Virus record (IMG/VR): IMGVR_UViG_3300033984_000473
Coordinates: 168,932 to 232,931 of that record
DNA: 64,000 bases
Direction: 5' to 3' (one strand)
Shown: positions 1-64,000 of the stretch, one piece after another
Numbering within the stretch: the stretch's first letter is position 1
Layout: each line of letters opens with the position of its first letter
The notes under the pieces: generated by a model
The model's input: the letters and a program-made list of their open reading frames with translations, nothing else
Databases searched by the model: none
Told to the model about the DNA's origin: nothing
Translations under genes and position numbers: made by a program

Positions 1-216
1 AACTCGATACAACGCTATCAAATACCACACATAAAATGGTAAGATTCCCAGCTCCAATTGCTGCATTAAATGAATCTTTTCGTGATTTATTAGCTCTGGA
101 TATATATCACTTGCATCACCTATAAATATGAAGGGAAAGAAAGCTAACCCTCTTATCCCCTCACTATTCAATACCCATTCAAAGAATCGAATGGCTCTTC
201 TACTTACTACTATCAT
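1..216 (-). CDS. HExxH (zincin-like) protein, 3' end outside the window
   Basis: Manual translation MIVVSRRAIRFFEW...INHEKIHLMQQLELGILPFYVWYL, open to the window edge. Confidence 0.7.
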   Translation of the reverse strand, partial: MIVVSRRAIRFFEWVLNSEGIRGLAFFPFIFIGDASDIYPELINHEKIHLMQQLELGILPFYVWYLIALYRV

Positions 217-1037
217 TATGATTTAAGTAGCAATTCTTTCATGTCTTTTACCAACTCTCTATGTCCACTACCATATGGTTCCCACGCCAACCCCATTGCT
301 TTAAGGTCGTAGTGTTTAACTATCGTTGAATACGATGTTTCACCTTCTGGAAACCCAACAATATAAATACTATCAGCCAATTCAGCAGCAAGTCTTAAAT
401 CGTGTGTCGAAAAAATAATCGTATTGTATTCATTGCTTTTACCAATTCTAACAAATGATTCTTTCACTTTTTCGATGTTACCAACATCCAACCCAGAGAA
501 CGGTTCATCCAAAATCATAAAGTGTTTAGATGAAAGCATTTGCTCAATGATTGCAGTTCTTTGTCTTTGACCACCAGATAATTCACAAGAATATTTGTCT
601 TTGTGTTCCAACAATCCCCAATCAGTTAGATACTCTTTAATCTGAGCCTCTTTTTCAGCCTTTGTAAGCGTTGATTTTCTCAAAGCATACTCACAAATCT
701 GTGTGATGGTTTTGTGTCTAAAAAGGGTGTATTTTTGGTCTACAAACCCTATGTCGCCCTCTGACAAGTTCTTTGCATCGTCAGCAACATCGGTAGTTAA
801 GTCACTAATAAGCATTTGACCACTTAATGGCTTCAATAAACCAGTTAGTGTTTTGAATAAGGTAGATTTACCTCTACCAGAACGACCAATAAAAGCAATT
901 ACTTGCCCAGTTGATTCATGTCCTTGTCTTATGATGTCTTTTTCTTCAAAAGAAACATCTTTAAGGATTGTTTTTCCATCGTAACCAGCACTTAGGTCTT
1001 TAACGTATAATAACGTTTGTTCAGCTTTATAACTCAT
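216..1037 (-). CDS. ABC transporter ATP-binding subunit (TauB/SsuB-like)
   Basis: Walker A GRSGRGKST, LSGGQRQR signature, Walker B ILDEPF, H-loop STHD. Confidence 0.95.
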   Translation of the reverse strand: MSYKAEQTLLYVKDLSAGYDGKTILKDVSFEEKDIIRQGHESTGQVIAFIGRSGRGKSTLFKTLTGLLKPLSGQMLISDLTTDVADDAKNLSEGDIGFVDQKYTLFRHKTITQICEYALRKSTLTKAEKEAQIKEYLTDWGLLEHKDKYSCELSGGQRQRTAIIEQMLSSKHFMILDEPFSGLDVGNIEKVKESFVRIGKSNEYNTIIFSTHDLRLAAELADSIYIVGFPEGETSYSTIVKHYDLKAMGLAWEPYGSGHRELVKDMKELLLKS

Positions 1038-1040
1038 AGT

Positions 1041-1811
1041 TTAGTAATTTGAATATCTAAAGATTAATTTTCTTAATTTTGTGATAATGAAGTCTAAGGT
1101 TAAACCTACAACTACGATTATGATTTGCAATGCGATTACTTTACCAGCATCACCTAACTTATCATTGTTCTTGATAAGGAATCCAAGTCCACCAGCGGCC
1201 ACAAGGATAGATTCAACGGTTACAAGCATCATCCATACGATTGCCAAGTTTTGTCTAACCAACTCAAATACGTAGTCAATACGACCTTTGATTACAACTT
1301 CCCATAAACATTCCCATCTGCTGCAACCTAATGTCCTAGCGTGGTCGAATTCTTCTTCTGGAATATCTTTAATCATTTGCATAAGACTTGTGGTTAAGAA
1401 TGTTGTCATAAAAACAACAAGAACCCAGACTTGAAGTGTTCTAGCATCATTGATAAGAATTGCAATGTAAAATGCGATACCAGTCAAAGGTAGATATCTA
1501 AGCTTAGATATGAATGTACCAACTGGTTTAAAGAAAGGAATTGCAGATGAATAAGCAAACATAAGTGAAATCACGATGGAAATCATTACAGCTTGACTAC
1601 ATAACCAAATTGAACTTGCAATGTGAACGACCAACCCATCGGCCCAAAGGTCTTTTAACCCATGCAATACTTGTAGTGGTGTTGGGAAAAGGTGAGTATC
1701 ACCAAAACTGTTAAGTCCCCAAAACGTTAATAGAATTACTAACCATGATGTCAGTATTGTCGTTTTACTAGAACCTTTAAGATTCTCAAACGGTTTAAAT
1801 AATCTTTTCAT
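1041..1811 (-). CDS. ABC transporter permease (TauC/SsuC-like)
   Basis: Multiple TM segments, EAA-like loop DHARTLGCSR, GGLGFLI motif; adjacent to the ATPase. Confidence 0.9.
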   Translation of the reverse strand: MKRLFKPFENLKGSSKTTILTSWLVILLTFWGLNSFGDTHLFPTPLQVLHGLKDLWADGLVVHIASSIWLCSQAVMISIVISLMFAYSSAIPFFKPVGTFISKLRYLPLTGIAFYIAILINDARTLQVWVLVVFMTTFLTTSLMQMIKDIPEEEFDHARTLGCSRWECLWEVVIKGRIDYVFELVRQNLAIVWMMLVTVESILVAAGGLGFLIKNNDKLGDAGKVIALQIIIVVVGLTLDFIITKLRKLIFRYSNY

Positions 1812-2138
1812 TTAATCTTTTTTAAGTGTTAATTTATATGCTTCTCGGTCTTTAATCATTTTTTGTCTAAGTGCTTCCAAATCCACTTCTTTCTTTTTGG
1901 CTCTTGTAGAACCTTTAAAAGGTGTTCTTTCGATGATTGTGATTTGACGTTCAACTTTTACAATTGTTCTCATGCCATTCTTATCACCACATCTTTCTAA
2001 GATATCGGTAACACCATCAATAGTTTTGTAAGCTTTTGCTTTTAACTCATTATGAGTATAAGAAAATTCATAGTTTGGTTGCTCATCAGCATAAAAACCT
2101 TTATTTTCTACATGTCCTAAAAATCTAGTTTCTTTCAT
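1812..2138 (-). CDS. hypothetical protein
   Basis: 108-aa ORF with TACCTTTG promoter upstream. Confidence 0.6.
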   Translation of the reverse strand: MKETRFLGHVENKGFYADEQPNYEFSYTHNELKAKAYKTIDGVTDILERCGDKNGMRTIVKVERQITIIERTPFKGSTRAKKKEVDLEALRQKMIKDREAYKLTLKKD

Positions 2139-2259
2139 TTTTAAGTGTTTTATAATTTCTACCTAACAAAGGTACAACTAATATTTTATATAACCAAATA
2201 TTTTACATAAAAAAAATCCCTAACTATGTGTTAAGGATTTTTGTAAGTTTATGTTTCTG

Positions 2260-4074
2260 TTAGTTTAACAAAGTGATTTCCACTCGTCTGTTTTTAGCTT
2301 TACCACTAGCAGTGTTGTTATTAGCTACTGGGTTAGTATCACCTTTACCATCAACCAATTGGAAACGGTCTTTAGAAATACCTCTACCAGTTAAGTAATT
2401 TACTACTGAATTAGCACGACCTTTAGATAATGATAAGTTAGAATCAGAGTTACCAACGTTATCTGTGTGACCAACAATTCTCAATTTGGTTTGTTCAGCT
2501 TGTACTAGTAAGTTGTAGATTGCTTCTAAATCTTTTTCAGAACCAGCGATTTCTGAACTACCTGTTGCAAAGCTAATGTTCCATTGACCATCAGCCAATA
2601 CTTTAGTTTTAGTGTCAGTATAAGTTATTTTATCAGCTTTACCAGAAGCAACATCAGTTACCGATTTCAAGAAGTATAAATTAACCGCATCTTCGTAAGG
2701 TACAACACCATCTTTACATGTTTCATTAAAACCACATGGGTTCAAGTCAGTCAAGTAAACCGATACTTGGTTATAAACCGCTTTGTATCTGTTGTTACCA
2801 TCTGTGATTCCGTAGTATTGCATTGCATCAGCATAGTTAAACACTTTTGAACCACCGATATTGTAATCTAAACCATCTTTGGTACCTTTTTGACCTTTGA
2901 ATAAATCATACCAGTATTTAGGTGTTTCAAAGTCATATGTTTTAGCAACACATTCAGATGCTTTAACAGCCCACTCATCATATTGTTTGATTTGATTAGA
3001 AGCAGTATATGTTTGTTTCAATATATTAACAACTTCTTTCTCATGTTGCAATGCCCATTCTTTAATAACAACTAGTGTTGTTGCCATTTGGTTAACAAAT
3101 TCTTTAGTTGAAACTACATCGGTGAAACCACTCAAAGCATCGAAAGCCATTTTATCACCAGGAGTCCATGTAGTTGCCCCATCAATTTTGTGGTTAACTG
3201 TTTTACCAGTTAATTTACCATTCTCAACCACTTTTAAAGGAACAGTATAACCTGTTTTTTGTGACTTGATAAGTTCTTTCACAGAGTTGATGTAGTCATC
3301 GTCTTGTGATGGTACGAAGTTAATCGCATTAGCATCATAAGTACTTGGGTCTGGATTCACTGGAATCTTATTAGCAAAAGCATAGTTGATTGCAACAACC
3401 CAGTCACCATCACCGATTACAGAAGATATTACAGCACCTTTCATTGATTGTGGATTATCTTTCCAGATTTTTGGTCCGATTAATTTATCTTCACCATATG
3501 AAAGACCGTAAGCACCAATTACTTGTACGTGGTATTTACCTTTACCAAATTTTTCATCCAAAGCTTTTTGTGTAGTCGTAATATAGAACGGCACACCGTC
3601 ACCCATAATACTTACACCAAACGCTGATTTATCTGATACTGGATATTGAGCACCCTTAGAGAATTCCTCAACGAATTTTAATTGCATATCACGTAACCCA
3701 CCGACCATGTCTTGTCTTACGATTTCTAAGTTAACACCAGAAGCTTCCATAAGAGAACCTTGAGTTGTACGTGGACCACCGTTAGCCACAATCATACCAG
3801 CGTTACCATTCCATGCATATTCTGCAATACGGATAAGACCTTTGTTTGCTACAGCTGTTGATGGCTGATTAGACGGAGTTGGTAGCTTGGCACCACTCGT
3901 TACGTTGTTCAATTCATCAGTATTGATACTTAATGAAGTTAATTGCTTTGAAACAGCAACTCGTAATCCAGGTGATACGAAATAAACGATTCCTAATACG
4001 ATTGCTAGACCTAATGCTAAGATTGTCCCCTCAGCTAAGGTAGTTAATTTTGGTTGTTTGAAGATTGCTCCCAT
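2260..4074 (-). CDS. membrane-anchored substrate-binding protein fused to a C-terminal OmpA-like domain
   Basis: N-terminal TM helix; SBP-like core; OmpA_C motifs GHTDNVG, LSKGRA, NRRVEI. Confidence 0.85.
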   Translation of the reverse strand: MGAIFKQPKLTTLAEGTILALGLAIVLGIVYFVSPGLRVAVSKQLTSLSINTDELNNVTSGAKLPTPSNQPSTAVANKGLIRIAEYAWNGNAGMIVANGGPRTTQGSLMEASGVNLEIVRQDMVGGLRDMQLKFVEEFSKGAQYPVSDKSAFGVSIMGDGVPFYITTTQKALDEKFGKGKYHVQVIGAYGLSYGEDKLIGPKIWKDNPQSMKGAVISSVIGDGDWVVAINYAFANKIPVNPDPSTYDANAINFVPSQDDDYINSVKELIKSQKTGYTVPLKVVENGKLTGKTVNHKIDGATTWTPGDKMAFDALSGFTDVVSTKEFVNQMATTLVVIKEWALQHEKEVVNILKQTYTASNQIKQYDEWAVKASECVAKTYDFETPKYWYDLFKGQKGTKDGLDYNIGGSKVFNYADAMQYYGITDGNNRYKAVYNQVSVYLTDLNPCGFNETCKDGVVPYEDAVNLYFLKSVTDVASGKADKITYTDTKTKVLADGQWNISFATGSSEIAGSEKDLEAIYNLLVQAEQTKLRIVGHTDNVGNSDSNLSLSKGRANSVVNYLTGRGISKDRFQLVDGKGDTNPVANNNTASGKAKNRRVEITLLN

Positions 4075-4334
4075 TTTTAATTTTTGTTTTTAGTTTATAC
4101 TATTTAATTTTAACTCTACAAAGGTAGTTATAATTTTCGACACTACCAAATTTATTATGAATTATTTTTATTTTTTTTTTCGCTATCGGAGAAACTATCC
4201 TCATCGACCTAAAACTCTTTTAGCTACCATCTTACTTGTTTAGGCTCGGCCATCCCACTAATATAATTGTCCACTACTTCCAAATCAGATAATGAGTCAT
4301 GATTCTTACTCGAACAGTTTTTTTTAAATTTTTC

Positions 4335-5468
4335 TTAGAACATATCTCCGAACCCACCAGATTTCAATTTGTCACTTGATGACAAGTTGTATTCTGGGTT
4401 AGAGTATTGTTTAGCATCTGGAATGATGTCAGCACCAACTTTAATCTTGTCAGCAACAGCGTTCAAGTTTGCGTACAATTCATCAGAATCCAAGGTATAG
4501 TTGCTTGTGATACTTTCGATATCTTTCAAGTTACCAGCGGTAATTGCGATATCAGCAGCAATCGTAGATGTAACAACATCCAAAGCGTAATCAAATTCCC
4601 AACCTTTAGCGAAGCCCATTGCTGATTTAGCGGCAGACGTAGCAGCGTTTGATTTTTGACCAAAGTCATAGTCTTTTTTAAGCATGATGATAGTCGCATC
4701 AAAGTCTTGGATTTTAATATCCATTGCAGTTTCAACTAGCGTAAGCTTTTGTCCCATTTTCTTCATAATGTTAGCACGAGAACCATATTTTTGAACGAAA
4801 TCTTTTGATTGGTTCAATTGGTTTGCTACACGTTGTGATTCAGCCAACAACTTTTGTAAGCTAGAAGCATAATCAACATAAGCATCTTCACCTTTAGCCG
4901 CAACACCTTTTTCTTTAACCATTTCATCCATGGCTTGTTTAATAGTTCCAGCTTTACCTTGCAAGGATAGTATTTTGTTTTGACCTTGTTCAGCTTCTTT
5001 TTCTGACCTGTCAGCTTCAATTTCCATTTCTTGTTTCAATGACACAATGTTTTGTTTTGCTACTCTAAATGTTTGTTGGTTTACAAGCATTTTTTGTCTT
5101 TCAATTTCTAACTGAGCAAATGGGTCATACTTGATAAGTGCTTTGTGAATTGCTCTTGTGAATACACGAATACCCTTAACAATTACTGGTGCCATAATAA
5201 CTCCAGCAACAATAAATACACCCGTAGCGAATACTGCTAATAATTGACCAATCGCTTGGAATACTGGTGGTAACACGTATGTCCATGTTAAATAACCAAC
5301 ACCGATAAGTGCCGCTAATTTAAAGAACCAGAACATGTTTTTCTCTCCTTTTCTAAAGGTATCAACCTTTGTTGAAATTTCATTCTCACTATAATTCTTC
5401 ATCATAGGTAAGTTCATCAAATTTGCATTAAATGCAGTTTGTGTCGATGTTTGTGTTTGTGTTTGCAT
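4335..5468 (-). CDS. membrane-anchored coiled-coil protein (PspA-like?)
   Basis: Two N-terminal TM helices then a long heptad-rich region. Confidence 0.6.
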   Translation of the reverse strand: MQTQTQTSTQTAFNANLMNLPMMKNYSENEISTKVDTFRKGEKNMFWFFKLAALIGVGYLTWTYVLPPVFQAIGQLLAVFATGVFIVAGVIMAPVIVKGIRVFTRAIHKALIKYDPFAQLEIERQKMLVNQQTFRVAKQNIVSLKQEMEIEADRSEKEAEQGQNKILSLQGKAGTIKQAMDEMVKEKGVAAKGEDAYVDYASSLQKLLAESQRVANQLNQSKDFVQKYGSRANIMKKMGQKLTLVETAMDIKIQDFDATIIMLKKDYDFGQKSNAATSAAKSAMGFAKGWEFDYALDVVTSTIAADIAITAGNLKDIESITSNYTLDSDELYANLNAVADKIKVGADIIPDAKQYSNPEYNLSSSDKLKSGGFGDMF

Positions 5469-5477
5469 AATCTTTTT

Positions 5478-6215
5478 TTATTTTAAATTGTTATTAATTC
5501 CTTGTTTTACTAATTCGATAGAATTAACTATCTTATCTTTAGCCATGTTGTTGGCTGTTAATTTGTTATCAACTTCACTAATCATTGGACCATATTTGCT
5601 ATCGATTACGGATAGTTTGTTTTGACGGTCAGCGATTTGAATTTGTAATTGCTCCAATTGTTGTTTCATCAAATCCAATTCACCCATAAGTGATTGATTT
5701 TCATGGTTTTTTTGGTCAACAATCTCTTGTCTTTTAGAATTCCCTTTTACTACGAAATCATTGTAAACCTTATTGATTTCATTTAGATAAAAATCTGATT
5801 GTGAAATCAATTTGCTTTTGTTTATGGTTTTATCCATACCAGAACCCATCGCAAATGCCATAGTGTATATCTGAGGATTGTCAACCCCAGCACCGATAAC
5901 TGCTTGATAGAATTCATAGAAATCATATCCAGGTTGATTCAAAGAATCAAACCCATTGGTATATGTCGCTAAAGCTTTTGCTAATTGTTCTTCGCTAACA
6001 CCTTGAGTTGATGGTGTTGAAGTAAATGTTGGTGTAACAACTGCTGGTTCTGATTTTGGAAAACCAAAGCTGCTGAATACACTAGTTTCCTCTGGTTGAG
6101 GCGTTGAACTTGGAAACTTAGTTACAGACGTTGCTGCTGGACTAGGAGTAGTTTGTTCTACTGGTTTATCGTTAGGTGTTTCTTCACTAACAATAAATAA
6201 ATCTTTTAATCCCAT
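5478..6215 (-). CDS. coiled-coil hypothetical protein of the ABC/OmpA cluster
   Basis: 245-aa ORF with P/S/T-rich N-terminus and coiled-coil C-terminus; promoter at ~6248. Confidence 0.7.
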   Translation of the reverse strand: MGLKDLFIVSEETPNDKPVEQTTPSPAATSVTKFPSSTPQPEETSVFSSFGFPKSEPAVVTPTFTSTPSTQGVSEEQLAKALATYTNGFDSLNQPGYDFYEFYQAVIGAGVDNPQIYTMAFAMGSGMDKTINKSKLISQSDFYLNEINKVYNDFVVKGNSKRQEIVDQKNHENQSLMGELDLMKQQLEQLQIQIADRQNKLSVIDSKYGPMISEVDNKLTANNMAKDKIVNSIELVKQGINNNLK

Positions 6216-6271
6216 GTTTTATTTTTTAGTTTTTTAACTTGTTGAGTACAAAGGTATGAATAATATTTGAC

Positions 6272-6742
6272 TTATGCAAATTTTTCTGGTATTTTTTCTA
6301 TGTGTCTTGTCAAAATAATTCTAGAACACCATGCAAAGCTTTCTGTTTGCTGGAAATACCCTTCTAAAATTTTATAGTGTGACCTATCACAATCCCATAA
6401 CGCATCTTCGATTCCTTGAGTGAATTGTTTCATGTTGGTAGGTACAACTCTAGGTACTAGAACTTCTATAGTTTCTTTAAGATATTTTTCTTCTAGCTTA
6501 TGATACCATTTACGGTTTTCATAGAAACGTTTAGTTCTGGCTTCTTCTTTAGCTTCTCTGTCTGGGTCTTTGCTACTAATGTATATTTGTTGTGGTTTTT
6601 CTAATATTTCCCATTCAGCGGTTTCTTCTGGAGAAACTTCAATGATAACTCTAGTTTTTATCATATCAGTACTTAACGTTGGTAAGTGCAACGCTATGAT
6701 ATATTCACCTACATATTGACCTAATTGGTAATTTAAACCCAT
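6272..6742 (-). CDS. hypothetical protein
   Basis: 156-aa ORF with promoter upstream. Confidence 0.65.
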   Translation of the reverse strand: MGLNYQLGQYVGEYIIALHLPTLSTDMIKTRVIIEVSPEETAEWEILEKPQQIYISSKDPDREAKEEARTKRFYENRKWYHKLEEKYLKETIEVLVPRVVPTNMKQFTQGIEDALWDCDRSHYKILEGYFQQTESFAWCSRIILTRHIEKIPEKFA

Positions 6743-6815
6743 AACTTATTTTTTTTTTACATTACAAAGGTACATAAAAAAAATGACACTACCAAAGATA
6801 ATGTCATTTTTTTTT

Positions 6816-6990
6816 AAGAACAGTGACTTACGGGAATCTCACCTTGATTCTAGAAATCGTTCCTTTAACTTCGCCCCCTGTATCATTGGAGATTTAACCC
6901 AATTAGATGCCCATGGTCAGCCACAGCTCTTTTTCTCATATCCCAAATGTGGGAAAGGGAGCCACCTTTAAAGTACGTAAGTATGTTCTT
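6816..6990 (-). ncRNA. candidate structured ncRNA (~175 nt)
   Basis: Ends pair (AAGAACATACTTACG / CGTAAGTCACTGTTCTT); GC-richer than flanks; no credible ORF. Confidence 0.4.
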
Positions 6991-7060
6991 ATTAATTGAT
7001 TTGATTCTGCTTTACATAGACCATCGAAGGACGATATACATACATTGGACCAAACCTATT

Positions 7061-7180
7061 TGTACAAAGAGTAGGATTCGAACCTACGTAACTCCCTACG
7101 TCATGCTTCCAAACTGAAAAGGAATCGAACCTTACACACGAATTCAAGGGGGAGTGCTTTACCACTAAGCTATCTCCGTA
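7061..7180 (-). ncRNA. tRNA-like RNA with ~53-nt expanded anticodon loop
   Basis: Acceptor, D arm (GCTT AGTGGTA AAGC), CTCCC/GGGAG stem and T arm GTAGG TTCGAAT CCTAC; the loop holds a second T-arm-like hairpin. Confidence 0.6.
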
Positions 7181-7197
7181 TTTGAGGCTGAGGCCTC

Positions 7198-7264
7198 TGC
7201 GTTGTGTAGACTATTCATCATCTATTACAATTCTAGCTTTCCTTTCTCAAGGGAACAACACAAT
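7198..7264 (-). ncRNA. candidate small structured RNA
   Basis: Closing stem TTGTGTTG/CAACGCAG; inner hairpin TTCCCTTGAGAAAGGAA. Confidence 0.3.
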
Positions 7265-7268
7265 AAGT

Positions 7269-7415
7269 TAGACAACAAGATTAACTTTTTTCTTTTTCGT
7301 GCTCTAACCATTAAGCTAACCGCCCAGTGTCTTAGGACAGTATGGGACTCGAACCCATATCACGAGCTTAACAGGCTATAGATTTTTTGTTGCTGAAATA
7401 ATCTTTCAATGTCTA
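7269..7415 (-). ncRNA. circularly permuted tRNA-Asn mimic (Y RNA/YrlA-like; CWGCAA family E1)
   Basis: Order: AAGATTA-TTTCAGCAA, GC-CTGTTAA-GC anticodon hairpin, T arm, acceptor 3' strand, 9-nt linker, acceptor 5' strand, D arm, TAATCTT. Confidence 0.7.
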
Positions 7416-7459
7416 GTTACAAACTAAGCAATTTCTCACTTAGCTTATATTTTTGGGTA

Positions 7460-8095
7460 TTATTTTCCTTGTCCAGAAACGTTAATTGACCCTACTGAAC
7501 CAGCTTTAGCTCTTTCGATACCAGCAGCTCTTTCAGCATCTAATTGTAAATACAATTTAGTTACTTGTTCACTTAAGAACTCGTTTTGGTTAGCCAACGT
7601 ACCAATCTTAGCAGCGTTTTCAGCAGCAATAGCTTTATTCTCTGAGTGAATCAATTTGATTTCATTCTCGTATTGAGATTTAAGGCTAGAAACTACCGTA
7701 GCAACTTCTTTTTTGATTAATCCATCAGTGTTAGACTTAACCTCGTCTAACTCTTTACGCAATGAACTCAATTCACTAGCTGGAATTACTGTTTTCCCAA
7801 CGCTTGTTAAGTATTCATTAACAACACGGTCTGTGTTAGCTCTGAAACTTAAATCTAAATCAACTTTCAATTGACGCTCTTTTTCAGCAAAAGCTACATC
7901 TAATGATATAATCGCTTCTTCTTTGTTAGCAACTTGTAAAGTTAATTCTTCAGCTTGCTCAACCATTTTATTGATTGTGTTAGTGGCAGAAGCTAATTCG
8001 CTTACTGCTTTCGTAATTTGTTGTGCAGCTTGTCCTAAGACAATCTCTGTGCTAGCACTTGCTTTCTTTGCGGGTGTTGTTTTTGTTACAGCCAT
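7460..8095 (-). CDS. coiled-coil hypothetical protein
   Basis: 211-aa ORF with promoter at ~8172. Confidence 0.75.
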   Translation of the reverse strand: MAVTKTTPAKKASASTEIVLGQAAQQITKAVSELASATNTINKMVEQAEELTLQVANKEEAIISLDVAFAEKERQLKVDLDLSFRANTDRVVNEYLTSVGKTVIPASELSSLRKELDEVKSNTDGLIKKEVATVVSSLKSQYENEIKLIHSENKAIAAENAAKIGTLANQNEFLSEQVTKLYLQLDAERAAGIERAKAGSVGSINVSGQGK

Positions 8096-8262
8096 TTTTT
8101 TTTTCTTTGTTTTTTTGTTTATTATGTTATTATGTTATTATGTTATTGTATTATTCTCTACTTATTATACTACAAAGATACTACATTTTTCATTAAAAGT
8201 CAAGTAAAAATGAATATTTTTTTAATCTTTTTTACACTTTTAATAAGCTGTAAATCAAGCTG

Positions 8263-8625
8263 TTACCCAGCCAAATACATACTATTTGACATCAACGCAT
8301 GTCTTGCAAAATCGGTCTCATCTTGGACGTATTCATTGAACTCAGATTGCTCTAATTCAACTATGTCTTCGACTTCCCAATTGAACATATCAATGATTTT
8401 GTCATAGTTATTGCTGTTGTCAACTGGTGTTGTTAAATCTAATCTAACTTTCATATCTCCAGCTTCAACTTTTTTGGTAATGTCTGCTAATTGTTTAAGT
8501 GCTTCTTTCTTGTAAGCAACAACGGCTTTGGTATAAGCTTCAATGTGTTGTGCTTTATTTTCTTGAATCTTAGCAATTAAATCTGCTTTGTTAACCTTGA
8601 TGGTTCTGTTTCCGTTTCTTCTCAT
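8263..8625 (-). CDS. hypothetical protein
   Basis: 120-aa ORF. Confidence 0.7.
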   Translation of the reverse strand: MRRNGNRTIKVNKADLIAKIQENKAQHIEAYTKAVVAYKKEALKQLADITKKVEAGDMKVRLDLTTPVDNSNNYDKIIDMFNWEVEDIVELEQSEFNEYVQDETDFARHALMSNSMYLAG

Positions 8626-8646
8626 TGGAATTTATTTTTACGTATG

Positions 8647-9024
8647 TTATTGTATGATATCTCCGACTTCAACATTTAAGAACAAATCCTCATCAATGTC
8701 TTTTTTAATCGTTAACGTTTCGTTAGGCCTTTTGATTGTAATGTAGTTGTCTTTTAAATCTGCTTTTTCGTTTTCTGAACGACAATTAGCACAATCTTTA
8801 TTTACAACAATACCGACTGGTAATTTAGTTTCAGAACTTGACCAATAACGCTTATCAGCTACCTTAACGTCACTTTCTGTAGGTTCGTCTTGATTGCGAT
8901 AATCAGAAGAATCTGAAAGGATTACAGCATCATAAGTTTCAACGTTTTCTGTTGGTTGTTCAGTTTTAGGTTTACATGAAACAGTTAAACCTAAAACCAA
9001 AGCTACTAAAAACATTTTTTTCAT
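8647..9024 (-). CDS. lipoprotein
   Basis: Signal peptide with lipobox LTVSC. Confidence 0.75.
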   Translation of the reverse strand: MKKMFLVALVLGLTVSCKPKTEQPTENVETYDAVILSDSSDYRNQDEPTESDVKVADKRYWSSSETKLPVGIVVNKDCANCRSENEKADLKDNYITIKRPNETLTIKKDIDEDLFLNVEVGDIIQ

Positions 9025-9197
9025 TATGTTCTACTTTTTAGAACTTCAATTTCTTTGTTGATTCTTTTGATATCAGAATCATTCAAAGGAACTTTAACGT
9101 CAGTTGTTTTCTTTTGTGTTTTCACACCACTTTTTAATTGCTTCTCAAGCATTTCGATTACTCTAGACTGTCTAGAACGTTTTGCAGCTGTTGCCAT
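9024..9197 (-). CDS. small basic protein (57 aa)
   Basis: MATAAKRSRQSRVIEMLEKQ...VLKSRT; stop overlaps the next start. Confidence 0.6.
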   Translation of the reverse strand: MATAAKRSRQSRVIEMLEKQLKSGVKTQKKTTDVKVPLNDSDIKRINKEIEVLKSRT

Positions 9198-9214
9198 AGT
9201 TAAATTTATTTATT

Positions 9215-9322
9215 TGTAGATGGTACAGGATTCGAACCTGTGAATCTCTTTGTATAGGTATCATACATACCACATCAAGACTTTATGTATGCTCAACCTT
9301 AAGCCACTCGGTCAACCGTCTA
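9215..9322 (-). ncRNA. atypical tRNA-like RNA (class II-like D arm, enlarged anticodon arm)
   Basis: T arm ACAGG TTCGAAT CCTGT; D loop GAGTGGCTTAA; CATAC/GTATG stem encloses a 16-nt loop. Confidence 0.5.
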
Positions 9323-9445
9323 TTTAATGAGAATTTGGGCCATCGGTATCTCATAATTGTTAGTCCTTCCTTAGCTAACACCCTTACCCAAGCCGTTCCT
9401 ATGGGCTGGTAAATTTCACTATACTATAGGAGTCAAGTGAATACT

Positions 9446-9521
9446 TGGTGGTACCGAGTGGATTCGAACCACTGACACCCGCATCTTCAGTGCGGTGCTC
9501 TACCAACTGAGCTACGGTACC
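9446..9521 (-). tRNA. tRNA-Phe(GAA)
   Basis: Canonical cloverleaf, loop CTGAAGA, encoded CCA. Confidence 0.95.
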
Positions 9522-9665
9522 TTTTTATCTCGTAGTTTTTAAGGCTCAAGTGATTACATTGCTGCTCACTCTAAGTAACCGTGATATAGTACAAACCTAT
9601 GATATTTCTATACTACAAAGATACTAATCTTTTTTTAAAGTTGCAACCTTTGTATCGTTTTTTTT

Positions 9666-10151
9666 TTAACTTTTTCTAGCTAAAATATACTCATATTGTG
9701 AGTCAGTATTTGTATTGCCATATACATAGTTTGGAATTCTAGTTAAACACATGTCTTCTAGAACTTTATCCAATGGACAACCTTCACCATATTCAAAATA
9801 GATAGCACCATATTCAACATAGCTCTCATCAGAATCAAAAGCTTCAACTTCGTTGATATCTCTAACATTTATGTTTTCATCACTGATAACACAAATTGAT
9901 TCATAACCTTTTCTATATTTAAAAGCACCTATTTGCTCAAATAACCCTTTACCAATTATGTATTCATCTTCTTTTGATAAATCTGGAACTACAACCATGT
10001 ATTCACATTCCAATAAGTCTTTGTGACTATATAGACCACCTTTGAATTCAACTGTTTGTATATTAAATTGGTTAAGGATTTGGCGAACTCTAGTAACCAC
10101 ATCTGGGTTAGCTCTATTAGACTTCGCCAAATAAACCTTTGGTATGTTCAT
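9666..10151 (-). CDS. hypothetical protein
   Basis: 161-aa ORF ending YEYILARKS. Confidence 0.7.
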   Translation of the reverse strand: MNIPKVYLAKSNRANPDVVTRVRQILNQFNIQTVEFKGGLYSHKDLLECEYMVVVPDLSKEDEYIIGKGLFEQIGAFKYRKGYESICVISDENINVRDINEVEAFDSDESYVEYGAIYFEYGEGCPLDKVLEDMCLTRIPNYVYGNTNTDSQYEYILARKS

Positions 10152-10498
10152 TATTTCTTACCTTTGGTAGCTGGAGCCTCGTCAGCAAACCATTCATCAT
10201 AGATTGATTGTGCTTCCACAAGTTGAACTTCTTTCAAAGCTAAATCCATTTTTGTTCTGTGTAATTCAGCCACCCATTTAGCAGCGTTGAAATCAGCACC
10301 ACCTGGACGTAGAGAGTAAGTGTTCTCTGGAGCCAAGTCAGTCAAGTCATTTAACTTGCTATTCAATTGCAATTTCTCTTTTCTTAGGTTTGCGATGAAA
10401 GACTCAACTTCCAATACGGCAGCATCTGCTAAATTTTTCGCTCTGTTTCCTAATGTTGCTGAACTATCCGCTGATAGCATTTGTGCAAATTTACTCAT
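10151..10498 (-). CDS. hypothetical protein
   Basis: 115-aa ORF with promoter at ~10545. Confidence 0.7.
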   Translation of the reverse strand: MSKFAQMLSADSSATLGNRAKNLADAAVLEVESFIANLRKEKLQLNSKLNDLTDLAPENTYSLRPGGADFNAAKWVAELHRTKMDLALKEVQLVEAQSIYDEWFADEAPATKGKK

Positions 10499-10595
10499 AA
10501 TTTTCTAGTTTTAAATTAAATTGTTTTTGTTTATTTTTTAGATTACAAAGGTATGAAATGTTTTTGACCTGTGCAAGTTTTTTTTAAAGTTTTTT

Positions 10596-10751
10596 TTAGT
10601 CGAGGTAAATATCAAACCATTCAACAGCGTAGAAGTCTAACCACATTCCCATTTCTAAATAGAATTGGAAAATTCTCTCGTCTCCACCGATTTCCATACG
10701 TAGTTTCTCTATGATGTAATCGGCCATGTATTGTAATATCTTTCTTTTCAT
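10596..10751 (-). CDS. small protein (51 aa), probably on a leaderless mRNA
   Basis: MKRKILQYMADYIIEK...DIYLD; ATG 4 nt after TACCTTTG. Confidence 0.6.
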   Translation of the reverse strand: MKRKILQYMADYIIEKLRMEIGGDERIFQFYLEMGMWLDFYAVEWFDIYLD

Positions 10752-10778
10752 AATACAAAGGTACTAATTAGTTTTTTA

Positions 10779-11156
10779 TTATCCAAACAATGTGTTGTGT
10801 TTTTTTGAAAATTTTTTAGCAATTCTTTTATAAAACTCTGTTAGTAGCGAACTAGGAATCTTAATCCCTTCATCTTCAAATATATCCAAGATTTCTTTAG
10901 GTGTAAACGTTCCTTCAACAATACCATCTGACCATTGGTCACTCCAAAGTCCCCAAGACTTTTTACCTACAATAACAGCTTTTACTATATTAGGGTGTCT
11001 TGATACTATTGGGACTCCATTTCTAAAATCTCCATTGTCAAATTTTCTGAATGTGAATTTTCCTTCTGTTTCGTTGACATCAAATTCAACCTTTACGATA
11101 GCACCACAAAAAGATAGGATGCCTTTCCTATTTGATTTAAGGAAGAAGTTGAACAT
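10779..11156 (-). CDS. hypothetical protein
   Basis: 125-aa ORF; frame stays open ~35 codons upstream, so the start is uncertain. Confidence 0.6.
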   Translation of the reverse strand: MFNFFLKSNRKGILSFCGAIVKVEFDVNETEGKFTFRKFDNGDFRNGVPIVSRHPNIVKAVIVGKKSWGLWSDQWSDGIVEGTFTPKEILDIFEDEGIKIPSSLLTEFYKRIAKKFSKKHNTLFG

Positions 11157-11305
11157 TTCATTGAAATTATCGGAATACTTGGTTAGCTTTTTTTGATGTC
11201 TGCTACCAGTTTCCTTTTTACGTAACTCTATACGTTCTTGTCTTGTTAACGGGCTCCCAAGCGGTCACCCCCATTTTGTGTGTTTTTCATAACATTTATA
11301 TTTGT

Positions 11306-11380
11306 TGTTGAGGAAGAGGGACTTGAACCCTACTCTACCACCCGTCTAGGTGGTCTTCTAACCAGTTAAAGTATTCCCCA
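11306..11380 (-). ncRNA. degenerate tRNA-like gene with 6-nt anticodon loop
   Basis: Cloverleaf with CCACC-TAGACG-GGTGG; anticodon not assignable. Confidence 0.5.
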
Positions 11381-11467
11381 AAATTACCAGAGGTTGCCAG
11401 ATAGAATTTATAATACCTGTGTTTTCAACCTTTCTCCGTAAATAAAATTACCAGAAGTTACCAGATT

Positions 11468-11588
11468 TGCAGCGGCACCAGGAATCGAACCTAGAACAAT
11501 GGCGTGACAGGCTATATTGAATGCTGAACGTAATCTTCTTAATCAGATTAACTTTTTTAACATTGTTATACCATTTAACTATACCGCT
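11468..11588 (-). ncRNA. tRNA-Asp(GTC)-like RNA with inserted CWGCAA-family module (E2)
   Basis: Normal acceptor, D and T arms, G73; anticodon arm carries AAAAAAGTTAATCT..AAGATTACGTTCAGCA..TATAGC CTGTCAC GC. Confidence 0.7.
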
Positions 11589-11590
11589 AG

Positions 11591-11663
11591 TGGAGCCACG
11601 GAGATTCGAACTCCGTTCTGCTGGGTGCAAGCCAACTATTTTCGCCCAGTAAACTATGACCCC
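11591..11663 (-). tRNA. tRNA-Ala(TGC)
   Basis: Loop CTTGCAC, G3:U70 pair. Confidence 0.93.
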
Positions 11664-11728
11664 AATTTTCTAATTCTACGCTTACAATATGTAGTTCTAT
11701 GAATTAGTAACAGTCTCATCTGTAACTA

Positions 11729-12400
11729 TTATTCTCTACCTTGAAACCATCCTTGTAATAGGTAATTTTCAAGTTCTTCTTTTTTAATCTTTTTGTTAAT
11801 ACTATCTTTGGTTATCCAACATGTACCATATTGGCTATTTGTCTTACCAGTTCCAGTACCCTTTTTCTTTTCAGACATCAATTTTTTAGTTTCTTCTGAA
11901 TGATTTCTATCATTCCAATCGAACCTTTTTATTTTACCAGTTAACAACATATTTGTCATATGTGTTGAAGCTTTATCTCTATGTATTTTAGCAAATTCTT
12001 CATCATTTTTTAATTTGTCAGCAAAAGCTTTTCCAGCACAAACTGAACGATGTTTTTGTTGTTCATCGCTGATAAAACCACCACTTCCACCACCCATTAA
12101 ATTCATACAGTTTTTATCTGTTATCATTTCTGGTGTGATAGTTTTTATCTCAGCTTCAACCAACAATTCTCTTGTTTCAAAGAACTCTAAAATTTCTTTA
12201 TTGAAATTCTCAATCCCATACTTACGCATTGAAGCTCTTAATCTTCTACCGCTACCTAAGTAACCATCATTTATGTCATTCGTACTATGCATCCCTACAT
12301 AATATCTTCCTGTTACATTACATGTTGTTTTATACAAATAATGTATTGTTTTTTCTTTTCTTGTCATTGTCGTATATCTTTTATTATAAATATACGACAA
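11729..12400 (-). CDS. GIY-YIG homing endonuclease (Seg-like)
   Basis: YLYKTT..YYVGMH..YLGSG motif; inside a tRNA array. Confidence 0.9.
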   Translation of the reverse strand: MSYIYNKRYTTMTRKEKTIHYLYKTTCNVTGRYYVGMHSTNDINDGYLGSGRRLRASMRKYGIENFNKEILEFFETRELLVEAEIKTITPEMITDKNCMNLMGGGSGGFISDEQQKHRSVCAGKAFADKLKNDEEFAKIHRDKASTHMTNMLLTGKIKRFDWNDRNHSEETKKLMSEKKKGTGTGKTNSQYGTCWITKDSINKKIKKEELENYLLQGWFQGRE

Positions 12401-12419
12401 AGTACAAAAAAGTCAAGGG

Positions 12420-12491
12420 CGGTCTATGAGAGAATCGAACTCTCATCTCTACCGTGACAGGGTAGCATCCTAGCCGTTGAACGAATAGACC
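12420..12491 (-). tRNA. tRNA-Asp(GTC)
   Basis: Loop CTGTCAC, G73. Confidence 0.93.
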
Positions 12492-12498
12492 TTATATT

Positions 12499-12572
12499 TG
12501 TAGCCCGTAGGGGAGTTGAACCCCTCTTTCTAGGTTGAAAACCGAGCGTCCTTACCGATAGACGAACGGGCC
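12499..12572 (-). tRNA. tRNA-Glu(TTC)
   Basis: Loop TTTTCAA, cloverleaf. Confidence 0.9.
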
Positions 12573-12578
12573 ATTTTT

Positions 12579-12653
12579 TGCGGAACACACGGGAGTCGAA
12601 CCCGCAATCTCTTAAGTGACAGTCAAGGATGTTACCATCAACACCTCTGTTCC
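12579..12653 (-). tRNA. tRNA-Asp(GTC), second copy
   Basis: Loop CTGTCAC, G73. Confidence 0.88.
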
Positions 12654-12745
12654 AATTTAGAGTTTCTTTCCACTCTCAAGTCAACGATGTCTATTATTTC
12701 CCCTAGTTACTGTGCCGACCATCGCATTTGCACACGTTCTTTAAT

Positions 12746-12820
12746 TGTACTACCAACGGGATTCGAACCCGTGTTTTACCCGTGAAAGGGGCACGTCCTT
12801 ACCGACTAGACGATGGTAGC
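12746..12820 (-). tRNA. tRNA-Glu(TTC), second copy
   Basis: Loop CTTTCAC. Confidence 0.93.
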
Positions 12821-12882
12821 ATAGGTGTCCCGTCACTCGTGCACGAGCCATGGCATTACGGGACCGATGTTTTTCCATATTC

Positions 12883-12957
12883 TGTGGTTCCAGTGGGGCT
12901 CGAACCCACGACACCTAGAGCTTCAATCTAGTGCTCTACCAACTGAGCTACAGAACC
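12883..12957 (-). tRNA. tRNA-Phe(GAA), second copy
   Basis: Loop TTGAAGC. Confidence 0.93.
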
Positions 12958-12973
12958 AATTATTTTATTGCAT

Positions 12974-13003
12974 AAAAAAAGTCTGACTTATTAGGTCAGA
13001 CTT
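12974..13003 (-). terminator. attenuator terminator of tRNA array 1
   Basis: AAGTCTGAC-CTAATAA-GTCAGACTTTTTTT between leader ORF and first tRNA. Confidence 0.85.
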
Positions 13004-13028
13004 ATCATTTTGTTAGATTAACTACTCG

Positions 13029-13118
13029 TTAACTTATGACAGTGTTTGACCTTCCGAAAGAGTAATCCTCTTCGGCTGCGAAAAATGCGATATCAAATAT
13101 GTTAGTTAATGTTCTCAT
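13029..13118 (-). CDS. leader peptide 1, MRTLTNIFDIAFFAAEEDYSFGRSNTVIS
   Basis: F/D/A/E codon block; AGGTCAAAC segment complementary to the terminator 5' arm. Confidence 0.8.
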   Translation of the reverse strand: MRTLTNIFDIAFFAAEEDYSFGRSNTVIS

Positions 13119-13155
13119 AGTTTTTTATTTTTGTGGGTTTCCCCTTTTTGTTTGT

Positions 13156-13197
13156 TTATAAATATACTCTTATTCTTAAAAGTTATACAAAGGTACT
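13156..13197 (-). promoter_or_regulatory. tandem host-type (TACCTTTG) and late-type (TATTTATA) promoter cassette
   Basis: Near-identical cassette also at 15338-15379 and 42678-42718. Confidence 0.75.
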
Positions 13198-13225
13198 ACT
13201 TTTTTTAATACAAGTCAAGTTTTTT

Positions 13226-13543
13226 TTAATCTTTTTTTAATATTTTTTGTAACTTCCTAAGTGTCAGCAGTTCTAATAATACGTCACCATGACATTTTTC
13301 TGGCTTACAGAAGCAACCTAGTGTCTTACCTTCTAATTCATCTAGGGATTCCATCAACTCTGGGCTAGCCAATACATATTCTTTGTACTTAGATAATGCT
13401 TCTTCTTTTGAATCCACTATTTCTTTTGCCAGTGTTGGTCTATCTTTGATTATCGTATAAGGACAACCCCATTTGGAACCTCTACCTATATAAACATCGA
13501 AAGCTTCATCTTTCATGTTAACAATCTTGGTTATATTACTCAT
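13226..13543 (-). CDS. DUF4326-family protein
   Basis: DVYIGRGSKWG..LGCFCKPEKCHGDVL. Confidence 0.85.
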   Translation of the reverse strand: MSNITKIVNMKDEAFDVYIGRGSKWGCPYTIIKDRPTLAKEIVDSKEEALSKYKEYVLASPELMESLDELEGKTLGCFCKPEKCHGDVLLELLTLRKLQKILKKD

Positions 13544-13823
13544 CTTTAAAAATTTTATCTTTAAATCTCCAGTACCAACCTTTTAAGCCACTAGATACTC
13601 TATCATCTTCTTCAGCACAGAAACTTTCAAAAGGTCTTACTTTTAAGTCTAACCATAATTTGCTAGTTGCTACATTCAAACTAGGATATTTTTTAAATGA
13701 ATCATCGTAACGCTCTTCATATTCTTTATAATTAGTAAAAATATGAAAATCATTTCGTAACGCTACTTGTGTTACCATATAATGAATCCAAATCTTATAT
13801 TTATCATCTTCGCTAAACTCCAT
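13536..13823 (-). CDS. hypothetical protein
   Basis: 95-aa ORF with promoter. Confidence 0.65.
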   Translation of the reverse strand: MEFSEDDKYKIWIHYMVTQVALRNDFHIFTNYKEYEERYDDSFKKYPSLNVATSKLWLDLKVRPFESFCAEEDDRVSSGLKGWYWRFKDKIFKDE

Positions 13824-13876
13824 TGTTTATTTTTTTTACAAAGGTACAATTAAAAAATGACAATAGCAAATATATT

Positions 13877-13962
13877 TGTGACCAAGGTGAGACTCGAACT
13901 CACACTCCCTAATGGGAACCAGCTTCTTAGACTGGCGGGTCTACCAATTCCCCCACTCGGCC
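13877..13962 (-). tRNA. tRNA-Leu(AAG)
   Basis: Class II cloverleaf, loop CTAAGAA. Confidence 0.9.
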
Positions 13963-13968
13963 AAATAC

Positions 13969-14048
13969 AAGATAGTTTTGTGGGATTGAACCACTTAGTT
14001 TTGTGTATGAGACAAAATTTTAACCGTTTTGTTTGCAGTAACTATCTT
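13969..14048 (-). ncRNA. CWGCAA-family tRNA mimic with CAT anticodon arm (E3)
   Basis: AAGATAGTT/AACTATCTT stem replaces the acceptor; TTACTGCAA; TTTTGT-CTCATAC-ACAAAA; T arm GTGG TTCAATC CCAC. Confidence 0.7.
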
Positions 14049-14052
14049 TTAG

Positions 14053-14127
14053 TACATCTTGTAGGATTCGAACCTACGACTTCCACCTTGTAAGGATGGC
14101 ACTCTGAACCAACTGAGTTAAAGATGC
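14053..14127 (-). tRNA. tRNA-Val(TAC)
   Basis: Loop CTTACAA. Confidence 0.93.
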
Positions 14128-14131
14128 ATAT

Positions 14132-14214
14132 TGTACCCATGGCGAGAGTCGAACTCGCACCCCTTTCGAGCCTAGTTTCTAAGACTAGTGTGTCTACCAT
14201 TCCACCACACGGGC
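14132..14214 (-). tRNA. tRNA-Leu(TAG)
   Basis: Loop CTTAGAA, variable arm. Confidence 0.93.
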
Positions 14215-14273
14215 AAATTTCGGTCTATAAGGTCAGACCGACAACCAGAGCCTTCTCCCTAGGGAGATGCCAG

Positions 14274-14358
14274 TAGCCGAAGTGGGACTCGAACCCACAC
14301 GCCCATTACTGAGCACTGGATTTTAAGTCCAGCGTGTCTACCATTCCACCATTCGGCC
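14274..14358 (-). tRNA. tRNA-Leu(TAA)
   Basis: Loop CTTAAAA, variable arm. Confidence 0.93.
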
Positions 14359-14368
14359 AAATTATCTT

Positions 14369-14593
14369 CTATTCAGAAGATATCATTTGTTTAGCTTTCC
14401 CTTCATATAAGTCAGCAAGGTTTATTTTTCCTTCAGTGTTGGTCAATCCTTCCAAAAGACCACTAGCTTCCCATTTTTCAATGATTTTAGCTTTTTGATA
14501 TTCACCAACACATCTATGATGCATAAACTTTCTATCATGAATAGCCGCAACTCCTTGGCTATGTTCTCCGCAATGTGCACATGTAAATGTCAT
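14369..14593 (-). CDS. Zn-finger plus capsid-N-terminus-like small protein
   Basis: CxxC..HxxC then IIEKWEASGLLEGL..LADLYE. Confidence 0.6.
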   Translation of the reverse strand: MTFTCAHCGEHSQGVAAIHDRKFMHHRCVGEYQKAKIIEKWEASGLLEGLTNTEGKINLADLYEGKAKQMISSE

Positions 14594-14620
14594 AATTTTT
14601 AGTTTTAATTTTTGTTATTT

Positions 14621-14694
14621 TGTAGGAATAGGGAATTTTGAAATCCCGACCTATTGTATGTAACACAATCGCTCTCCCTCTGAGCTACACTCCT
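14621..14694 (-). tRNA. tRNA-Val(TAC), second divergent copy
   Basis: Loop GTTACAT. Confidence 0.85.
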
Positions 14695-14704
14695 AATTGA
14701 TAGC

Positions 14705-15088
14705 TTATACTACCTTTATAAATTCTCCTTTGTCAATGGCTTTTGAAATCCATCTATTTAAGTCTGAACCTTTCATTTCAGCTTCAAAGGTTGTTGTACC
14801 TAAATCTTCTGATAATTGAATTCCAGGAACAGAATCAAATATTGGTTCTCTATCTTCAACCGTTGCAATTGGAAACTGATATGTTCCAACACTCAATTCT
14901 ACTTTGTAATATAAATTACCACTTACATAATGACTAAATTTAGCCATATTTTTTGACTTATACAAGTCTTTCTTTACTTCGTTTTTATCAAACGCTTTTG
15001 CTTCCATATACATTGTTGTTTTTATTTGTCCAGATGAAGCATAAGTAACAAAAGAACCTATTTCAACTATTTCTTCATTATTTTCCAT
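14705..15088 (-). CDS. hypothetical protein
   Basis: 127-aa ORF. Confidence 0.7.
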   Translation of the reverse strand: MENNEEIVEIGSFVTYASSGQIKTTMYMEAKAFDKNEVKKDLYKSKNMAKFSHYVSGNLYYKVELSVGTYQFPIATVEDREPIFDSVPGIQLSEDLGTTTFEAEMKGSDLNRWISKAIDKGEFIKVV

Positions 15089-15105
15089 CTTTTCTTTTTT
15101 TTTAG

Positions 15106-15177
15106 AGGCACCGACTGGATTCGAACCAGTGTACGAGGTTTTGCAAACCCCTACCTAAACCACTCGGCCACGGTGCC
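15106..15177 (-). tRNA. tRNA-Cys(GCA)
   Basis: Loop TTGCAAA, U73. Confidence 0.93.
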
Positions 15178-15184
15178 ATTAAAT

Positions 15185-15214
15185 AAAAAACCCACCTAAT
15201 TTCTTAGATGGGTT
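15185..15214 (-). terminator. attenuator terminator of tRNA array 2
   Basis: AACCCATCTAA-GAAA-TTAGGTGGGTTTTTT. Confidence 0.85.
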
Positions 15215-15241
15215 CCATTGTTATAGTATTTAATTACTTAC

Positions 15242-15319
15242 TTAACAAGCATAACCCATCCTGTCTGCTACTAGCAAACATAAGACTAAAAGGACTACTA
15301 CGTTGTTAAAATTTTTCAT
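15242..15319 (-). CDS. leader peptide 2, MKNFNNVVVLLVLCLLVADRMGYAC
   Basis: 11 consecutive V/L/C codons; GATGGGTT complementary to the terminator 5' arm. Confidence 0.8.
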   Translation of the reverse strand: MKNFNNVVVLLVLCLLVADRMGYAC

Positions 15320-15443
15320 TGTTATATTTTTTGTTTGTTTATAAATATACTCTTATCTCTAAAAGTTATACAAAGGTACGAAACATTTTTGTAATAGTCA
15401 AGCTTTTTTATGTTTTTTTTTGATATTTATAGTAAAAAAGATT

Positions 15444-16187
15444 ATGAAACTTTATAAACTATACGAAACACTAATGTCCGAGGTTGAAAACCCTTCTTGT
15501 GTTTCTAAATTTGGTCAAGAATTATTTGGTGATGAATTAGGTGGTAAAGAACGCAATACACCGATTGAAAACAATTACTTAGAATTGATTAAAGATTTCA
15601 CTGATAATATGTATGGTGAAGAAACTACAAATCAATTCATCAACGCTCTTACCAATCTTAAAAATTGTATGAGCCAATATCCAGATGTTCTAGTTCCAGA
15701 ATCATCAACAGTTTATAGAGGAACGATGATACCATTGACTTACTTCATCAATAACAAACAACCCATAGATATTCAAGGCCCTAACAATTATACTTACAAA
15801 GCCAATAGTCCAGTTCAAAGTTGGTCAATAAGCTACGAAACAGCTTCTAATTTTGGTTCACATGAAACTCTTAATGAAATTGCTAATCATATTGGTCACG
15901 TAGAAACTTCTAGTAGAGAAGACTTGGCTAGATTATTACAAACACTGGTAAACGAGGATATGCGACTTTCTTTTGTATTTGCTTACAAAACATCACCAGA
16001 TGAATTTATCTTTAAATCAGAAGCTTTTAGCAAACTATCTAAAATGGAACATGAAGTTGAACTTATTAGATTTACCAACAAACCAATCCACGTAACCGCA
16101 TATTTCAACGATAATGAGGACAATCATTTATCCGAAGATTCAATCAATTTAATAAAAGCAATTAATGAAGCTATTTCGTTAAGATAA
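15444..16187 (+). CDS. putative ADP-ribosyltransferase (R-S-E type)
   Basis: VYRG, QSWS and EHEV motifs; TATTTATA upstream. Confidence 0.55.
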   Translation: MKLYKLYETLMSEVENPSCVSKFGQELFGDELGGKERNTPIENNYLELIKDFTDNMYGEETTNQFINALTNLKNCMSQYPDVLVPESSTVYRGTMIPLTYFINNKQPIDIQGPNNYTYKANSPVQSWSISYETASNFGSHETLNEIANHIGHVETSSREDLARLLQTLVNEDMRLSFVFAYKTSPDEFIFKSEAFSKLSKMEHEVELIRFTNKPIHVTAYFNDNEDNHLSEDSINLIKAINEAISLR

Positions 16188-16224
16188 CTTGACTATTTAA
16201 AAAAAATTGTCTATAATTGTATCT

Positions 16225-16554
16225 ATGATTGGATATGTTTACCTTTTATTACAAATTGATACCGATGGCCACGAGAGCCACAAGATTGGTATTACCAAAA
16301 ATGACCCACAACTTAGGGTTAAGCAGCTGCAAACGGGTAACCCAAACAAAATAAGTCTTTTAAGAAAGTATCAATCCAAGAACTACTTGAAGGTGGAACG
16401 TTGGTTACACCGTAAACACTCTGGCTCCAAAACTGAAGCCAAGAATGAATGGCGTGTGCTTGCCGATGAATTCGTTTTCTCATTCATAAGCGATTGCCAA
16501 GAAGCTGATGAAACTATCAATTTCCTATTGGAAAATAACTCGCTGTACGATTAA
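16225..16554 (+). CDS. GIY-YIG / T5orf172-family protein
   Basis: YVYLL..KIGIT..RVKQLQTGNP..EW. Confidence 0.85.
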   Translation: MIGYVYLLLQIDTDGHESHKIGITKNDPQLRVKQLQTGNPNKISLLRKYQSKNYLKVERWLHRKHSGSKTEAKNEWRVLADEFVFSFISDCQEADETINFLLENNSLYD

Positions 16555-16555
16555 A

Positions 16556-17059
16556 TTAAGTATTAAAGATTTCTTTAAACGCATCTAAGAAAGCTTGTTT
16601 AGCTTCAGCATGTGTCATACAAACAAATTCTTCATTGTCAACCAAAACCATGTTTTCCCACTCAATGTGTAACATGTCAGCATCAGCTTTTTTAACTTCT
16701 ACATTCAATGGATAATCAAAACCATATTTAGCTCCAATCAATAACATCAAGTTATTCTCATACAACTTATAGTCTGGAAGTCTAGATTTGATTGGTGTTG
16801 GCATGTCAAGCATATAAGCTTCACTAGCATCGTGCATAAGAGCCGCTTTTTTGTTTTCTTGCGATACTCTAGCAGCACAATTAACGCTGTGTTGAGCAAC
16901 AGAATAATGACGGTTCAAATGACCACCAAACCTTGGCATTGAAGCCAAGGCATGTGCGATATCTTCAATACAAATCATATCCATCTCTGGTTCAAAAATG
17001 TTAACGAAAAGCCCAGAGTTTGTTCTTATCGTATCTTTTGGGGCATCAAATATATTCAT
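16556..17059 (-). CDS. HD-domain phosphohydrolase (YfbR/YfdR-like)
   Basis: RFGGH..YSVAQHS..LMHDASEAY..D. Confidence 0.9.
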   Translation of the reverse strand: MNIFDAPKDTIRTNSGLFVNIFEPEMDMICIEDIAHALASMPRFGGHLNRHYSVAQHSVNCAARVSQENKKAALMHDASEAYMLDMPTPIKSRLPDYKLYENNLMLLIGAKYGFDYPLNVEVKKADADMLHIEWENMVLVDNEEFVCMTHAEAKQAFLDAFKEIFNT

Positions 17060-17062
17060 AGT

Positions 17063-18274
17063 TTAAATGTTAGTTGCCGAGATTGGCAAGTTATAGAAAT
17101 CTCTTCTTATTGTTACTAAAAGTGCATCTACTAATCCTGGGTTTACCTTGTTTGGTAAATCAGATTTATCAAATACCTCGTCCATATTTGCTATGGCTTC
17201 ATCGGCCATGACAATCAACCCATCTAAATCAACTTCACCACGTCTAATCTTAAGAAGTTCTTCAGCATCTGGTCGTCTAACGATGATACCTTTACCTTCT
17301 CCGATTTCTGTAGCCATATTGATAAGTCGCATACAATGCATCATGTTCTTACCATCAATCTTTTGACCATGACCTTGAACTTCAACGTATCTGGTTACAT
17401 TTCTTTTATCTAACCATTCTTGGTATTCTTTAAAGTCTTTACAGTGCTCTGAATAACCATCTTTGTTATAAACGATTGTACTGATTGTTTTTTCACCTTT
17501 AGGAATACTAGAAAGACGTAGTTGATTTGAGATACCATAGTTAATGACCCCATCTTCATCTTCATGACCAGTGTTTACAAGTCCTTTATATCCAAGACCC
17601 ATTGGCTTACCAGCATCTTTTAGAACAGCCTTTCTTTGGTTGCGTTCTACTTCTGAAAATTTATCAGAGTGACACATTTCACCAACACTGTCATAAAATA
17701 AAGCATACGTATCCCTAGCGTTAGGTATGTTTACAGCACCTATGAATTTTTCATCGTACTTCCCAGAGTTCCATATTTTCCATGGAATTGATTTCTCACC
17801 TTCAAGTACATAACAGAAATCCAATAGGTCTTTACGAACTACTTTGTCCTGTTCCCAGTTTTGTTTCTTGTTAAGTCCTTTGGCTTTTTTGATTTGCTGT
17901 CTAGCGTAACCACCGAAAGAATCTTTACACGCTTTGGTGATGAAATCTTCCTTGTGAGCAATGATAATGTCAAACAAAGGGTTCTTTGTGACGATACAAT
18001 CTTCTGGACTGTTAAGGAGCTCAAGAACAGTTGGGTTGTTTGTACTCATAAGTTCTAAGAACCTTTTAAGTTCCCAACCCGTCCAATCTTTATTGATATT
18101 CAACTGTTCAACATATCCAGTACCCAAGATATTATCAATAGGCAAGATGTAAACGAATTTTTTATCCACATCAGACGTTGGTGTCTGCGTACCATAGGCT
18201 TGACTACCAATAATGCATTCAAAAAGAATCAATCCATTCTCTTTAAGGTAATCGTATGTAATTTTCTGTGTCAT
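17063..18274 (-). CDS. Pol-beta superfamily nucleotidyltransferase (YcgL/RlaP-like)
   Basis: GSQAYG..SDVD, NPTVLE, KNMMHCMRL. Confidence 0.85.
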   Translation of the reverse strand: MTQKITYDYLKENGLILFECIIGSQAYGTQTPTSDVDKKFVYILPIDNILGTGYVEQLNINKDWTGWELKRFLELMSTNNPTVLELLNSPEDCIVTKNPLFDIIIAHKEDFITKACKDSFGGYARQQIKKAKGLNKKQNWEQDKVVRKDLLDFCYVLEGEKSIPWKIWNSGKYDEKFIGAVNIPNARDTYALFYDSVGEMCHSDKFSEVERNQRKAVLKDAGKPMGLGYKGLVNTGHEDEDGVINYGISNQLRLSSIPKGEKTISTIVYNKDGYSEHCKDFKEYQEWLDKRNVTRYVEVQGHGQKIDGKNMMHCMRLINMATEIGEGKGIIVRRPDAEELLKIRRGEVDLDGLIVMADEAIANMDEVFDKSDLPNKVNPGLVDALLVTIRRDFYNLPISATNI

Positions 18275-18357
18275 ATTCTTAATTTTTAACAAAGGTATGT
18301 ATAATTTATTAAACTACCAAACATTTTTACATTTTAATTCCAGTAAGATAGATAAAT

Positions 18358-19116
18358 TTACTTAAATTTACGTTCTACTTCCATCCTCTTTAAACATTCG
18401 AAAGGTGTTTCGTTGGGGTTAAGTGTATAATTACATCCAATAACACCACCCTTCCAACTACCAGTTCTTTCACCAACTTCTTCATTAAAGTTTATCTCAA
18501 TAACATGTCTAGTTTTAATTTGTAAACCAAACCATCTCTTCCAATATCTTTTAACTTGATGAATCGTTGCTTTTATATTTTGAATGTCGCCAGAATTTAA
18601 TTGATAAGCATAATCATGCACTTCATATAATATTTTATCGGACCATTTATCTGAATCCCAAAAATCATCACCTTTTTCTTCTTTTTTCCAACCATCTTTA
18701 AGTAAGTATTCAGTTTTTAAATGGTTATACGCCCATGGAAAATCAAATGATAGTTTATGGAAACCTCTAACCCAAAATTGGTTTGGAAATCCACTGTCAA
18801 TATGGTAAAACATAAGACCATATGTTTTTGATTCAGAAGTATTACCTCTACCAGTATCATACGGTAAATGAATATATAAATTACCCCAAGAATAAAAACA
18901 TAATATCAACGATATCGGTATTAACCATAAACTAATGAATGGTAACACTAATAAAAGTAACGTTGTTAAATTAGTGTTAATTTGTGGTCTAGGGTCGAAA
19001 TAACCATTATTTTCATATGTTAAATAGAAACCATTACCTTTACTACTTTTAGGATAAAAAGACACCCATTTTTGGTAATCTTCAGTATCTGCATTTGTGA
19101 ACTTAAATTTTATCAT
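18358..19116 (-). CDS. hypothetical membrane protein
   Basis: 252-aa ORF with one hydrophobic segment; own promoter. Confidence 0.7.
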   Translation of the reverse strand: MIKFKFTNADTEDYQKWVSFYPKSSKGNGFYLTYENNGYFDPRPQINTNLTTLLLLVLPFISLWLIPISLILCFYSWGNLYIHLPYDTGRGNTSESKTYGLMFYHIDSGFPNQFWVRGFHKLSFDFPWAYNHLKTEYLLKDGWKKEEKGDDFWDSDKWSDKILYEVHDYAYQLNSGDIQNIKATIHQVKRYWKRWFGLQIKTRHVIEINFNEEVGERTGSWKGGVIGCNYTLNPNETPFECLKRMEVERKFK

Positions 19117-19217
19117 ATTTTATATTTTTTAACAAAGGTACTAAATTTATTTGTTCTTATCAACATACAACCTATTTATTTTTTAAAATATTTTCGCTAT
19201 ATTTAAAATAAAACATT

Positions 19218-19361
19218 ATGACTGATATTAAAAAAATTAGTGTGGCTTTGTCACCAGAGATTCTTAAACAATTAGAAGAAGGTAATTATAATAAATCCAA
19301 ATTAATCGATTCACTTTTAACTGAACACTTTAAGAAAGAAAACGAAAAAAAGAGTAAATAA
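19218..19361 (+). CDS. small ribbon-helix-helix-like protein
   Basis: MTDIKKISVALSPEILKQLEEGNYNKSKLIDSLLTEHF. Confidence 0.55.
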   Translation: MTDIKKISVALSPEILKQLEEGNYNKSKLIDSLLTEHFKKENEKKSK

Positions 19362-19424
19362 AATTCGCCTTAGTACGACTTTTTTAATATTTCTAGATAT
19401 TTATAGATATAAACAATAAATATT

Positions 19425-19586
19425 ATGGGAAGAAAAGCAAAAACAACAGAAGAAAAGAAAGGTAAATTATCTATTACCATATCATCAGAAAACTATGACC
19501 AACTTGTTAAAGATGGGATGAATAAGTCACAACTAATCAATTGGTTGTTAGAACAGCATTTTAACAGTCTTAACAATGGAAAGTAA
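19425..19586 (+). CDS. small ribbon-helix-helix-like protein (paralog)
   Basis: KGKLSITISSENYDQLVKDGMNKSQLINWLLEQHF; overlaps the HNH start. Confidence 0.55.
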   Translation: MGRKAKTTEEKKGKLSITISSENYDQLVKDGMNKSQLINWLLEQHFNSLNNGK

Positions 19587-20217
19587 GGTTTGCACCAAGT
19601 GTGGTGAAGAAAAAGCATTGTGTGACTTCTATAAGCGTTTAGATAGTACTACTGCACAATGTAAAGTTTGTCTAAAAGAATTTAATAAGAAAAGATATCA
19701 TGATGACGCTGAGAAGAATCGGGAATACAGTAGAAACTACCGAAAAGCTAACCCATTAAAAGGTCGTGAAGATGTTAAGAAATGGCGTGAAGCTAATCCA
19801 GATAAACATAAAGAAGCTCAAGCTAAATGGTTAGCTAAGAATCCAGATTACGAGAAAGAAAGAAGTAAACGTAGACGTAAAGAAACACCACACATATTTG
19901 CATGGCGTGATATGTTAAAAGACTCATTAAAAAGGTTAGGAAAGAAAAAAGAAGGTCATACAATAGACCTTCTTGGATATTCTGCTCTGGAATTAAAAGA
20001 ACACATAGAATCATTATTCACCGAAGGTATGACTTGGGATAACCATGGTGAATGGCACATAGACCATATAATCCCAGTAATTACTTTTGACCCAGCAACA
20101 CCTTCTAGTGTTGTAAATGCTTTGAGTAACCTACAACCATTATGGTCTACTACAAGAGAGGTAAATGGTGTTATACACATTGGAAATTTAAACAAAGGAA
20201 AACAATTAATTCATTAA
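19576..20217 (+). CDS. HNH homing endonuclease with N-terminal Zn finger
   Basis: CTKC..CKVC, WHIDHIIP..NLQPLW..N. Confidence 0.85.
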   Translation: MESKVCTKCGEEKALCDFYKRLDSTTAQCKVCLKEFNKKRYHDDAEKNREYSRNYRKANPLKGREDVKKWREANPDKHKEAQAKWLAKNPDYEKERSKRRRKETPHIFAWRDMLKDSLKRLGKKKEGHTIDLLGYSALELKEHIESLFTEGMTWDNHGEWHIDHIIPVITFDPATPSSVVNALSNLQPLWSTTREVNGVIHIGNLNKGKQLIH

Positions 20218-20412
20218 ACCAGTATAATCCTTGTTTACGTTTAATTGTTCAACGTAGCCAGTCCCTAAGATGTAATCTTGTGGTAGTATATATACAAACT
20301 TCTTATCAACATCAGATGTTGGAGTTTGTGTTCCGTATGCTTGTGACCCAATGATACATTCAAATAGGATAAGCCCGTTTTGTTCTAAGTATTCGTGTGT
20401 TATTTGTGTCAT
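20206..20412 (-). pseudogene. truncated duplicate of the nucleotidyltransferase 5' end
   Basis: GLILFECIIGSQAYGTQTPTSDVDKKFVYILP identical to 17063-18274; cut at the HNH gene end. Confidence 0.85.
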
Positions 20413-20459
20413 ATTCTTTATTTTTAACAAAGGTAAGTATAATATTTTGATTTTCCTAA

Positions 20460-20711
20460 TTATTCAATTATTTTTATTGAATTAATCGAAGAATAAGTTT
20501 TAACGTACCCATTTACAAACTCCACTAGGTAAGTTATGGTAGTATGTGATTCACTTTGACCCCACCAATCATTTTCTGGTGTGTCTGGTGTTATCTGTAT
20601 GTATGTTGTGTTCCTATTTTCAGTAACAGATTTGATTTCTAACACCACAGCTACCTTAGCATCAGTCATTATCTCTACCTTTTTTCCTTTTAATAAGTCT
20701 AATACGTCCAT
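20460..20711 (-). CDS. hypothetical protein
   Basis: 83-aa ORF. Confidence 0.6.
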   Translation of the reverse strand: MDVLDLLKGKKVEIMTDAKVAVVLEIKSVTENRNTTYIQITPDTPENDWWGQSESHTTITYLVEFVNGYVKTYSSINSIKIIE

Positions 20712-20721
20712 AATAATGTTT

Positions 20722-21261
20722 TTAATTTGTAATGAATCCTTTTTTTATACAATCATGTATATAAGTTGAGTGATGAATGTTCTTTTCGTTAGCATACCCT
20801 AGTGACATATGCAGTCCAAAGTGTGGTCTCCCCAAATTTATCTCTGCTCTTATTTCATGCAGCAGCTCTCTTTCATCATTTGGTATGTTTAACCACCATG
20901 AACGGTCATCTGTTCTAGGGTTTAGGTCCAATACTATCTCTATTTGTTTACCATCCCATTTTTTCTTGCATTCTTCCCAAGATTTTAACGCAGCTTCTTC
21001 AGATATAGTTCCGTTTTGTGTTAAATCTCTCATACTATCATTGATGAAAGAAATGTGAGCACCCCTTAGTGGTTTGTTTAGTGTGATACTATACCTACGT
21101 TGTAAAAACCAAGCATAGTACTCACATATATCACCATCAATAAACACCATAGCAATCTTCTTCCAACTAGCTTGGTTAGAATGTTTTTTAGTTTTATCCT
21201 CTGGCTCGAAGCCAATAGTTCCATATAACGTTATTCTTTCTTGCATTTTCTCTTCGCTCAT
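20722..21261 (-). CDS. 2H phosphoesterase-like protein
   Basis: Two HxS motifs (AHISF, LHMSL). Confidence 0.6.
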   Translation of the reverse strand: MSEEKMQERITLYGTIGFEPEDKTKKHSNQASWKKIAMVFIDGDICEYYAWFLQRRYSITLNKPLRGAHISFINDSMRDLTQNGTISEEAALKSWEECKKKWDGKQIEIVLDLNPRTDDRSWWLNIPNDERELLHEIRAEINLGRPHFGLHMSLGYANEKNIHHSTYIHDCIKKGFITN

Positions 21262-21763
21262 AACTTGTGGTTATAAATCCTTTTTGTGGTGAAAAATTCA
21301 TTGCGTTATATATTGTTGGAGTTGTTTCTACCCCAACACATTCTAATAACTCAAAAAAATCTTCTTTCTGTTTAATTTGACCTTTTAAGTCTTTTAATAT
21401 TTGTGCATCAATCTCTTTGGCTAGTTCATCACTTAATAGTTTGATGAGCTCAGCTTCGGCATCCATAACACCATATCTCTGTAAATCAGTTATTCTTTCT
21501 TCTGACCATATAGCATTTAATTTTTTACTACCAAATGAAAGGTTATATGCGTTTTCATCATAACCTTTTGAATAATACCATTTTTTGATTACTTCTTGAG
21601 TTAAATCAACTTCATGGCAAAATATTTTAACTAGGTATTCTAATAAGTTCATACCCCATTCTTGGGTATCGTCTTTGGTTAAAAAAGCACCTTCTTTTAC
21701 ATGATAATATCTATCTAAATACCTTACAATTTCTTCTTGTCTTTGAAAATCTTCCATATACAA
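21194..21763 (-). CDS. protein with a gp23-like capsid segment
   Basis: LNAIWSEE..DL..GVMDAEAELIKLLSDELAKEIDAQIL. Confidence 0.6.
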   Translation of the reverse strand: MYMEDFQRQEEIVRYLDRYYHVKEGAFLTKDDTQEWGMNLLEYLVKIFCHEVDLTQEVIKKWYYSKGYDENAYNLSFGSKKLNAIWSEERITDLQRYGVMDAEAELIKLLSDELAKEIDAQILKDLKGQIKQKEDFFELLECVGVETTPTIYNAMNFSPQKGFITTSYERRENARKNNVIWNYWLRARG

Positions 21764-21793
21764 TTATACGAAAGATTTTCAAAAAATCAAGAG

Positions 21794-22768
21794 TTATGCT
21801 AGTCTAAGATTCTTTAAATAACCTTTTAAGAATGAGTTGGTTGGTCCACCAATTTTTTCAACCCACTTTTGATAGTTGGTTTCGTTTCTTTCTTCCAACT
21901 CAGTTTCAACTTTCTTAGATGGTTTACGTGTTCCATAAGGTAATTTTTCTTCTTGGAATTCTGGGTATAGTTCTCTGTTGAAAACTCTTTCATCAACCAA
22001 GAAAACAAATGCTGTTAATTGGTCACCCAAATCTGGTTCAAAAAAAACACCAGCTTTAACACCAATTTTAGTTATTTCTAAAAGATGTTTATTTAAAGTA
22101 CCAAAACTTTCTTTATTTCTATTAGTCGTACCACCATTAAGTATGATAAAAGTTTTATCTTTTGTTGCCCATTTATTGTATAATTTTTGCATTGGCTCAA
22201 GACCTAATGTATTTTGTTGGTATTCAACAACTGCATGTCCAAATTGAATTCCTTGTTGAATTGGACTAAGATTGTAAGGTACTAGACCATACATTCTATA
22301 TTCCAAATACATGTCGGTTTTTCTTTGCAAAGAATTGTATTTTACCTTGCATTGGATTAACGCATCCAAAAATTCATTCTTAGGCATAGTCGGAAATTCA
22401 AAGAAATGTTTTTCTTTTGAACCATACCATTCTAAAGGCCATTCGTTTATATCTAACACTCTTAGGTTAGCTTCAACACACCATTCGTAAGGTGTTTTTA
22501 ATTCTATTTCTTTTTGTACCATTTCTTTTTTATATTCTTTAAATTCTTCAAATGTCAACGCAGTTGTACCATTTCTTTTAATCCATTCTTTTTTATTCCG
22601 AAGCCAATCTCTATTGCTAAAAGGAGACCCTTCAATATGTCCACCCAAACCTAGAAATTCATTCCTTATTGATACCAGTTCTAAAAGACAATTAATACTA
22701 TTATATGTTTCATCTGGACTGATATCATAGGTTTTCTTTAACCAAACTATGTACTCTACGTATTCCAT
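21794..22768 (-). CDS. N-terminal unknown domain plus Pth2-like peptidyl-tRNA hydrolase
   Basis: IQQGIQFGHA..W..KTFIILNGG..FFEPDLGDQLTA. Confidence 0.65.
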   Translation of the reverse strand: MEYVEYIVWLKKTYDISPDETYNSINCLLELVSIRNEFLGLGGHIEGSPFSNRDWLRNKKEWIKRNGTTALTFEEFKEYKKEMVQKEIELKTPYEWCVEANLRVLDINEWPLEWYGSKEKHFFEFPTMPKNEFLDALIQCKVKYNSLQRKTDMYLEYRMYGLVPYNLSPIQQGIQFGHAVVEYQQNTLGLEPMQKLYNKWATKDKTFIILNGGTTNRNKESFGTLNKHLLEITKIGVKAGVFFEPDLGDQLTAFVFLVDERVFNRELYPEFQEEKLPYGTRKPSKKVETELEERNETNYQKWVEKIGGPTNSFLKGYLKNLRLA

Positions 22769-23319
22769 TCTGGTTTGTTTTGTTTAATCACAAAATGTCT
22801 AACCCTTAAATTGTTGTACTCTTTTTCCGTCAATAAATTTTTAGCTCTTTTGTTTATCAAAGTTCGTAGTGTTTCACGACTTAGATTATATCTAATCGCA
22901 ATAACATCTAACATGAAATCATTATCCATATAGAAATCGACAATTTCCAATACTTCAATATCTGTAATATCTCTAGACCTTCTATGTACCGTTAAACCAG
23001 CACCATGTAAACAATTTTCTTTTCTGGTAACCCATTCTAAGTTCTTAACTCGATTATTTAGTCTATTACCATCCTTATGATTAATAACTAACCCTTTTTT
23101 ATAATCTAAAAATGTCAACCCTATTAATTTATGTACTGTTGTTGTACATCTAGAACCATCAACACAACGAATTGTTATTTGAGGGTAGCCTCTGGAGTTC
23201 ACGCTAACCTTGTAGTTTACAATCCCACTATCCGTATGTCTTCTAACATTTCCTTCATTACTAACTTCAATTAGTTCTTTAAATTCTCTATTAGAAACAG
23301 CTTTTTTCCACTCTACCAT
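22756..23319 (-). CDS. NUMOD4-HNH endonuclease
   Basis: WK..EVSNEGNVR, VHKL, INHKDGNRLNN..NLEW. Confidence 0.9.
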   Translation of the reverse strand: MVEWKKAVSNREFKELIEVSNEGNVRRHTDSGIVNYKVSVNSRGYPQITIRCVDGSRCTTTVHKLIGLTFLDYKKGLVINHKDGNRLNNRVKNLEWVTRKENCLHGAGLTVHRRSRDITDIEVLEIVDFYMDNDFMLDVIAIRYNLSRETLRTLINKRAKNLLTEKEYNNLRVRHFVIKQNKPEWNT

Positions 23320-23330
23320 AATATTTGTTT

Positions 23331-24623
23331 TTAATTTCCTATCTCAACCAAATGAGATACAGTACATTGTGAAGAATTATACACGATGTATTCGTTATTT
23401 TTTAAATCAGCACCACCTTTGGCAAATACAGAATCATAATCATCTTTTTTCAAGGCTGTGTGTGATAATGAATAACAACTAGAAGTATGATGAAGGATTT
23501 CCTTTTGATTACCCAAATGTACATCAAACAATGCTAAGAAAGCTTTATCATCACCACCTTTGGTCCAATAAGAACCTCTCAATGATGAATAACCGATTGA
23601 TTTCTGAGCTTTATCGGCAAAATAGATTCCATCTCCAAACATAGAACCAGTATGAACTGCACCAGAAGGTCTGATAAGTAACCCAGTTTGTAAAATGTTA
23701 AACCAGTTCTCATTTCTAGAACCATGCCAGTAAAGTCTTCTTTTCTTAACCTTAGCAGTTTCATAGTTCTTATCAAATATTTTTTGGGTTTTATTATTAA
23801 CCACCTTGAATACTCTTTTGACTTGATGTGCGTTAGGTCCCATAAGTTTCGTAACCAAAGCAAGTGTTTCTTTATCTTCCTCAACTTCAACACTAAGACC
23901 CATTTGGTCAAGTATAGTAACTTGGTCAACATGTTCTTCTTCTGGAGCTTCAGCTATTGCTTTTTGTTGTTTAAGTAGTTGTACTTGTCCAGCCATTGTA
24001 TCTAGTGTAGATTGTTCTTGACCAATGAATTTCTGAGCATTTTCAAGTGCTTTGGCATCATTAATTTCGTTTACAAGGTAATCACGTACATTATCCATTC
24101 TTCTAGGGATAATTGTATATAATTTAAGTAACATATCATTAACCAATTTCTTATCCACATCTAGAACCATGATAGCACTAATTCTATCTATGATTTCTTG
24201 GGCGGCAAGTACTTGTTGCTCAGATACAGCATCTTGCGTTACTTTATAATTTCTTTGAATAGATTTGTTTGCAAATGACATTAATTCATCGATAAGCTTT
24301 TTAACAGCTGAGTTTTTGATTTCTTCAGTTTTTTGTGCAGTCGCTGCTTTGGTTGCATCGTCAATAACTGGTTCTGCTAGGAATTCAGTTACATCAGTAT
24401 AACCTTTTTTATCAGAAGTTTTCTCTCTAAGGATTTTATCCCATTCATGTCTAGATTTGAATACTGTAGTCATATTTTTACCTACTCTACCATATTCACA
24501 TTGTATTCTACCATCGGAAAGTTCTTCCATGATATAAACCTTGTTACTATTGTCGGTCATTCCGTTATCAATAGAAACATGTACTAATTTAGCGTATCTT
24601 AAACCGTTTTCTTTTGTTATCAT
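23331..24623 (-). CDS. poly(ADP-ribose) polymerase (WGR + regulatory + catalytic domains)
   Basis: YGRVG, LYTIIP, WHGSR, MFGDGIYFAD..KS.GY, NEYIVY (H-Y-E triad). Confidence 0.9.
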   Translation of the reverse strand: MITKENGLRYAKLVHVSIDNGMTDNSNKVYIMEELSDGRIQCEYGRVGKNMTTVFKSRHEWDKILREKTSDKKGYTDVTEFLAEPVIDDATKAATAQKTEEIKNSAVKKLIDELMSFANKSIQRNYKVTQDAVSEQQVLAAQEIIDRISAIMVLDVDKKLVNDMLLKLYTIIPRRMDNVRDYLVNEINDAKALENAQKFIGQEQSTLDTMAGQVQLLKQQKAIAEAPEEEHVDQVTILDQMGLSVEVEEDKETLALVTKLMGPNAHQVKRVFKVVNNKTQKIFDKNYETAKVKKRRLYWHGSRNENWFNILQTGLLIRPSGAVHTGSMFGDGIYFADKAQKSIGYSSLRGSYWTKGGDDKAFLALFDVHLGNQKEILHHTSSCYSLSHTALKKDDYDSVFAKGGADLKNNEYIVYNSSQCTVSHLVEIGN

Positions 24624-24755
24624 TTTAATTTATTTTTACAAAGGTAATAATTTTATTTGGATTATACAAATATTTTAATAAGAATCTGGACCATCACTAC
24701 AAATGTGGCGTTCCCACCATGCTTTAAAAACTATTTTGAATCTTGCCCACATAAT

Positions 24756-24959
24756 TTACCACTTTTTAGTAACATCGTCAAACAACGTTGCGTTATTAGT
24801 TATCCAATCATAAAATAATCGTTGCATGTTTGGTGGAACCATATGTCCATTAACATAAACAACATCAATTACAATTTCAATTTCTTGACCCGCTGGAAGC
24901 GGCATGTCTTTAGCAACTTCGGCTGCTTTCTTAAGTCTATATACTTTATTTTGTATCAT
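24756..24959 (-). CDS. hypothetical protein
   Basis: 67-aa ORF. Confidence 0.55.
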   Translation of the reverse strand: MIQNKVYRLKKAAEVAKDMPLPAGQEIEIVIDVVYVNGHMVPPNMQRLFYDWITNNATLFDDVTKKW

Positions 24960-25026
24960 AGTTTTTTTATTAAAAATACGTTATTTGTAGAAAAAATAAA
25001 GGGTTTTACCCCTTTATTTCTTGGTT

Positions 25027-26082
25027 TTAAGCTAACTTAAAGAACATTTCTCTTACCTTTGATGAAACGTATTTGTTTACATCTTTAGGTTCAATATTAT
25101 TGGCTACCATAGTATCCATTTCTTCTTTGGTAATGTCAGTTACAACCCATCTAATAACATCACCCATCTTTTTAACATCGATTGGTTCGTCATTTGGGAA
25201 TACATTTTCAAGTGATTGATTGAAACGACTTTCAGTAACTGCATACTCAACAAATTTTTGGATAGAACCCAATTTCTCAACATCAACACTCGCTAGAGTT
25301 TTAACCTTAGAGCTAGAGTGCTTTTCACCCTTAACCTTAAATCTATGAACGATACCGTTTACATTGGTTGACCAAACAATACCCTCACCGATTCCAGAGA
25401 ACCCAAAAGCTTTCGCTACAGGACATTCTTCTTCAACTGCGATAGTTAACTCGGATAATTGGTTTTGAATCAATTGAGGCATGTTAAAATCGATATCGAT
25501 AGAGAACGTTGGGAAATCATCAATATTGTAGATGTTATCATCTGGAGACTTTAAATAATGGTAAGGAATCCAGAACGCTGGTTTTAATCTAGCTTCTTCT
25601 TCACTATAGGTGATAGGTGAAACCTTAACACCAAATATAAAGAATGATTTAGGTAAATTACAAATACCAACACCTTTTTGAATGTTACCACCACACCATT
25701 CACCATAAATCGTAACGATGTTATTTCTAGCATCAAATAAATTAAACGAATTTATCTGGTTAGCAAATTTTTTAAACGCTTCTTTATGTGATTCAACAAA
25801 GAAAGCAAACCCAGCATTGTCTTTTTCTATTGTAATGATGTTCTCACGTGATTGTGCCCAGTATTCACTTTGTGATTGGTCATAACCATAGTTAAAAGAT
25901 ACAGCAGCATTGGTTCCGTGTAATTTCACAGTACCTTTAAACGTAAGCACTGGCTTAGGAAGATTTGGGTCATAAATAGCATCACCATTCTCATCTAACC
26001 CGATGTAGTTGTAATGTCTATTTATGTTCGTCACGACAGTTCTAAACTGTTCAATTGACGGGAATTTAATCATTTTTTTCAT
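25027..26082 (-). CDS. RNA ligase (Rnl2-like)
   Basis: KLHGTN motif I, YGEW, GEGIVW, FKVK. Confidence 0.85.
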   Translation of the reverse strand: MKKMIKFPSIEQFRTVVTNINRHYNYIGLDENGDAIYDPNLPKPVLTFKGTVKLHGTNAAVSFNYGYDQSQSEYWAQSRENIITIEKDNAGFAFFVESHKEAFKKFANQINSFNLFDARNNIVTIYGEWCGGNIQKGVGICNLPKSFFIFGVKVSPITYSEEEARLKPAFWIPYHYLKSPDDNIYNIDDFPTFSIDIDFNMPQLIQNQLSELTIAVEEECPVAKAFGFSGIGEGIVWSTNVNGIVHRFKVKGEKHSSSKVKTLASVDVEKLGSIQKFVEYAVTESRFNQSLENVFPNDEPIDVKKMGDVIRWVVTDITKEEMDTMVANNIEPKDVNKYVSSKVREMFFKLA

Positions 26083-26094
26083 AATAAATATTTT

Positions 26095-26349
26095 TTAACG
26101 TGTTAAGTATAACATACAAACGTAAACACCGACTGCGTATCCAGTTCCAGAAAAACAAGCCATTTTGACTCTATCTCTCATGGTTTTAGCTTCGATGATA
26201 AAAACAACGAATGGTAAAGATATAAAAGGACTGATAAATGCAAAAAATAAAGTTTGCATTAAATTCTTATCCGCAACTCCGTTTATATAAAAAGTCGTAA
26301 CTATTTCTAAACAGAATGCGGATAAAAAGATTATAAGGTATTTCTTCAA
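26095..26349 (-). CDS. small membrane protein
   Basis: Three hydrophobic segments. Confidence 0.6.
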   Translation of the reverse strand: MKKYLIIFLSAFCLEIVTTFYINGVADKNLMQTLFFAFISPFISLPFVVFIIEAKTMRDRVKMACFSGTGYAVGVYVCMLYLTR

Positions 26350-26351
26350 GG

Positions 26352-26822
26352 TTAGAAGCTATACGATAAACTAGGTGTTACATAGTCAACCTTATCCCAG
26401 TTGCTATAAGTTAAACCATAAGTTATTTTACCAATAGTTCTAGTCAACCCAAATCCGTATTCAACGAATACTGCATTGTCTGTGATGAAATAACTACCTA
26501 AACCTAAAACTACATTACCACTAACTTCTTTGGTGAATGGAAATGCTTGTGTTACTTTACCCTCGTAGTAATACTGAGCTAAATTATCACCAGTTTGTGC
26601 AATCCCACGTGTTGCTCCACGACCCACTACTAAACCTAATGATAAGTTGTTACGTGTTACACCATACTCTAAGCTTGGATAAGAAGTTTCATCTAAAGAT
26701 TTACCATCTACATGGTTTCCGATTGAATAGCCAACAGCTAAATACTTAGTTGTTTCTGATTTTGTTTGTGCAAATGCACTTAAGCTTACTAAAGCTAATA
26801 CTAAAAATGTTAATTTTTTCAT
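26352..26822 (-). CDS. small outer-membrane beta-barrel protein
   Basis: Signal peptide, alternating strands, C-terminal YSF. Confidence 0.7.
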   Translation of the reverse strand: MKKLTFLVLALVSLSAFAQTKSETTKYLAVGYSIGNHVDGKSLDETSYPSLEYGVTRNNLSLGLVVGRGATRGIAQTGDNLAQYYYEGKVTQAFPFTKEVSGNVVLGLGSYFITDNAVFVEYGFGLTRTIGKITYGLTYSNWDKVDYVTPSLSYSF

Positions 26823-26877
26823 CTTTTTTTTGTTTTTGTTTTTTGTTATTGTTATTTTTGGTTAATCCTGTTAGTGA

Positions 26878-28374
26878 TTATTTTGCTTTTAGCGTTTTAG
26901 CCATATTTTCAATTTCAATACATGATTCAAGTGTATCACATGTATCTTTGTCAGTTCTTAACTCAACAATCGATGGATGTTGTGTTGACCAACCCTTGTC
27001 AGTTTCTGAAAGACCACAACATCTAATTTGCACAACAGTACCCATTAGTTCGTCTTGTCTAGCAGTAACATCAGCCATCATAGCTTCAGTCATTCCACCA
27101 GGAGCAGTCTTCAATTTACCACACTCACTTTCCAATTGCAATACTGATATTACGTTCTCATTCTTGGTACCTTTGGCACCATAATTGAATCCGATGATTC
27201 TTAAATCCATATCCATCTCAAGTTTCATCTTGATTTGGTATGTTGGTTTACCATCCTTCCAACCAGCAGAAGCTTGTTTGATTATAGTTCCTTCTAGACC
27301 TCTATTTTGAGTATCCATGAAGTGTTCCATCGCTTCCTCATAAGTTCTAATGAATCTTGTTTCGATAAGGTCAACTTGGTCATGACTTTGCCCTTCAAGT
27401 CTTTTTCTAAGTGTGTTGTATCTTTCGTGGTATTCAGTGTCAGATTTAAAAGCGAAATACTCATCAACGCTAATCATATCCCAAACTGTAAATCTTAACT
27501 TATCCAAAGCATCAGCCATCGGCCCATGTTTATCTTCAAATGCTGCAACTTTCTTCGCAGTTTCAACTTCACCTCTTTCGTCAGCTTTCTCAACGATATC
27601 CATGATAGAGTTTACCATACCATTGGCAATTGTTCTTTTAACACCATCAATCGTTAACTCGCCATTAAGCACACAATCTTCCAATTGAGATAGTTCTTCT
27701 AAAAATTTGGCACCAGTAAGTGTAGATACTTCACCTTGTCTAGAAATCAATTCAACTTCACCACTTCTTATGATGGCGTTACGATATGTTCCATCAGCTT
27801 TCACTTGTGACATAACCGCTTTACCTTTCTCGAATAACTTAATAGCACCTTTCTCAGAGAATGACTTAGCACCTTGATATGGAGTTTCTTCAATCAATTT
27901 GGGTATAACTTTGTTGATTCCAGAATCCATTCCGATTTTAAGGTTCTTATCTATGATACGCTCAATAACATAAGCATCGTCAGCATCTAAATAAGATAAG
28001 ATATTTAATAAGAAATCGGTAGCTGAAGCACCAGTATAAGTTCTATCAGAAAGACGAGTCAATTCTTCTATCGATTCTGCTAATGTTAGTGTTGTTTCAA
28101 CATTAGAGTATTGTGGAATCTGTTTGATATAGAATTTGATTCTAGGTGAATGAGCCAAATAGATTACTCTTTTTAACAACTCATTATCTTTGTATTTTGA
28201 TAAGACTTTTATCTTATCATTTTTACCACCAACAGCAGCAATTTCATCAAGGATGTTTTTGATTGTCATTTTTGGGTGTTTTTTTTGGTACTCAGCTTTA
28301 GCTTTTTCCATGTTTTTCATTTCGAATTCGTGTATAGAAGCTTCTGCTCTATCGTTTTTCCAATCTTCACTCAT
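26878..28374 (-). CDS. lig: ATP-dependent DNA ligase
   Basis: KADG motif I, LNGEL, EGTIIK, KMK, OB fold. Confidence 0.9.
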   Translation of the reverse strand: MSEDWKNDRAEASIHEFEMKNMEKAKAEYQKKHPKMTIKNILDEIAAVGGKNDKIKVLSKYKDNELLKRVIYLAHSPRIKFYIKQIPQYSNVETTLTLAESIEELTRLSDRTYTGASATDFLLNILSYLDADDAYVIERIIDKNLKIGMDSGINKVIPKLIEETPYQGAKSFSEKGAIKLFEKGKAVMSQVKADGTYRNAIIRSGEVELISRQGEVSTLTGAKFLEELSQLEDCVLNGELTIDGVKRTIANGMVNSIMDIVEKADERGEVETAKKVAAFEDKHGPMADALDKLRFTVWDMISVDEYFAFKSDTEYHERYNTLRKRLEGQSHDQVDLIETRFIRTYEEAMEHFMDTQNRGLEGTIIKQASAGWKDGKPTYQIKMKLEMDMDLRIIGFNYGAKGTKNENVISVLQLESECGKLKTAPGGMTEAMMADVTARQDELMGTVVQIRCCGLSETDKGWSTQHPSIVELRTDKDTCDTLESCIEIENMAKTLKAK

Positions 28375-28379
28375 AATTT

Positions 28380-28544
28380 TTATTTTGTTGTTAAATAATA
28401 AAACCCAACTACTATAATTCCTAGTATGATTACAGTTGCAATAAGGCAACCACAACCACGTTTGTCATTTTTAGATTCTGAAGCGGTTTCAACCCCAGCT
28501 TCAATCACACCTACTATTAGTTCTCCGATTATTTCGTGTGGCAT
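28380..28544 (-). CDS. small membrane protein (54 aa)
   Basis: MPHEIIGEL..GCGCLIATVIILGIIVVGFYYL; promoter upstream. Confidence 0.55.
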   Translation of the reverse strand: MPHEIIGELIVGVIEAGVETASESKNDKRGCGCLIATVIILGIIVVGFYYLTTK

Positions 28545-28586
28545 AAGTTATATTTTATTTGATTTCTAGATTACAAAGGTACAAAA

Positions 28587-29099
28587 TTAATTTGACTCTA
28601 CCAAATTAATTTTCAATAAAATATCTAATAAATCCCACATTGCTTTACCACTAGATGGTGTATTCAAAAACAACGCACCCTTAAACTCTTGATACTCTTT
28701 GGCATACATATCAATCTTACCACCATGTTCAATGTTGGCAATTCTATCCGCTAACTTAAGAATAATCGCATCTTTGTTGCTCGCAGTCTTAGGAAGAGTC
28801 TTTTCTTTTTTCTCTTTTCTATTACGACCCAATTCGTCAGTAACACAATAAACCATTTCAGCAACTTCTTTACCAAAGTGTTTGTTGATGTCGTTATAAC
28901 TAATACCATCATCTTCTATCGCATCGTGTAGTGCAGCTCCAATTAACATTTTATTACTTTTAAAATCAAATCGTTTTAAAACATCAATTACATCATAAAT
29001 GTGTTTCATATACGGAAAAATTTCATCGTATCTTTGATTTTTATGTGCGTTTTCAGCAACAAATAAGGCATCTCTTAGTAATTTATCAGTGTATTCCAT
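28587..29099 (-). CDS. small alarmone hydrolase-like HD protein (Mesh1/SpoT-HD)
   Basis: AHKNQR..PY..H..LHDAIED..VTD..KLADRIAN. Confidence 0.85.
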   Translation of the reverse strand: MEYTDKLLRDALFVAENAHKNQRYDEIFPYMKHIYDVIDVLKRFDFKSNKMLIGAALHDAIEDDGISYNDINKHFGKEVAEMVYCVTDELGRNRKEKKEKTLPKTASNKDAIILKLADRIANIEHGGKIDMYAKEYQEFKGALFLNTPSSGKAMWDLLDILLKINLVESN

Positions 29100-29209
29100 A
29101 TTAAATATATTTTATTTTACACAAAGATACAAAATAATTTTAACTTTTACAAGTTTTCACATATTTATTATTAAATAACATCTTCAATAGATTCATAAAC
29201 AATTTTAAA

Positions 29210-29839
29210 ATGATAATTTATAAAACAACAAATTTAATTAACGGTAAAATATACGTAGGTCAAGACTCAAAAAATAACCAAAAATATTTAGGTTCTGGAA
29301 TTGTATTAAACCATGCAATAAAAAAATACGGTAAAGATAACTTCAAAAAAGAAATACTTGAACATTGTATCGATAAAAATGATATGGATGAAAAAGAAAA
29401 ATATTGGATTTCAGAATTAAATTCTAGAAATAGAAATATTGGTTATAATATAACAAAAGGTGGTGATGGTTGTTTAGGTTGTAAATTCCCAGATAGAGTT
29501 TTTACTAAAGAACATAAAGATAATATTAGTAAAAACCATGCTGATGTATCTGGCGAAAAAAACCCTATGTTTGGAAAAACACATACTAATCTAGTTAAAC
29601 AAAAAAGTAGATTACGTAATTTAGGTAAAAAAGCTAGTGATAACACAAAAAGTAAAATGTCTGAACAAAGAAAAGGAGAAGGTAATAGTAAGTCTAAATT
29701 AACCGAACAACAAGTATTGATTATTCGAGATTTATATTTTATCGATGGAGAATCACAAAAAATTTTAGCAATAAAATTCCAAGTTCAAGACGCATGTATT
29801 TTTAAAATAGTCACATATCGAACTTGGAAACATATATAA
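29210..29839 (+). CDS. GIY-YIG homing endonuclease with NUMOD3 repeats
   Basis: IIYKTTN..YVGQ..YLGSG, GYN, NPMFGKTH. Confidence 0.9.
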   Translation: MIIYKTTNLINGKIYVGQDSKNNQKYLGSGIVLNHAIKKYGKDNFKKEILEHCIDKNDMDEKEKYWISELNSRNRNIGYNITKGGDGCLGCKFPDRVFTKEHKDNISKNHADVSGEKNPMFGKTHTNLVKQKSRLRNLGKKASDNTKSKMSEQRKGEGNSKSKLTEQQVLIIRDLYFIDGESQKILAIKFQVQDACIFKIVTYRTWKHI

Positions 29840-29845
29840 GTCGTA

Positions 29846-30184
29846 TTATCTATTTTTTTTAAGTCCTAGTGCGTTTTTTCTAACTTGCCATTCTTTAAAC
29901 TTTGTACTCAAAATATTTCGAGTAAATGTATTAAGCGGTTCTTCAAATGATTCACATTTCTCAAAGGATTCTTTATAAACCAAACGCATAACATGAATAG
30001 CTGTTGTTATATCAACATGATTCAAATCTACCACTATTTTATTAAATTTTTGCAATAATCTTGCTGGTTTTCTATGATTTAAACCTTTTTCATTTATTAT
30101 CCTAGCCATATCAATAGCTGCTGGTGAATCACCAAATGTTCTATCATCTATTCTCATCTTCTTTTTCTTCATGATGTTCATCAC
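29846..30184 (-). CDS. hypothetical protein
   Basis: ORF track. Confidence 0.55.
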   Translation of the reverse strand: MMNIMKKKKMRIDDRTFGDSPAAIDMARIINEKGLNHRKPARLLQKFNKIVVDLNHVDITTAIHVMRLVYKESFEKCESFEEPLNTFTRNILSTKFKEWQVRKNALGLKKNR

Positions 30185-30524
30185 ATAGTGTGAATAACCA
30201 ACTTCCTTTTCTTAATTCTCCTGGGTTACCACATGTTTCACATAAAGTATATGACATCTTCTCATACTTACTAATAATCTCAGCAGCACCTTCTGGGTAA
30301 GTTTCCAAATAGAATCTAAGACCACCAAACTTCTCTTTTACTTGAGTTGTTCGTTTGTCCCAACCTATTTCAATAAGTTCCTCAATCATAGATTTGATGA
30401 TAGGGAACCAACCTTTACCGACACCGAAGTATCTAGCATCTACGATTGGTCCTCTATCCTCTCTATATATCCTTTCTAACCCACCTATGGAGATTAAAAA
30501 TTCATTCATTTCTTCTATACTCAT
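30144..30524 (-). CDS. conserved phage protein with C-terminal Zn ribbon
   Basis: QVKEKFGGLRFY..CETCG..TLC..H. Confidence 0.75.
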   Translation of the reverse strand: MSIEEMNEFLISIGGLERIYREDRGPIVDARYFGVGKGWFPIIKSMIEELIEIGWDKRTTQVKEKFGGLRFYLETYPEGAAEIISKYEKMSYTLCETCGNPGELRKGSWLFTLCDEHHEEKEDENR

Positions 30525-30883
30525 TATCTTCGTATTAAAAGGTATTCGTAATTTTCTTTCACATCTTTCGGTAAATCAATTTCAGCACATGGGTTGGTTG
30601 ATTGATTAAAATCGTTCCAACCATAGGTTGGAAAATTATCTGGTGCATATTGAGCATTATCTTTTCTCCATTTAGACTCTGTAACCGACCTTAAATGACA
30701 CCCAGATAATCCAGGTATATGACTAGCACTAATTAGACTTCCATCTTTTAACTTTTCAAAATCGACTTCCCATGCACCACCATCTCGATAGTATGAAAAA
30801 TGTCCATTCCCATAAATTAACCTTAAACACGTTTGTCCGTTAAGCGTTACAAATTGTGGGAAATACCCTATCGTTCCTCTCAT
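30524..30883 (-). CDS. hypothetical protein
   Basis: 119 aa, ends NYEYLLIRR. Confidence 0.6.
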   Translation of the reverse strand: MRGTIGYFPQFVTLNGQTCLRLIYGNGHFSYYRDGGAWEVDFEKLKDGSLISASHIPGLSGCHLRSVTESKWRKDNAQYAPDNFPTYGWNDFNQSTNPCAEIDLPKDVKENYEYLLIRR

Positions 30884-30884
30884 T

Positions 30885-31082
30885 TTATCTAGCTATTAGA
30901 ATGTATTGATAATCATTTGTTATTTCTTCTTTTATTTCGTTTGGTTTATTCTTAGGTATAGTATTTCCCCAATCAATTAGTGAATCTATTTCTTTATCTG
31001 TTAACGCAAAATTACTACGTTGAATCGATTTCATCCACCCATTCTCCCACCCATGATATTTATTTTCTTCTTTCATTACCAA
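30885..31082 (-). CDS. hypothetical protein
   Basis: 65 aa, ends DYQYILIAR. Confidence 0.55.
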   Translation of the reverse strand: MVMKEENKYHGWENGWMKSIQRSNFALTDKEIDSLIDWGNTIPKNKPNEIKEEITNDYQYILIAR

Positions 31083-31321
31083 CTAATGTTTAAATAACTA
31101 CCCTCTCTTTGGTCGTCATGTTGTTTAACACTAAACCCTCGTTTGTTTAATTCTTTAACAACCAATGCGTCAGCATAGATACCAACACTACACCCCATTT
31201 GATTTCCTTTAACTGCACGTTCAATTGCATCTAAACACACTTCAAGTTGTTTATTAACTTTTTCACCTAAAACAGATTCTGCTGTTTTTTTAGCCCATTC
31301 GGCTGTAATTTCTTCTTTCAT
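31076..31321 (-). CDS. hypothetical protein
   Basis: 81-aa ORF. Confidence 0.6.
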   Translation of the reverse strand: MKEEITAEWAKKTAESVLGEKVNKQLEVCLDAIERAVKGNQMGCSVGIYADALVVKELNKRGFSVKQHDDQREGSYLNISW

Positions 31322-31323
31322 AA

Positions 31324-32448
31324 TTAAAGCATTTTATATAATAATTTATCATCGTATTTAAACATAAATGTTTCAACCGATTCTACTTTTCCTTCAGCCA
31401 ATCCAAAATACAATCCTGTGAATTGTTTTAAGTCTTGTTTACCACATACTTCAAACACAGCTTCGGCATATTTCTTTTTTTCAGATGCCATTATGTTTTT
31501 TGGTTTACGTAGTTTCAACTCATCCCACAATACATTCAATTTTACAACCAAAGCATCGTAAGATTCTTTTAACTTATAAAGTTCCTCTTTTCTTTCTGGA
31601 AAGGTTGAGGCGAATTCTTCTATCTCATTGGTTTTAACGATTGTAAGTATGTTGTGTTCAGCAGTTTTACCTTTTAAGTGGTGAACTGCCAAGTAAGCTG
31701 GGTTTTTTATCTTAACACGGTTAAAATTAGCATCCACAACAACGTAACCTTCTTCCGACCATGGCATACCTTCAAATGTACGTAACAAAGCACCCACATC
31801 TTTGGCATTCAAATCAAACTTTTTAACCAATGGCAGTCCCAATGATATAGCAGCCATTTCTAAGTCTTTTCCAGATAATTCTTCTAGAGTTTCTCTGTTT
31901 CTGATTGTAAGGATAGTAGCTGATGATTCACCGTGTGGTTTAACCACTATATTGTATGGAGTAGTTAACTCGAATACGTATATATGGTTTTTATCTAGTA
32001 AACAATCGTTGAAACCGTACTTGTTATTCACAGTATCCCAGAATAGGTCATTAAATGTAGTACCCATCTTGTTATTTACCTCTCCTTCACCCTCTGCTGT
32101 ACCAGTAGTACCAGCAAACCATGTTTTTTTGTTCCAATCCCAGTATGCTTGTATAAGAGTACCATCTAATTTCTCTAGAACACTAGCAGTATTCCAGTCA
32201 ATCTTAGCAGCGTTACCCTCTTGTGAGTTAAAAAACTTTCTAAAAGCCAATGACATTACCTTCCATGTATCCATTTCAAGTATAAGACCACGAGAATCTT
32301 GCATTTCTGGCAACGCCATAAGTGTTGGCGACACTAATTGGTCATATTTTAAAAGTATTTTACCGTCATACTCTCTAAATTTCAATTTAAAGTCTGATAT
32401 TGTTTTTGATATCCCGTTTTTTCTGATATATTCTTGTATTGCTAACAT
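31324..32448 (-). CDS. RNA ligase (T4 Rnl1-like)
   Basis: RGLIL..FRKFFN..EKLDGT, FEL, EGYVV, KIK..Y. Confidence 0.9.
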   Translation of the reverse strand: MLAIQEYIRKNGISKTISDFKLKFREYDGKILLKYDQLVSPTLMALPEMQDSRGLILEMDTWKVMSLAFRKFFNSQEGNAAKIDWNTASVLEKLDGTLIQAYWDWNKKTWFAGTTGTAEGEGEVNNKMGTTFNDLFWDTVNNKYGFNDCLLDKNHIYVFELTTPYNIVVKPHGESSATILTIRNRETLEELSGKDLEMAAISLGLPLVKKFDLNAKDVGALLRTFEGMPWSEEGYVVVDANFNRVKIKNPAYLAVHHLKGKTAEHNILTIVKTNEIEEFASTFPERKEELYKLKESYDALVVKLNVLWDELKLRKPKNIMASEKKKYAEAVFEVCGKQDLKQFTGLYFGLAEGKVESVETFMFKYDDKLLYKML

Positions 32449-32501
32449 AATAATTTGTTTTAGACTACAAAAGTAATAAAAATAATTGGGTTTACCAAAT
32501 A

Positions 32502-32855
32502 TTATTCGTCTTTTTTATCGTCTTTGTTATTTTTTTTGTTTATTTTTCTTAATCTTTCAATTTTTTCAATCAAACCTTCATAAGTTTCATTGTCTGCGGC
32601 ATCTTTTACATCCATTAAAGCAGCATCATGGTTAGCTTCCATGTTATCTAGTATCTTTTTTGCTGAATACATGGATACCAGCTCACTAAATTTGTTTATA
32701 TCATCATTATCAAATATAATACCCGATAAAAAGATTAGTATAGTACCTATTTGGGATACACTAATATCACGAGTTTCTTTACCCTCTTCCATTAGGGCTT
32801 GACCCATTTGCATAAATTTACTACTTAAATCTAAACGTCTGTCTATGTTTTTCAT
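32502..32855 (-). CDS. hypothetical protein
   Basis: ORF with promoter upstream. Confidence 0.65.
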   Translation of the reverse strand: MKNIDRRLDLSSKFMQMGQALMEEGKETRDISVSQIGTILIFLSGIIFDNDDINKFSELVSMYSAKKILDNMEANHDAALMDVKDAADNETYEGLIEKIERLRKINKKNNKDDKKDE

Positions 32856-32906
32856 ATGTTTTTTATACAAAGGTACTATAATTTTTTGTAATATGCAAAT
32901 AAAATA

Positions 32907-33539
32907 TTATTTACCGTAGTACCCAGATTCTAAACCTATACGAGTACCGTATTTATTACCTAAAGCTTCAAGTTTTTTATCTAATTTAGAGTCACCACCA
33001 AATGTTTCTTCTAATTCACCACCAAATGCTTCTTCAAAATAGATATCATAACGACTACCCGACCAATTACTTTTTCTAACACAGTCAAATTTTAAGAAAC
33101 CATTATAGTGTTCAGTAACCAATATATCTAATTCTTCTGATAAAGCTTCAACATCGATACCAAATTGATAATTTATACCCATATCTGTTAATGATTCTGA
33201 AACCATTTGATTATACCTACCGAAACTTCCGTTGATAAGGACTTCCATCGGTTTCCACGCAACAACATGTGGCTCATTATGGTTAATTTCACCAGAATAA
33301 TCAGCCAAATATGTATATCCCATATTACCATTTTTATGGGTTGCAAATACCAAACGTAAATTAGAAATATCTAACCCAGTTTCTTCTTTACACTCTCTGA
33401 TTGCGGTAACCATAGGGTCTCCATTATCTTCTGGGTCCATCTTACCACCTGGTAATCCGAAATCTTTATGATTATCTTTTCTAGAAACCCCTAATACTAA
33501 TCCTTCTTCGTTAATTAAAACCACTTGTGCTGTTATCAT
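32907..33539 (-). CDS. Nudix hydrolase
   Basis: GLPGGK..AIRECKEETGL Nudix box. Confidence 0.9.
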   Translation of the reverse strand: MITAQVVLINEEGLVLGVSRKDNHKDFGLPGGKMDPEDNGDPMVTAIRECKEETGLDISNLRLVFATHKNGNMGYTYLADYSGEINHNEPHVVAWKPMEVLINGSFGRYNQMVSESLTDMGINYQFGIDVEALSEELDILVTEHYNGFLKFDCVRKSNWSGSRYDIYFEEAFGGELEETFGGDSKLDKKLEALGNKYGTRIGLESGYYGK

Positions 33540-33657
33540 TTTTTATTTTTTTATGTGTTTATCCTTTACTTTTTACTATTTTAAGCAAAGGTACGATTTA
33601 TTTTAAATTTTACCTAATTTTTAGCTATATTTTTATATTTATAATAAAACAAAAACC

Positions 33658-33894
33658 ATGTTCAAAAAACTATTAAGTCCACAAGTTTATACTTTTGAAA
33701 CTGATTTAAGCTCTCAAAAGTCAATTTTTTCAGCTCCTAGACCAGCTTTGGGTGGTGGAACATTACCAACTGGTAGTAGCAGTGGTAGTGGGAATAACAA
33801 TAATAACAATAACAATAACAATAACCTAAATTACATTCTTTTGGAAAATGGTTTCTACCTTTTACAAGAAAATGGTTCAAAAATCTATCTTTAA
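33658..33894 (+). CDS. small structural protein with sheath-like N-terminus and poly-Asn linker
   Basis: LSPQVYTFETDLS, AAT/AAC run, YILLENGFYLLQENG; late motif upstream. Confidence 0.6.
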   Translation: MFKKLLSPQVYTFETDLSSQKSIFSAPRPALGGGTLPTGSSSGSGNNNNNNNNNNNLNYILLENGFYLLQENGSKIYL

Positions 33895-33896
33895 TC

Positions 33897-36800
33897 ATGG
33901 CAGACCAAAAAATTAGTCAGTTACCTTCGGGTACATTATACCCACAAACAATATTTCCTATTGTCACTTTGGGTACAACATCACAAACAACATTTGCTAA
34001 TTTAGCAAATGCTTTATCATTAGTTATTACTGGTGGTACTGGTACTAGTACTGGTACAACAATTACAGCAATGACATTTAATCAAGGTACTTACGATTTA
34101 ACTGTAGACCAAAATGATGGAACTAGCTTTACTCAAAACTTTGGTATTTTAGCTACAGATATGACTGTAACTGGTGGTACTTATGACATGATGACTGGTA
34201 TTGTTCAATTCACCAACAATAGTGGTGGAACATTTAGTGTAACTGGTTTTGCTGTTGGTGCTACTGATACTGTAATTACCAACGTGTCTTTTGACCCAAC
34301 AACTAAATTTTTAACTATTGATGATTCTGCTGGTAACAGTTTTAACACATCGATTAATGATTTTAACGGATTAAATGTTATCGGTAGCTTGTCTGCTACA
34401 ACATTCTATGGTGATGGTTCACATCTTACTGGAATTCCAGTTGGAACAGGTGGTACGGTTACTGGTGCTTATTTACCATTATCTGGTGGTACAATGGAAT
34501 CTAATGCGGATATTATTTTTGCTAATGGTTCAATACTTAGTGAAGGAACAATAGATGCTGGTACTGGTGGTGCTAAGGGTTTAGCTCAAATTTGTAGTAT
34601 TGGTTATGAATTGAAATGGGAAGCTGGAAGGTTATACATCATGAACCAAGGTGGTACACAAATTAGAGAAGTTAAGTATCAATTATTTTATAACCCAAGT
34701 AACACTGATGACGATACGAAAGGGTTTTATGTTGGTAGTAGATGGGTATTAGATAACGGAAATGTTTATGTTTGTACTGATGCTACAACTGGAAACGCTA
34801 TTTGGGAATTAAAATTCACTGAAGCTAATGTTAGTGCAATGACATTTAATCAAGGCACTTATGACCTTACAATCAATCAAACTGATGGAACTAGCTTTAC
34901 TCAAAGTTTAGGTGTCTTGGCTACAGATATGACTGTAACTGGTGGTACATATGATTTTAACACTGGTATTGTTGAATTTGTCAATAATAGTGGTGGTACA
35001 TTTAACGTTACTGGTTTTGCTAGTGGTTTAACAGATTCAACAATCGCTAACTTTACATACAACAATGCAAATACTTTTACAATTACAGACACAACAGGTG
35101 GTACTTTCAACGCTTTATTTAATACCGTTACTGGATTAACTGTTAGTGGTAGCTTATCAGCAACAACTTTCTATGGTGATGGTAGCAATCTTACTGGTAT
35201 TGCTGGTGGTGCTAGTGTATTTACTGTTGGTTCTAGTGGGACTTTATCAATCAAAGCTAACAACCCAACAACTAACGCTGTTGGTAACTATTCATTCGCT
35301 AATAACTTTACTACAACTGCTAGAGGTAACTATTCTGTTGCTCAAAATGAAAGTAGTTATGCATTGGGTCAAGGTTCTCATGCTGAAGGTAGACAAACAA
35401 ATGCTATTGGTGTTGCAAGTCATGCTGAAGGTTTTAGAACATATGCTGGTGATAAATATTTCCCAGTAATTACTGCAACTGGTAAAACACTTATAGTCGG
35501 ACCAACCAACGTTGATTTTAGTGCAGATTTTACACCTACTGGATATCTAATTTCAGATGCTTATTATACTTACCAATATACTGGATATACTTATTCAGCA
35601 CCTAACTTTACATTCGGATTAACTGTAACTGGTTTTAGTGGTACTAGAGTAGTTGATAGTCAATTTAGAACTAGTCTTTTAACACCTTTTTCTAGTGGTC
35701 AAAATTCACACGCTGAAGGTAATAGTTCTAAGGCAATTGGCTCTGCCAGTCATGCTGAAGGTGCTGGAAGTATAGCTTACGGTAATAATTCACACGCTGA
35801 AGGTAATGGTACTGTTGCTAGTGGTTTAACATCACATGCTGAAGGTTATGGTGGATTTGCTATTGGTAATTATTCACATGCTGAAGGTTATTATACTCAA
35901 GCTAAAGGTAGTTATTCACACGCTGAAGGTATTTCATCATACGCTAACGGTACTGCCAGTCACGCTGAGGGTAGTAATAATTTAGCTAGTGGTGAATATT
36001 CACACGCTGAAGGTAATATGACAAAAGCTACTATGTATAACGCTCACGCTGAAGGTCAGCAAACAACAGCTTCTGGTTGGTCATCTCACGCTGAAGGTTA
36101 TTATAGTATTGCTGGTGGTGATTATTCACACGCTGAAGGTTATAATACAAGAGCTAATAGAACTTCAACACATGCTGAAGGTTATGGAGCACAAGCCCTT
36201 GGGAATGCCACTCACGCTGAAGGTTATGGGTCATTAGCCATTGCTGATAATTCACATGCTGAAGGTGAAGTAACTAAATCTGGTAATTATTATTTAGGTA
36301 TTGATTCTACTGTTGGTAATGCTATTTATATTTCTGACGATGTTGATTATTCAACTACATTTTCACCATTTGGTGGTACTGCTATAATTGATGGTAAACG
36401 TTATAATTATTCGGCATCTTCATTTAGTTCACCAAACTTTATTGTTTATTTAGATGATACTGTTTTAAGTTCACCAGCTTTGATTTCAGACCTAAGTAAT
36501 TTAGTACCGTATGATTGGGGTAATGTGGCTATATTTGGTCAAAGTTCACATGCTGAAGGTAATTCTACAATAGCTATTGGTGACTCGAGTCATGCTGAAG
36601 GTACTTTAACAATAGCTGGTGGTAATTATAGTCACGCTGAAGGTAATGGGACACAATCTGTTGGTACATATTCACATGCTGAAGGTTATCAAACTGAAGC
36701 TTTTGGTATGTATTCACACGCTGAAGGTAATTATTCAGTAGCTCGTGGTGATGGAAGTCATGCTGAGGGTAACGGTACACTTGCTAGTGGTACTGGTAGT

Positions 36801-37124
36801 CATGCTGAAAATAACTACACTAAAGCTTATGGTGCTGCTAGTCACGCTGGTGGTGTTCTATCTATTGCAAATGGTTACATGTCTTTTGTACATGGTAATA
36901 AATCAGAAGCTAATAGTACAACTACTGTTGTGTTGGGTGACAACATAACTGGTAATACAGCTAATACAATTTATGTTTCAGATTTAGTAATCAAAAAAGC
37001 GGCAGCGGTTCCTACAAGTTCAGCTGATGCTATTGGTGAAATCGGTTCTGTAACATGGGACGCTACTAACTTCTACTGGAAAACAGCTGGTGGTTGGTTA
37101 AAAGTATCTGGTTCAACTTTCTAA
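33897..37124 (+). CDS. tail fibre / adhesin with SHAEG repeats
   Basis: MADQKISQL start, internal duplication, >25 14-aa SHAEG beta-roll repeats. Confidence 0.85.
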   Translation: MADQKISQLPSGTLYPQTIFPIVTLGTTSQTTFANLANALSLVITGGTGTSTGTTITAMTFNQGTYDLTVDQNDGTSFTQNFGILATDMTVTGGTYDMMTGIVQFTNNSGGTFSVTGFAVGATDTVITNVSFDPTTKFLTIDDSAGNSFNTSINDFNGLNVIGSLSATTFYGDGSHLTGIPVGTGGTVTGAYLPLSGGTMESNADIIFANGSILSEGTIDAGTGGAKGLAQICSIGYELKWEAGRLYIMNQGGTQIREVKYQLFYNPSNTDDDTKGFYVGSRWVLDNGNVYVCTDATTGNAIWELKFTEANVSAMTFNQGTYDLTINQTDGTSFTQSLGVLATDMTVTGGTYDFNTGIVEFVNNSGGTFNVTGFASGLTDSTIANFTYNNANTFTITDTTGGTFNALFNTVTGLTVSGSLSATTFYGDGSNLTGIAGGASVFTVGSSGTLSIKANNPTTNAVGNYSFANNFTTTARGNYSVAQNESSYALGQGSHAEGRQTNAIGVASHAEGFRTYAGDKYFPVITATGKTLIVGPTNVDFSADFTPTGYLISDAYYTYQYTGYTYSAPNFTFGLTVTGFSGTRVVDSQFRTSLLTPFSSGQNSHAEGNSSKAIGSASHAEGAGSIAYGNNSHAEGNGTVASGLTSHAEGYGGFAIGNYSHAEGYYTQAKGSYSHAEGISSYANGTASHAEGSNNLASGEYSHAEGNMTKATMYNAHAEGQQTTASGWSSHAEGYYSIAGGDYSHAEGYNTRANRTSTHAEGYGAQALGNATHAEGYGSLAIADNSHAEGEVTKSGNYYLGIDSTVGNAIYISDDVDYSTTFSPFGGTAIIDGKRYNYSASSFSSPNFIVYLDDTVLSSPALISDLSNLVPYDWGNVAIFGQSSHAEGNSTIAIGDSSHAEGTLTIAGGNYSHAEGNGTQSVGTYSHAEGYQTEAFGMYSHAEGNYSVARGDGSHAEGNGTLASGTGSHAENNYTKAYGAASHAGGVLSIANGYMSFVHGNKSEANSTTTVVLGDNITGNTANTIYVSDLVIKKAAAVPTSSADAIGEIGSVTWDATNFYWKTAGGWLKVSGSTF

Positions 37125-37144
37125 ACCAAAACTTTATATAAATT

Positions 37145-37173
37145 AAAAAGGTGTGATTATGTCACACCTTTTT
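37145..37173. terminator. bidirectional terminator
   Basis: AAAAAGGTGTGA-TTATG-TCACACCTTTTT between convergent genes. Confidence 0.8.
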
Positions 37174-37177
37174 TGTT

Positions 37178-37387
37178 TTATAAACTATCCATTCTTACTT
37201 GTCGAACAATCTCACCTAATCTACAATCACCTTGCCCAATTATTTGAGTACATAGACATCTTCTAAGAAATGGAATTGTAGGTTGTTTATTTTGTCCCAC
37301 TAGCATGGTGAGTTTCCCAGCTGGAATTCCATTCTTCATTAATTTGTCCAACATAGCTAAGCCAGTTGGTAAATAAGTATTTTCCAT
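37178..37387 (-). CDS. small protein resembling a RecA/DnaB N-terminal fragment
   Basis: LPTGLAMLDKLMKNGIPAGKLTMLVG with no Walker A lysine. Confidence 0.45.
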   Translation of the reverse strand: MENTYLPTGLAMLDKLMKNGIPAGKLTMLVGQNKQPTIPFLRRCLCTQIIGQGDCRLGEIVRQVRMDSL

Positions 37388-38325
37388 TATGCTGTTTTTT
37401 TGATTTCGGTTACTATTCCTTTAACTGCGAAGCTTTTAATCTTTTGCCATTTTGTAATATCATTAGACATCACTGGCTTACCACCTTCTGGATTTATCGC
37501 AATCGTTATGTGTGGTATTACGTTGGCCGATGGATAACCTTCTACCTTAACAGCCATGGCCATATCACTAAGTCCTATCGCTTCAACATATAATGTTACT
37601 TCTTTACCCAAGTCTTCTTTGTTTGGAACACCCTTACCAAAAACGATTGTCATGTGGTGTGCGAATACTTTCCAACCTTCTGGGATATATTCACCAACTC
37701 TAGACAACAACGCCCCTATAGAGCCATTATCCAAAACAACAGCAGAATACAATACATTTGATTCTTTGTACATATCCTTAGACTCTAAAACACTTTTAAG
37801 TGTTAATGAACCTTGACCTTTGTGACTTGCTATCATTTTTTCTATTTTATCTAATGGAACTCCGTGTGTGTTTCTTTCAGCTAAACCTTTGGCATCTAAC
37901 CCACCAGTACCAACATCAATAAACTTGATATTTCTATCAGCTAATCCCATTTCCAACGCAGCTTTAACCAACGCTTTGGATTCGTTTTGTTTGATGTTTG
38001 TATTATCTAAGATAACTGGAGATATACCTTCTCTGATTGATTTGATTGCGTTTTTAAGGTTTGTTGAGTGAGCTCTCGATAATGGTGTGAAATCTTTAGA
38101 TTCTTTCATCATTTCGAAAAAAGCATCATAATCACCATTAGCTTCAATAACATCATCAGTTGAATGGATTCTTCCTTCAGCTACTAGTTCTTTTGCTTTT
38201 GTTGATTTACCAGAACCTGGGATTCCACGCATAACGATAAGTTCTTGTGTTGGTCTAGAAACCAATACACCTAATGTGTTTTTGTCGATACCTTCCCCAA
38301 GTATTTGTTTTATATTATCTTTCAT
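37387..38325 (-). CDS. polynucleotide kinase-like P-loop plus 2H cyclic phosphodiesterase (RNA end healing)
   Basis: GIPGSGKST, DNTN, RNTHGVP; HMT and HIT motifs. Confidence 0.85.
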   Translation of the reverse strand: MKDNIKQILGEGIDKNTLGVLVSRPTQELIVMRGIPGSGKSTKAKELVAEGRIHSTDDVIEANGDYDAFFEMMKESKDFTPLSRAHSTNLKNAIKSIREGISPVILDNTNIKQNESKALVKAALEMGLADRNIKFIDVGTGGLDAKGLAERNTHGVPLDKIEKMIASHKGQGSLTLKSVLESKDMYKESNVLYSAVVLDNGSIGALLSRVGEYIPEGWKVFAHHMTIVFGKGVPNKEDLGKEVTLYVEAIGLSDMAMAVKVEGYPSANVIPHITIAINPEGGKPVMSNDITKWQKIKSFAVKGIVTEIKKTA

Positions 38326-38365
38326 TTGACAAAGGTACAACTTTAATTTCTAATTACCAAATAAT

Positions 38366-39034
38366 TTAAGAATAATATGTTTGATAAACATCGTTGGTTA
38401 AACCAAAGTCAATAAGTACAATGTCATCTTGACCATTTCTTTGTACAAGACCATAGCTATTAAGTCTACCAAAGTCACCAGCTAGTGCATCAATATTCTC
38501 CATGAATTCAGCAATAGAACCAATAAACTCATTTTCATCAAGTCTAGCTTTTACTTCTGGGTCCATAGTAAATATAGGTCTTTTACCTCGATTGATTTCT
38601 TTGAAGTTTCTTAGATATGCATTCAATTCATCAATAGTGCAACCATTAATTCTAACAAAGTCTTTTTTACTAACTTTTCTAGCCAACTCCATTTCAACCC
38701 ATAAATCATCTGGGTGATACATAAAAGTGTGTGCTAGTATTGGTCCAAAATAAGAATCTTGACCCCATTGTATTTCAACTTCATTTTGTGCAATTCCTTT
38801 TTGGTTTTTAGCTAACTTTAAAACCTTGGTATCATCAATCATATAAACGATTCTAGCTGAACCAGATGAAATTCTTTTAAGATTTTCTTCACAGTATCTA
38901 ACTCTTTCAGCAAATTTTGTAAGTGTTTTGAAATGGTCCATATCGAAAGCTGTTGGGTATTCCTCTTCCAAAAACGATTCAATAAGGTTATGTGTTAAAC
39001 TTTCTGTAACTCTTTTTTTGATTAAATTTTTCAT
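38366..39034 (-). CDS. protein kinase-like protein
   Basis: GSARIVY, VLKLA, NEVE, GD..NSYG, LIDFG. Confidence 0.65.
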   Translation of the reverse strand: MKNLIKKRVTESLTHNLIESFLEEEYPTAFDMDHFKTLTKFAERVRYCEENLKRISSGSARIVYMIDDTKVLKLAKNQKGIAQNEVEIQWGQDSYFGPILAHTFMYHPDDLWVEMELARKVSKKDFVRINGCTIDELNAYLRNFKEINRGKRPIFTMDPEVKARLDENEFIGSIAEFMENIDALAGDFGRLNSYGLVQRNGQDDIVLIDFGLTNDVYQTYYS

Positions 39035-39801
39035 TCTGTTTCTTTATCTTTTTCTTTTCTTTTATTGTATAACCAAACACCAAATGGTATTATCAACGTG
39101 CTTAATATCCATTGCCAATATTTACCTAAGAATAATGGGATTGTTTTAGCTGGATTTGATTTGATTTGTATATTATCAATATACACTGTTTCTTTCCTAT
39201 TACCATTTTTTATAATCGCAATAACAATTTTTAACTTAGCACTACCACTTTTTAATGGTGTTACATTCCAACTCCATTTTGTAATCTCATCACCGTCTTC
39301 AATCAATTGTACAGCATCATTATCTGGAACAATTGAGAATGCTTTATCATCTATTGGTGATGGGTCGACTAACTTAACATCCATAGTTTCAGTTATGGGA
39401 ATGGTAGTTGTTTTTACAACACCATCTAAATCTTCATAAATATTTACTGTAGTTTTAGATATTACCAAGGATACTTGATAGGTATCTCTAACGTTCATGA
39501 TTGTTGGAACATGATACGCTACGTGACCTTTATTTGTTGTAGTTTTTGTGTGATTATTTTTAATCTCGATTATTTGTATTTTTGAGTTTTTAATAATCGG
39601 TTTTGATGATTCTGAAGGAGTTGTTTTAGGTGTGATTACATCTGCACTAGTTCTTTTAATTTCTAGCATTTCAACATCAGACACGTTCATAATACTGTCA
39701 GTGTTAGATACTTCCATTGGTAATGGTTCAACCGATTTGGTTGGTTTTGAAGTCTTACACGACACCATTAAAACTAATATTAATAATACTAAATATTTCA
39801 T
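39031..39801 (-). CDS. lipoprotein with C-terminal TM helix
   Basis: Lipobox MVSC; WQWILSTLIIPFGVWL. Confidence 0.7.
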   Translation of the reverse strand: MKYLVLLILVLMVSCKTSKPTKSVEPLPMEVSNTDSIMNVSDVEMLEIKRTSADVITPKTTPSESSKPIIKNSKIQIIEIKNNHTKTTTNKGHVAYHVPTIMNVRDTYQVSLVISKTTVNIYEDLDGVVKTTTIPITETMDVKLVDPSPIDDKAFSIVPDNDAVQLIEDGDEITKWSWNVTPLKSGSAKLKIVIAIIKNGNRKETVYIDNIQIKSNPAKTIPLFLGKYWQWILSTLIIPFGVWLYNKRKEKDKETE

Positions 39802-39830
39802 ATCTATAAATATGTAGTTTTATATAAAAG

Positions 39831-39919
39831 TGCGGAGAGAATGGGGTTCGAACCCATGCGGCCCTTACGAACCCTACTTGTTTAGCAAACAAGCCCCTTA
39901 ACCACTTGGGTACCTCTCC
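39831..39919 (-). tRNA. tRNA-Ser(GCT)
   Basis: Loop TTGCTAA, long variable arm, G73. Confidence 0.93.
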
Positions 39920-39922
39920 AAT

Positions 39923-39996
39923 TGTACCCCTACAGGGACTCGAACCCCGATACTGGCCTTAGAAGGGCCATGTCCTATCCATTGAACGATAGAGGC
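39923..39996 (-). tRNA. tRNA-Arg(TCT)
   Basis: Loop CTTCTAA. Confidence 0.93.
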
Positions 39997-40006
39997 ATAT
40001 ATTTAG

Positions 40007-40080
40007 TGACCACGATAGGATTCGAACCTATACTCTCACGGGTCGTAACCGTGTGCTTTATCCAGTTAAGCTACGTGGCC
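40007..40080 (-). tRNA. tRNA-Arg(ACG)
   Basis: Loop TTACGAC. Confidence 0.93.
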
Positions 40081-40084
40081 AATT

Positions 40085-40161
40085 TGGTAGGGATAACAGG
40101 ACTCGAACCTGTGTCTATGCCTTATGAGAGCACCGTAAGAAACCAACTCTACCATATCCCC
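40085..40161 (-). tRNA. tRNA-CAT (elongator Met, or Ile2)
   Basis: Loop CTCATAA, encoded CCA. Confidence 0.85.
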
Positions 40162-40317
40162 AATTGTTTATTCTTTTCAATCGCTTTTTTAATTCTTGCA
40201 ATTTCTTCTGGACTTGGATTTCTATTTACGGTATATGTTATACCATTTTTATCCATGTAACCATAAAGACGTTGCATATCAGCTTCACTTGTCTTTTCCA
40301 TTTTGTTTTATTTTTAG

Positions 40318-40389
40318 AGGGCTGGGAGAATATTGAAATCTCGACCCGCTGCCTAACAAACAGCCGCTCTGCCTCTGAGCTACCAACCC
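40318..40389 (-). tRNA. tRNA-Asn(GTT), divergent (U73)
   Basis: Loop TTGTTAG. Confidence 0.8.
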
Positions 40390-40395
40390 TTATTT

Positions 40396-40471
40396 TGCTC
40401 CCCAGCTAGGACTCGAACCTAGGACCCTCGCATTAACAGTGCGATGCTCTAACCAACTGAGCTACTGAGGA
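40396..40471 (-). tRNA. tRNA-Asn(GTT)
   Basis: Loop CTGTTAA, G73. Confidence 0.95.
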
Positions 40472-40481
40472 ATTTATTTAG

Positions 40482-40555
40482 CTCTTCTGGCTGGATTCGA
40501 ACCAGCAACCCTCACCTTAACAGGGTGTCGCTCTAACCATTGGAGCTACAGAAAA
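40482..40555 (-). tRNA. tRNA-Asn(GTT)
   Basis: Loop CTGTTAA, G73. Confidence 0.9.
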
Positions 40556-40607
40556 ATTTATTACCAGCCAAATCTATATCTAAAACACATCATTTGGCTG
40601 ATGTTAT

Positions 40608-40683
40608 TGTGGTCCAGCTAGGACTCGAACCTAGGACCTTCACATTATGAGTGTGCCGCTCTAACCAACTGAGCTACAAGACC
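40608..40683 (-). tRNA. tRNA-CAT (probably Ile2, lysidine type)
   Basis: Loop CTCATAA, Ile-like body. Confidence 0.85.
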
Positions 40684-40693
40684 ATTATTTTAG

Positions 40694-40767
40694 TAGGCAA
40701 CACGAGAGTCGAACTCGTAACCTCTTCGGTATCAGCGAAGTGCTCTAACCAGTTGAGCTAGCTGCCT
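40694..40767 (-). tRNA. tRNA-Ile(GAT)
   Basis: Loop CTGATAC. Confidence 0.93.
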
Positions 40768-40778
40768 ATGTTGGAAGT

Positions 40779-40973
40779 CTATGACTTCCATTGTGTTTTT
40801 CTAGTGTGTTTCCACGTTCTAAATTCTCTCCATTTGTGGTTTTCAATGTTTCCATGATTCCACGTCCACCCTTCTTCATAATACGGTGGATACAACTCCA
40901 ATAAGAGAATTCTTCTGTAATCTTTTGAGCAAGTTGCTTTTTTAAACTTTGCTCTGCTTACGTTTACACTCAT
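40779..40973 (-). CDS. small basic hypothetical protein
   Basis: 64 aa, ends RTWKHTRKTQWKS. Confidence 0.6.
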   Translation of the reverse strand: MSVNVSRAKFKKATCSKDYRRILLLELYPPYYEEGWTWNHGNIENHKWREFRTWKHTRKTQWKS

Positions 40974-41042
40974 AACTTTTCAGTCTATTGTTTAGTAGAC
41001 CTCAAAGCATATCAAATTCTTTTTTCATTTCCAATATTTTAG

Positions 41043-41113
41043 CACGCCCAAAAGGATTCGAACCTTTATCAACGGTTTTGGAGACCGTCATGCTACCGTT
41101 GCACCATGGACGT
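41043..41113 (-). tRNA. tRNA-Trp(CCA)
   Basis: Loop CTCCAAA. Confidence 0.93.
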
Positions 41114-41120
41114 ATATTAT

Positions 41121-41215
41121 TTGTTACGAAGGGATTCGAACCCTTACACTCTCCTTGAGTTACCGTTTTCTCTACAGCAGTCAGTACCCAGTTTACTCTT
41201 TTGACTCACATAACA
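41121..41215 (-). ncRNA. tRNA-like RNA with acceptor and T arm only
   Basis: TGTTATG/CGTAACA and AAGGG TTCGAAT CCCTT; D and anticodon arms replaced by a TGAGT/ACTCA-closed domain. Confidence 0.5.
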
Positions 41216-41219
41216 AATT

Positions 41220-41307
41220 TGGGTGAAAGACGGGGCTCGAACCCGCAAGGACATTCCTGTCATCTGGCTCACAACCAGACTCGCTACCATTACGTACTAC
41301 AGTCACC
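41220..41307 (-). tRNA. tRNA-His(GTG) with long variable arm
   Basis: G-1/C73, loop TTGTGAG, variable hairpin GACA-GGAA-TGTC. Confidence 0.75.
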
Positions 41308-41316
41308 ATGTATTTC

Positions 41317-41949
41317 TTATACTCGACCTAATCTCCAATTATCTGGGATTAAATAATCTTTTTTAATCTTTTTATTTTCACTACCATTTGTTACCCATCG
41401 ACTACCAAATTGTGAATTTGTTTCACCAGTTCCAGTACCTTTTTTTACTTTAGACATTATTTGTTTAGATTCTTCACTGTGTGTTTCACCTTCCCAATTT
41501 TTAATCCAATTTTTATCTCTAGTACCATCTAAATATTCTAATGTTCTCGCTGTTGATAATTTATTACTTTTTTTTTCTACCCATTCTGGGTCTTGTCTTA
41601 AAAACTTTTGTTTTTCGTTTGATTTAATCGCATTCAATTTTTGTTGTTCCGAGCTAAACCCACCAGTACCACCTTCTCTAAGGTTCATACATAAATCTTC
41701 TGAAATCAACTCTTTAGTAACAATCTCAATCTCTCTAAGAACTAACTCTTCCCTTGTTGGTAAAAACTCAAGTATTTCTTTTGTATGGTTTTCAATACCA
41801 TGTTTTCTTATTGAATATCTTAATCTTTTACCGCTTCCCATATAACCATCTTCCAGATTATACGCACTATGCATCCCTACATAATACCTTCCCGTTACAT
41901 TACATGTTGTTTTATATATGTAATGTATGTTTCTTTGTTTTCTTGCCAT
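41317..41949 (-). CDS. GIY-YIG homing endonuclease (paralog of 11729-12400)
   Basis: YKTTCNVTGRYYVGMHS shared with the paralog. Confidence 0.9.
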   Translation of the reverse strand: MARKQRNIHYIYKTTCNVTGRYYVGMHSAYNLEDGYMGSGKRLRYSIRKHGIENHTKEILEFLPTREELVLREIEIVTKELISEDLCMNLREGGTGGFSSEQQKLNAIKSNEKQKFLRQDPEWVEKKSNKLSTARTLEYLDGTRDKNWIKNWEGETHSEESKQIMSKVKKGTGTGETNSQFGSRWVTNGSENKKIKKDYLIPDNWRLGRV

Positions 41950-42008
41950 TTCTCTTTCTTTCTAAATAAATATCTTAAGAAAGAGAAAAGTACAAAAAAG
42001 TTTAAGAG

Positions 42009-42083
42009 GGTGGTATATCGGGTTCGAACCGATGACCCTCGGCACCACAAGCCGATGCTCTAACCAACTGAGCTAATACCACC
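42009..42083 (-). tRNA. tRNA-His(GTG)
   Basis: G-1/C73, loop TTGTGGT. Confidence 0.93.
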
Positions 42084-42088
42084 ATATT

Positions 42089-42180
42089 TGCGGAGAGAGT
42101 GGGACTCGAACCCACACATCCTTTTACAAACCCTCGGTTTTCAAGACCGCTGCCGCTAGGCCAACTCGGCTTACCTCTCC
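42089..42180 (-). tRNA. tRNA-Ser(TGA)
   Basis: Loop CTTGAAA, variable arm, G73. Confidence 0.9.
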
Positions 42181-42188
42181 GTATTATT

Positions 42189-42368
42189 TTATTCTTCTTT
42201 TTTAATCTCTACAAAGACTACTGTAAATCCACCTTCTTTTTGGAATCTTAATTCTCCATGATATCCGCTGGCATCTGCTATCTTTCTATACTTGTCAACT
42301 ATTAGGTCGAAATCTTTCATCAAGTTAACAGTTTTTTCTTTTCCTAAATTTCTTACTAATTCTCTCAT
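42189..42368 (-). CDS. small hypothetical protein (59 aa)
   Basis: MRELVRNLGKEKTVNL...VEIKKEE; first gene after attenuator 3. Confidence 0.55.
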   Translation of the reverse strand: MRELVRNLGKEKTVNLMKDFDLIVDKYRKIADASGYHGELRFQKEGGFTVVFVEIKKEE

Positions 42369-42379
42369 AGCTGTAAAAT

Positions 42380-42414
42380 AAAAAACCCGACTTAGCTTTT
42401 GACTAGTCGGGTTT
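42380..42414 (-). terminator. attenuator terminator of tRNA array 3
   Basis: AAACCCGACTAG-TCAAAAG-CTAAGTCGGGTTTTTT. Confidence 0.85.
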
Positions 42415-42435
42415 GTTCGTTATATGTGATTACGG

Positions 42436-42537
42436 TTATACTTCCGTACCACCTTCACAATTAAACATACCCGACACTTGGTGACTATTGCGTCTCCAAT
42501 TCGAAATCGATATCATATGTATGTTAATTGTTCTCAT
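42436..42537 (-). CDS. leader peptide 3, MRTINIHMISISNWRRNSHQVSGMFNCEGGTEV
   Basis: 16 consecutive I/N/H/M/S/W/R codons; GTCGGGTATGTT complementary to the terminator 5' arm. Confidence 0.85.
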   Translation of the reverse strand: MRTINIHMISISNWRRNSHQVSGMFNCEGGTEV

Positions 42538-42555
42538 TTTTGTTTTTTTATTTGT

Positions 42556-42666
42556 TTATTTTCTTTTTACTGTTGTTCTTTTTACTTGAACTGTTTTTCT
42601 ACTATTTGTGTTACCTTTTCTTGTTTCGATAACTCTAGTATGTGCTACTCTCTTATGTGTCGCCAT
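42556..42666 (-). CDS. small basic peptide (36 aa)
   Basis: MATHKRVAHTRVIETRKGNTNSRKTVQVKRTTVKRK, between promoter and leader 3. Confidence 0.5.
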   Translation of the reverse strand: MATHKRVAHTRVIETRKGNTNSRKTVQVKRTTVKRK

Positions 42667-42789
42667 TTACTATTTGATTATAAATATGTCGTTATCTTTA
42701 AAAGTTATACAAAGGTACTACATTTATTTTGATTTGTCAAGCTTTTTTTTAATTATTTTTAAAATAATTTATAAATCTTTGATAATCAG

Positions 42790-44013
42790 TTATCTACAAT
42801 TTACACCTCTAAGACCAAACATTGTACTTCCTAATGGTGAATATGTCTTTAATTGAATAGGATTCTTAACATCAGCTTCAACTGTAGCTATTGATGGTGG
42901 TTTAATTGTATAGAATAAGTAATCAGTTTGACCGCCAGCCCATAGTTTTTTTAGTTTATCTAAACCTTCTTTAACTTCTCTTCTAGTGTCTTTTTCTACC
43001 TTAAGATTTTTATCATGTAATATAAAGTCAATCAATTCTTCGTAGCTACCAAAGTGTTTAACATCTTGGTCTACATTTTCAAAAGCTTTTGAATTTTTGT
43101 TTGCAACGTATAATTCACTTAAGTTAGCAATATATAATGGTGTATAGTTCCATTCTTTAGCGTAAAGGTTTTTATCAGCATAGTACCTTGTATCAAAAAT
43201 AACGTTACCGTCTTTGATTAGCTCTAATCTATCTGGAATAGAACCAGGAGTCATCTCAAATGAACCGTTTCCAGTTACTGTAACATTATTGCTAATAAAA
43301 TCATTAGCCTGTGTTGCTATTCTACCTTTATTTTTGATTGAACCTAACGCACATGGTGTTGTTCCAGCATCAAACACTTCTACTGTTACATATTGGTGTT
43401 CAGTATATTTTGAATCATCTCTATTATCTTCACCCCATTCTGGACCACCAACAACAGCATCAACCTTAACTTCAACATTATCCATGGGTACATTTGTTAA
43501 AATTAAATCTTTTAGTATATCAGCACGTTTTTGTGCTAATTCTCCTTCTCCAAATCCTTGTTGATTTGGGACCTTAGATTCTGAAGCTGTAATATAGATT
43601 ACATAATTGGTATCTGGGTTGCTAGCTATATAGTTTTTAATCTTATTGATATTCTCTTTTTGATAATTACTTTTTAGATGGAATCTACCACTTTCAAAGG
43701 AATTGCTGAAGTTTACAGTTAATAAAGACTTGGATTTGGTTGATGAACCCATGTTGAACGGATTTACAGCTTTGGCCGCTGGTTTAGGTGTTGGAGCTTG
43801 TTGTGTTGTCGGAGCTGTTTGAGTTGGAGCTGTTTGTTGAGCATTGGCACCGATTCCACCACCTAAAGAAGCCAAACCAGCAGCTAAATTGGTTTTCCAA
43901 TCTTCTTCTAGTTCAGATGTGTTTTCGTTCACCATATCCTTTGAATTCAAATATCTTTGTTCGGATAATAAGTTAACCTTATTGATATTTAATTTCTTAT
44001 CAAATCTTCTCAT
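42790..44013 (-). CDS. hypothetical protein with OmpA-like central domain
   Basis: F.SG..L, ASESKVPN, LAQKRA, QYVTV; late motif upstream. Confidence 0.65.
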   Translation of the reverse strand: MRRFDKKLNINKVNLLSEQRYLNSKDMVNENTSELEEDWKTNLAAGLASLGGGIGANAQQTAPTQTAPTTQQAPTPKPAAKAVNPFNMGSSTKSKSLLTVNFSNSFESGRFHLKSNYQKENINKIKNYIASNPDTNYVIYITASESKVPNQQGFGEGELAQKRADILKDLILTNVPMDNVEVKVDAVVGGPEWGEDNRDDSKYTEHQYVTVEVFDAGTTPCALGSIKNKGRIATQANDFISNNVTVTGNGSFEMTPGSIPDRLELIKDGNVIFDTRYYADKNLYAKEWNYTPLYIANLSELYVANKNSKAFENVDQDVKHFGSYEELIDFILHDKNLKVEKDTRREVKEGLDKLKKLWAGGQTDYLFYTIKPPSIATVEADVKNPIQLKTYSPLGSTMFGLRGVNCR

Positions 44014-44043
44014 ATTCTTTTTAATATAAATATCAATTTTATA

Positions 44044-44490
44044 TTAAAAATCATATTTTTCTACTGTTACGTAAACTTGGTCAGTTGTCGCAACTAGCGT
44101 TCTTCTTTTTAGCCAATCATCTAAGTTATTCAACCCTTTAAACTGTTGTCCCCAGATATAATCAACACCAAGAGTTTTAGGTATGTTTTTTAATTTGTTC
44201 CCCCAACCCTGTCCTCTGATTGATTCATCTATTGCTAATAATACACCTTCAACACCTACTAAATTTTCAAATTGTGGGTCGTTGGTAAATTCGGTTACTT
44301 GATGATTACCTAACACATAAACTCCAATGATTTTATCTTCATAGTCTATCATAAATGATTGTTCCCAATCACTTACATGTCGCATATAAGAATAAAAATC
44401 TTCTTCAGCCATCAAATGACTAAAAAATGGGTATGAAAACGATAAAGCTTCTTTGATTCTTTCTTGTGGTATTCCTTGTCTAATATTCAT
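44044..44490 (-). CDS. GNAT acetyltransferase
   Basis: LAIDESIRGQGWGNKL motif A. Confidence 0.75.
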   Translation of the reverse strand: MNIRQGIPQERIKEALSFSYPFFSHLMAEEDFYSYMRHVSDWEQSFMIDYEDKIIGVYVLGNHQVTEFTNDPQFENLVGVEGVLLAIDESIRGQGWGNKLKNIPKTLGVDYIWGQQFKGLNNLDDWLKRRTLVATTDQVYVTVEKYDF

Positions 44491-44956
44491 TTACTATTAC
44501 TTCAAAAAATTGATAATCTCTAGGCATCCAAATATGATTTAGTTGTTCTATATCATATTTTATTATACCTAACCATGGGTCAAGTATATCGAAAACATCA
44601 CCGTTATAACCATTGGCTATTATCCAGTGAGGCATTCCTTTTGTGATTGTTCTAATTATTGGAATATTACCAGAATCAATCACTTTTTTTAACAAATCAA
44701 ATGGTCGTTTGGAATGAATGTATTCGATATACTCCATTCTCAAAGCTTTCATGCCTTTTTCCATTCTATCTGGTGGTGTTCCAACAATCCAATCGGTTCC
44801 ACACGCTTCTGCGATACCTTCTACAGTATCCGAAATCTCCACATCAAATGGTAAATCATTTGGGTGATTTAACATATAATTTAGAGCCATGTATAAACAT
44901 GTTGGTCCGCAAGTGTTTCCTGTTGGTTGTGGGAAATGATTAATCGTAATCTTCAT
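44480..44956 (-). CDS. peptidase C39-like cysteine protease
   Basis: Q..NTCGPTC, HWIIANG, ILDPW. Confidence 0.8.
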   Translation of the reverse strand: MKITINHFPQPTGNTCGPTCLYMALNYMLNHPNDLPFDVEISDTVEGIAEACGTDWIVGTPPDRMEKGMKALRMEYIEYIHSKRPFDLLKKVIDSGNIPIIRTITKGMPHWIIANGYNGDVFDILDPWLGIIKYDIEQLNHIWMPRDYQFFEVIVNEY

Positions 44957-45320
44957 CTTCGTTGTTATCGGTATAATATCCTTCGTCCTCGTCTTCTTCA
45001 TCATCATCGTATTCATCTTCTTCTCCGATAACTTCACCTAAATAATCTTCTGTAATAAAAAACCCAAATTCACTATCAAATAGTTTCTTGAATGTTTTTA
45101 CTTCGTCTGCTGTTATTTCAGTAAAATCAACTCTAGATAAAAGGTCTTCACCACTGGTAAAGTTTAATTCAGAACCGTCACTAAATTCATAGGTGAACGG
45201 CCATGTGATGCTAGATGCTAATTGTTCGTAATTTAATACTTCTCTGTCGTTCATGATTACGAAACCGTTGAGTTCGATGTCATCTGACCAATCGTTAAAT
45301 GTTGCTAAAAATTTTGCCAT
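44940..45320 (-). CDS. acidic hypothetical protein
   Basis: D/E-rich tail. Confidence 0.7.
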   Translation of the reverse strand: MAKFLATFNDWSDDIELNGFVIMNDREVLNYEQLASSITWPFTYEFSDGSELNFTSGEDLLSRVDFTEITADEVKTFKKLFDSEFGFFITEDYLGEVIGEEDEYDDDEEDEDEGYYTDNNEDEDYD

Positions 45321-45368
45321 AGTTAATATTTTTAAATAAATATACCCATGGCAAAATAAAAATAAAGT

Positions 45369-46529
45369 TTATTTGTTTAATAATTGTTTAAAGTTTTCAG
45401 TTTCCATTTGTTGAATCCTTTGACCCAACTCTGGTCCAGGTTTTAAGTCTGTATCCATCATTACTTCTGGTCCCGTAACTGTTAACTGAAACTTTAAGAA
45501 TGCGTCTAATAACTTAGAGTCAATTCCACGCAATTTGCCAAACATTTTAATCTGCTCTGGAGTTACACCAGCGTGCTTCTCAGCTTTTTTAAGTGTTACA
45601 GCTGTATCTACTGATAATTGTAACAAAGCAATTAAAAATGTTATTGCTTTTACTTCTTCTGCTGAGTATTTCAAGTTGTTTAGTTGTTTTCTCAAAGAAT
45701 CTAAGTTGTTTCTTTTCAATATCGTAGCAATTACGATTATTGGGTCGTTATTCTCAACAAAATCCTTATCAACTGCCAATCCATTGAAAACCCAGTCGAA
45801 CAATTTGTAACCATCAATCATTTGTAAGAATTTCTTAACCGATTTTGCCGAAGCAATACCTTTAAGGAATTCATCACGAATTCTCTCACCAGAAATACCC
45901 TCAAGACTAGCATCTTTAACCAACGCAGCGTGTGTATCTGGGTCTAAGTCACTTCCGAACCTTCCAGCAAATCTAATCGCTCTAAGGATACGCAAACGGT
46001 CTTCACCAAATCTATCTTCAGCAGCACCTACAGTTCTTACTATACCTTTTTTAAGGTCATCTACACCACCAACTAGGTCAACTATTTCATGTGTATCAAT
46101 ATCGTAAAACAAAGCGTTAATTGTAAGGTCACGTCTTTTAACATCACCAGCGATATCCGTAAAGCTAACAGCATCTGGTCGTCTACCACCAGACAAATCT
46201 TCACGGAATGTTGCCACTTCGTATTCGCCTTGGTCTGTAAACACATTGATTACACCAAAAGACTTACCTGTTGGTAAAGTTTTCAATCCAGCGTGTTTCA
46301 TCATTTCTTCTACTTTGTCTGGGACAGCATCGGTTGCTAAGTCGTAATCTTTAGGAGTTTTACCTAACAAAGCATCACGCACAGCACCACCTACAACATA
46401 CAACTTAAAACCGTTCGTTTTAAAAACGTCTTTGATTCCTTGTATATCTTCTGGGATTGGAATATCGAATTTGATTCGCTGTTCCATTATCTGCCCTTCT
46501 CTTAGTATTTGTCTAATCTCATTTTTCAT
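45369..46529 (-). CDS. cca: CCA-adding tRNA nucleotidyltransferase
   Basis: VGGAVRD..KDYD, RRDLTINA, EDRLRILRAIRF, ERIRDE. Confidence 0.92.
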   Translation of the reverse strand: MKNEIRQILREGQIMEQRIKFDIPIPEDIQGIKDVFKTNGFKLYVVGGAVRDALLGKTPKDYDLATDAVPDKVEEMMKHAGLKTLPTGKSFGVINVFTDQGEYEVATFREDLSGGRRPDAVSFTDIAGDVKRRDLTINALFYDIDTHEIVDLVGGVDDLKKGIVRTVGAAEDRFGEDRLRILRAIRFAGRFGSDLDPDTHAALVKDASLEGISGERIRDEFLKGIASAKSVKKFLQMIDGYKLFDWVFNGLAVDKDFVENNDPIIVIATILKRNNLDSLRKQLNNLKYSAEEVKAITFLIALLQLSVDTAVTLKKAEKHAGVTPEQIKMFGKLRGIDSKLLDAFLKFQLTVTGPEVMMDTDLKPGPELGQRIQQMETENFKQLLNK

Positions 46530-46565
46530 AATGCAAAGGTAATGAATTTATTTTTAATACGCAAA

Positions 46566-47858
46566 TTATTTACGTCTTTTTAATCTTTCGAATAATTGTC
46601 CTTGATGTAAAAGGTTTAAAAGGGTTTCTAAATTAACGTTGCCTCTTTTACCATCCATAGTCACATTATATTCGTTTGGGGTTTCAGCCCCAAAATTTAT
46701 CTTATTAACCGTAAGTTTTCTACCTTTATCAGTTTTGTATTCTTTATCCAGTTCTATCTTATGCTTAGCCAAAGCCTGTTTAGCGTTGTTGAACTTGGAA
46801 ACGTTTTCATCACCAATTTGGTCAAAATCATACCCTATTTCTGTTAAGTGTCTGAATATTGCTTCAATATCTTCTTCATCAGCATAATCAAAAGCATCAG
46901 CATCAAATAAACGTAAAACTTCATCTTCATCAATCTTATCTGGGTCTTTTTCATATACAAATCCTAAATAAACAGAACGTACATCAGAACCATTTCTTAA
47001 TGTGTTCAATGCGTTTTCTAATACTTGTGGTGTTGCATCGCTAGTTAACGCTTCTTCAAATATTTCACTATACCCACCAGCAGCTATATCTTCAGCACTG
47101 TTTATCAATATGAAATCCCAAAAATTATCATAAGCTCCTTGTAAAAAATCTGAAGCGTCACTATCTTCTAACACATTGTCAAAAAAGTAAGAAGCTTCAA
47201 CGGCTCTATCATTTTCATCCATAAGTTGGTTGCTTTCAAAATGTAATTGATATTTCTTGTTGTCGTCTTTGTTAACCAACACATACAAAGGACCATCACT
47301 ATTATAATGGTCAAACATGTTATTAGACTGTTCGGCAGCTGTACACCATTGAGTTCCTTTACCAATAAGACATGAAGCCCTTTCAGTTTTAGGTATCATT
47401 ATTAACCAATTATCATTCTCAAAAACCTTATCAATTTCATTTTGTTTTATTTGACGTATCTCATCATTTTTACTAGTAGGCATTGTTTCATCGCCACCTT
47501 CAAATTCTTTAACAACATCATATAAATCATTTAGATTTTTGAATCTGTTAATATCTCTAGATTCACTAGGTATTCTATTGATGAATTTATCGAAAAGTCT
47601 TAAGTATTCTTTAGCTTTATAGAAATCTTCCTCTTTTAATTGATTGGTTCTAATCAAGTTATATAACCATGTGAAATAACCCTTGTTAAAATTATCACCT
47701 TTTCTAGGGTATATGTCATTTAGTTTTTGGAATAAAGATTCATCACCTTTAAGTACTGGAAATTTGTTTACGTCAGAGTAAAACTTTGTCCACGCATCTT
47801 TAACTGTAATCTCATTGATTAGACCTTCTCTAAGTATTTGTTTGATTGTTAAGTTCAT
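46566..47858 (-). CDS. hypothetical late protein
   Basis: GTQWCTA..FDHY..GPLY..KYQLH motif; IKQILREG leader. Confidence 0.75.
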   Translation of the reverse strand: MNLTIKQILREGLINEITVKDAWTKFYSDVNKFPVLKGDESLFQKLNDIYPRKGDNFNKGYFTWLYNLIRTNQLKEEDFYKAKEYLRLFDKFINRIPSESRDINRFKNLNDLYDVVKEFEGGDETMPTSKNDEIRQIKQNEIDKVFENDNWLIMIPKTERASCLIGKGTQWCTAAEQSNNMFDHYNSDGPLYVLVNKDDNKKYQLHFESNQLMDENDRAVEASYFFDNVLEDSDASDFLQGAYDNFWDFILINSAEDIAAGGYSEIFEEALTSDATPQVLENALNTLRNGSDVRSVYLGFVYEKDPDKIDEDEVLRLFDADAFDYADEEDIEAIFRHLTEIGYDFDQIGDENVSKFNNAKQALAKHKIELDKEYKTDKGRKLTVNKINFGAETPNEYNVTMDGKRGNVNLETLLNLLHQGQLFERLKRRK

Positions 47859-47918
47859 TGATTGTTAATTTATTATAAATATCTGTTAAACGAAAAGAAG
47901 GCCATTACGGCCCTCTTT

Positions 47919-48293
47919 TTATTCTTTTACTAACTCAACTTCTTTAAGTTGTTCTTTGATTTTCTCAATCAACGCTTTGTTATCCACAGCGTTTATTTCT
48001 GTTTCAATCATCGCAACCAATTCTCTCATTTTTTTAAAATATGGGATTGATTTTGTTTTGACGTATTTTGGGAAAAGATAATCTTGTAAGTCCCATTTCA
48101 TCGCACTCATAAGTGAGCGAGTCATAAGTTCTACGTGGTTACCGTTTATCATTAACCTTCCCACAAATTTATAACCATCTTGTTCAAATGGTATAACCTT
48201 TAAAATGGTTTTATCGTTTACAACAAATAAGTGTTGAGCTGATTTTGAAATATAATTTTTTGAATCCTGTAATTTTTGTTCTTGTGTTTTCAT
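47919..48293 (-). CDS. hypothetical protein downstream of the MM*ILRAPP mini-ORF
   Basis: 124-aa ORF. Confidence 0.7.
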   Translation of the reverse strand: MKTQEQKLQDSKNYISKSAQHLFVVNDKTILKVIPFEQDGYKFVGRLMINGNHVELMTRSLMSAMKWDLQDYLFPKYVKTKSIPYFKKMRELVAMIETEINAVDNKALIEKIKEQLKEVELVKE

Positions 48294-48391
48294 TTTTGTT
48301 TTTTTTTAAGTTTATTTTATTTTTTATAGTTGGACATGTTGTCCAAGTACATAGACATCGTGTCTATGTTCATGTCTATGTTATAATAAAC

Positions 48392-48421
48392 TTAAGGCGG
48401 TGCTCTGAGAATCTACATCAT
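48392..48421 (-). promoter_or_regulatory. amber-interrupted mini-ORF M-M-*-I-L-R-A-P-P
   Basis: ATG ATG TAG ATT CTC AGA GCA CCG CCT TAA after an A-rich initiation region. Confidence 0.6.
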
Positions 48422-48450
48422 GATTTCTTTGTTTTAGTTATTGTTATTAG

Positions 48451-48520
48451 AGGTGCGGGAAGGATTCGAACCTACATACCCATTCTTGCGGAATGGTACC
48501 TACCATTTGGTTACCGCACC
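48451..48520 (-). tRNA. tRNA-Cys(GCA), atypical C33
   Basis: Loop CCGCAAG, U73. Confidence 0.8.
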
Positions 48521-48525
48521 TTGTG

Positions 48526-48771
48526 TTAAGGATAAATCCTTGCTATCTTATCTATAATTTGTAATTTACCTTTGAACTTCAACGAACCTTTGGTGTGTGG
48601 ATTGTCTGGTGTTTCTTTTGTTGAAAAGCTTATTCCAGTTTCCATATCAACGTGGTCTACATAATGGGTTTCACCCTTGGCTTTGATTACCCACATTGGA
48701 ATTGTAGGGTCTTGCAAGTGCATCTTATTAAAATGTAAAATGATTTCGGTTCTTTTATCGATATTAAGCAT
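48526..48771 (-). CDS. hypothetical protein
   Basis: 81 aa; start overlaps the Pth2-like stop. Confidence 0.7.
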   Translation of the reverse strand: MLNIDKRTEIILHFNKMHLQDPTIPMWVIKAKGETHYVDHVDMETGISFSTKETPDNPHTKGSLKFKGKLQIIDKIARIYP

Positions 48772-49114
48772 ATTCTAACTCCTTTCCTAATAATGGACAT
48801 GAACTGGTCAATTTACGAGCAGCGTCAGTTGCTTCAAAAGCAATTGCTGTAATTTGATTGTTAATATCTGGTTCACGGAATACTGTGTGCTTGATACCTA
48901 GCAAAATAGCTTTAGATGCTAGTTTGATTAATTCTTGCTCATTGGCAACAGTAAGAAATGCTAAATAATTGGATTTTGTTTGCCATTCTTTTGCTTCAAC
49001 AGCGTGTTCGTGTTGGAAGTCTATGGCAGCATGTCCAGATTGGACTGCTTGGTAAGCGATTGGTAAGTCACGTCTTGTGACAACTCTTAATTTTTGATTG
49101 TTAATCTAATTCAT
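48764..49114 (-). CDS. Pth2-like peptidyl-tRNA hydrolase with in-frame UAG at codon 3
   Basis: MN*INNQKLRVVTRRDLPIAYQAVQSGHAA...FREPDINNQITAIAFE; TAG at 49106-49108; no later in-frame ATG. Confidence 0.8.
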
Positions 49115-49166
49115 CTTGTTTGTTTTTATATAAATATATTAATGTTTATTAAAAAGTAAATCTTTT

Positions 49167-49241
49167 TGTAGTTCTAGTCGGACTCGAACCGACATTTCTC
49201 CGTTTTAGAGGCGGGCGTATTCACGTTAATACTATAGAACC
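49167..49241 (-). tRNA. amber suppressor-type tRNA (CTA)
   Basis: Loop CTCTAAA; anticodon stem has two C-A mismatches; D loop lacks GG; own promoter at ~49252. Confidence 0.75.
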
Positions 49242-49291
49242 TTATTGTTATACAAAGGTATGACAATTTTTTTACCTGTGCAAGTTTTTAT

Positions 49292-49795
49292 CTAATTTTT
49301 TTTCAAAAATTTTCCTAAACGCATAACTTTCTCTTTGAATTCCTCAAATGTACCATTGTTTTCAATGATTACGTCAGCACAGCTTTTATCAATGTTAAAT
49401 GATGTTGCTGGTTCTTGTGGAAGTCTTTCACTTGCATCTACCCAGATTATAAGGTCAAATAATCCTTGTTTGATACATTCTAGGATTTCACCTCTATCAC
49501 GCATCCCAACATAACAATCTGCCATTTCAAGAATACCTTTGGCTAGTTTAGCTCTATCGTCTTTGTTATAATCACAAATTGATTCATACCATTCTTGTCT
49601 ATGGTTAACCCTATCTTCAAAACATTCGACTGAAGTTTTATAACCATATTGGTCTTTTAATTTATCATAAAGAAAGATATCAGCAGCAGCTTGCGATGAT
49701 GATACAAATGACATCCCATATTCTTCATTGATGATTTCAGCTAAGCTATCTTTCCCATGACGCATGTGTCCGATAATAAGTAATTTTTTAAACAT
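49292..49795 (-). CDS. deoxynucleoside monophosphate kinase-like protein
   Basis: GHMRHGKD P-loop, GMRD..E, IENNGT. Confidence 0.65.
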   Translation of the reverse strand: MFKKLLIIGHMRHGKDSLAEIINEEYGMSFVSSSQAAADIFLYDKLKDQYGYKTSVECFEDRVNHRQEWYESICDYNKDDRAKLAKGILEMADCYVGMRDRGEILECIKQGLFDLIIWVDASERLPQEPATSFNIDKSCADVIIENNGTFEEFKEKVMRLGKFLKKN

Positions 49796-49799
49796 ACTA

Positions 49800-50357
49800 T
49801 TAATTTTCTAATTTTACATAAACGTCAAACCCTTTTCCAAACGAATCTCCCCCGATATTGTCTAATTCAACACCATCGTAACTTACAGAGTCAACAACAT
49901 CATCATGCTCATATAAATCTGTACGTATTTCAGAATACATAACGATTTTAAGTTTATTAATATCAAATCCATCCGCTTCAAATTCAGCTTCAAATAAAGT
50001 ACCTTTTTCAGTTGTAACACAACAAACCGCTAAATCTTCATCAGTGTTTCCATCATCAAAATACTTATAATCAATAACTTCTGGGTATTCATCATCTAAA
50101 TCTTCATGAGCGATATCTAACACGTCATTAGAATTTTCATCAAGAACTGTAAGTTGGAATCCAGCAAATGGTCCAGTTAAATGTATAACATCATCAATTT
50201 CGTTCCATGGTGCAATGCCATAGTCTTCCGAATTGTTCATGATTTCTTCTAAGGATAAATCTTCAACCAACCCTTGAATTATTTCTTTTTCTTCTTGGTC
50301 TAAATGACCAATGGTTAACTCAGAACCTAAACCATGAAATGTAATAGTATATTTCAT
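49800..50357 (-). CDS. acidic hypothetical protein
   Basis: 185-aa ORF. Confidence 0.7.
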   Translation of the reverse strand: MKYTITFHGLGSELTIGHLDQEEKEIIQGLVEDLSLEEIMNNSEDYGIAPWNEIDDVIHLTGPFAGFQLTVLDENSNDVLDIAHEDLDDEYPEVIDYKYFDDGNTDEDLAVCCVTTEKGTLFEAEFEADGFDINKLKIVMYSEIRTDLYEHDDVVDSVSYDGVELDNIGGDSFGKGFDVYVKLEN

Positions 50358-50632
50358 TATTCAGCGTTTATTTCTTGAGATTCATTTGTTATTTTATCTC
50401 TACGGATATCCATATCCATAAGTTCTTCACCCAATGATTCATACATTTCTTCATTGGTTGATTTCATTTCCCATGCGTTCGTTTGAATATAATCAATCGC
50501 TTCTTCTCTGGTCATACCTTCCAATTCAGCATAATCATCAACATTAATTTCTACAGCTTCTCTAAATAAAGATGTTTCGTAATATTCAGTAGCAAATACT
50601 GAAATAGTTTTTGGTGTTTCTTTTTCTTCCAT
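50357..50632 (-). CDS. hypothetical protein
   Basis: 91-aa ORF. Confidence 0.65.
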   Translation of the reverse strand: MEEKETPKTISVFATEYYETSLFREAVEINVDDYAELEGMTREEAIDYIQTNAWEMKSTNEEMYESLGEELMDMDIRRDKITNESQEINAE

Positions 50633-50659
50633 TTTTTTGTTTTATTTATGTTATTTTTA

Positions 50660-50929
50660 TTAATCCCATTCTTCGAGTGTTTGGTCTCTGTCTTCTAACA
50701 CACAACGCAAACCTTTTAATATATCACAATGATAAGTTACTGATTGTCCGTTAACAACACCAACAGTATTGATACCTAGTTTATCATAGAATTTCTCACC
50801 ATCAATCAAATAGTTACCTAATAATGTATTTATCTCAATACCTGTAAAACCCATTTCATGTTGAGTGGGCCAATTATAAACAATGTCTTCAACATTATCG
50901 ATTGTTAATTCTTCAAATTTATAATCCAT
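50660..50929 (-). CDS. hypothetical protein
   Basis: 89-aa ORF. Confidence 0.65.
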   Translation of the reverse strand: MDYKFEELTIDNVEDIVYNWPTQHEMGFTGIEINTLLGNYLIDGEKFYDKLGINTVGVVNGQSVTYHCDILKGLRCVLEDRDQTLEEWD

Positions 50930-51078
50930 TATCTTCTTCTATTACTATTGTTATTATTCATCATAAACATTATAACGAACACAAATAAAAATGCACTCAT
51001 ATTTTTTAATACAAATGTACTATTTATTTTTCAATTATGCAAGTTCTAAACAAAAAAAGTCCCGAAAGGGACTTTTAA

Positions 51079-51757
51079 TTATGAGAGTAAATCAATTTTA
51101 CCTCGGAGTATGTCTTTAAGACTAGCTGTCTTATTAGTTATGTGGTCTACAACCAAAGAATCTTTAACTCTATATGTTCTACGTTTGTCGCTTCTATCAC
51201 CTTTGCCGATTTGGTCTCTTCGCTCTTCTACGCTTTCTTCTAAGTGTCCAGTTCTATAAAAATCATTCACACGCTTTTTAAGCTCTTTTAAGGCATCTTC
51301 TTTGTTCTTGTGTTGATTTCTACCATCACGAACTACTTTTAACCCTGTGGTGATGTGTGTGACCACTACGCATGAATCTGTTGTGTTCTTGTGTTGTCCA
51401 CCGTTCCCAGTCCCTCTAGTTGTTTCTAAACGATATTCGCTGGGATATAGTTCTATCTCTTGATAATCGTTTTCTTCCATAAGGGCTACTGTAATTGAAC
51501 TGGTATGAACACGTCCCTTCTTTTCAGTTGGTGGGACTCTTTGCCAACGATGATTTCCTACTTCATTCTGGAATATCTCTTTTACCTTTGGGCCGCTAAA
51601 GACATAGATGGGCAAAGCCGCTTCTTTCTTCGACTACGCTGCATTCTAAATTGTTAAGTCTTGCCGTTTTGGTGTAGATGTCAAGCATCTCTTTCACCAA
51701 CAGCTTCGCATCTGTTCCACCTTCCGCATCACGGATTTCTAAATGAATTTTTCCCAT
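51079..51757 (-). CDS. RF1-type peptide release factor lacking domain 1, split by a +1 frameshift at CTT-TAG-C
   Basis: Frame 0 MGKIHLEIRDAEGGTDAKL...CL* (51757-51596); +1 frame ..HRWQRVPPTEKKGRVHTS..GGQHKN..RRTY. Confidence 0.85.
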
Positions 51758-51783
51758 TGGTTTTGTTTTTAATAATTATTATA

Positions 51784-51810
51784 AAAAAACCCCATCGATT
51801 GATAGGGCTT
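51784..51810 (-). terminator. terminator upstream of the RF gene
   Basis: AAAGCCCTATC-AATC-GATGGGGTTTTTTT. Confidence 0.7.
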
Positions 51811-51820
51811 TGATGATTTC

Positions 51821-51883
51821 AGAATAGCATGGTTTTTCTTTTTTTTCGTTAAATAGATTTTTTTAAATTGCTGTAACTATTCT
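51821..51883 (-). ncRNA. CWGCAA-family small RNA (E4)
   Basis: AGAATAG-TTACAGCAA...CTATTCT. Confidence 0.55.
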
Positions 51884-51887
51884 TTGT

Positions 51888-51961
51888 TGTAGCGGGGAAG
51901 GGAATCGAACCCCCGACCTCAAGGTTATGAGCCTTGCGAGCTACCACTGCTCTACCCCGCA
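51888..51961 (-). tRNA. initiator tRNA-fMet(CAT)
   Basis: 1:72 mismatch, GCGGGG acceptor, loop CTCATAA. Confidence 0.9.
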
Positions 51962-51964
51962 ATA

Positions 51965-52037
51965 TGTATACCAGAAAGGACTTGAACCTTTATTTGGACC
52001 CCCAATGGGTCCCGTCCTAAACTTAGACGACTGATAT
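51965..52037 (-). tRNA. atypical tRNA, anticodon TTG (Gln?)
   Basis: Cloverleaf, loop CATTGGG (A33), D loop lacks GG. Confidence 0.55.
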
Positions 52038-52046
52038 GTGTTGGTC

Positions 52047-52094
52047 AGAATCAATTTTTTTCCTATATAAAGAGTTAATTGCTGCAATGATTCT
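52047..52094 (-). ncRNA. CWGCAA-family small RNA (E5)
   Basis: AGAATCA-TTGCAGCAA...TGATTCT. Confidence 0.55.
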
Positions 52095-52174
52095 TTTACC
52101 GTTTTTTTAAGACTGTCCAGACTTACAACTCTGCTTTTCAGCTGCCCAAGTTAAATGTCCTGTCTCAATATAGT

Positions 52175-52425
52175 TTATCTCAAAATGGTTGTTTGTTTTT
52201 TTCATCCCAGCGGATTAACCCTTTTTACGTCTTCGGCTTTGCTTTGGCGAGAGTCTACTGTTGTTCGACTACATCCTACTTGCACCTTTTGGGGTGGTTG
52301 ACGTTTGCTTAATTTTTTATACTGGTTAAACTTCCATTTACCATTGAAGAGCGATACTATCACTGTTCGTTTTTGGTTTTCATAGCTGTGTCTGTTTTTG
52401 TTGCAGAACCCATTTTTCTAGATAA
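52175..52425 (-). ncRNA. CWGCAA-family RNA, large (E6)
   Basis: TTATCT..AAAATGG-GTTCTGCAAC...CCATTTTG AGATAA; directly after a TATCTTTG promoter. Confidence 0.55.
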
Positions 52426-52537
52426 TGTAAGAACGTTTTCAAATAAATATACACAAAGATACTAAATATTTATCTCCGTGTCAAGTTTTTTTTCATTTAT
52501 TTTTAAGAAATTTTAAAAACCCAGTAAATACAGGGCC

Positions 52538-52747
52538 TTAGACAGTCGGTTGTTGTTGTGTTTCTTCAACAATAATTAAAATTTCTTCTTCTTTATTAAG
52601 AGTATAGATAATATTGACTACTAAATAGTATTTATCAACATACCAAATGTACTCATCTTTCCTAGGAATAAATGTTAACTTTAAATTTCTTTTTAGCGGT
52701 ATCCATTTACAATCTAATATGGATGTATTATATTTTCTTTTAAACAT
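52538..52747 (-). CDS. hypothetical protein
   Basis: 69-aa ORF. Confidence 0.55.
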   Translation of the reverse strand: MFKRKYNTSILDCKWIPLKRNLKLTFIPRKDEYIWYVDKYYLVVNIIYTLNKEEEILIIVEETQQQPTV

Positions 52748-52823
52748 AATTAAATATAAGGTTAAGTTTTAAAATAATCAAGTATTTATAATAAAATAAC
52801 AGACAATAAAAAACACTATCACC

Positions 52824-52889
52824 ATGGGATGCGGATGCGGAAAACCACAAACAGGGGGAACTACAGTTCCACCAACACCAAGCAAATAA
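52824..52889 (+). CDS. tiny Cys peptide MGCGCGKPQTGGTTVPPTPSK
   Basis: Preceded by TATTTATA and an A-rich initiation region, followed by a terminator at ~52905. Confidence 0.5.
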   Translation: MGCGCGKPQTGGTTVPPTPSK

Positions 52890-52927
52890 GCTTGTTTGAA
52901 ACATAAAAGGGCCAATTGGCCCTTTTA

Positions 52928-53245
52928 TTAATTAGCGTCTGGAGTGTCTGGAGTGTCAGTATCAGTGTCGGTATCTTCTGCTGGTTTTATTGGAACAGCT
53001 TTTTTACCCATTGTTACACTACCACTAGAACCATTTTTACGTGTAAATTGTTCACTAGCTGTAAACCCTAAACCACCAATAACAATCCACTTCATCGAAT
53101 CGTATATAAAATCTGTAATTGTTAATTTAAAGAATAAATTAGCAATAAATCCAATACACATCATAATGAAAGCCATAATGGTAATAACTCTTTTACTAGA
53201 AACAGCCCCATTTGAAGACCATAAATCATTTAAAAATTTTTTCAT
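52928..53245 (-). CDS. holin-like two-TM membrane protein
   Basis: SSKRV plus two TM helices; late motif upstream. Confidence 0.6.
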   Translation of the reverse strand: MKKFLNDLWSSNGAVSSKRVITIMAFIMMCIGFIANLFFKLTITDFIYDSMKWIVIGGLGFTASEQFTRKNGSSGSVTMGKKAVPIKPAEDTDTDTDTPDTPDAN

Positions 53246-53365
53246 AATATTGTTTTTATATATAAATATACAGAAAACAAAAAACCCTCAACAAAGCGAT
53301 TTGTTAAGGGTTGTAATTTCTATCCTAAAGGTGAGCTAGGAAGAATCAAAATTGAATGTTTAAAG

Positions 53366-53722
53366 AGGAGCATACGGGAATCGAACCCGTGTGTTGAATA
53401 TTCTTCAAAAGCTTTCTACATGTTTATCCAATTCATTAACTGGCAATCTTTACTACATCTTTTTACCGTGTAATTTAAGCTTCACACCAATGGATTACCA
53501 TCATTCACTAAATTATTAGTATCAAGTGGTTTACCACTATTTGCTTCATTTAGACTGTAGCTAACTCTCCTGTTGAAACCATTACAGCTTCGTTAAGGAA
53601 ATTTTCTGAGACGATAAAATCGTTGTCAATTCAATGTTTTAATAGACAGATTAAAGTGCTTCCAATCTAGCACTACATGCTTACCAATTACGACTATACT
53701 CAGTCAATACCTTGGATGCCCC
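53366..53722 (-). ncRNA. ssrA: tmRNA
   Basis: GGGGCAT..TTGAC 5' end, T arm and ATGCTCC 3' end with G3:U70; tag frame 53627-53550 (A)DNDFIVSENFLNEAVMVSTGELATV*. Confidence 0.9.
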
Positions 53723-53838
53723 ATAAATTTAAGAACGTATAACTTATAAATATGTGGGTTCCGATTAAAAAACCCACATTTTTATATTTCTTATACAAAG
53801 GTACTACATTCTTTATCTAAATGCAAGTACTTTTTGAT

Positions 53839-54570
53839 TTATTTTTTGTTTTTTATCGGTTTTTTAATGATAATATCATCAATTATACCATAAGCCTTAG
53901 CTTCACTAGCATTTAACCACATATCTCTATTGGTGTCAATCAAAACTTGTGCTGGGTCTTTATCAGTATAATCACCTAATAATCTAAACAATTCTGTATT
54001 GTATTTCTCACCTTCAGCGATTGATACTCTAATGTCTTGTAGATTTCCAGAAGCACCAGTTGAAACTTGATGTAACATCACTCTACTGTGTGCAAGGCTA
54101 TAACGTTTACCTTTGGTTCCAGCACCCAAAAGGATACTTCCCATACTTGCAGCCATACCTGTGTTTAAAGTAACAATGTCTGAAGTAATATAGTTCATAA
54201 CATCTACAATTGATAACCCAGATTTAACTGACCCACCAGGAGAATCCACATGAAGTGTAATATCATTTACTTCTAAGTTATCCAAGAATAATAATTGTGC
54301 TTGAACTACTGTACTCATTCTATCATTTACTGGACCAGCTAACCAAATAATTCGGTCCATCATAAGCCTAGAAAATATATCCATTTGAGTTACACGTAAT
54401 TCTCTTTCTTCAAGGATATATGGTGTAAGAGAAGCGTTGGTTCCGTAAGTCATCAAAGATGATTGAGCACCGTAAAGCTTATCTTGCATTTGCTCCCAAT
54501 AAAAGAAGTCTAAACCTGTTACGCCCATATGTTTGATAGCGTAATCTTTAAATTCATTTGTTAAATTCAT
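53839..54570 (-). CDS. clpP: ATP-dependent Clp protease proteolytic subunit
   Basis: DIFSRL..DRII, SPGG, AASMG, MLHQ, RD. Confidence 0.95.
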   Translation of the reverse strand: MNLTNEFKDYAIKHMGVTGLDFFYWEQMQDKLYGAQSSLMTYGTNASLTPYILEERELRVTQMDIFSRLMMDRIIWLAGPVNDRMSTVVQAQLLFLDNLEVNDITLHVDSPGGSVKSGLSIVDVMNYITSDIVTLNTGMAASMGSILLGAGTKGKRYSLAHSRVMLHQVSTGASGNLQDIRVSIAEGEKYNTELFRLLGDYTDKDPAQVLIDTNRDMWLNASEAKAYGIIDDIIIKKPIKNKK

Positions 54571-54587
54571 ATTTTTGTTTTTTGTTT

Positions 54588-55010
54588 TTAATCTACTAAT
54601 TCTAACATTAAGTGTATCGGTGTGTTTTCACCAACATAACCACCAGCAATATTATAACTAAAATGTTCCATAGCCATACTATATTTGGATTCTTCAATAG
54701 TTTCATCACCATATAATTCATCAACTTCCATGTCTACCATTAGAATTTTGATTATCTTATCAACATCATAAACCACTAAGTCTTCAAATGTTGCTCGACC
54801 CCAATTATCGATAATATCATTTTCTTCACTAAATGGGTCTTCCAACTCATCTTCGTAAAAGAAATCTAATTTAACTTCAATTAGACCATTGGTATCATAA
54901 ACTTGTAGAGTACCAAAATCAGTTCTTCTACCTAAGCCAATAATTGCTTCATCTAACCCGTCCCACAATACAGCGTTTGGGTTAAATGATGCGATTTCAT
55001 CCCTAGTCAT
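54588..55010 (-). CDS. conserved phage hypothetical protein
   Basis: DGLDEAIIG..VYD..YNI.GGYVGENTP. Confidence 0.75.
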   Translation of the reverse strand: MTRDEIASFNPNAVLWDGLDEAIIGLGRRTDFGTLQVYDTNGLIEVKLDFFYEDELEDPFSEENDIIDNWGRATFEDLVVYDVDKIIKILMVDMEVDELYGDETIEESKYSMAMEHFSYNIAGGYVGENTPIHLMLELVD

Positions 55011-55453
55011 TATTTTCTAGGTGTTTTAGCGTTTTTAGCTTCGTCTTCAGCTTGCTTTTCAGCCGCATAAAGAGTTGTAATCGATTCATCAAGTACATTC
55101 CATACATCGTAACCGTATTTACTTAAAACACCTTTGTAAGTGTTAACATCAGTAGCTTTGAACGTTATCTTATCTTTTTCCATATCAAATGAAATACCAG
55201 CCAACGATTCTTCAGCAAGAATGATTTGTTGCTCTTTGGTTAATTGGTCGAATATTTTTTCATTCAACACAATGATGATATCATCACCAGTTCTGTATTT
55301 TAACAATTCGTTAGCTTTGTTAACCTTGTAAGGAGCTTTAGCTTTGTTGTCTGTTAAAATCGTAATGTTTACGTAATTTGATAATCCAGCTTTCTCAATC
55401 AATTCCTTGTATAAGTCTGTCGTGTCTTCAAATGGTTCTTCGTACTTTGCCAT
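55010..55453 (-). CDS. hypothetical protein (phage metallopeptidase-like fold?)
   Basis: ORF with promoter upstream. Confidence 0.65.
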   Translation of the reverse strand: MAKYEEPFEDTTDLYKELIEKAGLSNYVNITILTDNKAKAPYKVNKANELLKYRTGDDIIIVLNEKIFDQLTKEQQIILAEESLAGISFDMEKDKITFKATDVNTYKGVLSKYGYDVWNVLDESITTLYAAEKQAEDEAKNAKTPRK

Positions 55454-55524
55454 AATAGTTTTGTTTTTTTTTATTGTTATTAATTTACACAAAGATACTA
55501 TTTTGTTTGTGTAGTTGCAACTTT

Positions 55525-55773
55525 TTAAAGGAAAAATTTTATGAAGTCCTTATTTTCTTCCATCACTTCATCAATCATCGGCCTAAGTTTTTTAATGATT
55601 TTACTCCTTATAGCATCATCTTTAAAATACCAGTCATGCTTAATATCATCCCAATACCAAGTTGTAGTACGGTCTTCGGCTTTATGATGGTCCCAATTAG
55701 TTTCTGTCTTACTTTTTAACTCAACATTTTTTATTATATCAGTTAGAAAGTCTTTGAATGATTCTTTATCCAT
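55525..55773 (-). CDS. hypothetical protein
   Basis: 82-aa ORF. Confidence 0.55.
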
Positions 55774-56782
55774 TCATAACTTCTTTAAGGTTGATTATTG
55801 CAGCTTTTTCCTCATCGGTTAGTTTTTTAGGTATATCTAAACCTAATATGATAATCATATCACCTCTAGAATCTTTACCATACGGTTTAACGCCTTTAAA
55901 GGGTATTTTAAGGTTCGCACCCACATCACTATGCTCTGGAATACTAATTCTTATTTTACCACCCTCTATGGTCTCTATTTCGACTTTATCACCTAGAACC
56001 ATTTGTGGGTAACTTAATTTAAGGTTTAGTTTTAAATCACCACCAACACGTGTAAAAATCTTATGTGGAAGTTCCATTATTTTTATATGTAAATCACCTT
56101 CTCTTCCAGATTTAACACCATGACCTTTTCCAGTCATTACAAACACAACACCTTCTGGGACACCAGCTGGTATTTCAACTTCAACCGTTTCTGCAACGCT
56201 TTTAACACCACTACCCTTGCATGTACCACATGGTTTGGTGTATCTCTTACCAGTAGCACCACATGATTGACATGGTATTGTTTGTTGAATATGACCCATA
56301 GGTGTATTATAGATTTGATTTACCATACCCCTACCATTACATACCCCACAATCATGAACATCAGTACCACCATGACCATCACAGTCATCACAACTTACCG
56401 TTCTATTGTATTTGTATGATTTTTTTACACCTGTATAGATTTCTTCTAGTGTTAATTTAACAATTAGACTCATATTATTACCAACTCTATTGTTTTGGTT
56501 AAAACTTTGTCCAAAATGTTGGTTGAATTGGTCATACATGTCTCGCATACTACTGACACCACCTTGTGAGTGGCCAAATCTATCGTATTTTACTTTTTTA
56601 TCTGAATCAGATAGTACTTCATAGGCTTCAGAAACCTCTTTAAACTTTTCTTCAGCATCTTTATCCTCTGGATTCACATCTGGGTGTAGAGCTTTTGCTA
56701 ATTTTCTGTATGATTTCTTAATTTCATCAGTAGTAGCACCTTTTGTTACACCTAAAACCTCGTAATAATCCCTTTTACTCAT
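55766..56782 (-). CDS. dnaJ: DnaJ chaperone
   Basis: J domain HPD, four CxxCxGxG repeats, C-terminal domain. Confidence 0.95.
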
Positions 56783-56840
56783 AGTTAGTATTTATTTTTA
56801 TACAAAAGTACGTAAATTAATTGAAATATACAAATTTATT

Positions 56841-57497
56841 ATGGTTTTTAGAGTGATTTTAGTTTCTAATGGGGAATATAAGAAGACATTACATAGATGT
56901 AAGAGTCGGGAAACCGCATTTATTAACTTTCATGCGTTATTGGAACAAAATAATGTAATGTACCCTAGAAAATTCATTAATTCTAAGGGTATCAAACTAG
57001 TTAAATATACAATATGTATATCTAAGGTTACAGAAGAAGGTGATACCTTTAGAACTCTTAGGGATGACTATGGTAAATTATATACCGAACAACCTCTAGG
57101 TGATTGGACCATATTGCATTCAGATGAATATCAAGTAGAAGAAACATTTTGGTTATATGGGTTAGAACCTAAAAGTGTTAGACCTACGATTACCGATGTT
57201 GTTAAAAGATTAATGATTGGTGTTCACGCTAAGAAGATGGTGAAACAAATAATAGTTGTCCATAATAAATTAGTTATTTATAATGAGGACCAATTTGATA
57301 TGGTTATTTGTAAAAACTTAGAAGATGCACAAAGGTTACACCATACCCTTGCAAAGATTGCTAAGAAGCAAAAGATTAAAAGCTTATTATTTATGGGTAC
57401 AGCAACTCCAGCTACTGTTAGTAGAATGTATGACCTTATTCATGATGAAACTGGTTGGCCATATACCAAAATAAGAAGAACAAGTACTAGACCCTAA
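56841..57497 (+). CDS. hypothetical protein
   Basis: 218-aa ORF. Confidence 0.75.
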   Translation: MVFRVILVSNGEYKKTLHRCKSRETAFINFHALLEQNNVMYPRKFINSKGIKLVKYTICISKVTEEGDTFRTLRDDYGKLYTEQPLGDWTILHSDEYQVEETFWLYGLEPKSVRPTITDVVKRLMIGVHAKKMVKQIIVVHNKLVIYNEDQFDMVICKNLEDAQRLHHTLAKIAKKQKIKSLLFMGTATPATVSRMYDLIHDETGWPYTKIRRTSTRP

Positions 57498-57516
57498 TAC
57501 TTGTTCCTTTATTGTT

Positions 57517-57720
57517 TTAGAATAAACCTTCTAGTAATACAACTAATTCAGCAATTCTTTTATCGTTACGAGCGATTATTTCTTCCATATGTTGTGGTAT
57601 GTTACCAACATGGTGAGATTTTATTTTTGAGTTTTCTCTTTGTAGTAATTCGCTTTCTCTAATGCATGCATCGTAAATAATACCTTTTTCTTCGTTACTC
57701 ATGTTCTGTGTGTTTTCCAT
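57517..57720 (-). CDS. hypothetical protein
   Basis: 67-aa ORF. Confidence 0.55.
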   Translation of the reverse strand: MENTQNMSNEEKGIIYDACIRESELLQRENSKIKSHHVGNIPQHMEEIIARNDKRIAELVVLLEGLF

Positions 57721-58180
57721 TTTTAAATCTATTTTCTATTTTTTCCAAATACTCACCAATATTGTTTTCGTTTACAGTGGTATCTCTTGTTATTTTAAAA
57801 ATTCTACGTTCAATTAAATTTTGTATTCTTACCACACCATTATGTTCTTCTGGTGAACTATTAGCATAAACGTGAATTTCATTTATTGGATATTTCTCAT
57901 CAATAAATATCGTGTAATTACCTAATAGTTTAACCGATTTAATAAATCTATGTAATGTTAAATTTTTTATTAATTTTTCGTAGAGTGATGGGTGAACACC
58001 TATCGTATCCAAATTTAAACCTTCATCGTCATAGTTAATTACTCTTGCTAAATTATCTATGATTCTTAATAAATTGTCATTCCAACTTTCTTGTGTTGAA
58101 AATAATTGGAATTCTCTTAAAGATTCTGGGGTTTCAGTCCAACCTAAATAATCCCAGTTAACCTTAAATTTACGTGCCAT
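57695..58180 (-). CDS. hypothetical protein, possible degenerate capsid C-terminal fragment
   Basis: TQESWNDNLL..IGVHP..LLGNYTIFID..P.N. Confidence 0.55.
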   Translation of the reverse strand: MARKFKVNWDYLGWTETPESLREFQLFSTQESWNDNLLRIIDNLARVINYDDEGLNLDTIGVHPSLYEKLIKNLTLHRFIKSVKLLGNYTIFIDEKYPINEIHVYANSSPEEHNGVVRIQNLIERRIFKITRDTTVNENNIGEYLEKIENRFKNGKHTEHE

Positions 58181-58182
58181 AA

Positions 58183-58530
58183 TTAATCACATTTGCATTC
58201 ACCACCTGGATTATTACCACAATCACAAGGTTTTGGGTCTAGTTCAACTTCTTCATCTTCTACTTCAATATCCATCCCAATTGCAAAGCTAGTTTTGATA
58301 TCTTCAACCATTTGATTGATTTTTACCATATCCGCTTCTGCGATAATACTTGGGTTGATACATTCTACTCTTTCTTCACCTTGTGTTGGTAAAAAGAATG
58401 CTAATGCGTTTGCATTTTTATGTGCTAGCATGTTGTTGATTGATTCAGCAAATGGCTGAATAATTTCTTTCATTTTCATCATTTCTGCATCTAAATAGAA
58501 TACGATGATTAAAGGGTAACCTTGTTCCAT
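58183..58530 (-). CDS. hypothetical protein
   Basis: 115 aa, Cys-rich tail. Confidence 0.7.
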   Translation of the reverse strand: MEQGYPLIIVFYLDAEMMKMKEIIQPFAESINNMLAHKNANALAFFLPTQGEERVECINPSIIAEADMVKINQMVEDIKTSFAIGMDIEVEDEEVELDPKPCDCGNNPGGECKCD

Positions 58531-58533
58531 AAT

Positions 58534-58857
58534 TTATTTTAAGTTAATTTGTTCGGAGTAATCGGAAAAATTTATTTCATCAATCACTTCTGTTATCATG
58601 TTTTTATTAGAGCTACGAAAATCATCACACTCGAAATGTTCAAATAATAATCTATTAACCATTTCTGATTTTGCTGATTCACCAAATACTGTGTGTGCTT
58701 CTATCATTTTACCATCAGCTAATCTGACATAAATTATGTATTCTGAAACAACTCTATCTTTGTTTATAGAGCTCATTAATCTATCGATTTCTTTTATAAC
58801 AATTCTTTTCATTCTTCTATTCTTTAAATATACTGTTAGTTTTATTTTTATAAACAA
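58534..58857 (-). CDS. hypothetical protein
   Basis: ORF track. Confidence 0.55.
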   Translation of the reverse strand: MFIKIKLTVYLKNRRMKRIVIKEIDRLMSSINKDRVVSEYIIYVRLADGKMIEAHTVFGESAKSEMVNRLLFEHFECDDFRSSNKNMITEVIDEINFSDYSEQINLK

Positions 58858-58925
58858 TAATAGACAAAATTTTTGAATGTGTAAAGTATAAAAACAAAAA
58901 AAGCCTCTAAAAGAGGCGATTTTCT

Positions 58926-59083
58926 TACTTATTTACAAGATGCGGGGGCGTTTTTTTCTTCTAACCCTGTTATGAAGCTTTCCCATTAAAAAAATTGTTA
59001 GAGGATTGGGTTCCTACAGTTGTTTAAGTTTGATTAAGTTTTTTTGTGTTTTGTTGCAGAATACACCTTTAATCAAATAAGTA
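58926..59083 (-). ncRNA. CWGCAA-family RNA (E7) directly downstream of the Ro60-like gene
   Basis: TACTTATTT..AAGGTGT-ATTCTGCAAC...GCATCTT..AAATAAGTA. Confidence 0.6.
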
Positions 59084-59123
59084 GTTAAGAAGCGAGGCAA
59101 GTTATCACCTCGCACTTAATGAT

Positions 59124-60560
59124 TTACGAAGTTACGCTAGCGTAACGTTCAGAATCGATAACACTCATCATCATAGAGTATGGAGTCATGTCTTTACCAC
59201 CTAACAAGTTAGTAAGTAAAGCTGGGCTGAATCCAGATACCAACGCAGTACCATTCTTATCGAATTGAACTGGTTTGTTGTTATCACCCCTAGATTGGAT
59301 GTTCCAATATACGACTTTAGGCATTGTGTACCCAGCTTCCGCATACATGTTTTCGAACATCTCTTGAGCCGTTGAATTCCAGTTTCCTCTTGTACCAGAG
59401 TTGAATTCCATATCGGAAAGGATAAGAACCATTGTAGGCATCTCATTCTCAGAAACGTTAGAGTCTTTAGCTTTTTTAAGAATTAACCTAAAAACTGCTT
59501 CGACATCCGTAGACATAGCCCAGTCAGCTCTCGCTAATTGGTTATATCTTTCGTTTAAGCTTCCTTTAAGGATTTGCAACGTAGGGTTGTTAGAGAAAGT
59601 AACAAAAGCATCTTGGAAAGGACCAACATTTCTTTCGGAAATGTATAACCCCAATGAAATTGCTACGTCCATACAAGTCAAGTTAGGATTACTCCCAGCT
59701 GGACAAGACATAGAACCAGAAACGTCAACCACTGGTAAAAATCTTTCAGCACTACCATCAAGATAGTTTGGCAAAGCATTCCATTGTGCGTTAGCACCTT
59801 GAACACTACCTTGTTTAAGATTTTTCACAATGTCGTATGGGTATACGGCACCAGCGTTAATTTTGGTTTCACCTTTTTCGACACTAGCCAAGTATTCTTG
59901 GAATCTAGTTAAGTCATTCTTAGAGAATGCTTTCATAAGGTCGCTCATTGCTTTTGAAGGCAATTTAGAATACTCAATTTTAGTCCATTCTTTAGAACAC
60001 ATCAATTGCTCGACAGTGTTAGAGTTTTCAACTAATAATTTTCTGTACTCTTTTGGTGATAAACCTAAATAGTTTCTTAAAGCGTTTGCTACTCTTTTAT
60101 CCTCACGGTTTGAAACGTTTGGACGTGGCATCCATTTAGCACATAGACCATTTTTAGCATTTAAAGCTTCAGCGATTAAACCGAATGCTTGTTTCTCTAA
60201 TGGTGTTCCCACTAGAACTAAAAGGTCATCCCATCTACCAAATTCTGCAATAAGGTGTAGGTTTTTAGCCAATGTTTCAGTACGATTAGCTGCAAGATAA
60301 GAGATAATATCTTTGAAGATTTGTCTCTCACCAGCACCACCTCTAACGTCACGTGCCCAGAATAATAAACGCATCGCAGTCAATGAGTTTTCAGCGAATG
60401 CTTTCGTAAACGCATTTATTAAACGTTGCTTATCTTGACCTCTCATAGCACCAATTTGGAAGAACAAGTCAACACAATGGTTTAAAGATGAAGAATTAGT
60501 TACCATACCGTTTTCGGTAAGTGAATTTTTTGTTTGCATAGCATTTAATAATGTACTCAT
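59124..60560 (-). CDS. DUF2828 / TROVE-like plus vWA protein (Ro60-like)
   Basis: TENG, ARDVRGGAGER, GRWDD, AKWMPR, vWA MIDAS DVSGSM, ILSDMEF, YWN, VSGFS. Confidence 0.85.
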   Translation of the reverse strand: MSTLLNAMQTKNSLTENGMVTNSSSLNHCVDLFFQIGAMRGQDKQRLINAFTKAFAENSLTAMRLLFWARDVRGGAGERQIFKDIISYLAANRTETLAKNLHLIAEFGRWDDLLVLVGTPLEKQAFGLIAEALNAKNGLCAKWMPRPNVSNREDKRVANALRNYLGLSPKEYRKLLVENSNTVEQLMCSKEWTKIEYSKLPSKAMSDLMKAFSKNDLTRFQEYLASVEKGETKINAGAVYPYDIVKNLKQGSVQGANAQWNALPNYLDGSAERFLPVVDVSGSMSCPAGSNPNLTCMDVAISLGLYISERNVGPFQDAFVTFSNNPTLQILKGSLNERYNQLARADWAMSTDVEAVFRLILKKAKDSNVSENEMPTMVLILSDMEFNSGTRGNWNSTAQEMFENMYAEAGYTMPKVVYWNIQSRGDNNKPVQFDKNGTALVSGFSPALLTNLLGGKDMTPYSMMMSVIDSERYASVTS

Positions 60561-60655
60561 GATTTTGAATTTAAGATTGTTAATTTAAGTGCTACAAAGG
60601 TACGAATTAATTTCCCTTGTGTCAAGTTTTTTTGTAATTATTTTTAAAGTTTTTT

Positions 60656-61174
60656 TTAAATCCTTGTAAACCAAGCTTTTACAGTGCTTGTTGTGTTCTG
60701 AATATTGTGAAATTCTACATTGGCAATAGCGGCATCAGATACAAAGTAGTAACCAACTTGACCGCTATAATGACTACCACCAAATGGTTGGAAGAAATAC
60801 AATGAAAGTGTTTTATTTGTTGACGCAACACCACTACTTAGTTGGTATGGCCTATTGGCACCATTGTTAAGTGTGTAATTTGTATTGTCAATAAATCGAA
60901 TCGTATCGTTTGGATAAGTACTAGCAAAACCACTCATTACTCTAGTTAATACCCATGTAGTTCCAACCAATTCGTTATTCGTAGGACCAGAGGTCCAGCT
61001 AGGTAAAGTACCACCGTTATTGTATTGAGCTTGCCAATTATTCACATCAGTTATTGGTGTTGTACCAGCCACGTAGTTTCCAGGTGTTTCTGGTGTACAT
61101 CCAACGAATAGGATACCAATTAAAATACTTAAAAGTGCGATGACGACATATCGTCTAAAAACATTATTTTCCAT
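60656..61174 (-). CDS. lipoprotein
   Basis: Lipobox FVGC. Confidence 0.7.
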   Translation of the reverse strand: MENNVFRRYVVIALLSILIGILFVGCTPETPGNYVAGTTPITDVNNWQAQYNNGGTLPSWTSGPTNNELVGTTWVLTRVMSGFASTYPNDTIRFIDNTNYTLNNGANRPYQLSSGVASTNKTLSLYFFQPFGGSHYSGQVGYYFVSDAAIANVEFHNIQNTTSTVKAWFTRI

Positions 61175-61179
61175 GTGAT

Positions 61180-61806
61180 TTATTTTACGAAATTTCTAAT
61201 ATATTTTGTTCTATGATATTTGTTTGGACCGATTTCTTTCAATGCAGCTATGTGGTCTGGTGTTAAATAACCTTTATTGCCAGCCCAATTGTATTCTGGG
61301 TATTTATCGTGTAACTTGGTCATGTATTCATCACGCCTAACCTTAGCAACAATAGCTGCTGCCGCTATTGATGTATATGTGTCATCACCTTTCGGTACTA
61401 ACGACATCATAATTGTGTAGTCTTTTTCTTCTGGATAGCTTTGCCATGAAATACCATCAACCAATACATGTTCTGGTTGAGTGGTTAGTTCACTTATACA
61501 CTTATACATTGTTTTAAACGTAGCTTTATCAATTCCCATTTCGTTGATATCTGTTACCGAGCCAGCATTACATGAGATAGCGATTGCGTTATCTAGTATT
61601 AGTTGATATGCTTCGTTTCGTTGTTTTTCGGATAACTTCTTAGAATCTCTAATTAACGGTGATGAAAAACCTTTTGGTAATATTACAGCAGCTGTCACAA
61701 CTGGACCAGCACCACAACCTCTACCAACTTCATCGATGCCACAAATATAATCTAAGATAGCATATTCCGCTGGTGCGTAATCAAGAATTTTTGTTTCTTT
61801 CATCAC
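61180..61806 (-). CDS. rnhB: ribonuclease HII
   Basis: GIDEVGRG, DSKKL, VDG, KGD, AAAIVAKVRRD, NKGY. Confidence 0.95.
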   Translation of the reverse strand: MMKETKILDYAPAEYAILDYICGIDEVGRGCGAGPVVTAAVILPKGFSSPLIRDSKKLSEKQRNEAYQLILDNAIAISCNAGSVTDINEMGIDKATFKTMYKCISELTTQPEHVLVDGISWQSYPEEKDYTIMMSLVPKGDDTYTSIAAAAIVAKVRRDEYMTKLHDKYPEYNWAGNKGYLTPDHIAALKEIGPNKYHRTKYIRNFVK

Positions 61807-62345
61807 TTAACTATTTTAGTTTCTTTAAATTTAAAATCATGCATATATTGTTTTTTCTCACCATCAACACCTTCACCATAAAAATAACCCTTATCATTCC
61901 ATTTAACAATCACTGCTGGTTTATGTTTTATATCATAAATTTCAGATGCTGTCATGTTTGGATAATGTTCAGAAAAAAATTTATCGCTATCATTGTAAAA
62001 AAATGAATGTGTTAAAATATCACCAACTTTAATTTCAGTACCATTGTAATCTAAAGGTTTTTTTATCCCCTCACCACCTTTGAAATAAACTTTAATTTTA
62101 TTAGCTTTCATTCTTTCAAAATAATCATATATACCCCATGCAGAGATGACTGACCATGTACCCTCTAAAATTATAAATGGTGTGTAACCGATAAGACACG
62201 ATGCGATACAAGCCATCACACCACCAAAGAAATTTAGTAGAATATATAGAATGTGGTCGTTGTCTAATTTATCCACAATGTTAAGCAAGAATGCTGCTAA
62301 CATCATAGTTACACCGATTGAGCCTATTATATCATTTGGATTCAT
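61803..62345 (-). CDS. membrane protein with soluble C-terminal domain
   Basis: Three TM helices; ATG 4 nt after TACCTTTG. Confidence 0.65.
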   Translation of the reverse strand: MNPNDIIGSIGVTMMLAAFLLNIVDKLDNDHILYILLNFFGGVMACIASCLIGYTPFIILEGTWSVISAWGIYDYFERMKANKIKVYFKGGEGIKKPLDYNGTEIKVGDILTHSFFYNDSDKFFSEHYPNMTASEIYDIKHKPAVIVKWNDKGYFYGEGVDGEKKQYMHDFKFKETKIVK

Positions 62346-62383
62346 AGGTCAAAGGTACAACAAATAATTTTAATAAACAAATA

Positions 62384-62611
62384 TTATCCAATCTTTTTTA
62401 TAAAATTGACTACGATATCCCCAATCTGCACCTCAAATTCATCTGAAGGTTCGAATTGTGTTGTAGGTGAGTTTGTTTTGTAGAAAATGGCTTCGTTCAT
62501 GTTTCTATGGTTTTCACCGTCTAAAACATAGACTAGCATCAACCCATTTTTATATATTGTATCATCATTTACAATTGATGTTACTGTACTTATTAAATCT
62601 TCGTAATTCAT
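62384..62611 (-). CDS. hypothetical protein
   Basis: 75-aa ORF. Confidence 0.6.
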   Translation of the reverse strand: MNYEDLISTVTSIVNDDTIYKNGLMLVYVLDGENHRNMNEAIFYKTNSPTTQFEPSDEFEVQIGDIVVNFIKKIG

Positions 62612-62612
62612 A

Positions 62613-62828
62613 TTAAAATTTTGTGAATATTTTACCTAAACTTATCATCAATTTTTGACCCCAAGTTTTTTTAATTATTTTAGCTTTTCCTGGGTTTTTT
62701 TTAATTTCAGCACCCAACCCAGTTTTCAACTCATTAACGAATTGTGTTTTCTTTAAAGCTGTTTTGTATTTTTCCATCAATACTTCTTTTTCAGCTAACT
62801 CTTGTTCTCGACTAACCATTTTGCTCAT
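62613..62828 (-). CDS. hypothetical protein
   Basis: 71-aa ORF. Confidence 0.6.
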   Translation of the reverse strand: MSKMVSREQELAEKEVLMEKYKTALKKTQFVNELKTGLGAEIKKNPGKAKIIKKTWGQKLMISLGKIFTKF

Positions 62829-62939
62829 AATATAATGTTTTTACTAATATAAGTATCAACAATGTCTTAGTAAATACTTTTTAGTTATTGTTTACTATTG
62901 ACAGTAAACAGTAAATAGTCTATATTTGAAATAAAAAGT

Positions 62940-63281
62940 ATGATAACATTGATTTTTATTCTAATTTGTTACGGAGCTTGTAACAATATGATTTATGGTT
63001 CCCTTTTTCAAGGTTTCAGAGCCATGTTAGCTAAGTCTGGTACTGGGCCTTACAGTATTCACAAATTATTTAATTGTTTTATGTGCTTAGGCACTTGGAT
63101 GGGATTTGCTATTTCAGCGATTCTGTTTTATTTCGGATATCAAAATTTAACACCAATGGGTTCATTGGGTGTTACAAACGTATATCTTATGGTTTTCTTA
63201 AACGGGTTGGTTTCTACAGCTGGTGTATGGTTGATACACACTGCACAGGAAGCCTTAGAAAGAGCTTTTACCCAAAAGTAA
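62940..63281 (+). CDS. membrane protein (DUF1360-like)
   Basis: CFMCLGTW motif between TM helices. Confidence 0.65.
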   Translation: MITLIFILICYGACNNMIYGSLFQGFRAMLAKSGTGPYSIHKLFNCFMCLGTWMGFAISAILFYFGYQNLTPMGSLGVTNVYLMVFLNGLVSTAGVWLIHTAQEALERAFTQK

Positions 63282-63331
63282 TCTACTAACCCACATTAAA
63301 TAAAAAAAGGCCTTAAATGGCCTTTTTTTAT

Positions 63332-64000
63332 TTAATATCCTTTTGAGTCTATGCACTTGTCACAAGCATCATTAGGTCCGCAATCACAATCGGTATAGTA
63401 TTCTGGTTCTGCGTTTGCCATTTCAACTTTACGTTTAGGGGGTAATTCTACCTTGTTTGGTTTTTTGGTAGGTGATGATGTTGGGTTACGTTTCTTGTTT
63501 TCTAGTATTCTTCTGTTGCGTTCAGCTCTAGCGTCTTCTTCGGCTAATTCTCGTTCCTCGTCTGTCATTTCAATTGGATTACGATTTTCATCTAAAAACG
63601 CTACTGTTTGTGGAACAGGTATTGGTTCAATTACTTCTTCTTCAAAAGCTTCTTCAGTATAAACAGGTAAAGGTGATATTTCATCTTCAATATCCATATC
63701 AAAATCATTTAAACTTGGTACAAGGTCTTCACCAGTAAAGGTAAATTTTAGTCTTTGTAGTTTAGCTAAATCTGTTTTCTTGAATAGGGCTTTTAATTCA
63801 TCAAATTTAGCACGTAATAAATCGTGTTTCTTTTCTCGTTCTAAATTGATTTGAATCACCTTACCTACATATCCTAGTAGTTCATCTAAACCAATCTTAG
63901 GGTTTTCACTGAATATCATATGGTAATTTAACGATTCATCGCCTTTTACCTTTTTAATATTAGCATCTTCTGGAACTGTCCAACCTTCTTTGAATACAGC
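63332..64000 (-). CDS. hypothetical protein, 5' end outside the window
   Basis: Frame open to the window edge; C-terminal CDC..CDKC. Confidence 0.7.
   Translation of the reverse strand, partial: AVFKEGWTVPEDANIKKVKGDESLNYHMIFSENPKIGLDELLGYVGKVIQINLEREKKHDLLRAKFDELKALFKKTDLAKLQRLKFTFTGEDLVPSLNDFDMDIEDEISPLPVYTEEAFEEEVIEPIPVPQTVAFLDENRNPIEMTDEERELAEEDARAERNRRILENKKRNPTSSPTKKPNKVELPPKRKVEMANAEPEYYTDCDCGPNDACDKCIDSKGY

Follow-up and report, generated by a model that had tools for sequence, protein, structure and literature searches.

The minus strand of the window (the whole 64-kb stretch of DNA, from a large phage, that was analyzed) carries a dispersed family of small RNAs, each with a short helix followed by a CWGCAA motif. 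These are probably trans-acting RNAs of the Y RNA type, in which a common protein-binding handle is combined with different cargos; the proposed partner is the Ro60-like DUF2828 protein encoded in the same window.

The Small RNA Family and Its Handle

The family is confirmed. An earlier note on this DNA had proposed seven minus-strand copies of a helix with C(A/T)GCAA, and all seven were found on that strand when the sequence was read. They lie at or inside the ranges proposed, which had included a few flanking bases. Each copy has a 7-bp helix, a spacer of 3-4 nt and then CWGCAA, which is replaced by CAGCAT in copy 2. The helix pairs quoted in the note are correct: they differ in sequence between copies and are still complementary, and orthologs from related phages retain the helix through compensatory changes.

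Across the family, the handle is a helix of 6-8 bp that usually pairs the RNA's 5' and 3' termini. It starts with (A)AG and ends with CU, followed by G. After the 5' strand come 2-3 unpaired bases, then a single-stranded CAGCAA (CUGCAA in some members), and A-rich linkers flank the handle on either side.

Taken alone, a loose pattern that combines any 7-bp helix with 2-5 nt and CWGCAW does not stand out, with 12 matches on the minus strand of the window and 8 on the plus strand. The strict pattern requires a 3-nt spacer, CWGCAA, a helix that starts with A-R and ends with T then G/T, and at most one G-U pair. It matches six times on the minus strand and never on the plus strand, while 40 dinucleotide shuffles of the window gave a mean of 0.55 matches (maximum 3). 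The six matches are copies 1, 3, 4, 5 and 6 and a candidate extra element at 6251-6362; the filter excludes copy 2, which is looped and has CAGCAT, and copy 7, which has two G-U pairs. A covariance model (R1) was made from the small copies in related contigs. It scores copies 5, 4 and 3 at 56.7, 50.6 and 30.7 bits, respectively. The long-cargo copies have no R1 match, which is expected because the model has the length of the short copies.

The Seven Copies and Their Cargos

The cargos differ between copies, as had been proposed, and are tRNA-like, minimal, pseudoknotted or a large domain. Over the whole family they range from nearly nothing through a T-arm hairpin, permuted tRNA-like bodies and pseudoknotted domains to a domain of roughly 240 nt. 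All of the following features are on the minus strand.

Copy 1 (7277-7405; sequence read, strict pattern match) has the helix AAGATTA/TAATCTT, the spacer TTT and CAGCAA at 7395-7390. Its cargo is a permuted tRNA-like body, with a T arm, an acceptor-like stem with an 8-nt closing loop, and then a D arm. The YrlA model aligns to it over its full length at 7269-7393, with a sub-threshold score of 24.7 bits (gathering score 69). Copy 2 (11470-11588) is a tRNA-like RNA (Rfam tRNA, 42.3 bits; no call by ARAGORN) that carries the module in looped form: TTAATCT (11551-11545), a loop, AAGATTA (11537-11531), CGTT and CAGCAT (11526-11521). Here a loop connects the helix strands, so that the module occupies the place of the anticodon loop and is circularly permuted relative to the other copies. 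The minus strand of the window has no other hairpin-plus-CAGCAN of its kind.

Copy 3 (13969-14048; strict pattern, R1 E-value 8e-5) lies directly 3' of tRNA-Val, and similar elements are found in the related loci L011 and L012. It has AAGATAG/CTATCTT, the spacer TTA and CTGCAA, and its cargo contains a T-arm-like hairpin (GTGGTTCAATCCCAC). Copies 4 and 5, both matching the strict pattern, are minimal. Copy 4 (51821-51883, 63 nt) starts 5 nt past tRNA-Met. It has AGAATAG/CTATTCT, the spacer TTA and CAGCAA, and is composed of UUACAGCAA, an A-rich loop and a CUG tail. Copy 5 (52047-52094, 48 nt; UUGCAGCAA) has AGAATCA/TGATTCT, the spacer TTG and CAGCAA.

Copy 6 (52182-52416, 235 nt; strict pattern match) has AAAATGG/CCATTTT, the spacer GTT, CTGCAA and a large conserved cargo, the core of which is present in 34 related loci (at least 24 distinct sequences). 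An Rfam scan of this cargo gave no match. Its closing helix covaries among the related loci (AAGATGG/CCATCTT, GGATCG/CGATCC, GGATAG/CTATCC). Copy 7 (58937-59069, 133 nt; sequence read) begins 54 nt past the stop codon of the DUF2828 gene, and thus indeed lies right after it, as had been noted. It has AAGGTGT/GCATCTT, with two G-U pairs, the spacer ATT and CTGCAA. The loop (GGGY) of an internal CTTC/GAAG hairpin forms a pseudoknot with an RCCC that immediately precedes the closing strand. Its 21 syntenic orthologs (alignment A3) were chosen without regard to pairing. In these, the closing helix is 97% paired, with two-sided changes at five of the seven pairs, and pseudoknot pair 174-194 changes from GC to AU in four sequences.

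A hairpin with a T run at 51786-51811, directly after copy 4, was found by a terminator scan and would end a unit of copy 6, copy 5, tRNA-Gln, tRNA-Met and copy 4. Terminator-like sites number 10 in the region (3.4 in shuffles). A promoter-like site (TTGACA-17-TATCTT, 52456-52484; consensus scan only) just upstream of copy 6 is weak evidence because such sites are as numerous in shuffles of the region. Another terminator-like hairpin with a T run (58903-58917; terminator scan) lies 20 nt past copy 7, so that DUF2828 and copy 7 look co-transcribed. A hairpin and T run are visible after the element in nearly all loci that carry a copy 7 ortholog. Five of the seven copies are 6.7-52 kb away from the DUF2828 gene, and their linkage to it thus exists only at the genome level.

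The Ro60-like DUF2828 Protein

The gene at 59124-60560 (minus strand) codes for a protein of 478 aa with the Pfam domains DUF2828 and DUF7788. The earlier suggestion that it is Ro60-like is supported by structure modeling. In a Foldseek search with the AlphaFold model (pLDDT 76), the sole full-length matches are Ro60/TROVE structures (9kop, 9l5y, 2i91), with E-values from 2.6e-9 to 3.8e-6 over about 495-530 aligned columns and about 14-18% identity. A DxSxS motif (D279, S281, S283), of a type that coordinates metal in vWA domains, is invariant in alignment A1. At the sequence level, the Pfam scan found no TROVE match at E<=0.01, and comparison with solved Ro60 chains gave only non-significant E-values (0.27-1.1). 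The window also encodes an Rnl1-type RNA ligase, RlaP and a CCA-adding enzyme, and in a Listeria phage the DUF2828 gene adjoins genes for RtcB and an RNA ligase. In the non-model phage Bas63, the Ro60-like gp130 is encoded upstream of tRNAs and counters ppl defence (PMC11482910).

Linkage of the Module to DUF2828

The association of the module with DUF2828 held up in the clade of the window, in seven cultured phage lineages and at most of 80 loci from bacterial assemblies. The earlier note had called for a covariance model and a co-occurrence check. At E<=1, 84 DUF2828 loci contain 99 R1 matches, of which 98 are sense to the gene; at E<=0.01, all 77 matches are on the strand of the gene. Up to 500 nt past the DUF2828 stop codon there are 58 matches, 22 of which start at 11-17 nt, and none were found upstream of the gene in 581 kb. 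The strict pattern, applied to 80 related loci, gave 85 matches on the strand of the gene and 6 on the opposite strand. In 0.82 Mb of viral DNA not selected for DUF2828, two R1 matches reach E<=1 and neither of them reaches E<=0.01.

Among cultured phages, elements lie upstream of DUF2828 in Listeria phage LP-064 (three) and Campylobacter phage CPX (two). They lie downstream in Staphylococcus phage 6ec (three, with no intervening tRNA), in mycobacteriophage Kingsolomon (three; the base composition of its host is quite different) and in the FelixO1-like E. coli phage Alf5 (four, among tRNAs just downstream). Klebsiella phage KP2025 has five elements beside DUF2828, and in Cronobacter phage S13 the module is directly beside it.

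The 80 assembly loci have 195 sense and 12 antisense matches, compared to 2-6 in shuffles. An element is found within 1 kb of DUF2828 in 63 of the 80, and arrays are up to eight elements long, at a mean GC of 49%. The strict pattern found no element at the other 17, three of which have variants that were detected by eye (CAGCAG, different spacer). By the same pattern, a few viral loci have no element either (L030; Vibrio phage ValKK3, within 3 kb on either side). A scan of viral contigs with a 15-base pattern gave at least 118 stretches. Among the matches listed, 112 have no complementary strand, four are chance matches inside long ORFs and two are real elements, both with DUF2828 downstream (at 315 and 1604 nt).

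Comparison with Known RNA Systems

A close parallel is Ro60 with its Y RNAs. As in YrlA and the phage phiLo system, a protein with a ring and a vWA domain has RNAs beside its gene on the same strand (PMC4201824, PMC12135203). In both, a terminal stem has a short conserved purine-rich motif adjoining on the 5' side. The second domain is variable and in many cases mimics a permuted tRNA, with a T arm, a closed acceptor stem and a D arm; several RNAs exist per protein, and RNA-repair genes are near. The Ro60 of Thermus phage phiLo binds gene-adjacent RNAs (Yrl1/Yrl2) with a terminal stem and a CGAA bulge (PMC12135203).

The phage RNAs are nevertheless distinct. YrlA and phage Yrl RNAs have GNCGAA/CGAA in a bulge beside the terminal stem (PMC4201824, PMC12135203), whereas the phage motif is CAGCAA and apparently unpaired, which bears out the earlier claim of a motif different from the canonical one. 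The YrlA model (RF02553) aligns CAGCAA to its Rsr-binding CGGCGAA segment. Scores of the tRNA-like cargos against this model (24.7-40.1 bits) are far under the threshold of 69. Many phage members have no tRNA-like part, arrays reach eight elements, and the tRNA-like body can be joined to the handle through the acceptor side as well as the anticodon side. The protein, too, differs from Ro60 in its Pfam assignment and low identity. Taken together, the comparison supports a Y-RNA-like set that would serve the Ro60-like protein, with CAGCAA replacing the canonical CGAA. Vault RNA and TEP1 are another RNA-binding system with a TROVE domain, in which a TROVE-type protein is bound to small structured RNAs. 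This third system with a protein of that kind is not known to be related to the phage system in sequence or gene order.

The dictyostelid Class I RNAs (RF01414) have a similar design. They are 42-65 nt long (PMC7919456), the small phage copies 48-69 nt. Both start with AAG and have a variable remainder and a CUGU end (PMC7919456, Rfam model consensus). The 11-nt Class I motif CCUUACAGCAA adjoins the 5' strand, and its invariant C6, C9, A10 and A11 correspond to C, C, A and A of the phage motif; invariant U3 has a partial counterpart (37% T at that position). Four small phage copies score 36.1 (copy 4; E 5e-5, 801 bases scanned), 34.1, 32.0 and 25.2 bits (copy 5) against the Class I model, all below the gathering score of 41.5, and the GC-richer members have no match to it. 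In contrast to the phage RNAs, the Class I family is eukaryotic and reported as unique to Dictyostelia, and a DUSE promoter of their own drives its genes. Direct binding to a Class I RNA is proven for one protein only, the RRM protein Rnp1A, which is not Ro60-like (PMC7919456).

Alternative Explanations

The module might be a processing signal. In anticodon loops of tRNAs (copy 2, Cronobacter S13) it would mark introns, and in permuted tRNAs (copy 1, KP2025, Kingsolomon) the junctions; a phage or host endonuclease and an RNA ligase would then cut and rejoin the transcripts into working tRNAs. In archaea and the red alga Cyanidioschyzon, tRNA genes that are permuted or contain introns are processed through bulge-helix-bulge motifs. 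The phage RNAs resemble such genes in having the 3' half before the 5' half, or an insert in the anticodon loop, with a common helix motif at the junction. The module takes a looped form within tRNA-like RNAs and an open form where permuted ones end, RNA ligases are encoded nearby, and an encoded CCA is present at the end of one S13 example. We still regard this reading as improbable. The phage motif is not a bulge-helix-bulge, most members (copies 4-7 included) have no tRNA halves, and by eye no sequence flanking a module would restore an anticodon loop of the normal 7 nt. No splicing scheme accounts for Clostridia-type loci, where the module takes the place of the acceptor stem, and YrlA, a known stable Ro60 partner, shares the permuted layout.

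Alternatively, the handle might be read by another factor (a host RNase, a chaperone or another phage protein), the nearness to DUF2828 then reflecting shared tRNA-rich regions. Several copies in the window flank tRNAs far from the DUF2828 gene, and tRNA arrays often neighbor DUF2828. This is unlikely, as the module abuts the gene with no tRNA between or nearby in Staphylococcus phage 6ec, Kingsolomon and many prophage-like arrays, and the 22 R1 matches that start 11-17 nt past the stop codon also argue against it. In phage T5, the first 50 kb include the annotated tRNAs and eight stable RNAs; this tRNA-rich DNA lacks DUF2828 and has no module and no significant R1 match.

We consider it very unlikely that the elements are cis-regulatory (leader or trailer structures, or autoregulatory operators, of the DUF2828 mRNA) rather than independent RNAs. 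They do share the strand of the gene and lie directly up- or downstream of it, often within one apparent transcription unit. Dispersed copies are, however, found as far as 52 kb away in tRNA operons, arrays reach eight elements with unrelated cargos, and the upstream or downstream position switches among lineages; autoregulatory binding would still make the elements DUF2828 ligands. Variable inserts between short inverted repeats, and loose-pattern matches on both strands, might suggest repeats at the DNA level (recombination sites, or miniature mobile elements whose ends are short and inverted) or mere chance. Both are extremely improbable: the repeat reading is contradicted by the strict strand bias and by helices that vary yet stay complementary, including G-U pairs possible only in RNA, and the asymmetric motif is kept across phages of four host phyla, with far fewer matches in shuffles.

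Proposed Mechanism and Significance

We thus favor Y-RNA-type small RNAs. The ring-shaped Ro60-like DUF2828 protein would bind the handle in the way that Ro60 recognizes a Y RNA by its stem and CGAA bulge, and the cargo may bring another factor or a substrate to it. The RNAs would be transcribed from tRNA operons or within the DUF2828 transcript and would probably be released by tRNA-processing enzymes. The role is probably in surveillance, repair or protection of tRNA or other RNA during infection, possibly against host defence. We found no description of such an RNA-protein particle in the literature. The presence of the module beside DUF2828 in many unrelated phages points to a widespread RNA-protein particle.

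RNAs with a Common Handle in the Window

Seven RNAs with a common layout are encoded on the minus strand: copy 1 (7277-7405), copy 2 (11470-11588), copy 3 (13969-14048), copy 4 (51821-51883), copy 5 (52047-52094), copy 6 (52182-52416) and copy 7 (58937-59069). Each carries a module, or handle, which consists of a short closing helix, a spacer of 2-4 nt and an unpaired CAGCAA (or CUGCAA); the sequence that it encloses is the cargo. The earlier note had described the order of helix, spacer, motif, A-rich run, cargo and complement, and reading of the sequence recovers this order in all seven copies. The 5' helix strand comprises 7 bp and begins with A-A/G-G or A-G-A. The spacer that follows measures 3 nt, except in copy 2 (4 nt), and precedes the motif, which is CAGCAA or CUGCAA (CAGCAU in copy 2). 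After the motif come an A-rich run, the cargo, a second A-rich run, and the complementary strand, which ends in U and is followed by G. The topology of copy 2 differs, as a 7-nt loop joins both helix strands and the module occupies the place of the anticodon loop in a tRNA-like RNA. Relative to copy 1, whose permuted tRNA-like body is closed by the module, copy 2 is circularly permuted.

A loose pattern (any helix plus CWGCAW) matches at chance level on both strands of the window and for this reason is unusable alone. Upon addition of the shared features, there are six matches on the minus strand and none on the plus strand, with a mean of 0.55 in shuffled sequences. When single sequences were folded, z-scores between -0.1 and -2.8 were obtained, a range that is indecisive in the case of A-rich RNAs. 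At gathering thresholds, Rfam reports only tRNAs in the window, and no Rfam 15 entry describes the RNA family. A near-identity search against cultured phages returned tRNA-sized matches only. A candidate eighth copy (6251-6362, minus strand; AGGGTAT / TTC / CAGCAA ... ATACCTT) overlaps the final 90 nt of an ORF and is not matched by the covariance model R1 (see below). Another candidate match (8377-8427) is located inside an ORF.

Copy 6 has as its cargo a conserved RNA core of ca. 240 nt (ACCACCCCAAWAGGTG, GTAGGATGTAGTCGAA, GTAGACKCTCGC, AAGCCGAAGAC, GGGTTAWTCCGC), which recurs in 34 related loci (L031:11500-11785 is an example). In one clade, the order is DUF2828 gene, small copy and core, in direct succession. 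The core belongs to no known family in Rfam.

Conservation and Covariation

The gene for the DUF2828 protein (59124-60560, minus strand) ends 54 nt before the start of copy 7. Its product was used to query viral contigs, which yielded 263 related stretches, of which 80 loci were kept. The closer relatives (L001-L028) have an element of 110-200 nt 3' of the DUF2828 gene, like copy 7. For copy 7, 21 orthologues were picked by position and end motifs, not by pairing. Their closing helix is 97% paired, and both sides change in five of the seven pairs. The alignment also supports an internal hairpin and a 4-bp pseudoknot, in which the hairpin loop pairs with bases immediately 5' of the closing strand; one pseudoknot pair goes from G-C to A-U in four sequences. 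Syntenic counterparts of copies 4, 5 and 6 recur, with helices that differ yet stay complementary.

The covariance model R1 was built from 27 small copies. These were themselves selected for pairing, so that the 100% pairing among them proves nothing alone. In the window, R1 finds copy 5 (56.7 bits), copy 4 (50.6 bits) and copy 3 (30.7 bits), with the next match at 17 bits; copies 1, 6 and 7 escape it owing to their long cargo inserts. The earlier note had proposed that a covariance model be checked for co-occurrence with DUF2828 genes, and the two do go together in the loci collected by way of this gene: across the 80 loci and four cultured-phage loci, R1 has 99 matches (E<=1), of which 98 are on the strand of the gene. 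Within 500 nt past the DUF2828 stop codon there are 58 matches, 22 of them at 11-17 nt. No match was found upstream of DUF2828 in 581 kb. As a control, viral DNA that had been retrieved for a different purpose (0.82 Mb) was scanned; R1 matched it twice at E<=1 but never at E<=0.01. Phage T5 has neither the module nor DUF2828 in its first 50 kb, which contain annotated tRNA genes; the CAGCAA module is absent from the eight "stable RNAs with unknown functions" among its tRNAs (RNAI, III, IV, 1, 2, 2H, 3 and X; L089, 28-42 kb). When viral contigs were scanned from the RNA side with AAGGCACCNACAGCAA, the result was swamped by chance 15-mers; two real elements are among the matches listed, and both adjoin DUF2828.

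The DUF2828 Protein

In the window protein, Pfam detects only DUF2828 and DUF7788 at E<=0.01; TROVE does not match at this threshold. Matches to solved TROVE chains in the PDB are not significant (E 1.1 with the single sequence, 0.27 with a profile). An AlphaFold model was computed from a 27-sequence alignment and is of moderate confidence (pLDDT 76, pTM 0.69). The top five Foldseek matches to this model are all Ro60/TROVE proteins, aligned over ca. 495-530 columns (nearly the whole length) with TM scores of 0.48-0.56. They include the Ro60 of Thermus phage phiLo, Xenopus Ro60 and a Ro60 cryo-EM structure, while isolated vWA domains are far behind. The model is helical up to about residue 262 and alpha/beta afterwards. 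D279, S281 and S283, a DxSxS motif of the metal-binding type in vWA domains, are invariant in the alignment. The predicted structure shows the architecture of Ro60, a helical-repeat ring followed by a vWA domain with DxSxS. The label given in the earlier note (Ro60-like, TROVE-vWA) is supported by the fold but not by the family, as a significant TROVE sequence match is lacking. "Ro60-like" is thus warranted by the predicted fold, not by family membership.

The DUF2828 family comprises 8,471 clusters at 50% identity. In mycobacteriophage records, members of the family already bear the name "Ro-like RNA binding protein". That the structure resembles Ro60 has been pointed out in the PhageMaP preprint, which also surmises that some of the adjacent "tRNAs" are Y RNAs.

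Linkage to DUF2828 in Other Lineages

According to tblastn, DUF2828 is encoded in 711 cultured phage records, every one with <60% identity to the window protein. By reading of the sequences, the module directly adjoins the DUF2828 gene in seven cultured-phage lineages. E. coli phage Alf5 has four elements among the tRNAs just downstream (AGACCNN / UUA / CAGCAA ... NNGGUCU-G). Klebsiella phage KP2025 has five, two of which carry permuted tRNA bodies, and Cronobacter phage S13 has two over-long "tRNAs" with a looped module and one permuted element. Elements are found upstream of the gene in Listeria phage LP-064 (three) and Campylobacter phage CPX (two), and downstream of it in Staphylococcus phage 6ec (three) and in mycobacteriophage Kingsolomon (three, the middle one having a permuted tRNA body). 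Vibrio phage ValKK3 has no element within 3 kb on either side of the gene.

A second sample consisted of 80 loci from bacterial and archaeal assemblies, with proteins mostly 37-55% identical to that of the window and a mean G+C of 49%. Here, 195 matches are on the gene strand and 12 on the opposite strand, compared to 2-6 in shuffles. In 63 of these loci, at least one element occurs within 1 kb; most form arrays immediately upstream of the gene, with eight elements at most. Among the 17 "empty" loci, inspection by eye revealed variants in three. In loci of the Clostridia type (L166:1986-2083, L125:1388-1484 and similar ones), some cargos are unpermuted tRNA bodies with D arm, anticodon arm and T arm. 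In these, the module helix replaces the acceptor stem, and CAGCAA is inserted before the D arm. All genomic sources identified for module RNAs are phages, viral contigs or bacterial assemblies.

Some further features of these loci were observed. (a) A cargo motif, ACUGCUAAUGA, is common to elements from phages of Klebsiella (L084:4842-4958), Mycobacterium (L088:6685-6740) and Campylobacter (L087:4799-4862). Base pairing of UGCU in this motif with AGCA in CAGCAA is conceivable. (b) In Listeria phage LP-064, a ROOL-like large RNA (L085:3471-4022; 87.4 bits, gathering score 99.1) is located between the tRNA array and DUF2828, and genes for RtcB and an RNA ligase are found downstream at this locus. 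(c) On a Nodosilinea chromosome, DUF2828 is flanked by a repeat, GTCCCCACTCG.TGGGGA.CCCAATTGAATGGAAAC (L111:1900-2500 and 3967-4500), copies of which resemble CRISPR repeats. Just downstream are a tRNA-like stretch and a small RNA with the module.

Translation and RNA Repair Genes of the Window

The window has a G+C content of ca. 33%, and nearly all genes are on the minus strand. ARAGORN predicts 31 tRNA genes. Also on the minus strand are the genes for the RNA-repair nucleotidyltransferase RlaP (17063-18292), a PARP-like protein (23331-24623), an Rnl1-type RNA ligase (31324-32448) and an enzyme of the CCA-adding/poly(A)-polymerase type (45369-46529). RNase HII, DnaJ, ClpP, a release-factor-like protein and a DNA ligase are encoded as well. 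This gene content indicates a large phage with a toolkit for translation and RNA repair.

A tmRNA-like gene (53363-53722, minus strand) scores 44.4 bits with Rfam (gathering score 47; E 2.7e-15), and the corresponding regions of L012 and L002, which are syntenic, have clearer tmRNA matches. The tRNA at 49168-49241 (minus strand), whose anticodon is CUA, is of the amber-suppressor type and is labelled Pyl by ARAGORN; an ORF with RF-1/PCRF release-factor domains is located at 51079-51615 (minus strand). Recoding of stop codons was considered and rejected, as the standard code already yields a dense gene map on the minus strand. Two more unusual tRNA genes are on this strand. The tRNA at 7063-7179 (Rfam 54 bits) has an insert of ca. 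46 nt, which holds a second T-arm-like hairpin and no CAGCAA, and is another kind of odd tRNA than copy 2. The tRNA-like gene at 11307-11380 has a four-base anticodon (AGAC) according to ARAGORN.

Proposed Function of the Handle

The handle is common to all members of the RNA family, and DUF2828 is the gene that always accompanies them. The simplest reading therefore is that DUF2828 binds the handle. By analogy to Ro60-Y RNA particles, the cargo would supply a second function. As judged from the looped form (copy 2 and phage S13), free ends would not be needed, so that the features recognised should be the helix and the unpaired CAGCAA next to it. tRNA-mimicking cargos would be joined via their anticodon side or, in arrays of the Clostridia type, via their acceptor side. 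Together with the neighbouring genes for RNA ligases, RtcB, RlaP and CCA-adding enzymes, such cargos may point to surveillance or repair of tRNAs, or to a decoy, during infection. A coliphage member of DUF2828 is reported to counter a bacterial defence system (PMC11482910), which fits such a role.

The arrangement of the copies suggests how they may be released. Copy 7 is located between the DUF2828 stop codon and a terminator-like hairpin. A promoter-like site precedes, and a terminator-like hairpin follows, the series copy 6, copy 5, tRNA-Gln, tRNA-Met and copy 4. As copy 4 begins 5 nt past tRNA-Met, cuts by RNase P and RNase Z would free small RNAs.

The module might instead be a signal for splicing or for the maturation of permuted tRNAs, but this accounts only for the minority of elements that bear a tRNA body. 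Moreover, no 7-nt anticodon loop can be drawn by eye for copy 1, copy 2 or the S13 examples, and ARAGORN makes no call on copy 2. If the handle were read by some other factor, its placement would not be explained, as the module adjoins DUF2828 even where tRNAs are absent. Purely cis-regulatory elements would leave the dispersed copies and the arrays unaccounted for. Neither DNA repeats nor chance can account for the strand bias or for covariation that includes G-U pairs.

Comparison to Y RNAs

In bacterial Y RNAs (YrlA, RF02553), a GNCGAA motif is part of the terminal stem and a tRNA-like domain is present in permuted order; their genes share the strand of the Ro60 gene and are no more than 4 kb away from it (PMC4201824). 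The Ro60 of phage phiLo binds two adjoining RNAs with a terminal stem and a CGAA bulge, and mutation of CGAA weakens binding (PMC12135203). The module RNAs have this position and strand relative to DUF2828, which is Ro60-like in fold only. A permuted tRNA domain (T arm, closed acceptor-like stem and D arm) within the terminal stem is shared by copy 1 and by elements of KP2025, S13 and Kingsolomon, whereas copies 3-7 are devoid of it. The YrlA model scores 24.7 bits for copy 1, 40.1 and 34.3 bits for KP2025 and 37.9 bits for Kingsolomon, all below the gathering threshold of 69 bits; these matches span the full model, with E-values from 0.085 down to 2e-5. In the model alignment, CAGCAA falls on the Rsr-binding segment. 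The Ro60-binding motif GNCGAA(N0-1)G (CGAA), as defined previously (PMC4201824, PMC12135203), is absent near the 5' end. As the earlier note had inferred, the motif differs from that of canonical Y RNA, with CAGCAA or CUGCAA standing at the place where GNCGAA is expected.

Comparison to Class I RNAs of Dictyostelium

Class I RNAs (RF01414) begin with AAG and end with CUGU, are 42-65 nt long, and have a 6-bp covarying stem that joins the ends, a CCUUACAGCAA motif by the 5' strand and a variable body (PMC7919456). Positions U3, C6, C9, A10 and A11 of CCUUACAGCAA are invariant (PMC7919456). The small phage copies have nearly all of these published features, including C6, C9, A10 and A11, while U3 has a weak counterpart (37% T). 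The RF01414 model scores 36.1, 34.1, 32.0 and 25.2 bits for copies 4 and 5 and their relatives, which is below the gathering threshold of 41.5; at E<=1, it has no match in the Listeria, Staphylococcus, Campylobacter and Mycobacterium phage loci. Class I RNAs occur in Dictyostelia and have a DUSE promoter, a eukaryotic promoter element, ca. 60 nt upstream. The same study reports none outside Dictyostelia (PMC7919456); they are regarded as a speciality of social amoebae that is linked to multicellular development.

It is tempting to speculate, although we consider it somewhat improbable, that Class I RNAs are eukaryotic members of the same kind of RNA and that their stem and CCUUACAGCAA form a putative binding site for DUF2828 (Ro60-like). 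DUF2828 and the CAGCAA RNAs would then represent a third ancient Ro60/TROVE branch across phages, giant viruses and eukaryotes. As mimivirus-like sequences and scaffolds and plants are reported to contain DUF2828, exchange of the DUF2828/CAGCAA system between viruses and amoebae is thinkable and could have occurred. Searches for a dictyostelid or other eukaryotic DUF2828 (word-indexed, language-model atlas and exhaustive HMMER) returned only phage and virus proteins among the best 120-150 matches. The dictyostelid protein DDB_G0281243, which might be a candidate DUF2828 partner of Class I RNAs, is given as "function unknown" in one preprint.

Implications

No description of the CAGCAA handle, the breadth of the family or the likeness to Class I RNAs was found in Rfam 15 or in the searched literature. 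Many unusual "tRNA" calls, whether over-long, permuted or lacking an anticodon, are accounted for by the module, as are unannotated gaps in the tRNA regions of phages. DUF2828 is a very large phage family, which includes phages of Listeria, Staphylococcus, Campylobacter, E. coli and Salmonella. A defined candidate RNA ligand turns DUF2828 into a testable particle with a short handle that can be mutated, and the natural cargos, many of them tRNA mimics, hint at the target of this particle. If the link to the amoebae were true, it would provide a candidate protein partner and an evolutionary origin for the Class I RNAs, which have long been studied but are mechanistically opaque.

What the first reader, a model, noticed from the sequence alone, without database searches (positions are those of the whole stretch)
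12974..13118. Attenuator 1: F/D/A/E leader ahead of Phe, Glu, Asp, Glu, Asp, Ala tRNAs
Seen: codons 8-18 are TTT GAT ATC GCA TTT TTC GCA GCC GAA GAG GAT, 10 of 11 matching the array. AGGTCAAAC (13044-13052) pairs 8/9 with the terminator arm GTCTGACCT, and pairing can extend through TGTCAT/ATGATA.
Basis: partly seen in the sequence, partly recalled or inferred. Interest (0 to 1): 0.88.

Follow-up and report, generated by a model that had tools for sequence, protein, structure and literature searches.

The report
Leader-peptide attenuator controlling phage tRNA genes
A large phage of flavobacteria places a tiny gene, made of codons for exactly the amino acids whose tRNAs lie downstream, in front of a switchable terminator, so it probably makes its own tRNAs only when the ribosome runs short of them, a form of control I found no report of for tRNA genes.

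Summary
On the minus strand, a Bacteroidota-type promoter is followed by a 65-nt leader and a 29-codon ORF (13118..13029). Codons 8-18 of that ORF are 10/11 Phe/Asp/Ala/Glu. Next come an intrinsic terminator (13003..12979 plus a T-run) and, 21 nt later, tRNA-Phe, Glu, Asp, Glu, Asp and Ala. The 5' arm of the terminator can instead pair with AGGTCAAAC/TGTCAT at the end of the ORF.

The window holds two more units of the same build: V/L/C leader to Cys/Val/Leu tRNAs, and S/H/W/I/M/N/R leader to those tRNAs. The same phage has a fourth unit (P/Q/Y/T/G/K) outside the window. Together the four cover all 20 amino acids.

About 100 related units in viral and metagenome contigs keep the leader composition:
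- 432/451 core residues in 41 type-1 peptides are F/D/E/A.
- 86% of the downstream tRNAs are Phe/Glu/Asp/Ala.
- Antiterminator pairing co-varies with each unit's own terminator.

Best reading: classical ribosome-mediated attenuation, re-used to sense decoding capacity and feed back on phage tRNA supply. Function is untested. No Rfam family or paper describes it. I rate it a new variant of a known kind, of high interest.

The parts
13182..13218 (-). Promoter of unit 1: TTGAC (13218..13214), then 18 nt, then TACCTTTG (13195..13188, a Bacteroidota -7 element TAnnTTTG) followed by TATAAC. Predicted transcription start is A at 13183.
   Evidence: the 14-nt box occurs 4 times exactly, with 11 matches at up to 2 mismatches against 1.4 expected. 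Consensus and start-site spacing are from PMC6847099. The same 19-mer precedes ordinary genes in Flavobacteriaceae genomes.
13119..13183 (-). A-rich 5' leader of about 65 nt, with A at -3 and no Shine-Dalgarno sequence. It contains a small hairpin, GGGG-AAA-CCC (13144..13135).
   Evidence: A-rich, SD-less initiation in Flavobacteria is described in PMC6847099. Equivalent hairpins with different sequence occur in relatives.
13029..13118 (-). Leader ORF of 29 codons, with ATG at 13118..13116 and TAA at 13031..13029.
   Evidence: The reading frame is kept in 41 distinct relatives, including an in-frame 3-nt insertion. Variable sites by codon position are 2/3/9.
13065..13097 (-). Regulatory codon run, codons 8-18 (F D I A F F A A E E D). 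Phe codon 21 lies at 13058..13056.
   Evidence: In relatives, 432/451 core residues are F/D/E/A.
13055..13074 (-). Hairpin P1 (CGAAGAG / CUCUUUCG) over codons 15-22. It may act as an RNA polymerase pause hairpin (inferred).
   Evidence: It is 92.5% paired in 43 relatives, and 2 of 5 pairs show compensatory changes (helix 1).
13036..13052 (-). Antiterminator 5' arm: AGGTCAAAC (13052..13044) and TGTCAT (13041..13036), which are the last codons of the ORF.
13017..13033 (-). Inner hairpin P2 (GUUAAC / GUUAAU), which contains the stop codon and forms the tip of the antiterminator stem-loop.
   Evidence: An equivalent hairpin across the stop codon is predicted in 8 of the 10 type-1 units folded.
12993..13008 (-). 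Antiterminator 3' arm: ATGATA (13008..13003) and GTCTGACCT (13001..12993). The second piece is also the 5' arm of the terminator.
12972..13003 (-). Intrinsic terminator: a 9-bp stem AAGTCTGAC / GTCAGACTT with a 7-nt loop (13003..12979), and a run of 7 T (12980..12974, the first two of which are the last two bases of the stem).
   Evidence: terminator scan; minimum-energy and centroid fold; -10.9 kcal/mol.
11307..12957 (-). Regulated array. tRNA-Phe(gaa) starts 21 nt after the terminator stem. Then come Glu(ttc), Asp(gtc), Glu(ttc), Asp(gtc), a GIY-YIG-like ORF, Ala(tgc), a 119-nt tRNA-like gene and a tRNA with an 8-nt anticodon loop.
15187..15401 (-). Unit 2, same build. Promoter box 15378..15365; 25-codon leader ORF 15319..15242, with codons 7-17 all V/L/C; arm AGGATGGGTT 15262..15253; terminator 15216..15187. 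The tRNAs Cys, Val, Leu(taa), Leu(tag), Val, Leu(aag) start 11 nt later.
42384..42745 (-). Unit 3, same build. Promoter box 42717..42704; 33-codon leader ORF 42537..42436, with codons 4-19 all in S/H/W/I/M/N/R; arm about 42479..42463; terminator 42414..42384. A 59-codon ORF follows, then tRNAs Ser, His, His, Trp, Ile, Met, Asn x3, Met, Arg, Arg, Ser.

Best explanation
This is a ribosome-mediated (leader-peptide) transcription attenuator that gates a phage tRNA gene array.

Proposed sequence of events:
1. Host RNA polymerase starts at the Bacteroidota-type promoter and transcribes a 65-nt A-rich leader and the 29-codon ORF.
2. A ribosome translates the ORF while the polymerase moves on.
3. If Phe-, Asp-, Ala- and Glu-tRNAs are plentiful, the ribosome runs through codons 8-18 to the stop codon. 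There it sits on or melts AGGUCAAAC/UGUCAU and the hairpin that contains the stop codon. The terminator's 5' arm is then free to pair with its 3' arm, and transcription stops at the T-run, about 15 nt before tRNA-Phe.
4. If decoding of those codons is slow, the ribosome stalls at codons 8-18. Its front edge reaches at most about nt 64-66 of the ORF, just short of the arm that starts at nt 67.
5. The arm then pairs with the terminator's 5' arm as soon as that arm is made, the terminator cannot form, and the polymerase reads into the Phe-Glu-Asp-Glu-Asp-...-Ala array.

The new tRNAs speed up leader translation and shut the unit off again. This makes a negative-feedback 'tRNA-stat'. Three sister units do the same for the other 16 amino acids.

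Shown here:
- the anatomy of the unit;
- the codon/tRNA match;
- mutually exclusive, near-isoenergetic conformers;
- conservation and covariation in relatives.

Inferred:
- that the ORF is translated;
- that transcription and translation are coupled in the host;
- the direction of the switch;
- the physiological trigger.
For: Anatomy. Promoter, ORF, terminator and tRNA lie in one line on one strand. tRNA-Phe begins 21 nt after the terminator stem. In 25 of 46 type-1 relatives the gap is 25 nt or less, which leaves no room for a separate promoter.

Codon/tRNA match in the window.
- 10/11 codons match, P about 7e-5.
- The cross-table of three leaders against three arrays is positive only on the diagonal: 11, 11 and 18 residues against 1-4 off the diagonal.
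- At codon level each isoacceptor of units 2 and 3 has its own codon: CTT/TTA/TTG/CTA, TCG/AGT, AGA/CGC.
- Very rare codons are used: CGC 1%, GTC 4%, TCG 5% and GCC 7% of synonymous usage.

Family.
- There are four leader types in about 60 units behind the same promoter box.
- Type 1 was found again, independently of the promoter, in 61 viral stretches. That gives 48 distinct units and 41 distinct peptides. 432/451 core residues are F/D/E/A, and 234/272 downstream tRNAs are Phe/Glu/Asp/Ala.
- Replacements stay inside each array's amino-acid set in 21 of 24 cases, and third codon positions vary most.
- Type-4 leaders change residue order but keep composition.

RNA switch.
- Cognate pairing of leader tail with terminator arm beats permuted partners: -15.5 against -11.2 kcal/mol (0/5000) over all types. 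Within each type 24-53 of 5000 permutations do as well.
- For 47 type-1 units the figures are -10.1 against -8.3 +/- 0.28 (0/10000).
- RNAalifold recovers the antiterminator in types 1, 2 and 4.
- In a model-fitted alignment of 43 type-1 units the outer helix is 96% paired and 4 of 5 pairs show compensatory changes. The whole structure is 88% paired against 21-46% when partners are slid.
- The two conformers differ by only 1.9-3.2 kcal/mol in the window units.
- The stop codon lies inside the antiterminator stem-loop in all four types.

Context. The same phage carries a CCA-adding enzyme, RlaP, a Ro-like protein, PTH2 and more than 40 tRNAs.
Against: - There are no expression data. Translation of the ORF, and coupling of transcription to translation in the (unidentified) flavobacterial host, are assumed.
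- With the full RNA at equilibrium, the terminator conformer is the minimum-energy fold in almost all units, whatever stretch is masked by a model ribosome. The switch must therefore be kinetic, as it is in the trp operon.
- There is no anti-antiterminator (1:2 type) pairing, so an untranslated leader should read through. This differs from the classical model and is untested.
- The match is not perfect. Leader codons ATC (Ile), TAC (Tyr) and TCT (Ser) have no tRNA in this array, and GCC is read only by wobble. Arrays in relatives sometimes hold His, Met, Ser, Val or suppressor tRNAs that are not represented in the leader.
- In about half of the relatives the first tRNA lies 80-900 nt after the terminator, and L004 has a second promoter-like box in between.
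- In types 3 and 4 the stop codon is 25-30 nt beyond the 5' arm, so blocking by a terminating ribosome would be indirect.
- The covariation alignment was fitted to the structure.
Confidence: 0.72

Rival explanations
1. Same RNA switch, opposite or unspecific logic. Leader translation reports general ribosome availability or translation activity, or stalling favours termination, rather than reporting supply of the specific tRNAs. The array would then be expressed when translation is efficient.
For: In types 3 and 4 the 5' arm is exposed again behind a ribosome that has reached the stop codon. A ribosome stalled at the last regulatory codons would cover part of the arm. With no anti-antiterminator, the default state is read-through.
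Against: This reading does not explain why each leader is built from codons of exactly its own array's amino acids, including one codon per isoacceptor and very rare codons. In type 1 the arm starts 12 nt after the last regulatory codon and ends 4 nt before the stop codon, which is the classical geometry for 'stall gives read-through'.
Confidence: 0.12
2. The terminator is constitutive and ends a separate small-peptide gene. The peptide itself is the product (for example a membrane or signalling peptide). The tRNAs would be made by leaky read-through or from other promoters, and the composition match would be coincidental.
For: The type-2 leader looks like a hydrophobic signal or transmembrane segment. 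Some relatives have a long gap or a second promoter-like box before the first tRNA.
Against: There are four independent composition matches, each statistically extreme. Type-4 peptides keep composition but not residue order. The antiterminator co-varies with each terminator. Several relatives change the C-terminal residues so as to keep RNA pairing, for example RMRIV with terminator AATCTCATCC. In most units the terminator directly abuts the first tRNA.
Confidence: 0.05
3. The control is post-transcriptional. Ribosome position on the leader alters processing or stability of the precursor, for example RNase access to the 5' end of the first tRNA, and not transcription termination.
For: The first tRNA lies only 7-21 nt from the hairpin, so the hairpin could affect RNase P or RNase E access. 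tRNA-processing and RNA-repair genes are abundant in the phage.
Against: In the type-1 to type-4 units, and in almost all of the further type-1 units, the hairpin is followed by a T-run of 4-8, the signature of an intrinsic terminator. Processing control needs neither the T-run nor the mutually exclusive antiterminator.
Confidence: 0.06
4. The leader RNA senses tRNA directly, in the manner of a T-box, without translation.
For: The regulated function (tRNA supply) resembles what T-boxes monitor.
Against: No T-box or other Rfam family matches. The sensor is an ORF with conserved ATG, frame and stop, and with 3rd-position variation. It carries 10-18 codons for 3-7 different amino acids instead of one specifier codon.
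Confidence: 0.02

Closest known systems
Leader-peptide attenuators of amino-acid biosynthesis operons (trpL, hisL, pheL, leuL; multi-amino-acid thrL with Thr+Ile and ilvL/ivbL with Ile/Val/Leu). Cited from established knowledge; pheL is covered in PMC3082878.
   Same: A short ORF with a run of regulatory codons lies just upstream of an intrinsic terminator. An antiterminator uses the terminator's 5' arm. The stop codon is placed so that a finishing ribosome blocks the antiterminator. The choice between near-isoenergetic folds is kinetic.
   Different: The regulated genes are tRNAs, not enzymes, so the signal (decoding speed) is restored directly by the product. Each leader reports 3-7 amino acids, and four leaders together cover all 20. 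There is no region 1:2 anti-antiterminator, so an untranslated leader is predicted to read through. The system is phage-borne and sits in a Shine-Dalgarno-less Bacteroidota setting. It matches no Rfam leader family.
pheST (pheM leader) attenuator of E. coli phenylalanyl-tRNA synthetase (established knowledge).
   Same: Attenuation by a Phe-rich leader controls a component of the translation apparatus and responds to the level of Phe-tRNA, not to a biosynthetic end product.
   Different: It controls a synthetase, not tRNA genes, reports a single amino acid, and is a cellular operon.
T-box riboswitches (established knowledge).
   Same: They couple tRNA status to read-through of a terminator through an antiterminator.
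   Different: T-boxes bind uncharged tRNA directly by a specifier codon and the T-box motif and need no translation. Neither feature is present here. T-boxes control synthetase, transport and biosynthesis genes.
tRNA gene arrays of large phages and mycobacterial elements (PMC6409571, PMC5966550, PMC12803027).
   Same: They are dense arrays of many tRNA genes on a mobile or viral genome, discussed as codon-usage compensation or as an anti-defence supply.
   Different: In the titles and abstracts these searches returned (the papers were not read), the arrays are treated as gene content and no upstream sensing element is mentioned. Here each array is subdivided by amino-acid group and gated by its own leader.

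Membership tests
Ribosome-mediated (leader-peptide) transcription attenuator | A short ORF with start and stop codons lies in the transcript between the promoter and the regulated genes. | tested here: met
   ORF 13118..13029 lies between the promoter box 13195..13182 and tRNA-Phe 12957. Frame, ATG and stop are kept in 41 distinct relatives, and 3rd-position variation dominates.
Ribosome-mediated (leader-peptide) transcription attenuator | A run of codons cognate to the regulated function. | tested here: met
   10/11 codons match, P about 7e-5, positive only on the diagonal of the cross-table. In the family 432/451 core residues match. Codon and anticodon were checked.
Ribosome-mediated (leader-peptide) transcription attenuator | An intrinsic terminator lies directly upstream of the regulated genes. 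| tested here: met
   A 9-bp stem plus a T-run of 7 lies at 13003..12972, 21 nt before the first tRNA.
Ribosome-mediated (leader-peptide) transcription attenuator | An antiterminator helix that is mutually exclusive with the terminator and conserved by covariation. | tested here: met
   In one search the outer helix is 96% paired and 4 of 5 pairs show compensatory changes (alignment fitted to the structure).
Ribosome-mediated (leader-peptide) transcription attenuator | Geometry: the regulatory codons lie upstream of the antiterminator 5' arm, and the stop codon lies at or inside the antiterminator. | tested here: met
   In type 1 the last regulatory codon ends at nt 54, the arm spans nt 67-83 and the stop codon nt 88-90. 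The stop codon is inside the antiterminator loop in all four types.
Ribosome-mediated (leader-peptide) transcription attenuator | An anti-antiterminator (region 1:2) pairing, as in trp-type four-segment attenuators. | tested here: not met
   Hairpin P1 (13074..13055) is self-contained and shares no bases with the arm. This feature defines the trp subtype and not the class as a whole.
Ribosome-mediated (leader-peptide) transcription attenuator | Termination depends on leader translation and on the supply of charged tRNA. | not testable with these tools
   This needs a reporter assay, an in vitro coupled assay or 3'-end mapping.
Rfam leader families (Thr_leader, His_leader, Leu_leader, Trp_leader, Phe_leader and others) | A score at or above the family's gathering threshold. 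| tested here: not met
   The best leader hit is Thr_leader at 15.6 bits against a threshold of 55. Nothing else comes near its threshold, and only tRNAs pass the gathering scores in the window.
T-box riboswitch | A specifier loop and the conserved T-box antiterminator motif (Rfam T-box model). | tested here: not met
   No hit at E up to 10 in 12960..13260.

The most novel reading that the evidence does not exclude
A virus carries a complete 'decoding-capacity meter'. Four leader peptides partition all 20 amino acids between them. Each gates the phage's own tRNA genes for its group, so the phage replaces only those host tRNAs that become limiting. Host tRNAs could become limiting through host shut-off, a shift in codon demand, or tRNA-cleaving anti-phage defences. 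On this reading tRNA genes, generally regarded as constitutively or growth-rate controlled, can be under amino-acid-specific attenuation. The system would be widespread in large flavobacterial phages (contigs from 20 to 368 kb).
Probability: 0.55. Interest if true: 0.92.

Novelty: new variant of a known kind. Interest (0 to 1): 0.88.

Why it matters
Attenuation by leader peptides is a textbook mechanism, but it is known for genes that make or charge amino acids. Here the regulated product is the tRNA itself, and the carrier is a virus. If this is true, three things follow.

1. It would show that phage tRNA arrays are regulated sensors and effectors, not passive cargo. That bears directly on the open question of why phages carry tRNAs: codon compensation, survival of host tRNA decay, or escape from anticodon-nuclease defences.
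2. It would give a natural set of four orthogonal, multi-amino-acid ribosome-stalling sensors, usable as reporters of tRNA supply in Bacteroidota.
3. It would imply functional transcription-translation coupling in a phylum whose translation initiation is unusual.

The idea can be tested with simple reporters.

Tried and rejected
- GenBank phage search (megablast) with 12000-16000 found only tRNA-sized hits and no related phage.
- The sigma-70 promoter scan was uninformative: 22 sites found against 25 expected. The real promoter is of Bacteroidota type.
- Rfam gave nothing but tRNAs, both at gathering thresholds and at permissive E-values over the element.
- Equilibrium folding with a model ribosome footprint did not flip the minimum-energy fold to the antiterminator in most units. 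I therefore rejected a purely thermodynamic switch in favour of a kinetic one, supported by the near-isoenergetic conformers.
- The MAFFT/RNAalifold run on type-3 pre-terminator RNAs failed to align the 3' arms. Single-sequence folds and duplex tests were used instead.
- ARAGORN intron mode on the two long tRNA-like genes gave uncertain identities, so they are not counted in the array.
- About 40% of the promoter-box hits in metagenomes, and all 15 hits in bacterial genomes, are not tRNA units. Most are ordinary flavobacterial genes such as a pyrF-like gene. They were excluded.
- Six of the 61 type-1 pattern hits were chance matches, five inside long ORFs and one (L172) in a short unrelated ORF without a terminator. 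They were excluded.
- Six literature searches found no description of leader-peptide control of tRNA genes. The library lacks many subscription papers.

Full report
**Setting**

The window is AT-rich (34% G+C). ARAGORN finds 31 tRNA genes and Rfam adds two longer tRNA-like genes, all on the minus strand. They lie among phage genes:
- DNA ligase, polymerase, a CCA-adding enzyme, RlaP and a Ro-like protein;
- GIY-YIG-like endonuclease ORFs inside the arrays.

No related phage exists in the GenBank phage collection. The identical sequence is part of a 232,931-bp IMG/VR contig (loci L002, L011 and L013).

**Check of the observation**

On the minus strand, ORF 13118..13029 encodes 29 residues. The terminator scan finds a 9-bp stem with a 7-nt loop at 13003..12979, followed by a T-run. 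It is also the dominant feature of the minimum-energy and centroid folds.

AGGTCAAAC (13052..13044) pairs in 8 of 9 positions with GTCTGACCT (13001..12993), which is the terminator's 5' arm. TGTCAT (13041..13036) pairs with ATGATA (13008..13003). tRNA-Phe starts at 12957, followed by Glu, Asp, Glu, Asp, an endonuclease-like ORF and Ala.

The composition match has P about 7e-5 per random peptide of this phage's composition. It is the best of 287 small ORFs in the window. The alternative pairing is better than 97% of dinucleotide shuffles.

**What surrounds the ORF**

A box TTGAC-N18-TACCTTTGTATAAC lies 65 nt upstream of the ORF. TACCTTTG fits the Bacteroidota -7 element TAnnTTTG, whose G lies at -5 (PMC6847099), so the predicted start is A at 13183.

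The 14-nt box occurs exactly four times in the window. Three copies lie in front of a leader ORF and tRNA array, and the fourth lies directly in front of a suppressor tRNA. The 19-nt version also precedes ordinary genes in Flavobacteriaceae genomes. It is therefore a host-type promoter, and the host is probably a flavobacterium.

The leader upstream of the ATG is A-rich, has A at -3 and has no Shine-Dalgarno sequence. That is how initiation works in this phylum (PMC6847099).

**Two more units in the window and a fourth in the same phage**

| Unit | Leader ORF | Regulatory codons | tRNAs that follow |
|---|---|---|---|
| 2 | 15319..15242 | codons 7-17 all V, L or C | Cys, Val, Leu(taa), Leu(tag), Val, Leu(aag), starting 11 nt after the terminator |
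| 3 | 42537..42436 | codons 4-19 all from S, H, W, I, M, N, R | Ser, His, His, Trp, Ile, Met, Asn x3, Met, Arg, Arg, Ser |
| 4 | outside the window (L145) | P/Q/Y/T/G/K leader | Pro, Pro, Gln, Tyr, Tyr, Thr, Gly, Gly, His, Lys, Lys |

The four amino-acid sets hold 4, 3, 7 and 6 members, do not overlap, and add up to all 20.

In the cross-table each leader matches only its own array.

At codon level each isoacceptor has its codon:
- CTT, TTA/TTG and CTA for the three Leu tRNAs;
- TCG and AGT for the two Ser tRNAs;
- AGA and CGC for the two Arg tRNAs.

The leaders also use codons that are very rare in the phage's genes: CGC 1%, GTC 4%, TCG 5% and GCC 7% of synonymous usage. That fits a sensor better than an ordinary gene.

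**Relatives**

Scanning for the promoter box gave 13 viral and 114 metagenome stretches. About 60 of them are promoter-leader-terminator-tRNA units, and they fall into the same four types.

A promoter-independent scan for the type-1 leader found 61 viral stretches on contigs of 5-368 kb. These gave 48 distinct units and 41 distinct peptides:
- 432 of 451 core residues are F/D/E/A;
- 234 of 272 downstream tRNAs are Phe, Glu, Asp or Ala;
- Phe is the first tRNA in 36 of 46 units;
- the first tRNA starts within 25 nt of the terminator in 25 of 46 units.

Evidence that the ORFs evolve as coding sequence:
- Variable sites in the type-1 regulatory run fall 2/3/9 on codon positions 1/2/3.
- The one indel in that run is a whole codon, GAA.
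- 21 of 24 amino-acid replacements across types 1-3 stay within the array's own set.
- Type-4 leaders differ in residue order but keep composition.

This is what selection on codon content, rather than on a peptide's structure, would produce.

**The RNA switch**

All four types share one architecture:
- a small hairpin (P1) lies over the last regulatory codons;
- a long stem-loop follows, whose outer helix joins the end of the ORF to the terminator's 5' arm;
- the interior of that stem-loop contains the stop codon.

Terminator stems differ widely between relatives, and the leader arm changes with them. Examples are AGGAUGAGA with UCUCAUCC, GGUUAAGG with CCUUAACC, UGGUCGA with CUCGACC, and GGUGGUCG with CGACCAC. 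In several cases the price is a changed C-terminal residue of the peptide.

Quantitative tests:
- Cognate leader/terminator duplexes average -15.5 kcal/mol, against -11.2 for permuted partners (0/5000). Within each type 24-53 of 5000 permutations do as well.
- For 47 distinct type-1 units the figures are -10.1 against -8.3 +/- 0.28 (0/10000).
- RNAalifold on RNAs cut before the terminator's 3' arm recovers the antiterminator in types 1, 2 and 4. Compensatory changes appear in 2, 5 and 5 of the predicted pairs respectively.
- A covariance model aligned 43 type-1 units. In that alignment the outer helix is 96% paired and 4 of 5 pairs change on both sides.
- The whole structure is 88% paired, against 21-46% when partners are slid. 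Ten pairs show double-sided changes, against 5.5 +/- 1.1 in shuffles. The caveat is that this alignment was fitted to the structure.
- The terminator and antiterminator conformers differ by only 1.9, 2.1 and 3.2 kcal/mol in the three window units.

**Mechanism**

The geometry of unit 1 is classical. The last regulatory codon ends at nt 54 of the ORF, the arm spans nt 67-83, and the stop codon is nt 88-90.

A ribosome stalled with any of codons 8-18 in its A site reaches at most about nt 64-66. That leaves the arm free to capture the terminator's 5' arm before the 3' arm is made, so transcription reads through. A ribosome that reaches the stop codon covers the arm and melts the inner hairpin, so the terminator forms.

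Because the product of read-through is the set of tRNAs that decode the stalling codons, the circuit is a direct negative feedback on decoding capacity.

Steps that are inferred:
- that the ORF is translated;
- that transcription and translation are coupled;
- the direction of the switch;
- P1 as a pause hairpin;
- the physiological trigger, which could be decay of host tRNA after host shut-off, late-gene codon demand or anticodon-nuclease defences.

The trigger is consistent with the phage's many tRNA-repair and tRNA-processing genes, but it is speculative.

**Points against**

- Equilibrium folding favours the terminator whatever is masked, so the switch must be kinetic.
- No anti-antiterminator exists.
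- Types 3 and 4 place the stop codon 25-30 nt beyond the arm.
- Leader and array do not match perfectly.
- Some relatives have long gaps, or an extra promoter-like box, before the first tRNA.

**Comparison with what is known**

The element works like the leader-peptide attenuators of amino-acid operons, and most like the multi-amino-acid thr and ilv leaders and the pheST leader. It belongs to no described family. Rfam gives nothing near threshold, and there is no T-box.

Six full-text searches found no report of leader-peptide or attenuation control of tRNA genes, in phages or in cells. To judge from the titles and abstracts these searches returned, papers on phage and mycobacterial tRNA arrays treat the arrays as gene content.

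I therefore class it as a new variant of a known kind: a known mechanism with a new target, new sensor design and new carrier.

**Verdict**

| Item | Result |
|---|---|
| Observation | confirmed |
| Function | untested |
| Confidence in the attenuator reading | about 0.7 |
| Interest | 0.88 |

Noticed in passing
window 49260..48769 (-): A fourth exact copy of the promoter box directly drives a suppressor tRNA (anticodon CTA, 49241..49168), with no leader or terminator. The next ORF has a PTH2 peptidyl-tRNA hydrolase domain (Pfam E 8e-7) and carries an in-frame TAG as its third codon. This suggests TAG read-through or recoding in this phage.
   Followed up: partly
window 11470..11588 (-) and 7063..7179 (-): Two Rfam tRNA hits are 117-119 nt long and were missed by default ARAGORN. 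They are tRNA-like genes with 26-46 nt inserts in or near the anticodon arm. ARAGORN intron mode calls them Thr(cgt) and Gln(ttg), but these identities are uncertain.
   Followed up: partly
window 11307..11380 (-); also L001:2880-2953 and L013:12272-12345: A tRNA has an 8-nt anticodon loop (CUAGACGG; ARAGORN reports the anticodon as 'agac', Ser or Val). It is conserved at the end of type-1 arrays in relatives. It may be a Val(GAC)-like or a quadruplet-reading tRNA. The rare GTC codons of the type-2 leader would be its codon.
   Followed up: no
window 11729..12400 (-) and 41317..41949 (-): GIY-YIG (SegE-like) endonuclease-like ORFs are inserted inside the tRNA arrays. The Pfam hits are below the curated cut-off.
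   Followed up: partly
window 42556..42666 (-): A 36-codon, very basic ORF (rich in T/R/K/V) is inserted between the promoter and the type-3 leader. It occurs only in this phage and in near-identical contigs; the other type-3 units lack it.
   Followed up: no
window 52040..52495 (-): A promoter-like box is followed by a 17-codon T/K-rich ORF and then about 330 nt with no Rfam match, just upstream of tRNA-Gln and tRNA-Met. This is an unexplained non-coding stretch.
   Followed up: partly
window 13135..13144 (-) and equivalent sites in L005, L007, L008, L009, L012: A small hairpin lies in the 5' leader about 20 nt before the leader ATG. Its sequence differs between units but its pairing is kept (for example GGGG-AAA-CCC, GAGCATAATGCTC, GAGAGCAATCTC). 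It may be a stabiliser or a processing site.
   Followed up: no
window 45369..46529, 17063..18292, 59124..60560 (all -): The phage carries a cluster of RNA-repair and tRNA-maintenance genes: a CCA-adding enzyme (PolyA_pol head domain), RlaP (an RNA-repair-pathway nucleotidyltransferase) and a Ro/TROVE-like protein (DUF2828/DUF7788).
   Followed up: partly
L145:7852-8120 (-), same phage but outside the window: This is the fourth attenuator unit (P/Q/Y/T/G/K leader). Its promoter box has one mismatch (TGTGTAAC). It is followed 20 nt later by Pro, Pro, Gln, Tyr, Tyr, Thr, Gly, Gly, His, Lys, Lys.
   Followed up: yes

Follow-up and report, generated by a model that had tools for sequence, protein, structure and literature searches.

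A conserved small structured RNA lies in the tRNA operon of the viral genome analyzed here, and it is probably a Y-RNA-type partner of the Ro60-like DUF2828 protein that the same genome encodes, which makes it a candidate for binding by that protein. We read it in this way because it has the layout of the D. radiodurans Y RNA Yrn1 and because the structural frame on which it is built, referred to below as the chassis, is tied to DUF2828 genes; this reading combines sequence comparison, a predicted protein structure, and analogy with described Y RNAs. That the element is a real, conserved small structured RNA is an observation, and the evidence for it is given first.

Genomic setting of the element

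The window, i.e., the whole stretch of 64,000 nt that was analyzed, makes up the final 64 kb of a 232,931-bp IMG/VR viral record (IMGVR_UViG_3300033984_000473) that has ~34% G+C and is estimated to be 64% complete. The minus strand carries nearly all of the genes and at least 31 tRNA genes (31 were called by ARAGORN), and three ordinary tRNA-Met(cat) genes are present. This stretch is found mostly in DNA runs from lake, river, and other freshwater metagenomes, with some from wastewater and estuaries. Genes for RNA repair and counter-defense are also present, encoding RlaP, two RNA ligases, an ATP-dependent DNA ligase, a CCA-adding enzyme, a PARP-like protein, and Acb3, which is a CBASS inhibitor (Table 1).

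Several other features of the minus strand were observed. ARAGORN called a “tRNA-Pyl” at 49168-49241, the anticodon of which (CTA) is of the amber-suppressor type and prompts the question whether TAG is read through or recoded in the phage or the host. A tRNA call with a four-base anticodon (agac), and hence an enlarged anticodon loop, is located at 11307-11380, and a type-II-tRNA-like sequence that no tRNA finder called (9200-9320) has a 7-bp stem and a 16-nt loop in place of the anticodon arm. The region from 216 to 4074 contains genes for the ATPase and permease of an ABC transporter and for a 604-aa OmpA-domain protein, here in a phage genome.

The element exactly fills the gap of 89 to 90 nt between tRNA-Val(tac) and tRNA-Leu(aag), and all three are on the minus strand. 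No terminator-like site was found between the flanking tRNAs and the element. The ends of the full RNA were predicted from RNase Z and RNase P rules, under which an RNase Z-type cut after tRNA-Val and an RNase P cut before tRNA-Leu would release it. Stable non-tRNA RNAs in a phage tRNA gene cluster are exemplified by species 1 and 2 of phage T4 (rnaC and rnaD), which are cotranscribed with the phage tRNAs and matured by tRNA-processing enzymes, as we propose for the element; T4 is not known to have a DUF2828 protein. Metatranscriptome contigs from four runs (contigs only) touch neighboring genes and tRNAs, and none of them spans the element. A plus-strand open reading frame (ORF) of 78 aa (13857-14093) was dismissed because it overlaps three RNA genes on the opposite strand. 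No relatives were found for the two small flanking proteins, of 74 and 95 aa. In a BLASTN comparison with cultured phages, only the flanking tRNAs were matched, and two megaphage records (L002 and L003) have only tRNAs in common with the window.

Architecture of the element

The element measures 80 nt from helix to helix, and its parts follow one another in the order helix, D remnant, anticodon-like arm, T arm, helix (Table 1). A blind helix script returned it at exactly 13969-14048, and the covariance model described below matches 13963-14051 with 103.2 bits. The single-sequence fold is modestly better than that of shuffles (z = -2.26). A 4-nt connector separates the anticodon-like arm from the T arm, and the linker between the T stem and the terminal helix is 2 nt in the window copy and ranges from 0 to 11 nt across homologues. 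The G of the 3' tail is invariant, and the remainder of the tail is variable and U-rich.

The preliminary description had named a D-loop remnant, a CTCATAC loop, and a T arm, and folding located all three on the minus strand where it had placed them. It had also mounted these parts on a “CWGCAA helix” standing in place of an acceptor stem, which holds in part. The helix is present, but CWGCAA itself is single stranded and directly follows the 5' strand of the helix on its 3' side. Likewise, the helix takes the topological place of an acceptor stem, but it has 9 bp, has no discriminator/CCA end, and is separated from the T stem by a linker.

Table 1. Positions of the element, its parts, its relatives, and associated genes in the window
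Feature	Position	Strand	Remarks
Predicted full RNA	13963..14052	minus	From the 3' end of tRNA-Val(tac) to the 5' end of tRNA-Leu(aag)
Terminal helix, 5' strand AAGAUAGUU	14040..14048	minus	Fold and helix script
Terminal helix, 3' strand AACUAUCUU	13969..13977	minus	Pairs with AAGAUAGUU, 9 bp
Single-stranded motif ACUGCAA	14033..14039	minus	Follows the 5' strand of the helix
D-loop remnant GGUUAAAA	14018..14025	minus	
Possible 3-bp mini-helix	14031-14033 with 14022-14024	minus	Weakly supported
Anticodon-like arm	13999..14017	minus	6-bp stem UUUUGU/ACAAAA, 7-nt loop CUCAUAC
Loop CUCAUAC	14005-14011	minus	
Triplet CAU	14007-14009	minus	
T arm	13980..13994	minus	GUGG-UUCAAUC-CCAC
3' tail GUAUUU	13963..13968	minus	Ends where tRNA-Leu begins
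tRNA-Val(tac)	14053..14127	minus	Immediately upstream of the element
tRNA-Leu(aag)	13878..13962	minus	Immediately downstream of the element
YrlA-topology member	7277..7405	minus	Helix AAGAUUA/UAAUCUU and UUUCAGCAA
tRNA-body member, 119 nt	11470..11588	minus	Capped chassis hairpin and CAGCA replace the anticodon loop
Short chassis RNA	51821..51883	minus	AGAAUAG/CUAUUCU and UUACAGCAA; directly 3' of tRNA-Met
Short chassis RNA	52047..52094	minus	AGAAUCA/UGAUUCU and UUGCAGCAA; directly 5' of tRNA-Gln
DUF2828 + DUF7788 protein, 478 aa	59124..60560	minus	Pfam
RNA repair and counter-defense genes	17063-18292, 18358-19116, 23331-24623, 25027-26082, 26878-28455, 31324-32448, 45369-46529		

Conservation among homologues

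With the nearby RlaP protein as the query, 35 related viral loci were retrieved. Syntenic homologues of the element are found in 11 related loci (8 distinct sequences), where the covariance model, which was built from these homologues, scores 91 to 105 bits; genuine tRNAs reach at most 31 bits. A degenerate pattern scan together with the covariance model found diverged members in unrelated contigs (35 to 74 bits), and an exact-pattern scan of viral contigs for a CAU loop plus the T loop gave no matches.

Each syntenic homologue exactly fills the gap between two tRNAs, and in all 11 loci the next gene is a tRNA-Leu (aag; tag in L010). This regularity, together with the two other chassis RNAs of the window that also abut tRNAs, is what might be expected if the element were a cis-acting structured spacer, with the helix and CAGCAA guiding or insulating the processing of the neighboring tRNAs and the RNA having no role of its own after release. 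However, other phages carry the same type of RNA and its relatives in tandem arrays beside DUF2828 genes, with tRNAs on neither side, and a spacer would have no need for a conserved T arm, a D-loop GG, and an anticodon-like arm. We regard a mere spacer as quite improbable.

An alignment of 21 sequences was fitted to the covariance model, and 94.4% of the cells in its helices are paired, compared with 68% in shuffles and 34 to 49% when partners are slid. Changes on both sides were found in 16 of the 22 pairs, including 7 of the 9 in the terminal helix (96.8% of cells paired), all 6 in the anticodon-like stem, and 2 of the 4 in the T stem, where the outer pairs covary. For the possible mini-helix, 85.7% of the cells are paired and there is one compensatory pair. 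An independent MAFFT alignment of nine close sequences has 96.4% pairing and seven compensatory pairs, and none of 500 shuffles was as good. All four helices include G-U pairs, which indicates that the RNA is read from the minus strand.

The near-invariant parts of the homologue alignment are WCAGCAA, GGWUAAAA, GGUUCAAnnCC, and the G after the helix. The 20 other aligned homologues have WCAGCAA and the window copy alone has CUGCAA, and thus the putative protein-binding motif is altered in this genome. GGTTCAAnnCC is invariant in 20 of the 21 homologues; in the remaining one (L058:290-409) it reads GGTTCGAATCC, and the D arm is fuller, with the AAACGGTTAA loop unchanged. This RNA and L097:5672-5802, both on the minus strand, are chassis RNAs with a nearly complete tRNA interior and a full D arm, and ARAGORN calls one of the two tRNA-Ile. 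In appearance, they are intermediate between an ordinary tRNA and the element's reduced head.

A decaying, functionless tRNA pseudogene left behind in the array would be located among tRNA genes, would have recognizable tRNA parts, and would be accepted by no tRNA detector, all of which applies to the element. However, compensatory substitutions keep its helices intact in phages that have diverged widely, and a motif that tRNAs lack is conserved; this covariation and this motif strongly disfavor a pseudogene, which we consider very improbable.

Comparison with tRNAs

The element shares with tRNAs (RF00005) a canonical T arm, the D-loop GG, a 7-nt loop with U in second position, and a location in a tRNA array. 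It differs from them in having no D stem (at best a weak 3-bp D-like helix), extended junctions, including a conserved one of 7 nt, and a 9-bp terminal helix; its triplet is variable, whereas the anticodon of a tRNA would be conserved among orthologues. In a tRNA, by comparison, the acceptor stem has 7 bp and stacks directly on the T stem, and 2 nt lead to a D stem of 3 to 4 bp. The tail GUAUUU provides no discriminator/CCA context at the 3' end. The Rfam tRNA model (RF00005; gathering threshold, 29 bits) had no match on 13963-14051 at E values of up to 10, and ARAGORN left the element uncalled. The earlier view of a tRNA-like RNA that is nevertheless no tRNA is upheld.

By the same token, it is scarcely credible that the element is a working, if aberrant, tRNA decoding AUG/AUA with the anticodon CAU. 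Such a tRNA would account for the 7-nt loop with U33 and CAU and for the canonical T arm. However, both detectors are silent (RF00005 at E values of up to 10), a 7-nt junction replaces nucleotides 8-9, the 9-bp helix is joined to the T stem by a linker of 0 to 11 nt, the D stem and the discriminator/CCA context are lacking, the triplet differs in orthologues, and the window already has its three ordinary tRNA-Met(cat) genes.

The anticodon-like triplet

The loops of nine syntenic orthologues are CUCAUAC, CUUACAC, CUCAUAA, CUCAAAA, CUGCAAA, UUAAUCA, and, three times, CUUAAAA. The corresponding triplets are CAU, UAC, CAU, CAA, GCA, AAU, and UAA, and distant members have UAU, UGA, GUA, CUA, GAA, and others. 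The mean pairwise difference is 0.54 in the triplet columns, compared with 0.17 in the other unpaired columns and 0.19 in the paired ones. These columns are the most variable of the alignment, approximately three times more so than the rest of the RNA, while the loop form Y-U-NNN-A-N is kept in most homologues. The CAU anticodon, which the preliminary description had the element display, is thus not conserved even among close syntenic orthologues. The associated proposal of a decoy for nucleases that cut Met tRNAs, such as VapC, finds no comparative support because the triplet varies among orthologues.

More generally, the anticodon-like arm could act as a decoy or bait that is cut or bound by host tRNA-targeting nucleases, sparing the real tRNAs. 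The tRNA-like 7-nt form of the loop in most homologues, the large set of RNA repair and counter-defense genes in this phage, and the rate of change of the triplet, which is the highest in the RNA and is what an arms race would be expected to produce, are all in line with bait. However, an absence of constraint would explain the fast change of the triplet equally well, and a bait explains neither the conserved chassis nor the many members of the family that have no tRNA-like head. A single copy per genome would also make a weak stoichiometric decoy. Triplets as diverse as CAU, UAC, CAA, GCA, AAU, and UAA among close orthologues contain nothing that indicates Met or VapC, and the bait reading, including this specific form of it, is unlikely.

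The chassis RNA family in the window

The chassis was defined as a 5'/3' terminal helix of 7 to 9 bp in which the 5' strand is followed by 1 to 4 nt and CAGCAA and the 3' strand by an invariant G, located on the same strand as the neighboring genes. The element has all of these, with CUGCAA as its one deviation. A whole-genome helix-plus-motif scan recovered the element, at exactly the coordinates first given for it, along with relatives on the same strand. CWGCAA alone is barely enriched in the window (69 occurrences, compared with 55 expected), and several of its matches are coding or due to chance, e.g., 9182-9187 within a short ORF; the family is therefore defined only by the helix and the motif together.

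Four other members are located in the window (Table 1), and one further member lies just upstream of it. The interior of the RNA at 7277-7405 is a circularly permuted tRNA-like domain consisting of a T arm, an acceptor-like hairpin, and a D arm. For this RNA, CAACAA/TTGTTG was rejected as the closing helix; AAGATTA/TAATCTT closes it. The two short chassis RNAs have A-rich interiors and no tRNA-like head. Rfam tRNA matches of 117 to 119 nt are found on the minus strand at 7063-7179 and 11470-11588; the insertion in the former differs from that in the latter by having its own T-arm-like hairpin inside.

The preliminary description had counted the element as a third topology of a helix-plus-CWGCAA family, and this agrees with our results, in that the RNAs at 7277-7405 and 11470-11588 display other permutations. 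The three topologies are permutations of one design, in which a chassis (terminal helix, CAGCAA, and 3' G) carries a variable head.

The DUF2828 protein and its link to chassis RNAs

The DUF2828 protein encoded in the window carries a DVSGS MIDAS motif. Its AlphaFold2 model, which is of moderate confidence (pLDDT, 70), has the HEAT-repeat ring and the von Willebrand factor A (vWA) domain with MIDAS that characterize Ro60/TROVE proteins. The 13 best PDB matches of the model in Foldseek are without exception Ro60/TROVE proteins, with full-length alignments and a probability of 1.00. They include Thermus phage phiLo Ro60, which is the best structural match, D. radiodurans Rsr, and the Xenopus and human Ro60 proteins (E values of 8e-10 to 5e-5). 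A sequence-only search of the PDB gave TROVE matches at an E value of 1.1 only, the Pfam TROVE model has no match to the protein, and no other TROVE gene was found in the genome. Judging from the model, the protein is a divergent Ro60 homologue with a full-length Ro60/TROVE-vWA ring; a Ro60-like fold that the Pfam TROVE model does not match points to a divergent branch of Ro60.

DUF2828 is encoded in 12 of the 16 viral records that contain the element's type of RNA and in all five of those that are at least 90% complete. The four records without it are fragments estimated to be 6 to 24% complete, and none of 15 control records has DUF2828. In three separate records (G005, G007, and G011), an element-type RNA directly precedes the DUF2828 ORF on the same strand and belongs to a tandem array of four to nine chassis RNAs at this gene. 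The genome analyzed here has its DUF2828 gene 45 kb from the element.

Homologues of DUF2828 were found in 711 cultured phage records, and chassis RNAs flank the gene in all eight cultured phage lineages examined: four in Felixounavirus Alf5, one in Vibrio ValKK3, three each in Mycobacterium Kingsolomon, Listeria LMTA-34, and Staphylococcus 6ec, two in Campylobacter PC5, approximately five in Klebsiella KP2025, and one, along with two long “tRNAs,” in Cronobacter S13. A chassis scan over 10 loci yielded 37 RNAs, compared with 4.7 expected from shuffles. The DUF2828-type gene of Kingsolomon is annotated as encoding a “Ro-like RNA binding protein” and stands beside three tandem chassis RNAs, the middle one of which carries ACAGCAA and is matched by the Rfam YrlA model (37.9 bits; E value, 5e-5). 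A covariance model of the element's own topology found only ordinary tRNAs in eight cultured DUF2828 phage genomes. Overall, adjacency of gene and RNA in the genomes of many phages strongly backs a link to DUF2828, although co-occurrence could partly result from both features traveling with tRNA clusters.

Three of the cultured phages have further features of their own. The chassis AAAGACAU...ACAGCAA of Vibrio phage ValKK3 (L163; 3964-4089) begins ~37 nt upstream of the start codon of DUF2828. The 3' strand of this chassis would fall inside the DUF2828 ORF, and the chassis may be a site at which the DUF2828 protein autoregulates its own mRNA. Adjoining the DUF2828 gene of Cronobacter phage S13 (L164; 5896-6138) are a 121-nt “tRNA-Ser” and a 113-nt “tRNA-OTHER,” both of which consist of a tRNA body into which a capped chassis hairpin has been inserted where the anticodon would be and are probably misannotated. 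Listeria phage LMTA-34 (L166; 5850-7061) has its chassis RNAs upstream of the DUF2828 gene and an RtcB-type “tRNA-splicing ligase” gene 1.3 kb downstream, an arrangement that echoes the bacterial rsr-yrlBA-rtcBA operon.

Comparison with described Y RNAs

Y RNAs are 80 to 130 nt long and have a 5'/3' terminal stem that carries the Ro60-binding site. More than 250 bacteria and phages encode such RNAs next to a Ro60 gene, and many of these RNAs contain tRNA-like domains (PMC4201824). The element has this size and a 5'/3' stem enclosing an internal module, and genomic association with a Ro60 homologue is found at the level of its family.

Among described Y RNAs, D. radiodurans Yrn1, the partner of the Ro60 orthologue Rsr, provides the model for the element's topology. 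A T arm, an anticodon-like arm, and features of a D loop, though no full D arm, have been described in Yrn1, and together with the terminal stem, these parts follow in the same order in the element (PMC4201824). The likeness rests on the described layout, and the loop has 6 nt in Yrn1 and 7 nt in the element. Furthermore, the motif is of the GNCGAA type in Yrn1 and is (A)CWGCAA in the element, and Yrn1 is encoded by the host next to rsr, whereas the element is a phage RNA in a tRNA operon at a distance of 45 kb from the Ro-like gene.

YrlA RNAs (Salmonella, Mycobacterium smegmatis, and mycobacteriophages) resemble the element in that a tRNA-like module is set on a terminal stem and in their association with Ro60 genes. 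However, YrlA is circularly permuted relative to the element, with the T and D arms flanking an acceptor-like hairpin and the open end at the anticodon side, and the arm order of the element is Yrn1-like. YrlA RNAs have a GNCGAAN0-1G motif near the 5' end (PMC4201824), where the element reads AAGAUAGUU-ACUGCAA. The Rfam YrlA model (RF02553; gathering threshold, 69 bits) had no match on the element at E values of up to 10. The counterpart of YrlA in the window is instead the RNA at 7277-7405, which is a different RNA from the element, and the mycobacteriophage RNA matched by the YrlA model has the helix-plus-ACAGCAA chassis beside a DUF2828-type gene, as in the element's family. Permissive Rfam searches assigned no family to the element or to the chassis arrays; weak matches (MIR8041, CyVA-1, Dicty Class I, and others) were rejected as noise.

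Among phages, phiLo encodes two Y-like RNAs upstream of its own Ro60 (PMC12135203), and a role as platforms for RNA repair, with a tRNA-like partner, has been pointed out for the ROT/TROVE proteins of jumbo phages (PMC7824862). Like the chassis RNAs, the phiLo RNAs Yrl1 and Yrl2, which have been described with the phage Ro60 (PDB 9KOP and 9L5Y), have a short conserved motif in a loop that is flanked by a 5'-3' stem. The motif is CGAA in phiLo and CAGCAA in the chassis RNAs, no tRNA-like head has been described for Yrl1 and Yrl2, whereas the element has one, and phiLo Ro60 is 17 to 18% identical to the DUF2828 protein of the window. The difference between CAGCAA/CUGCAA and the GNCGAA/CGAA of described Y RNAs counts against reading the element as a Y RNA, as do the silence of the YrlA model, the altered motif of the window copy, the 45 kb between the element and the DUF2828 gene, and the metatranscriptome contigs, none of which spans the element.

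If the Y-RNA-type reading is correct, the chassis (terminal helix, (A)CWGCAA, and 3' G) would be the site at which the Ro60-like DUF2828 protein binds. The head is a reduced tRNA, connected as in Yrn1, in which a GG remnant of the D loop and an anticodon-like arm are followed by a canonical T arm. By mimicking the elbow and the anticodon arm of a tRNA, it could allow the ribonucleoprotein to engage a tRNA-recognizing factor, for which tRNA processing, modification, or repair enzymes, or a nuclease, are candidates.

Implications

Ro60-Y RNA particles are conserved from bacteria to humans, and tRNA-mimicking Y RNAs, including phage ones, are already known. The CAGCAA chassis, the tandem arrays, and the three permuted topologies were not found in Rfam or in the literature searched; neither a partnership with the DUF2828 branch of Ro60 across many phage lineages nor a Yrn1-like version embedded in a tRNA operon was found in these sources, and literature searches on DUF2828 and ACAGCAA returned nothing relevant.

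A bolder and doubtful extension is that the Ro60-like particle displays the anticodon arm as a fast-evolving bait and is a programmable ribonucleoprotein for tRNA surveillance or counter-defense. If so, the chassis would anchor the RNA on the DUF2828 protein, and the triplet of the head would switch between lineages (CAU, UAC, CAA, GCA, UAA, UGA, GUA, CUA, and others). The head would then either attract whichever anticodon nuclease of the host confronts the phage or recruit the phage ligase, RlaP, and CCA-adding repair enzymes to cleaved tRNAs.

The chassis family explains both some odd annotations, such as “tRNAs” of 113 to 121 nt, and unassigned gaps in phage tRNA clusters. It represents a modular RNA family in which heads in three circular permutations are interchangeable on a single chassis that probably binds protein. 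DUF2828 phages include tractable ones of E. coli, Salmonella, Listeria, Staphylococcus, Mycobacterium, Vibrio, and Campylobacter, and since tractable cultured phages carry the family, binding, processing, and tRNA mimicry can be tested in laboratory phage-host pairs.
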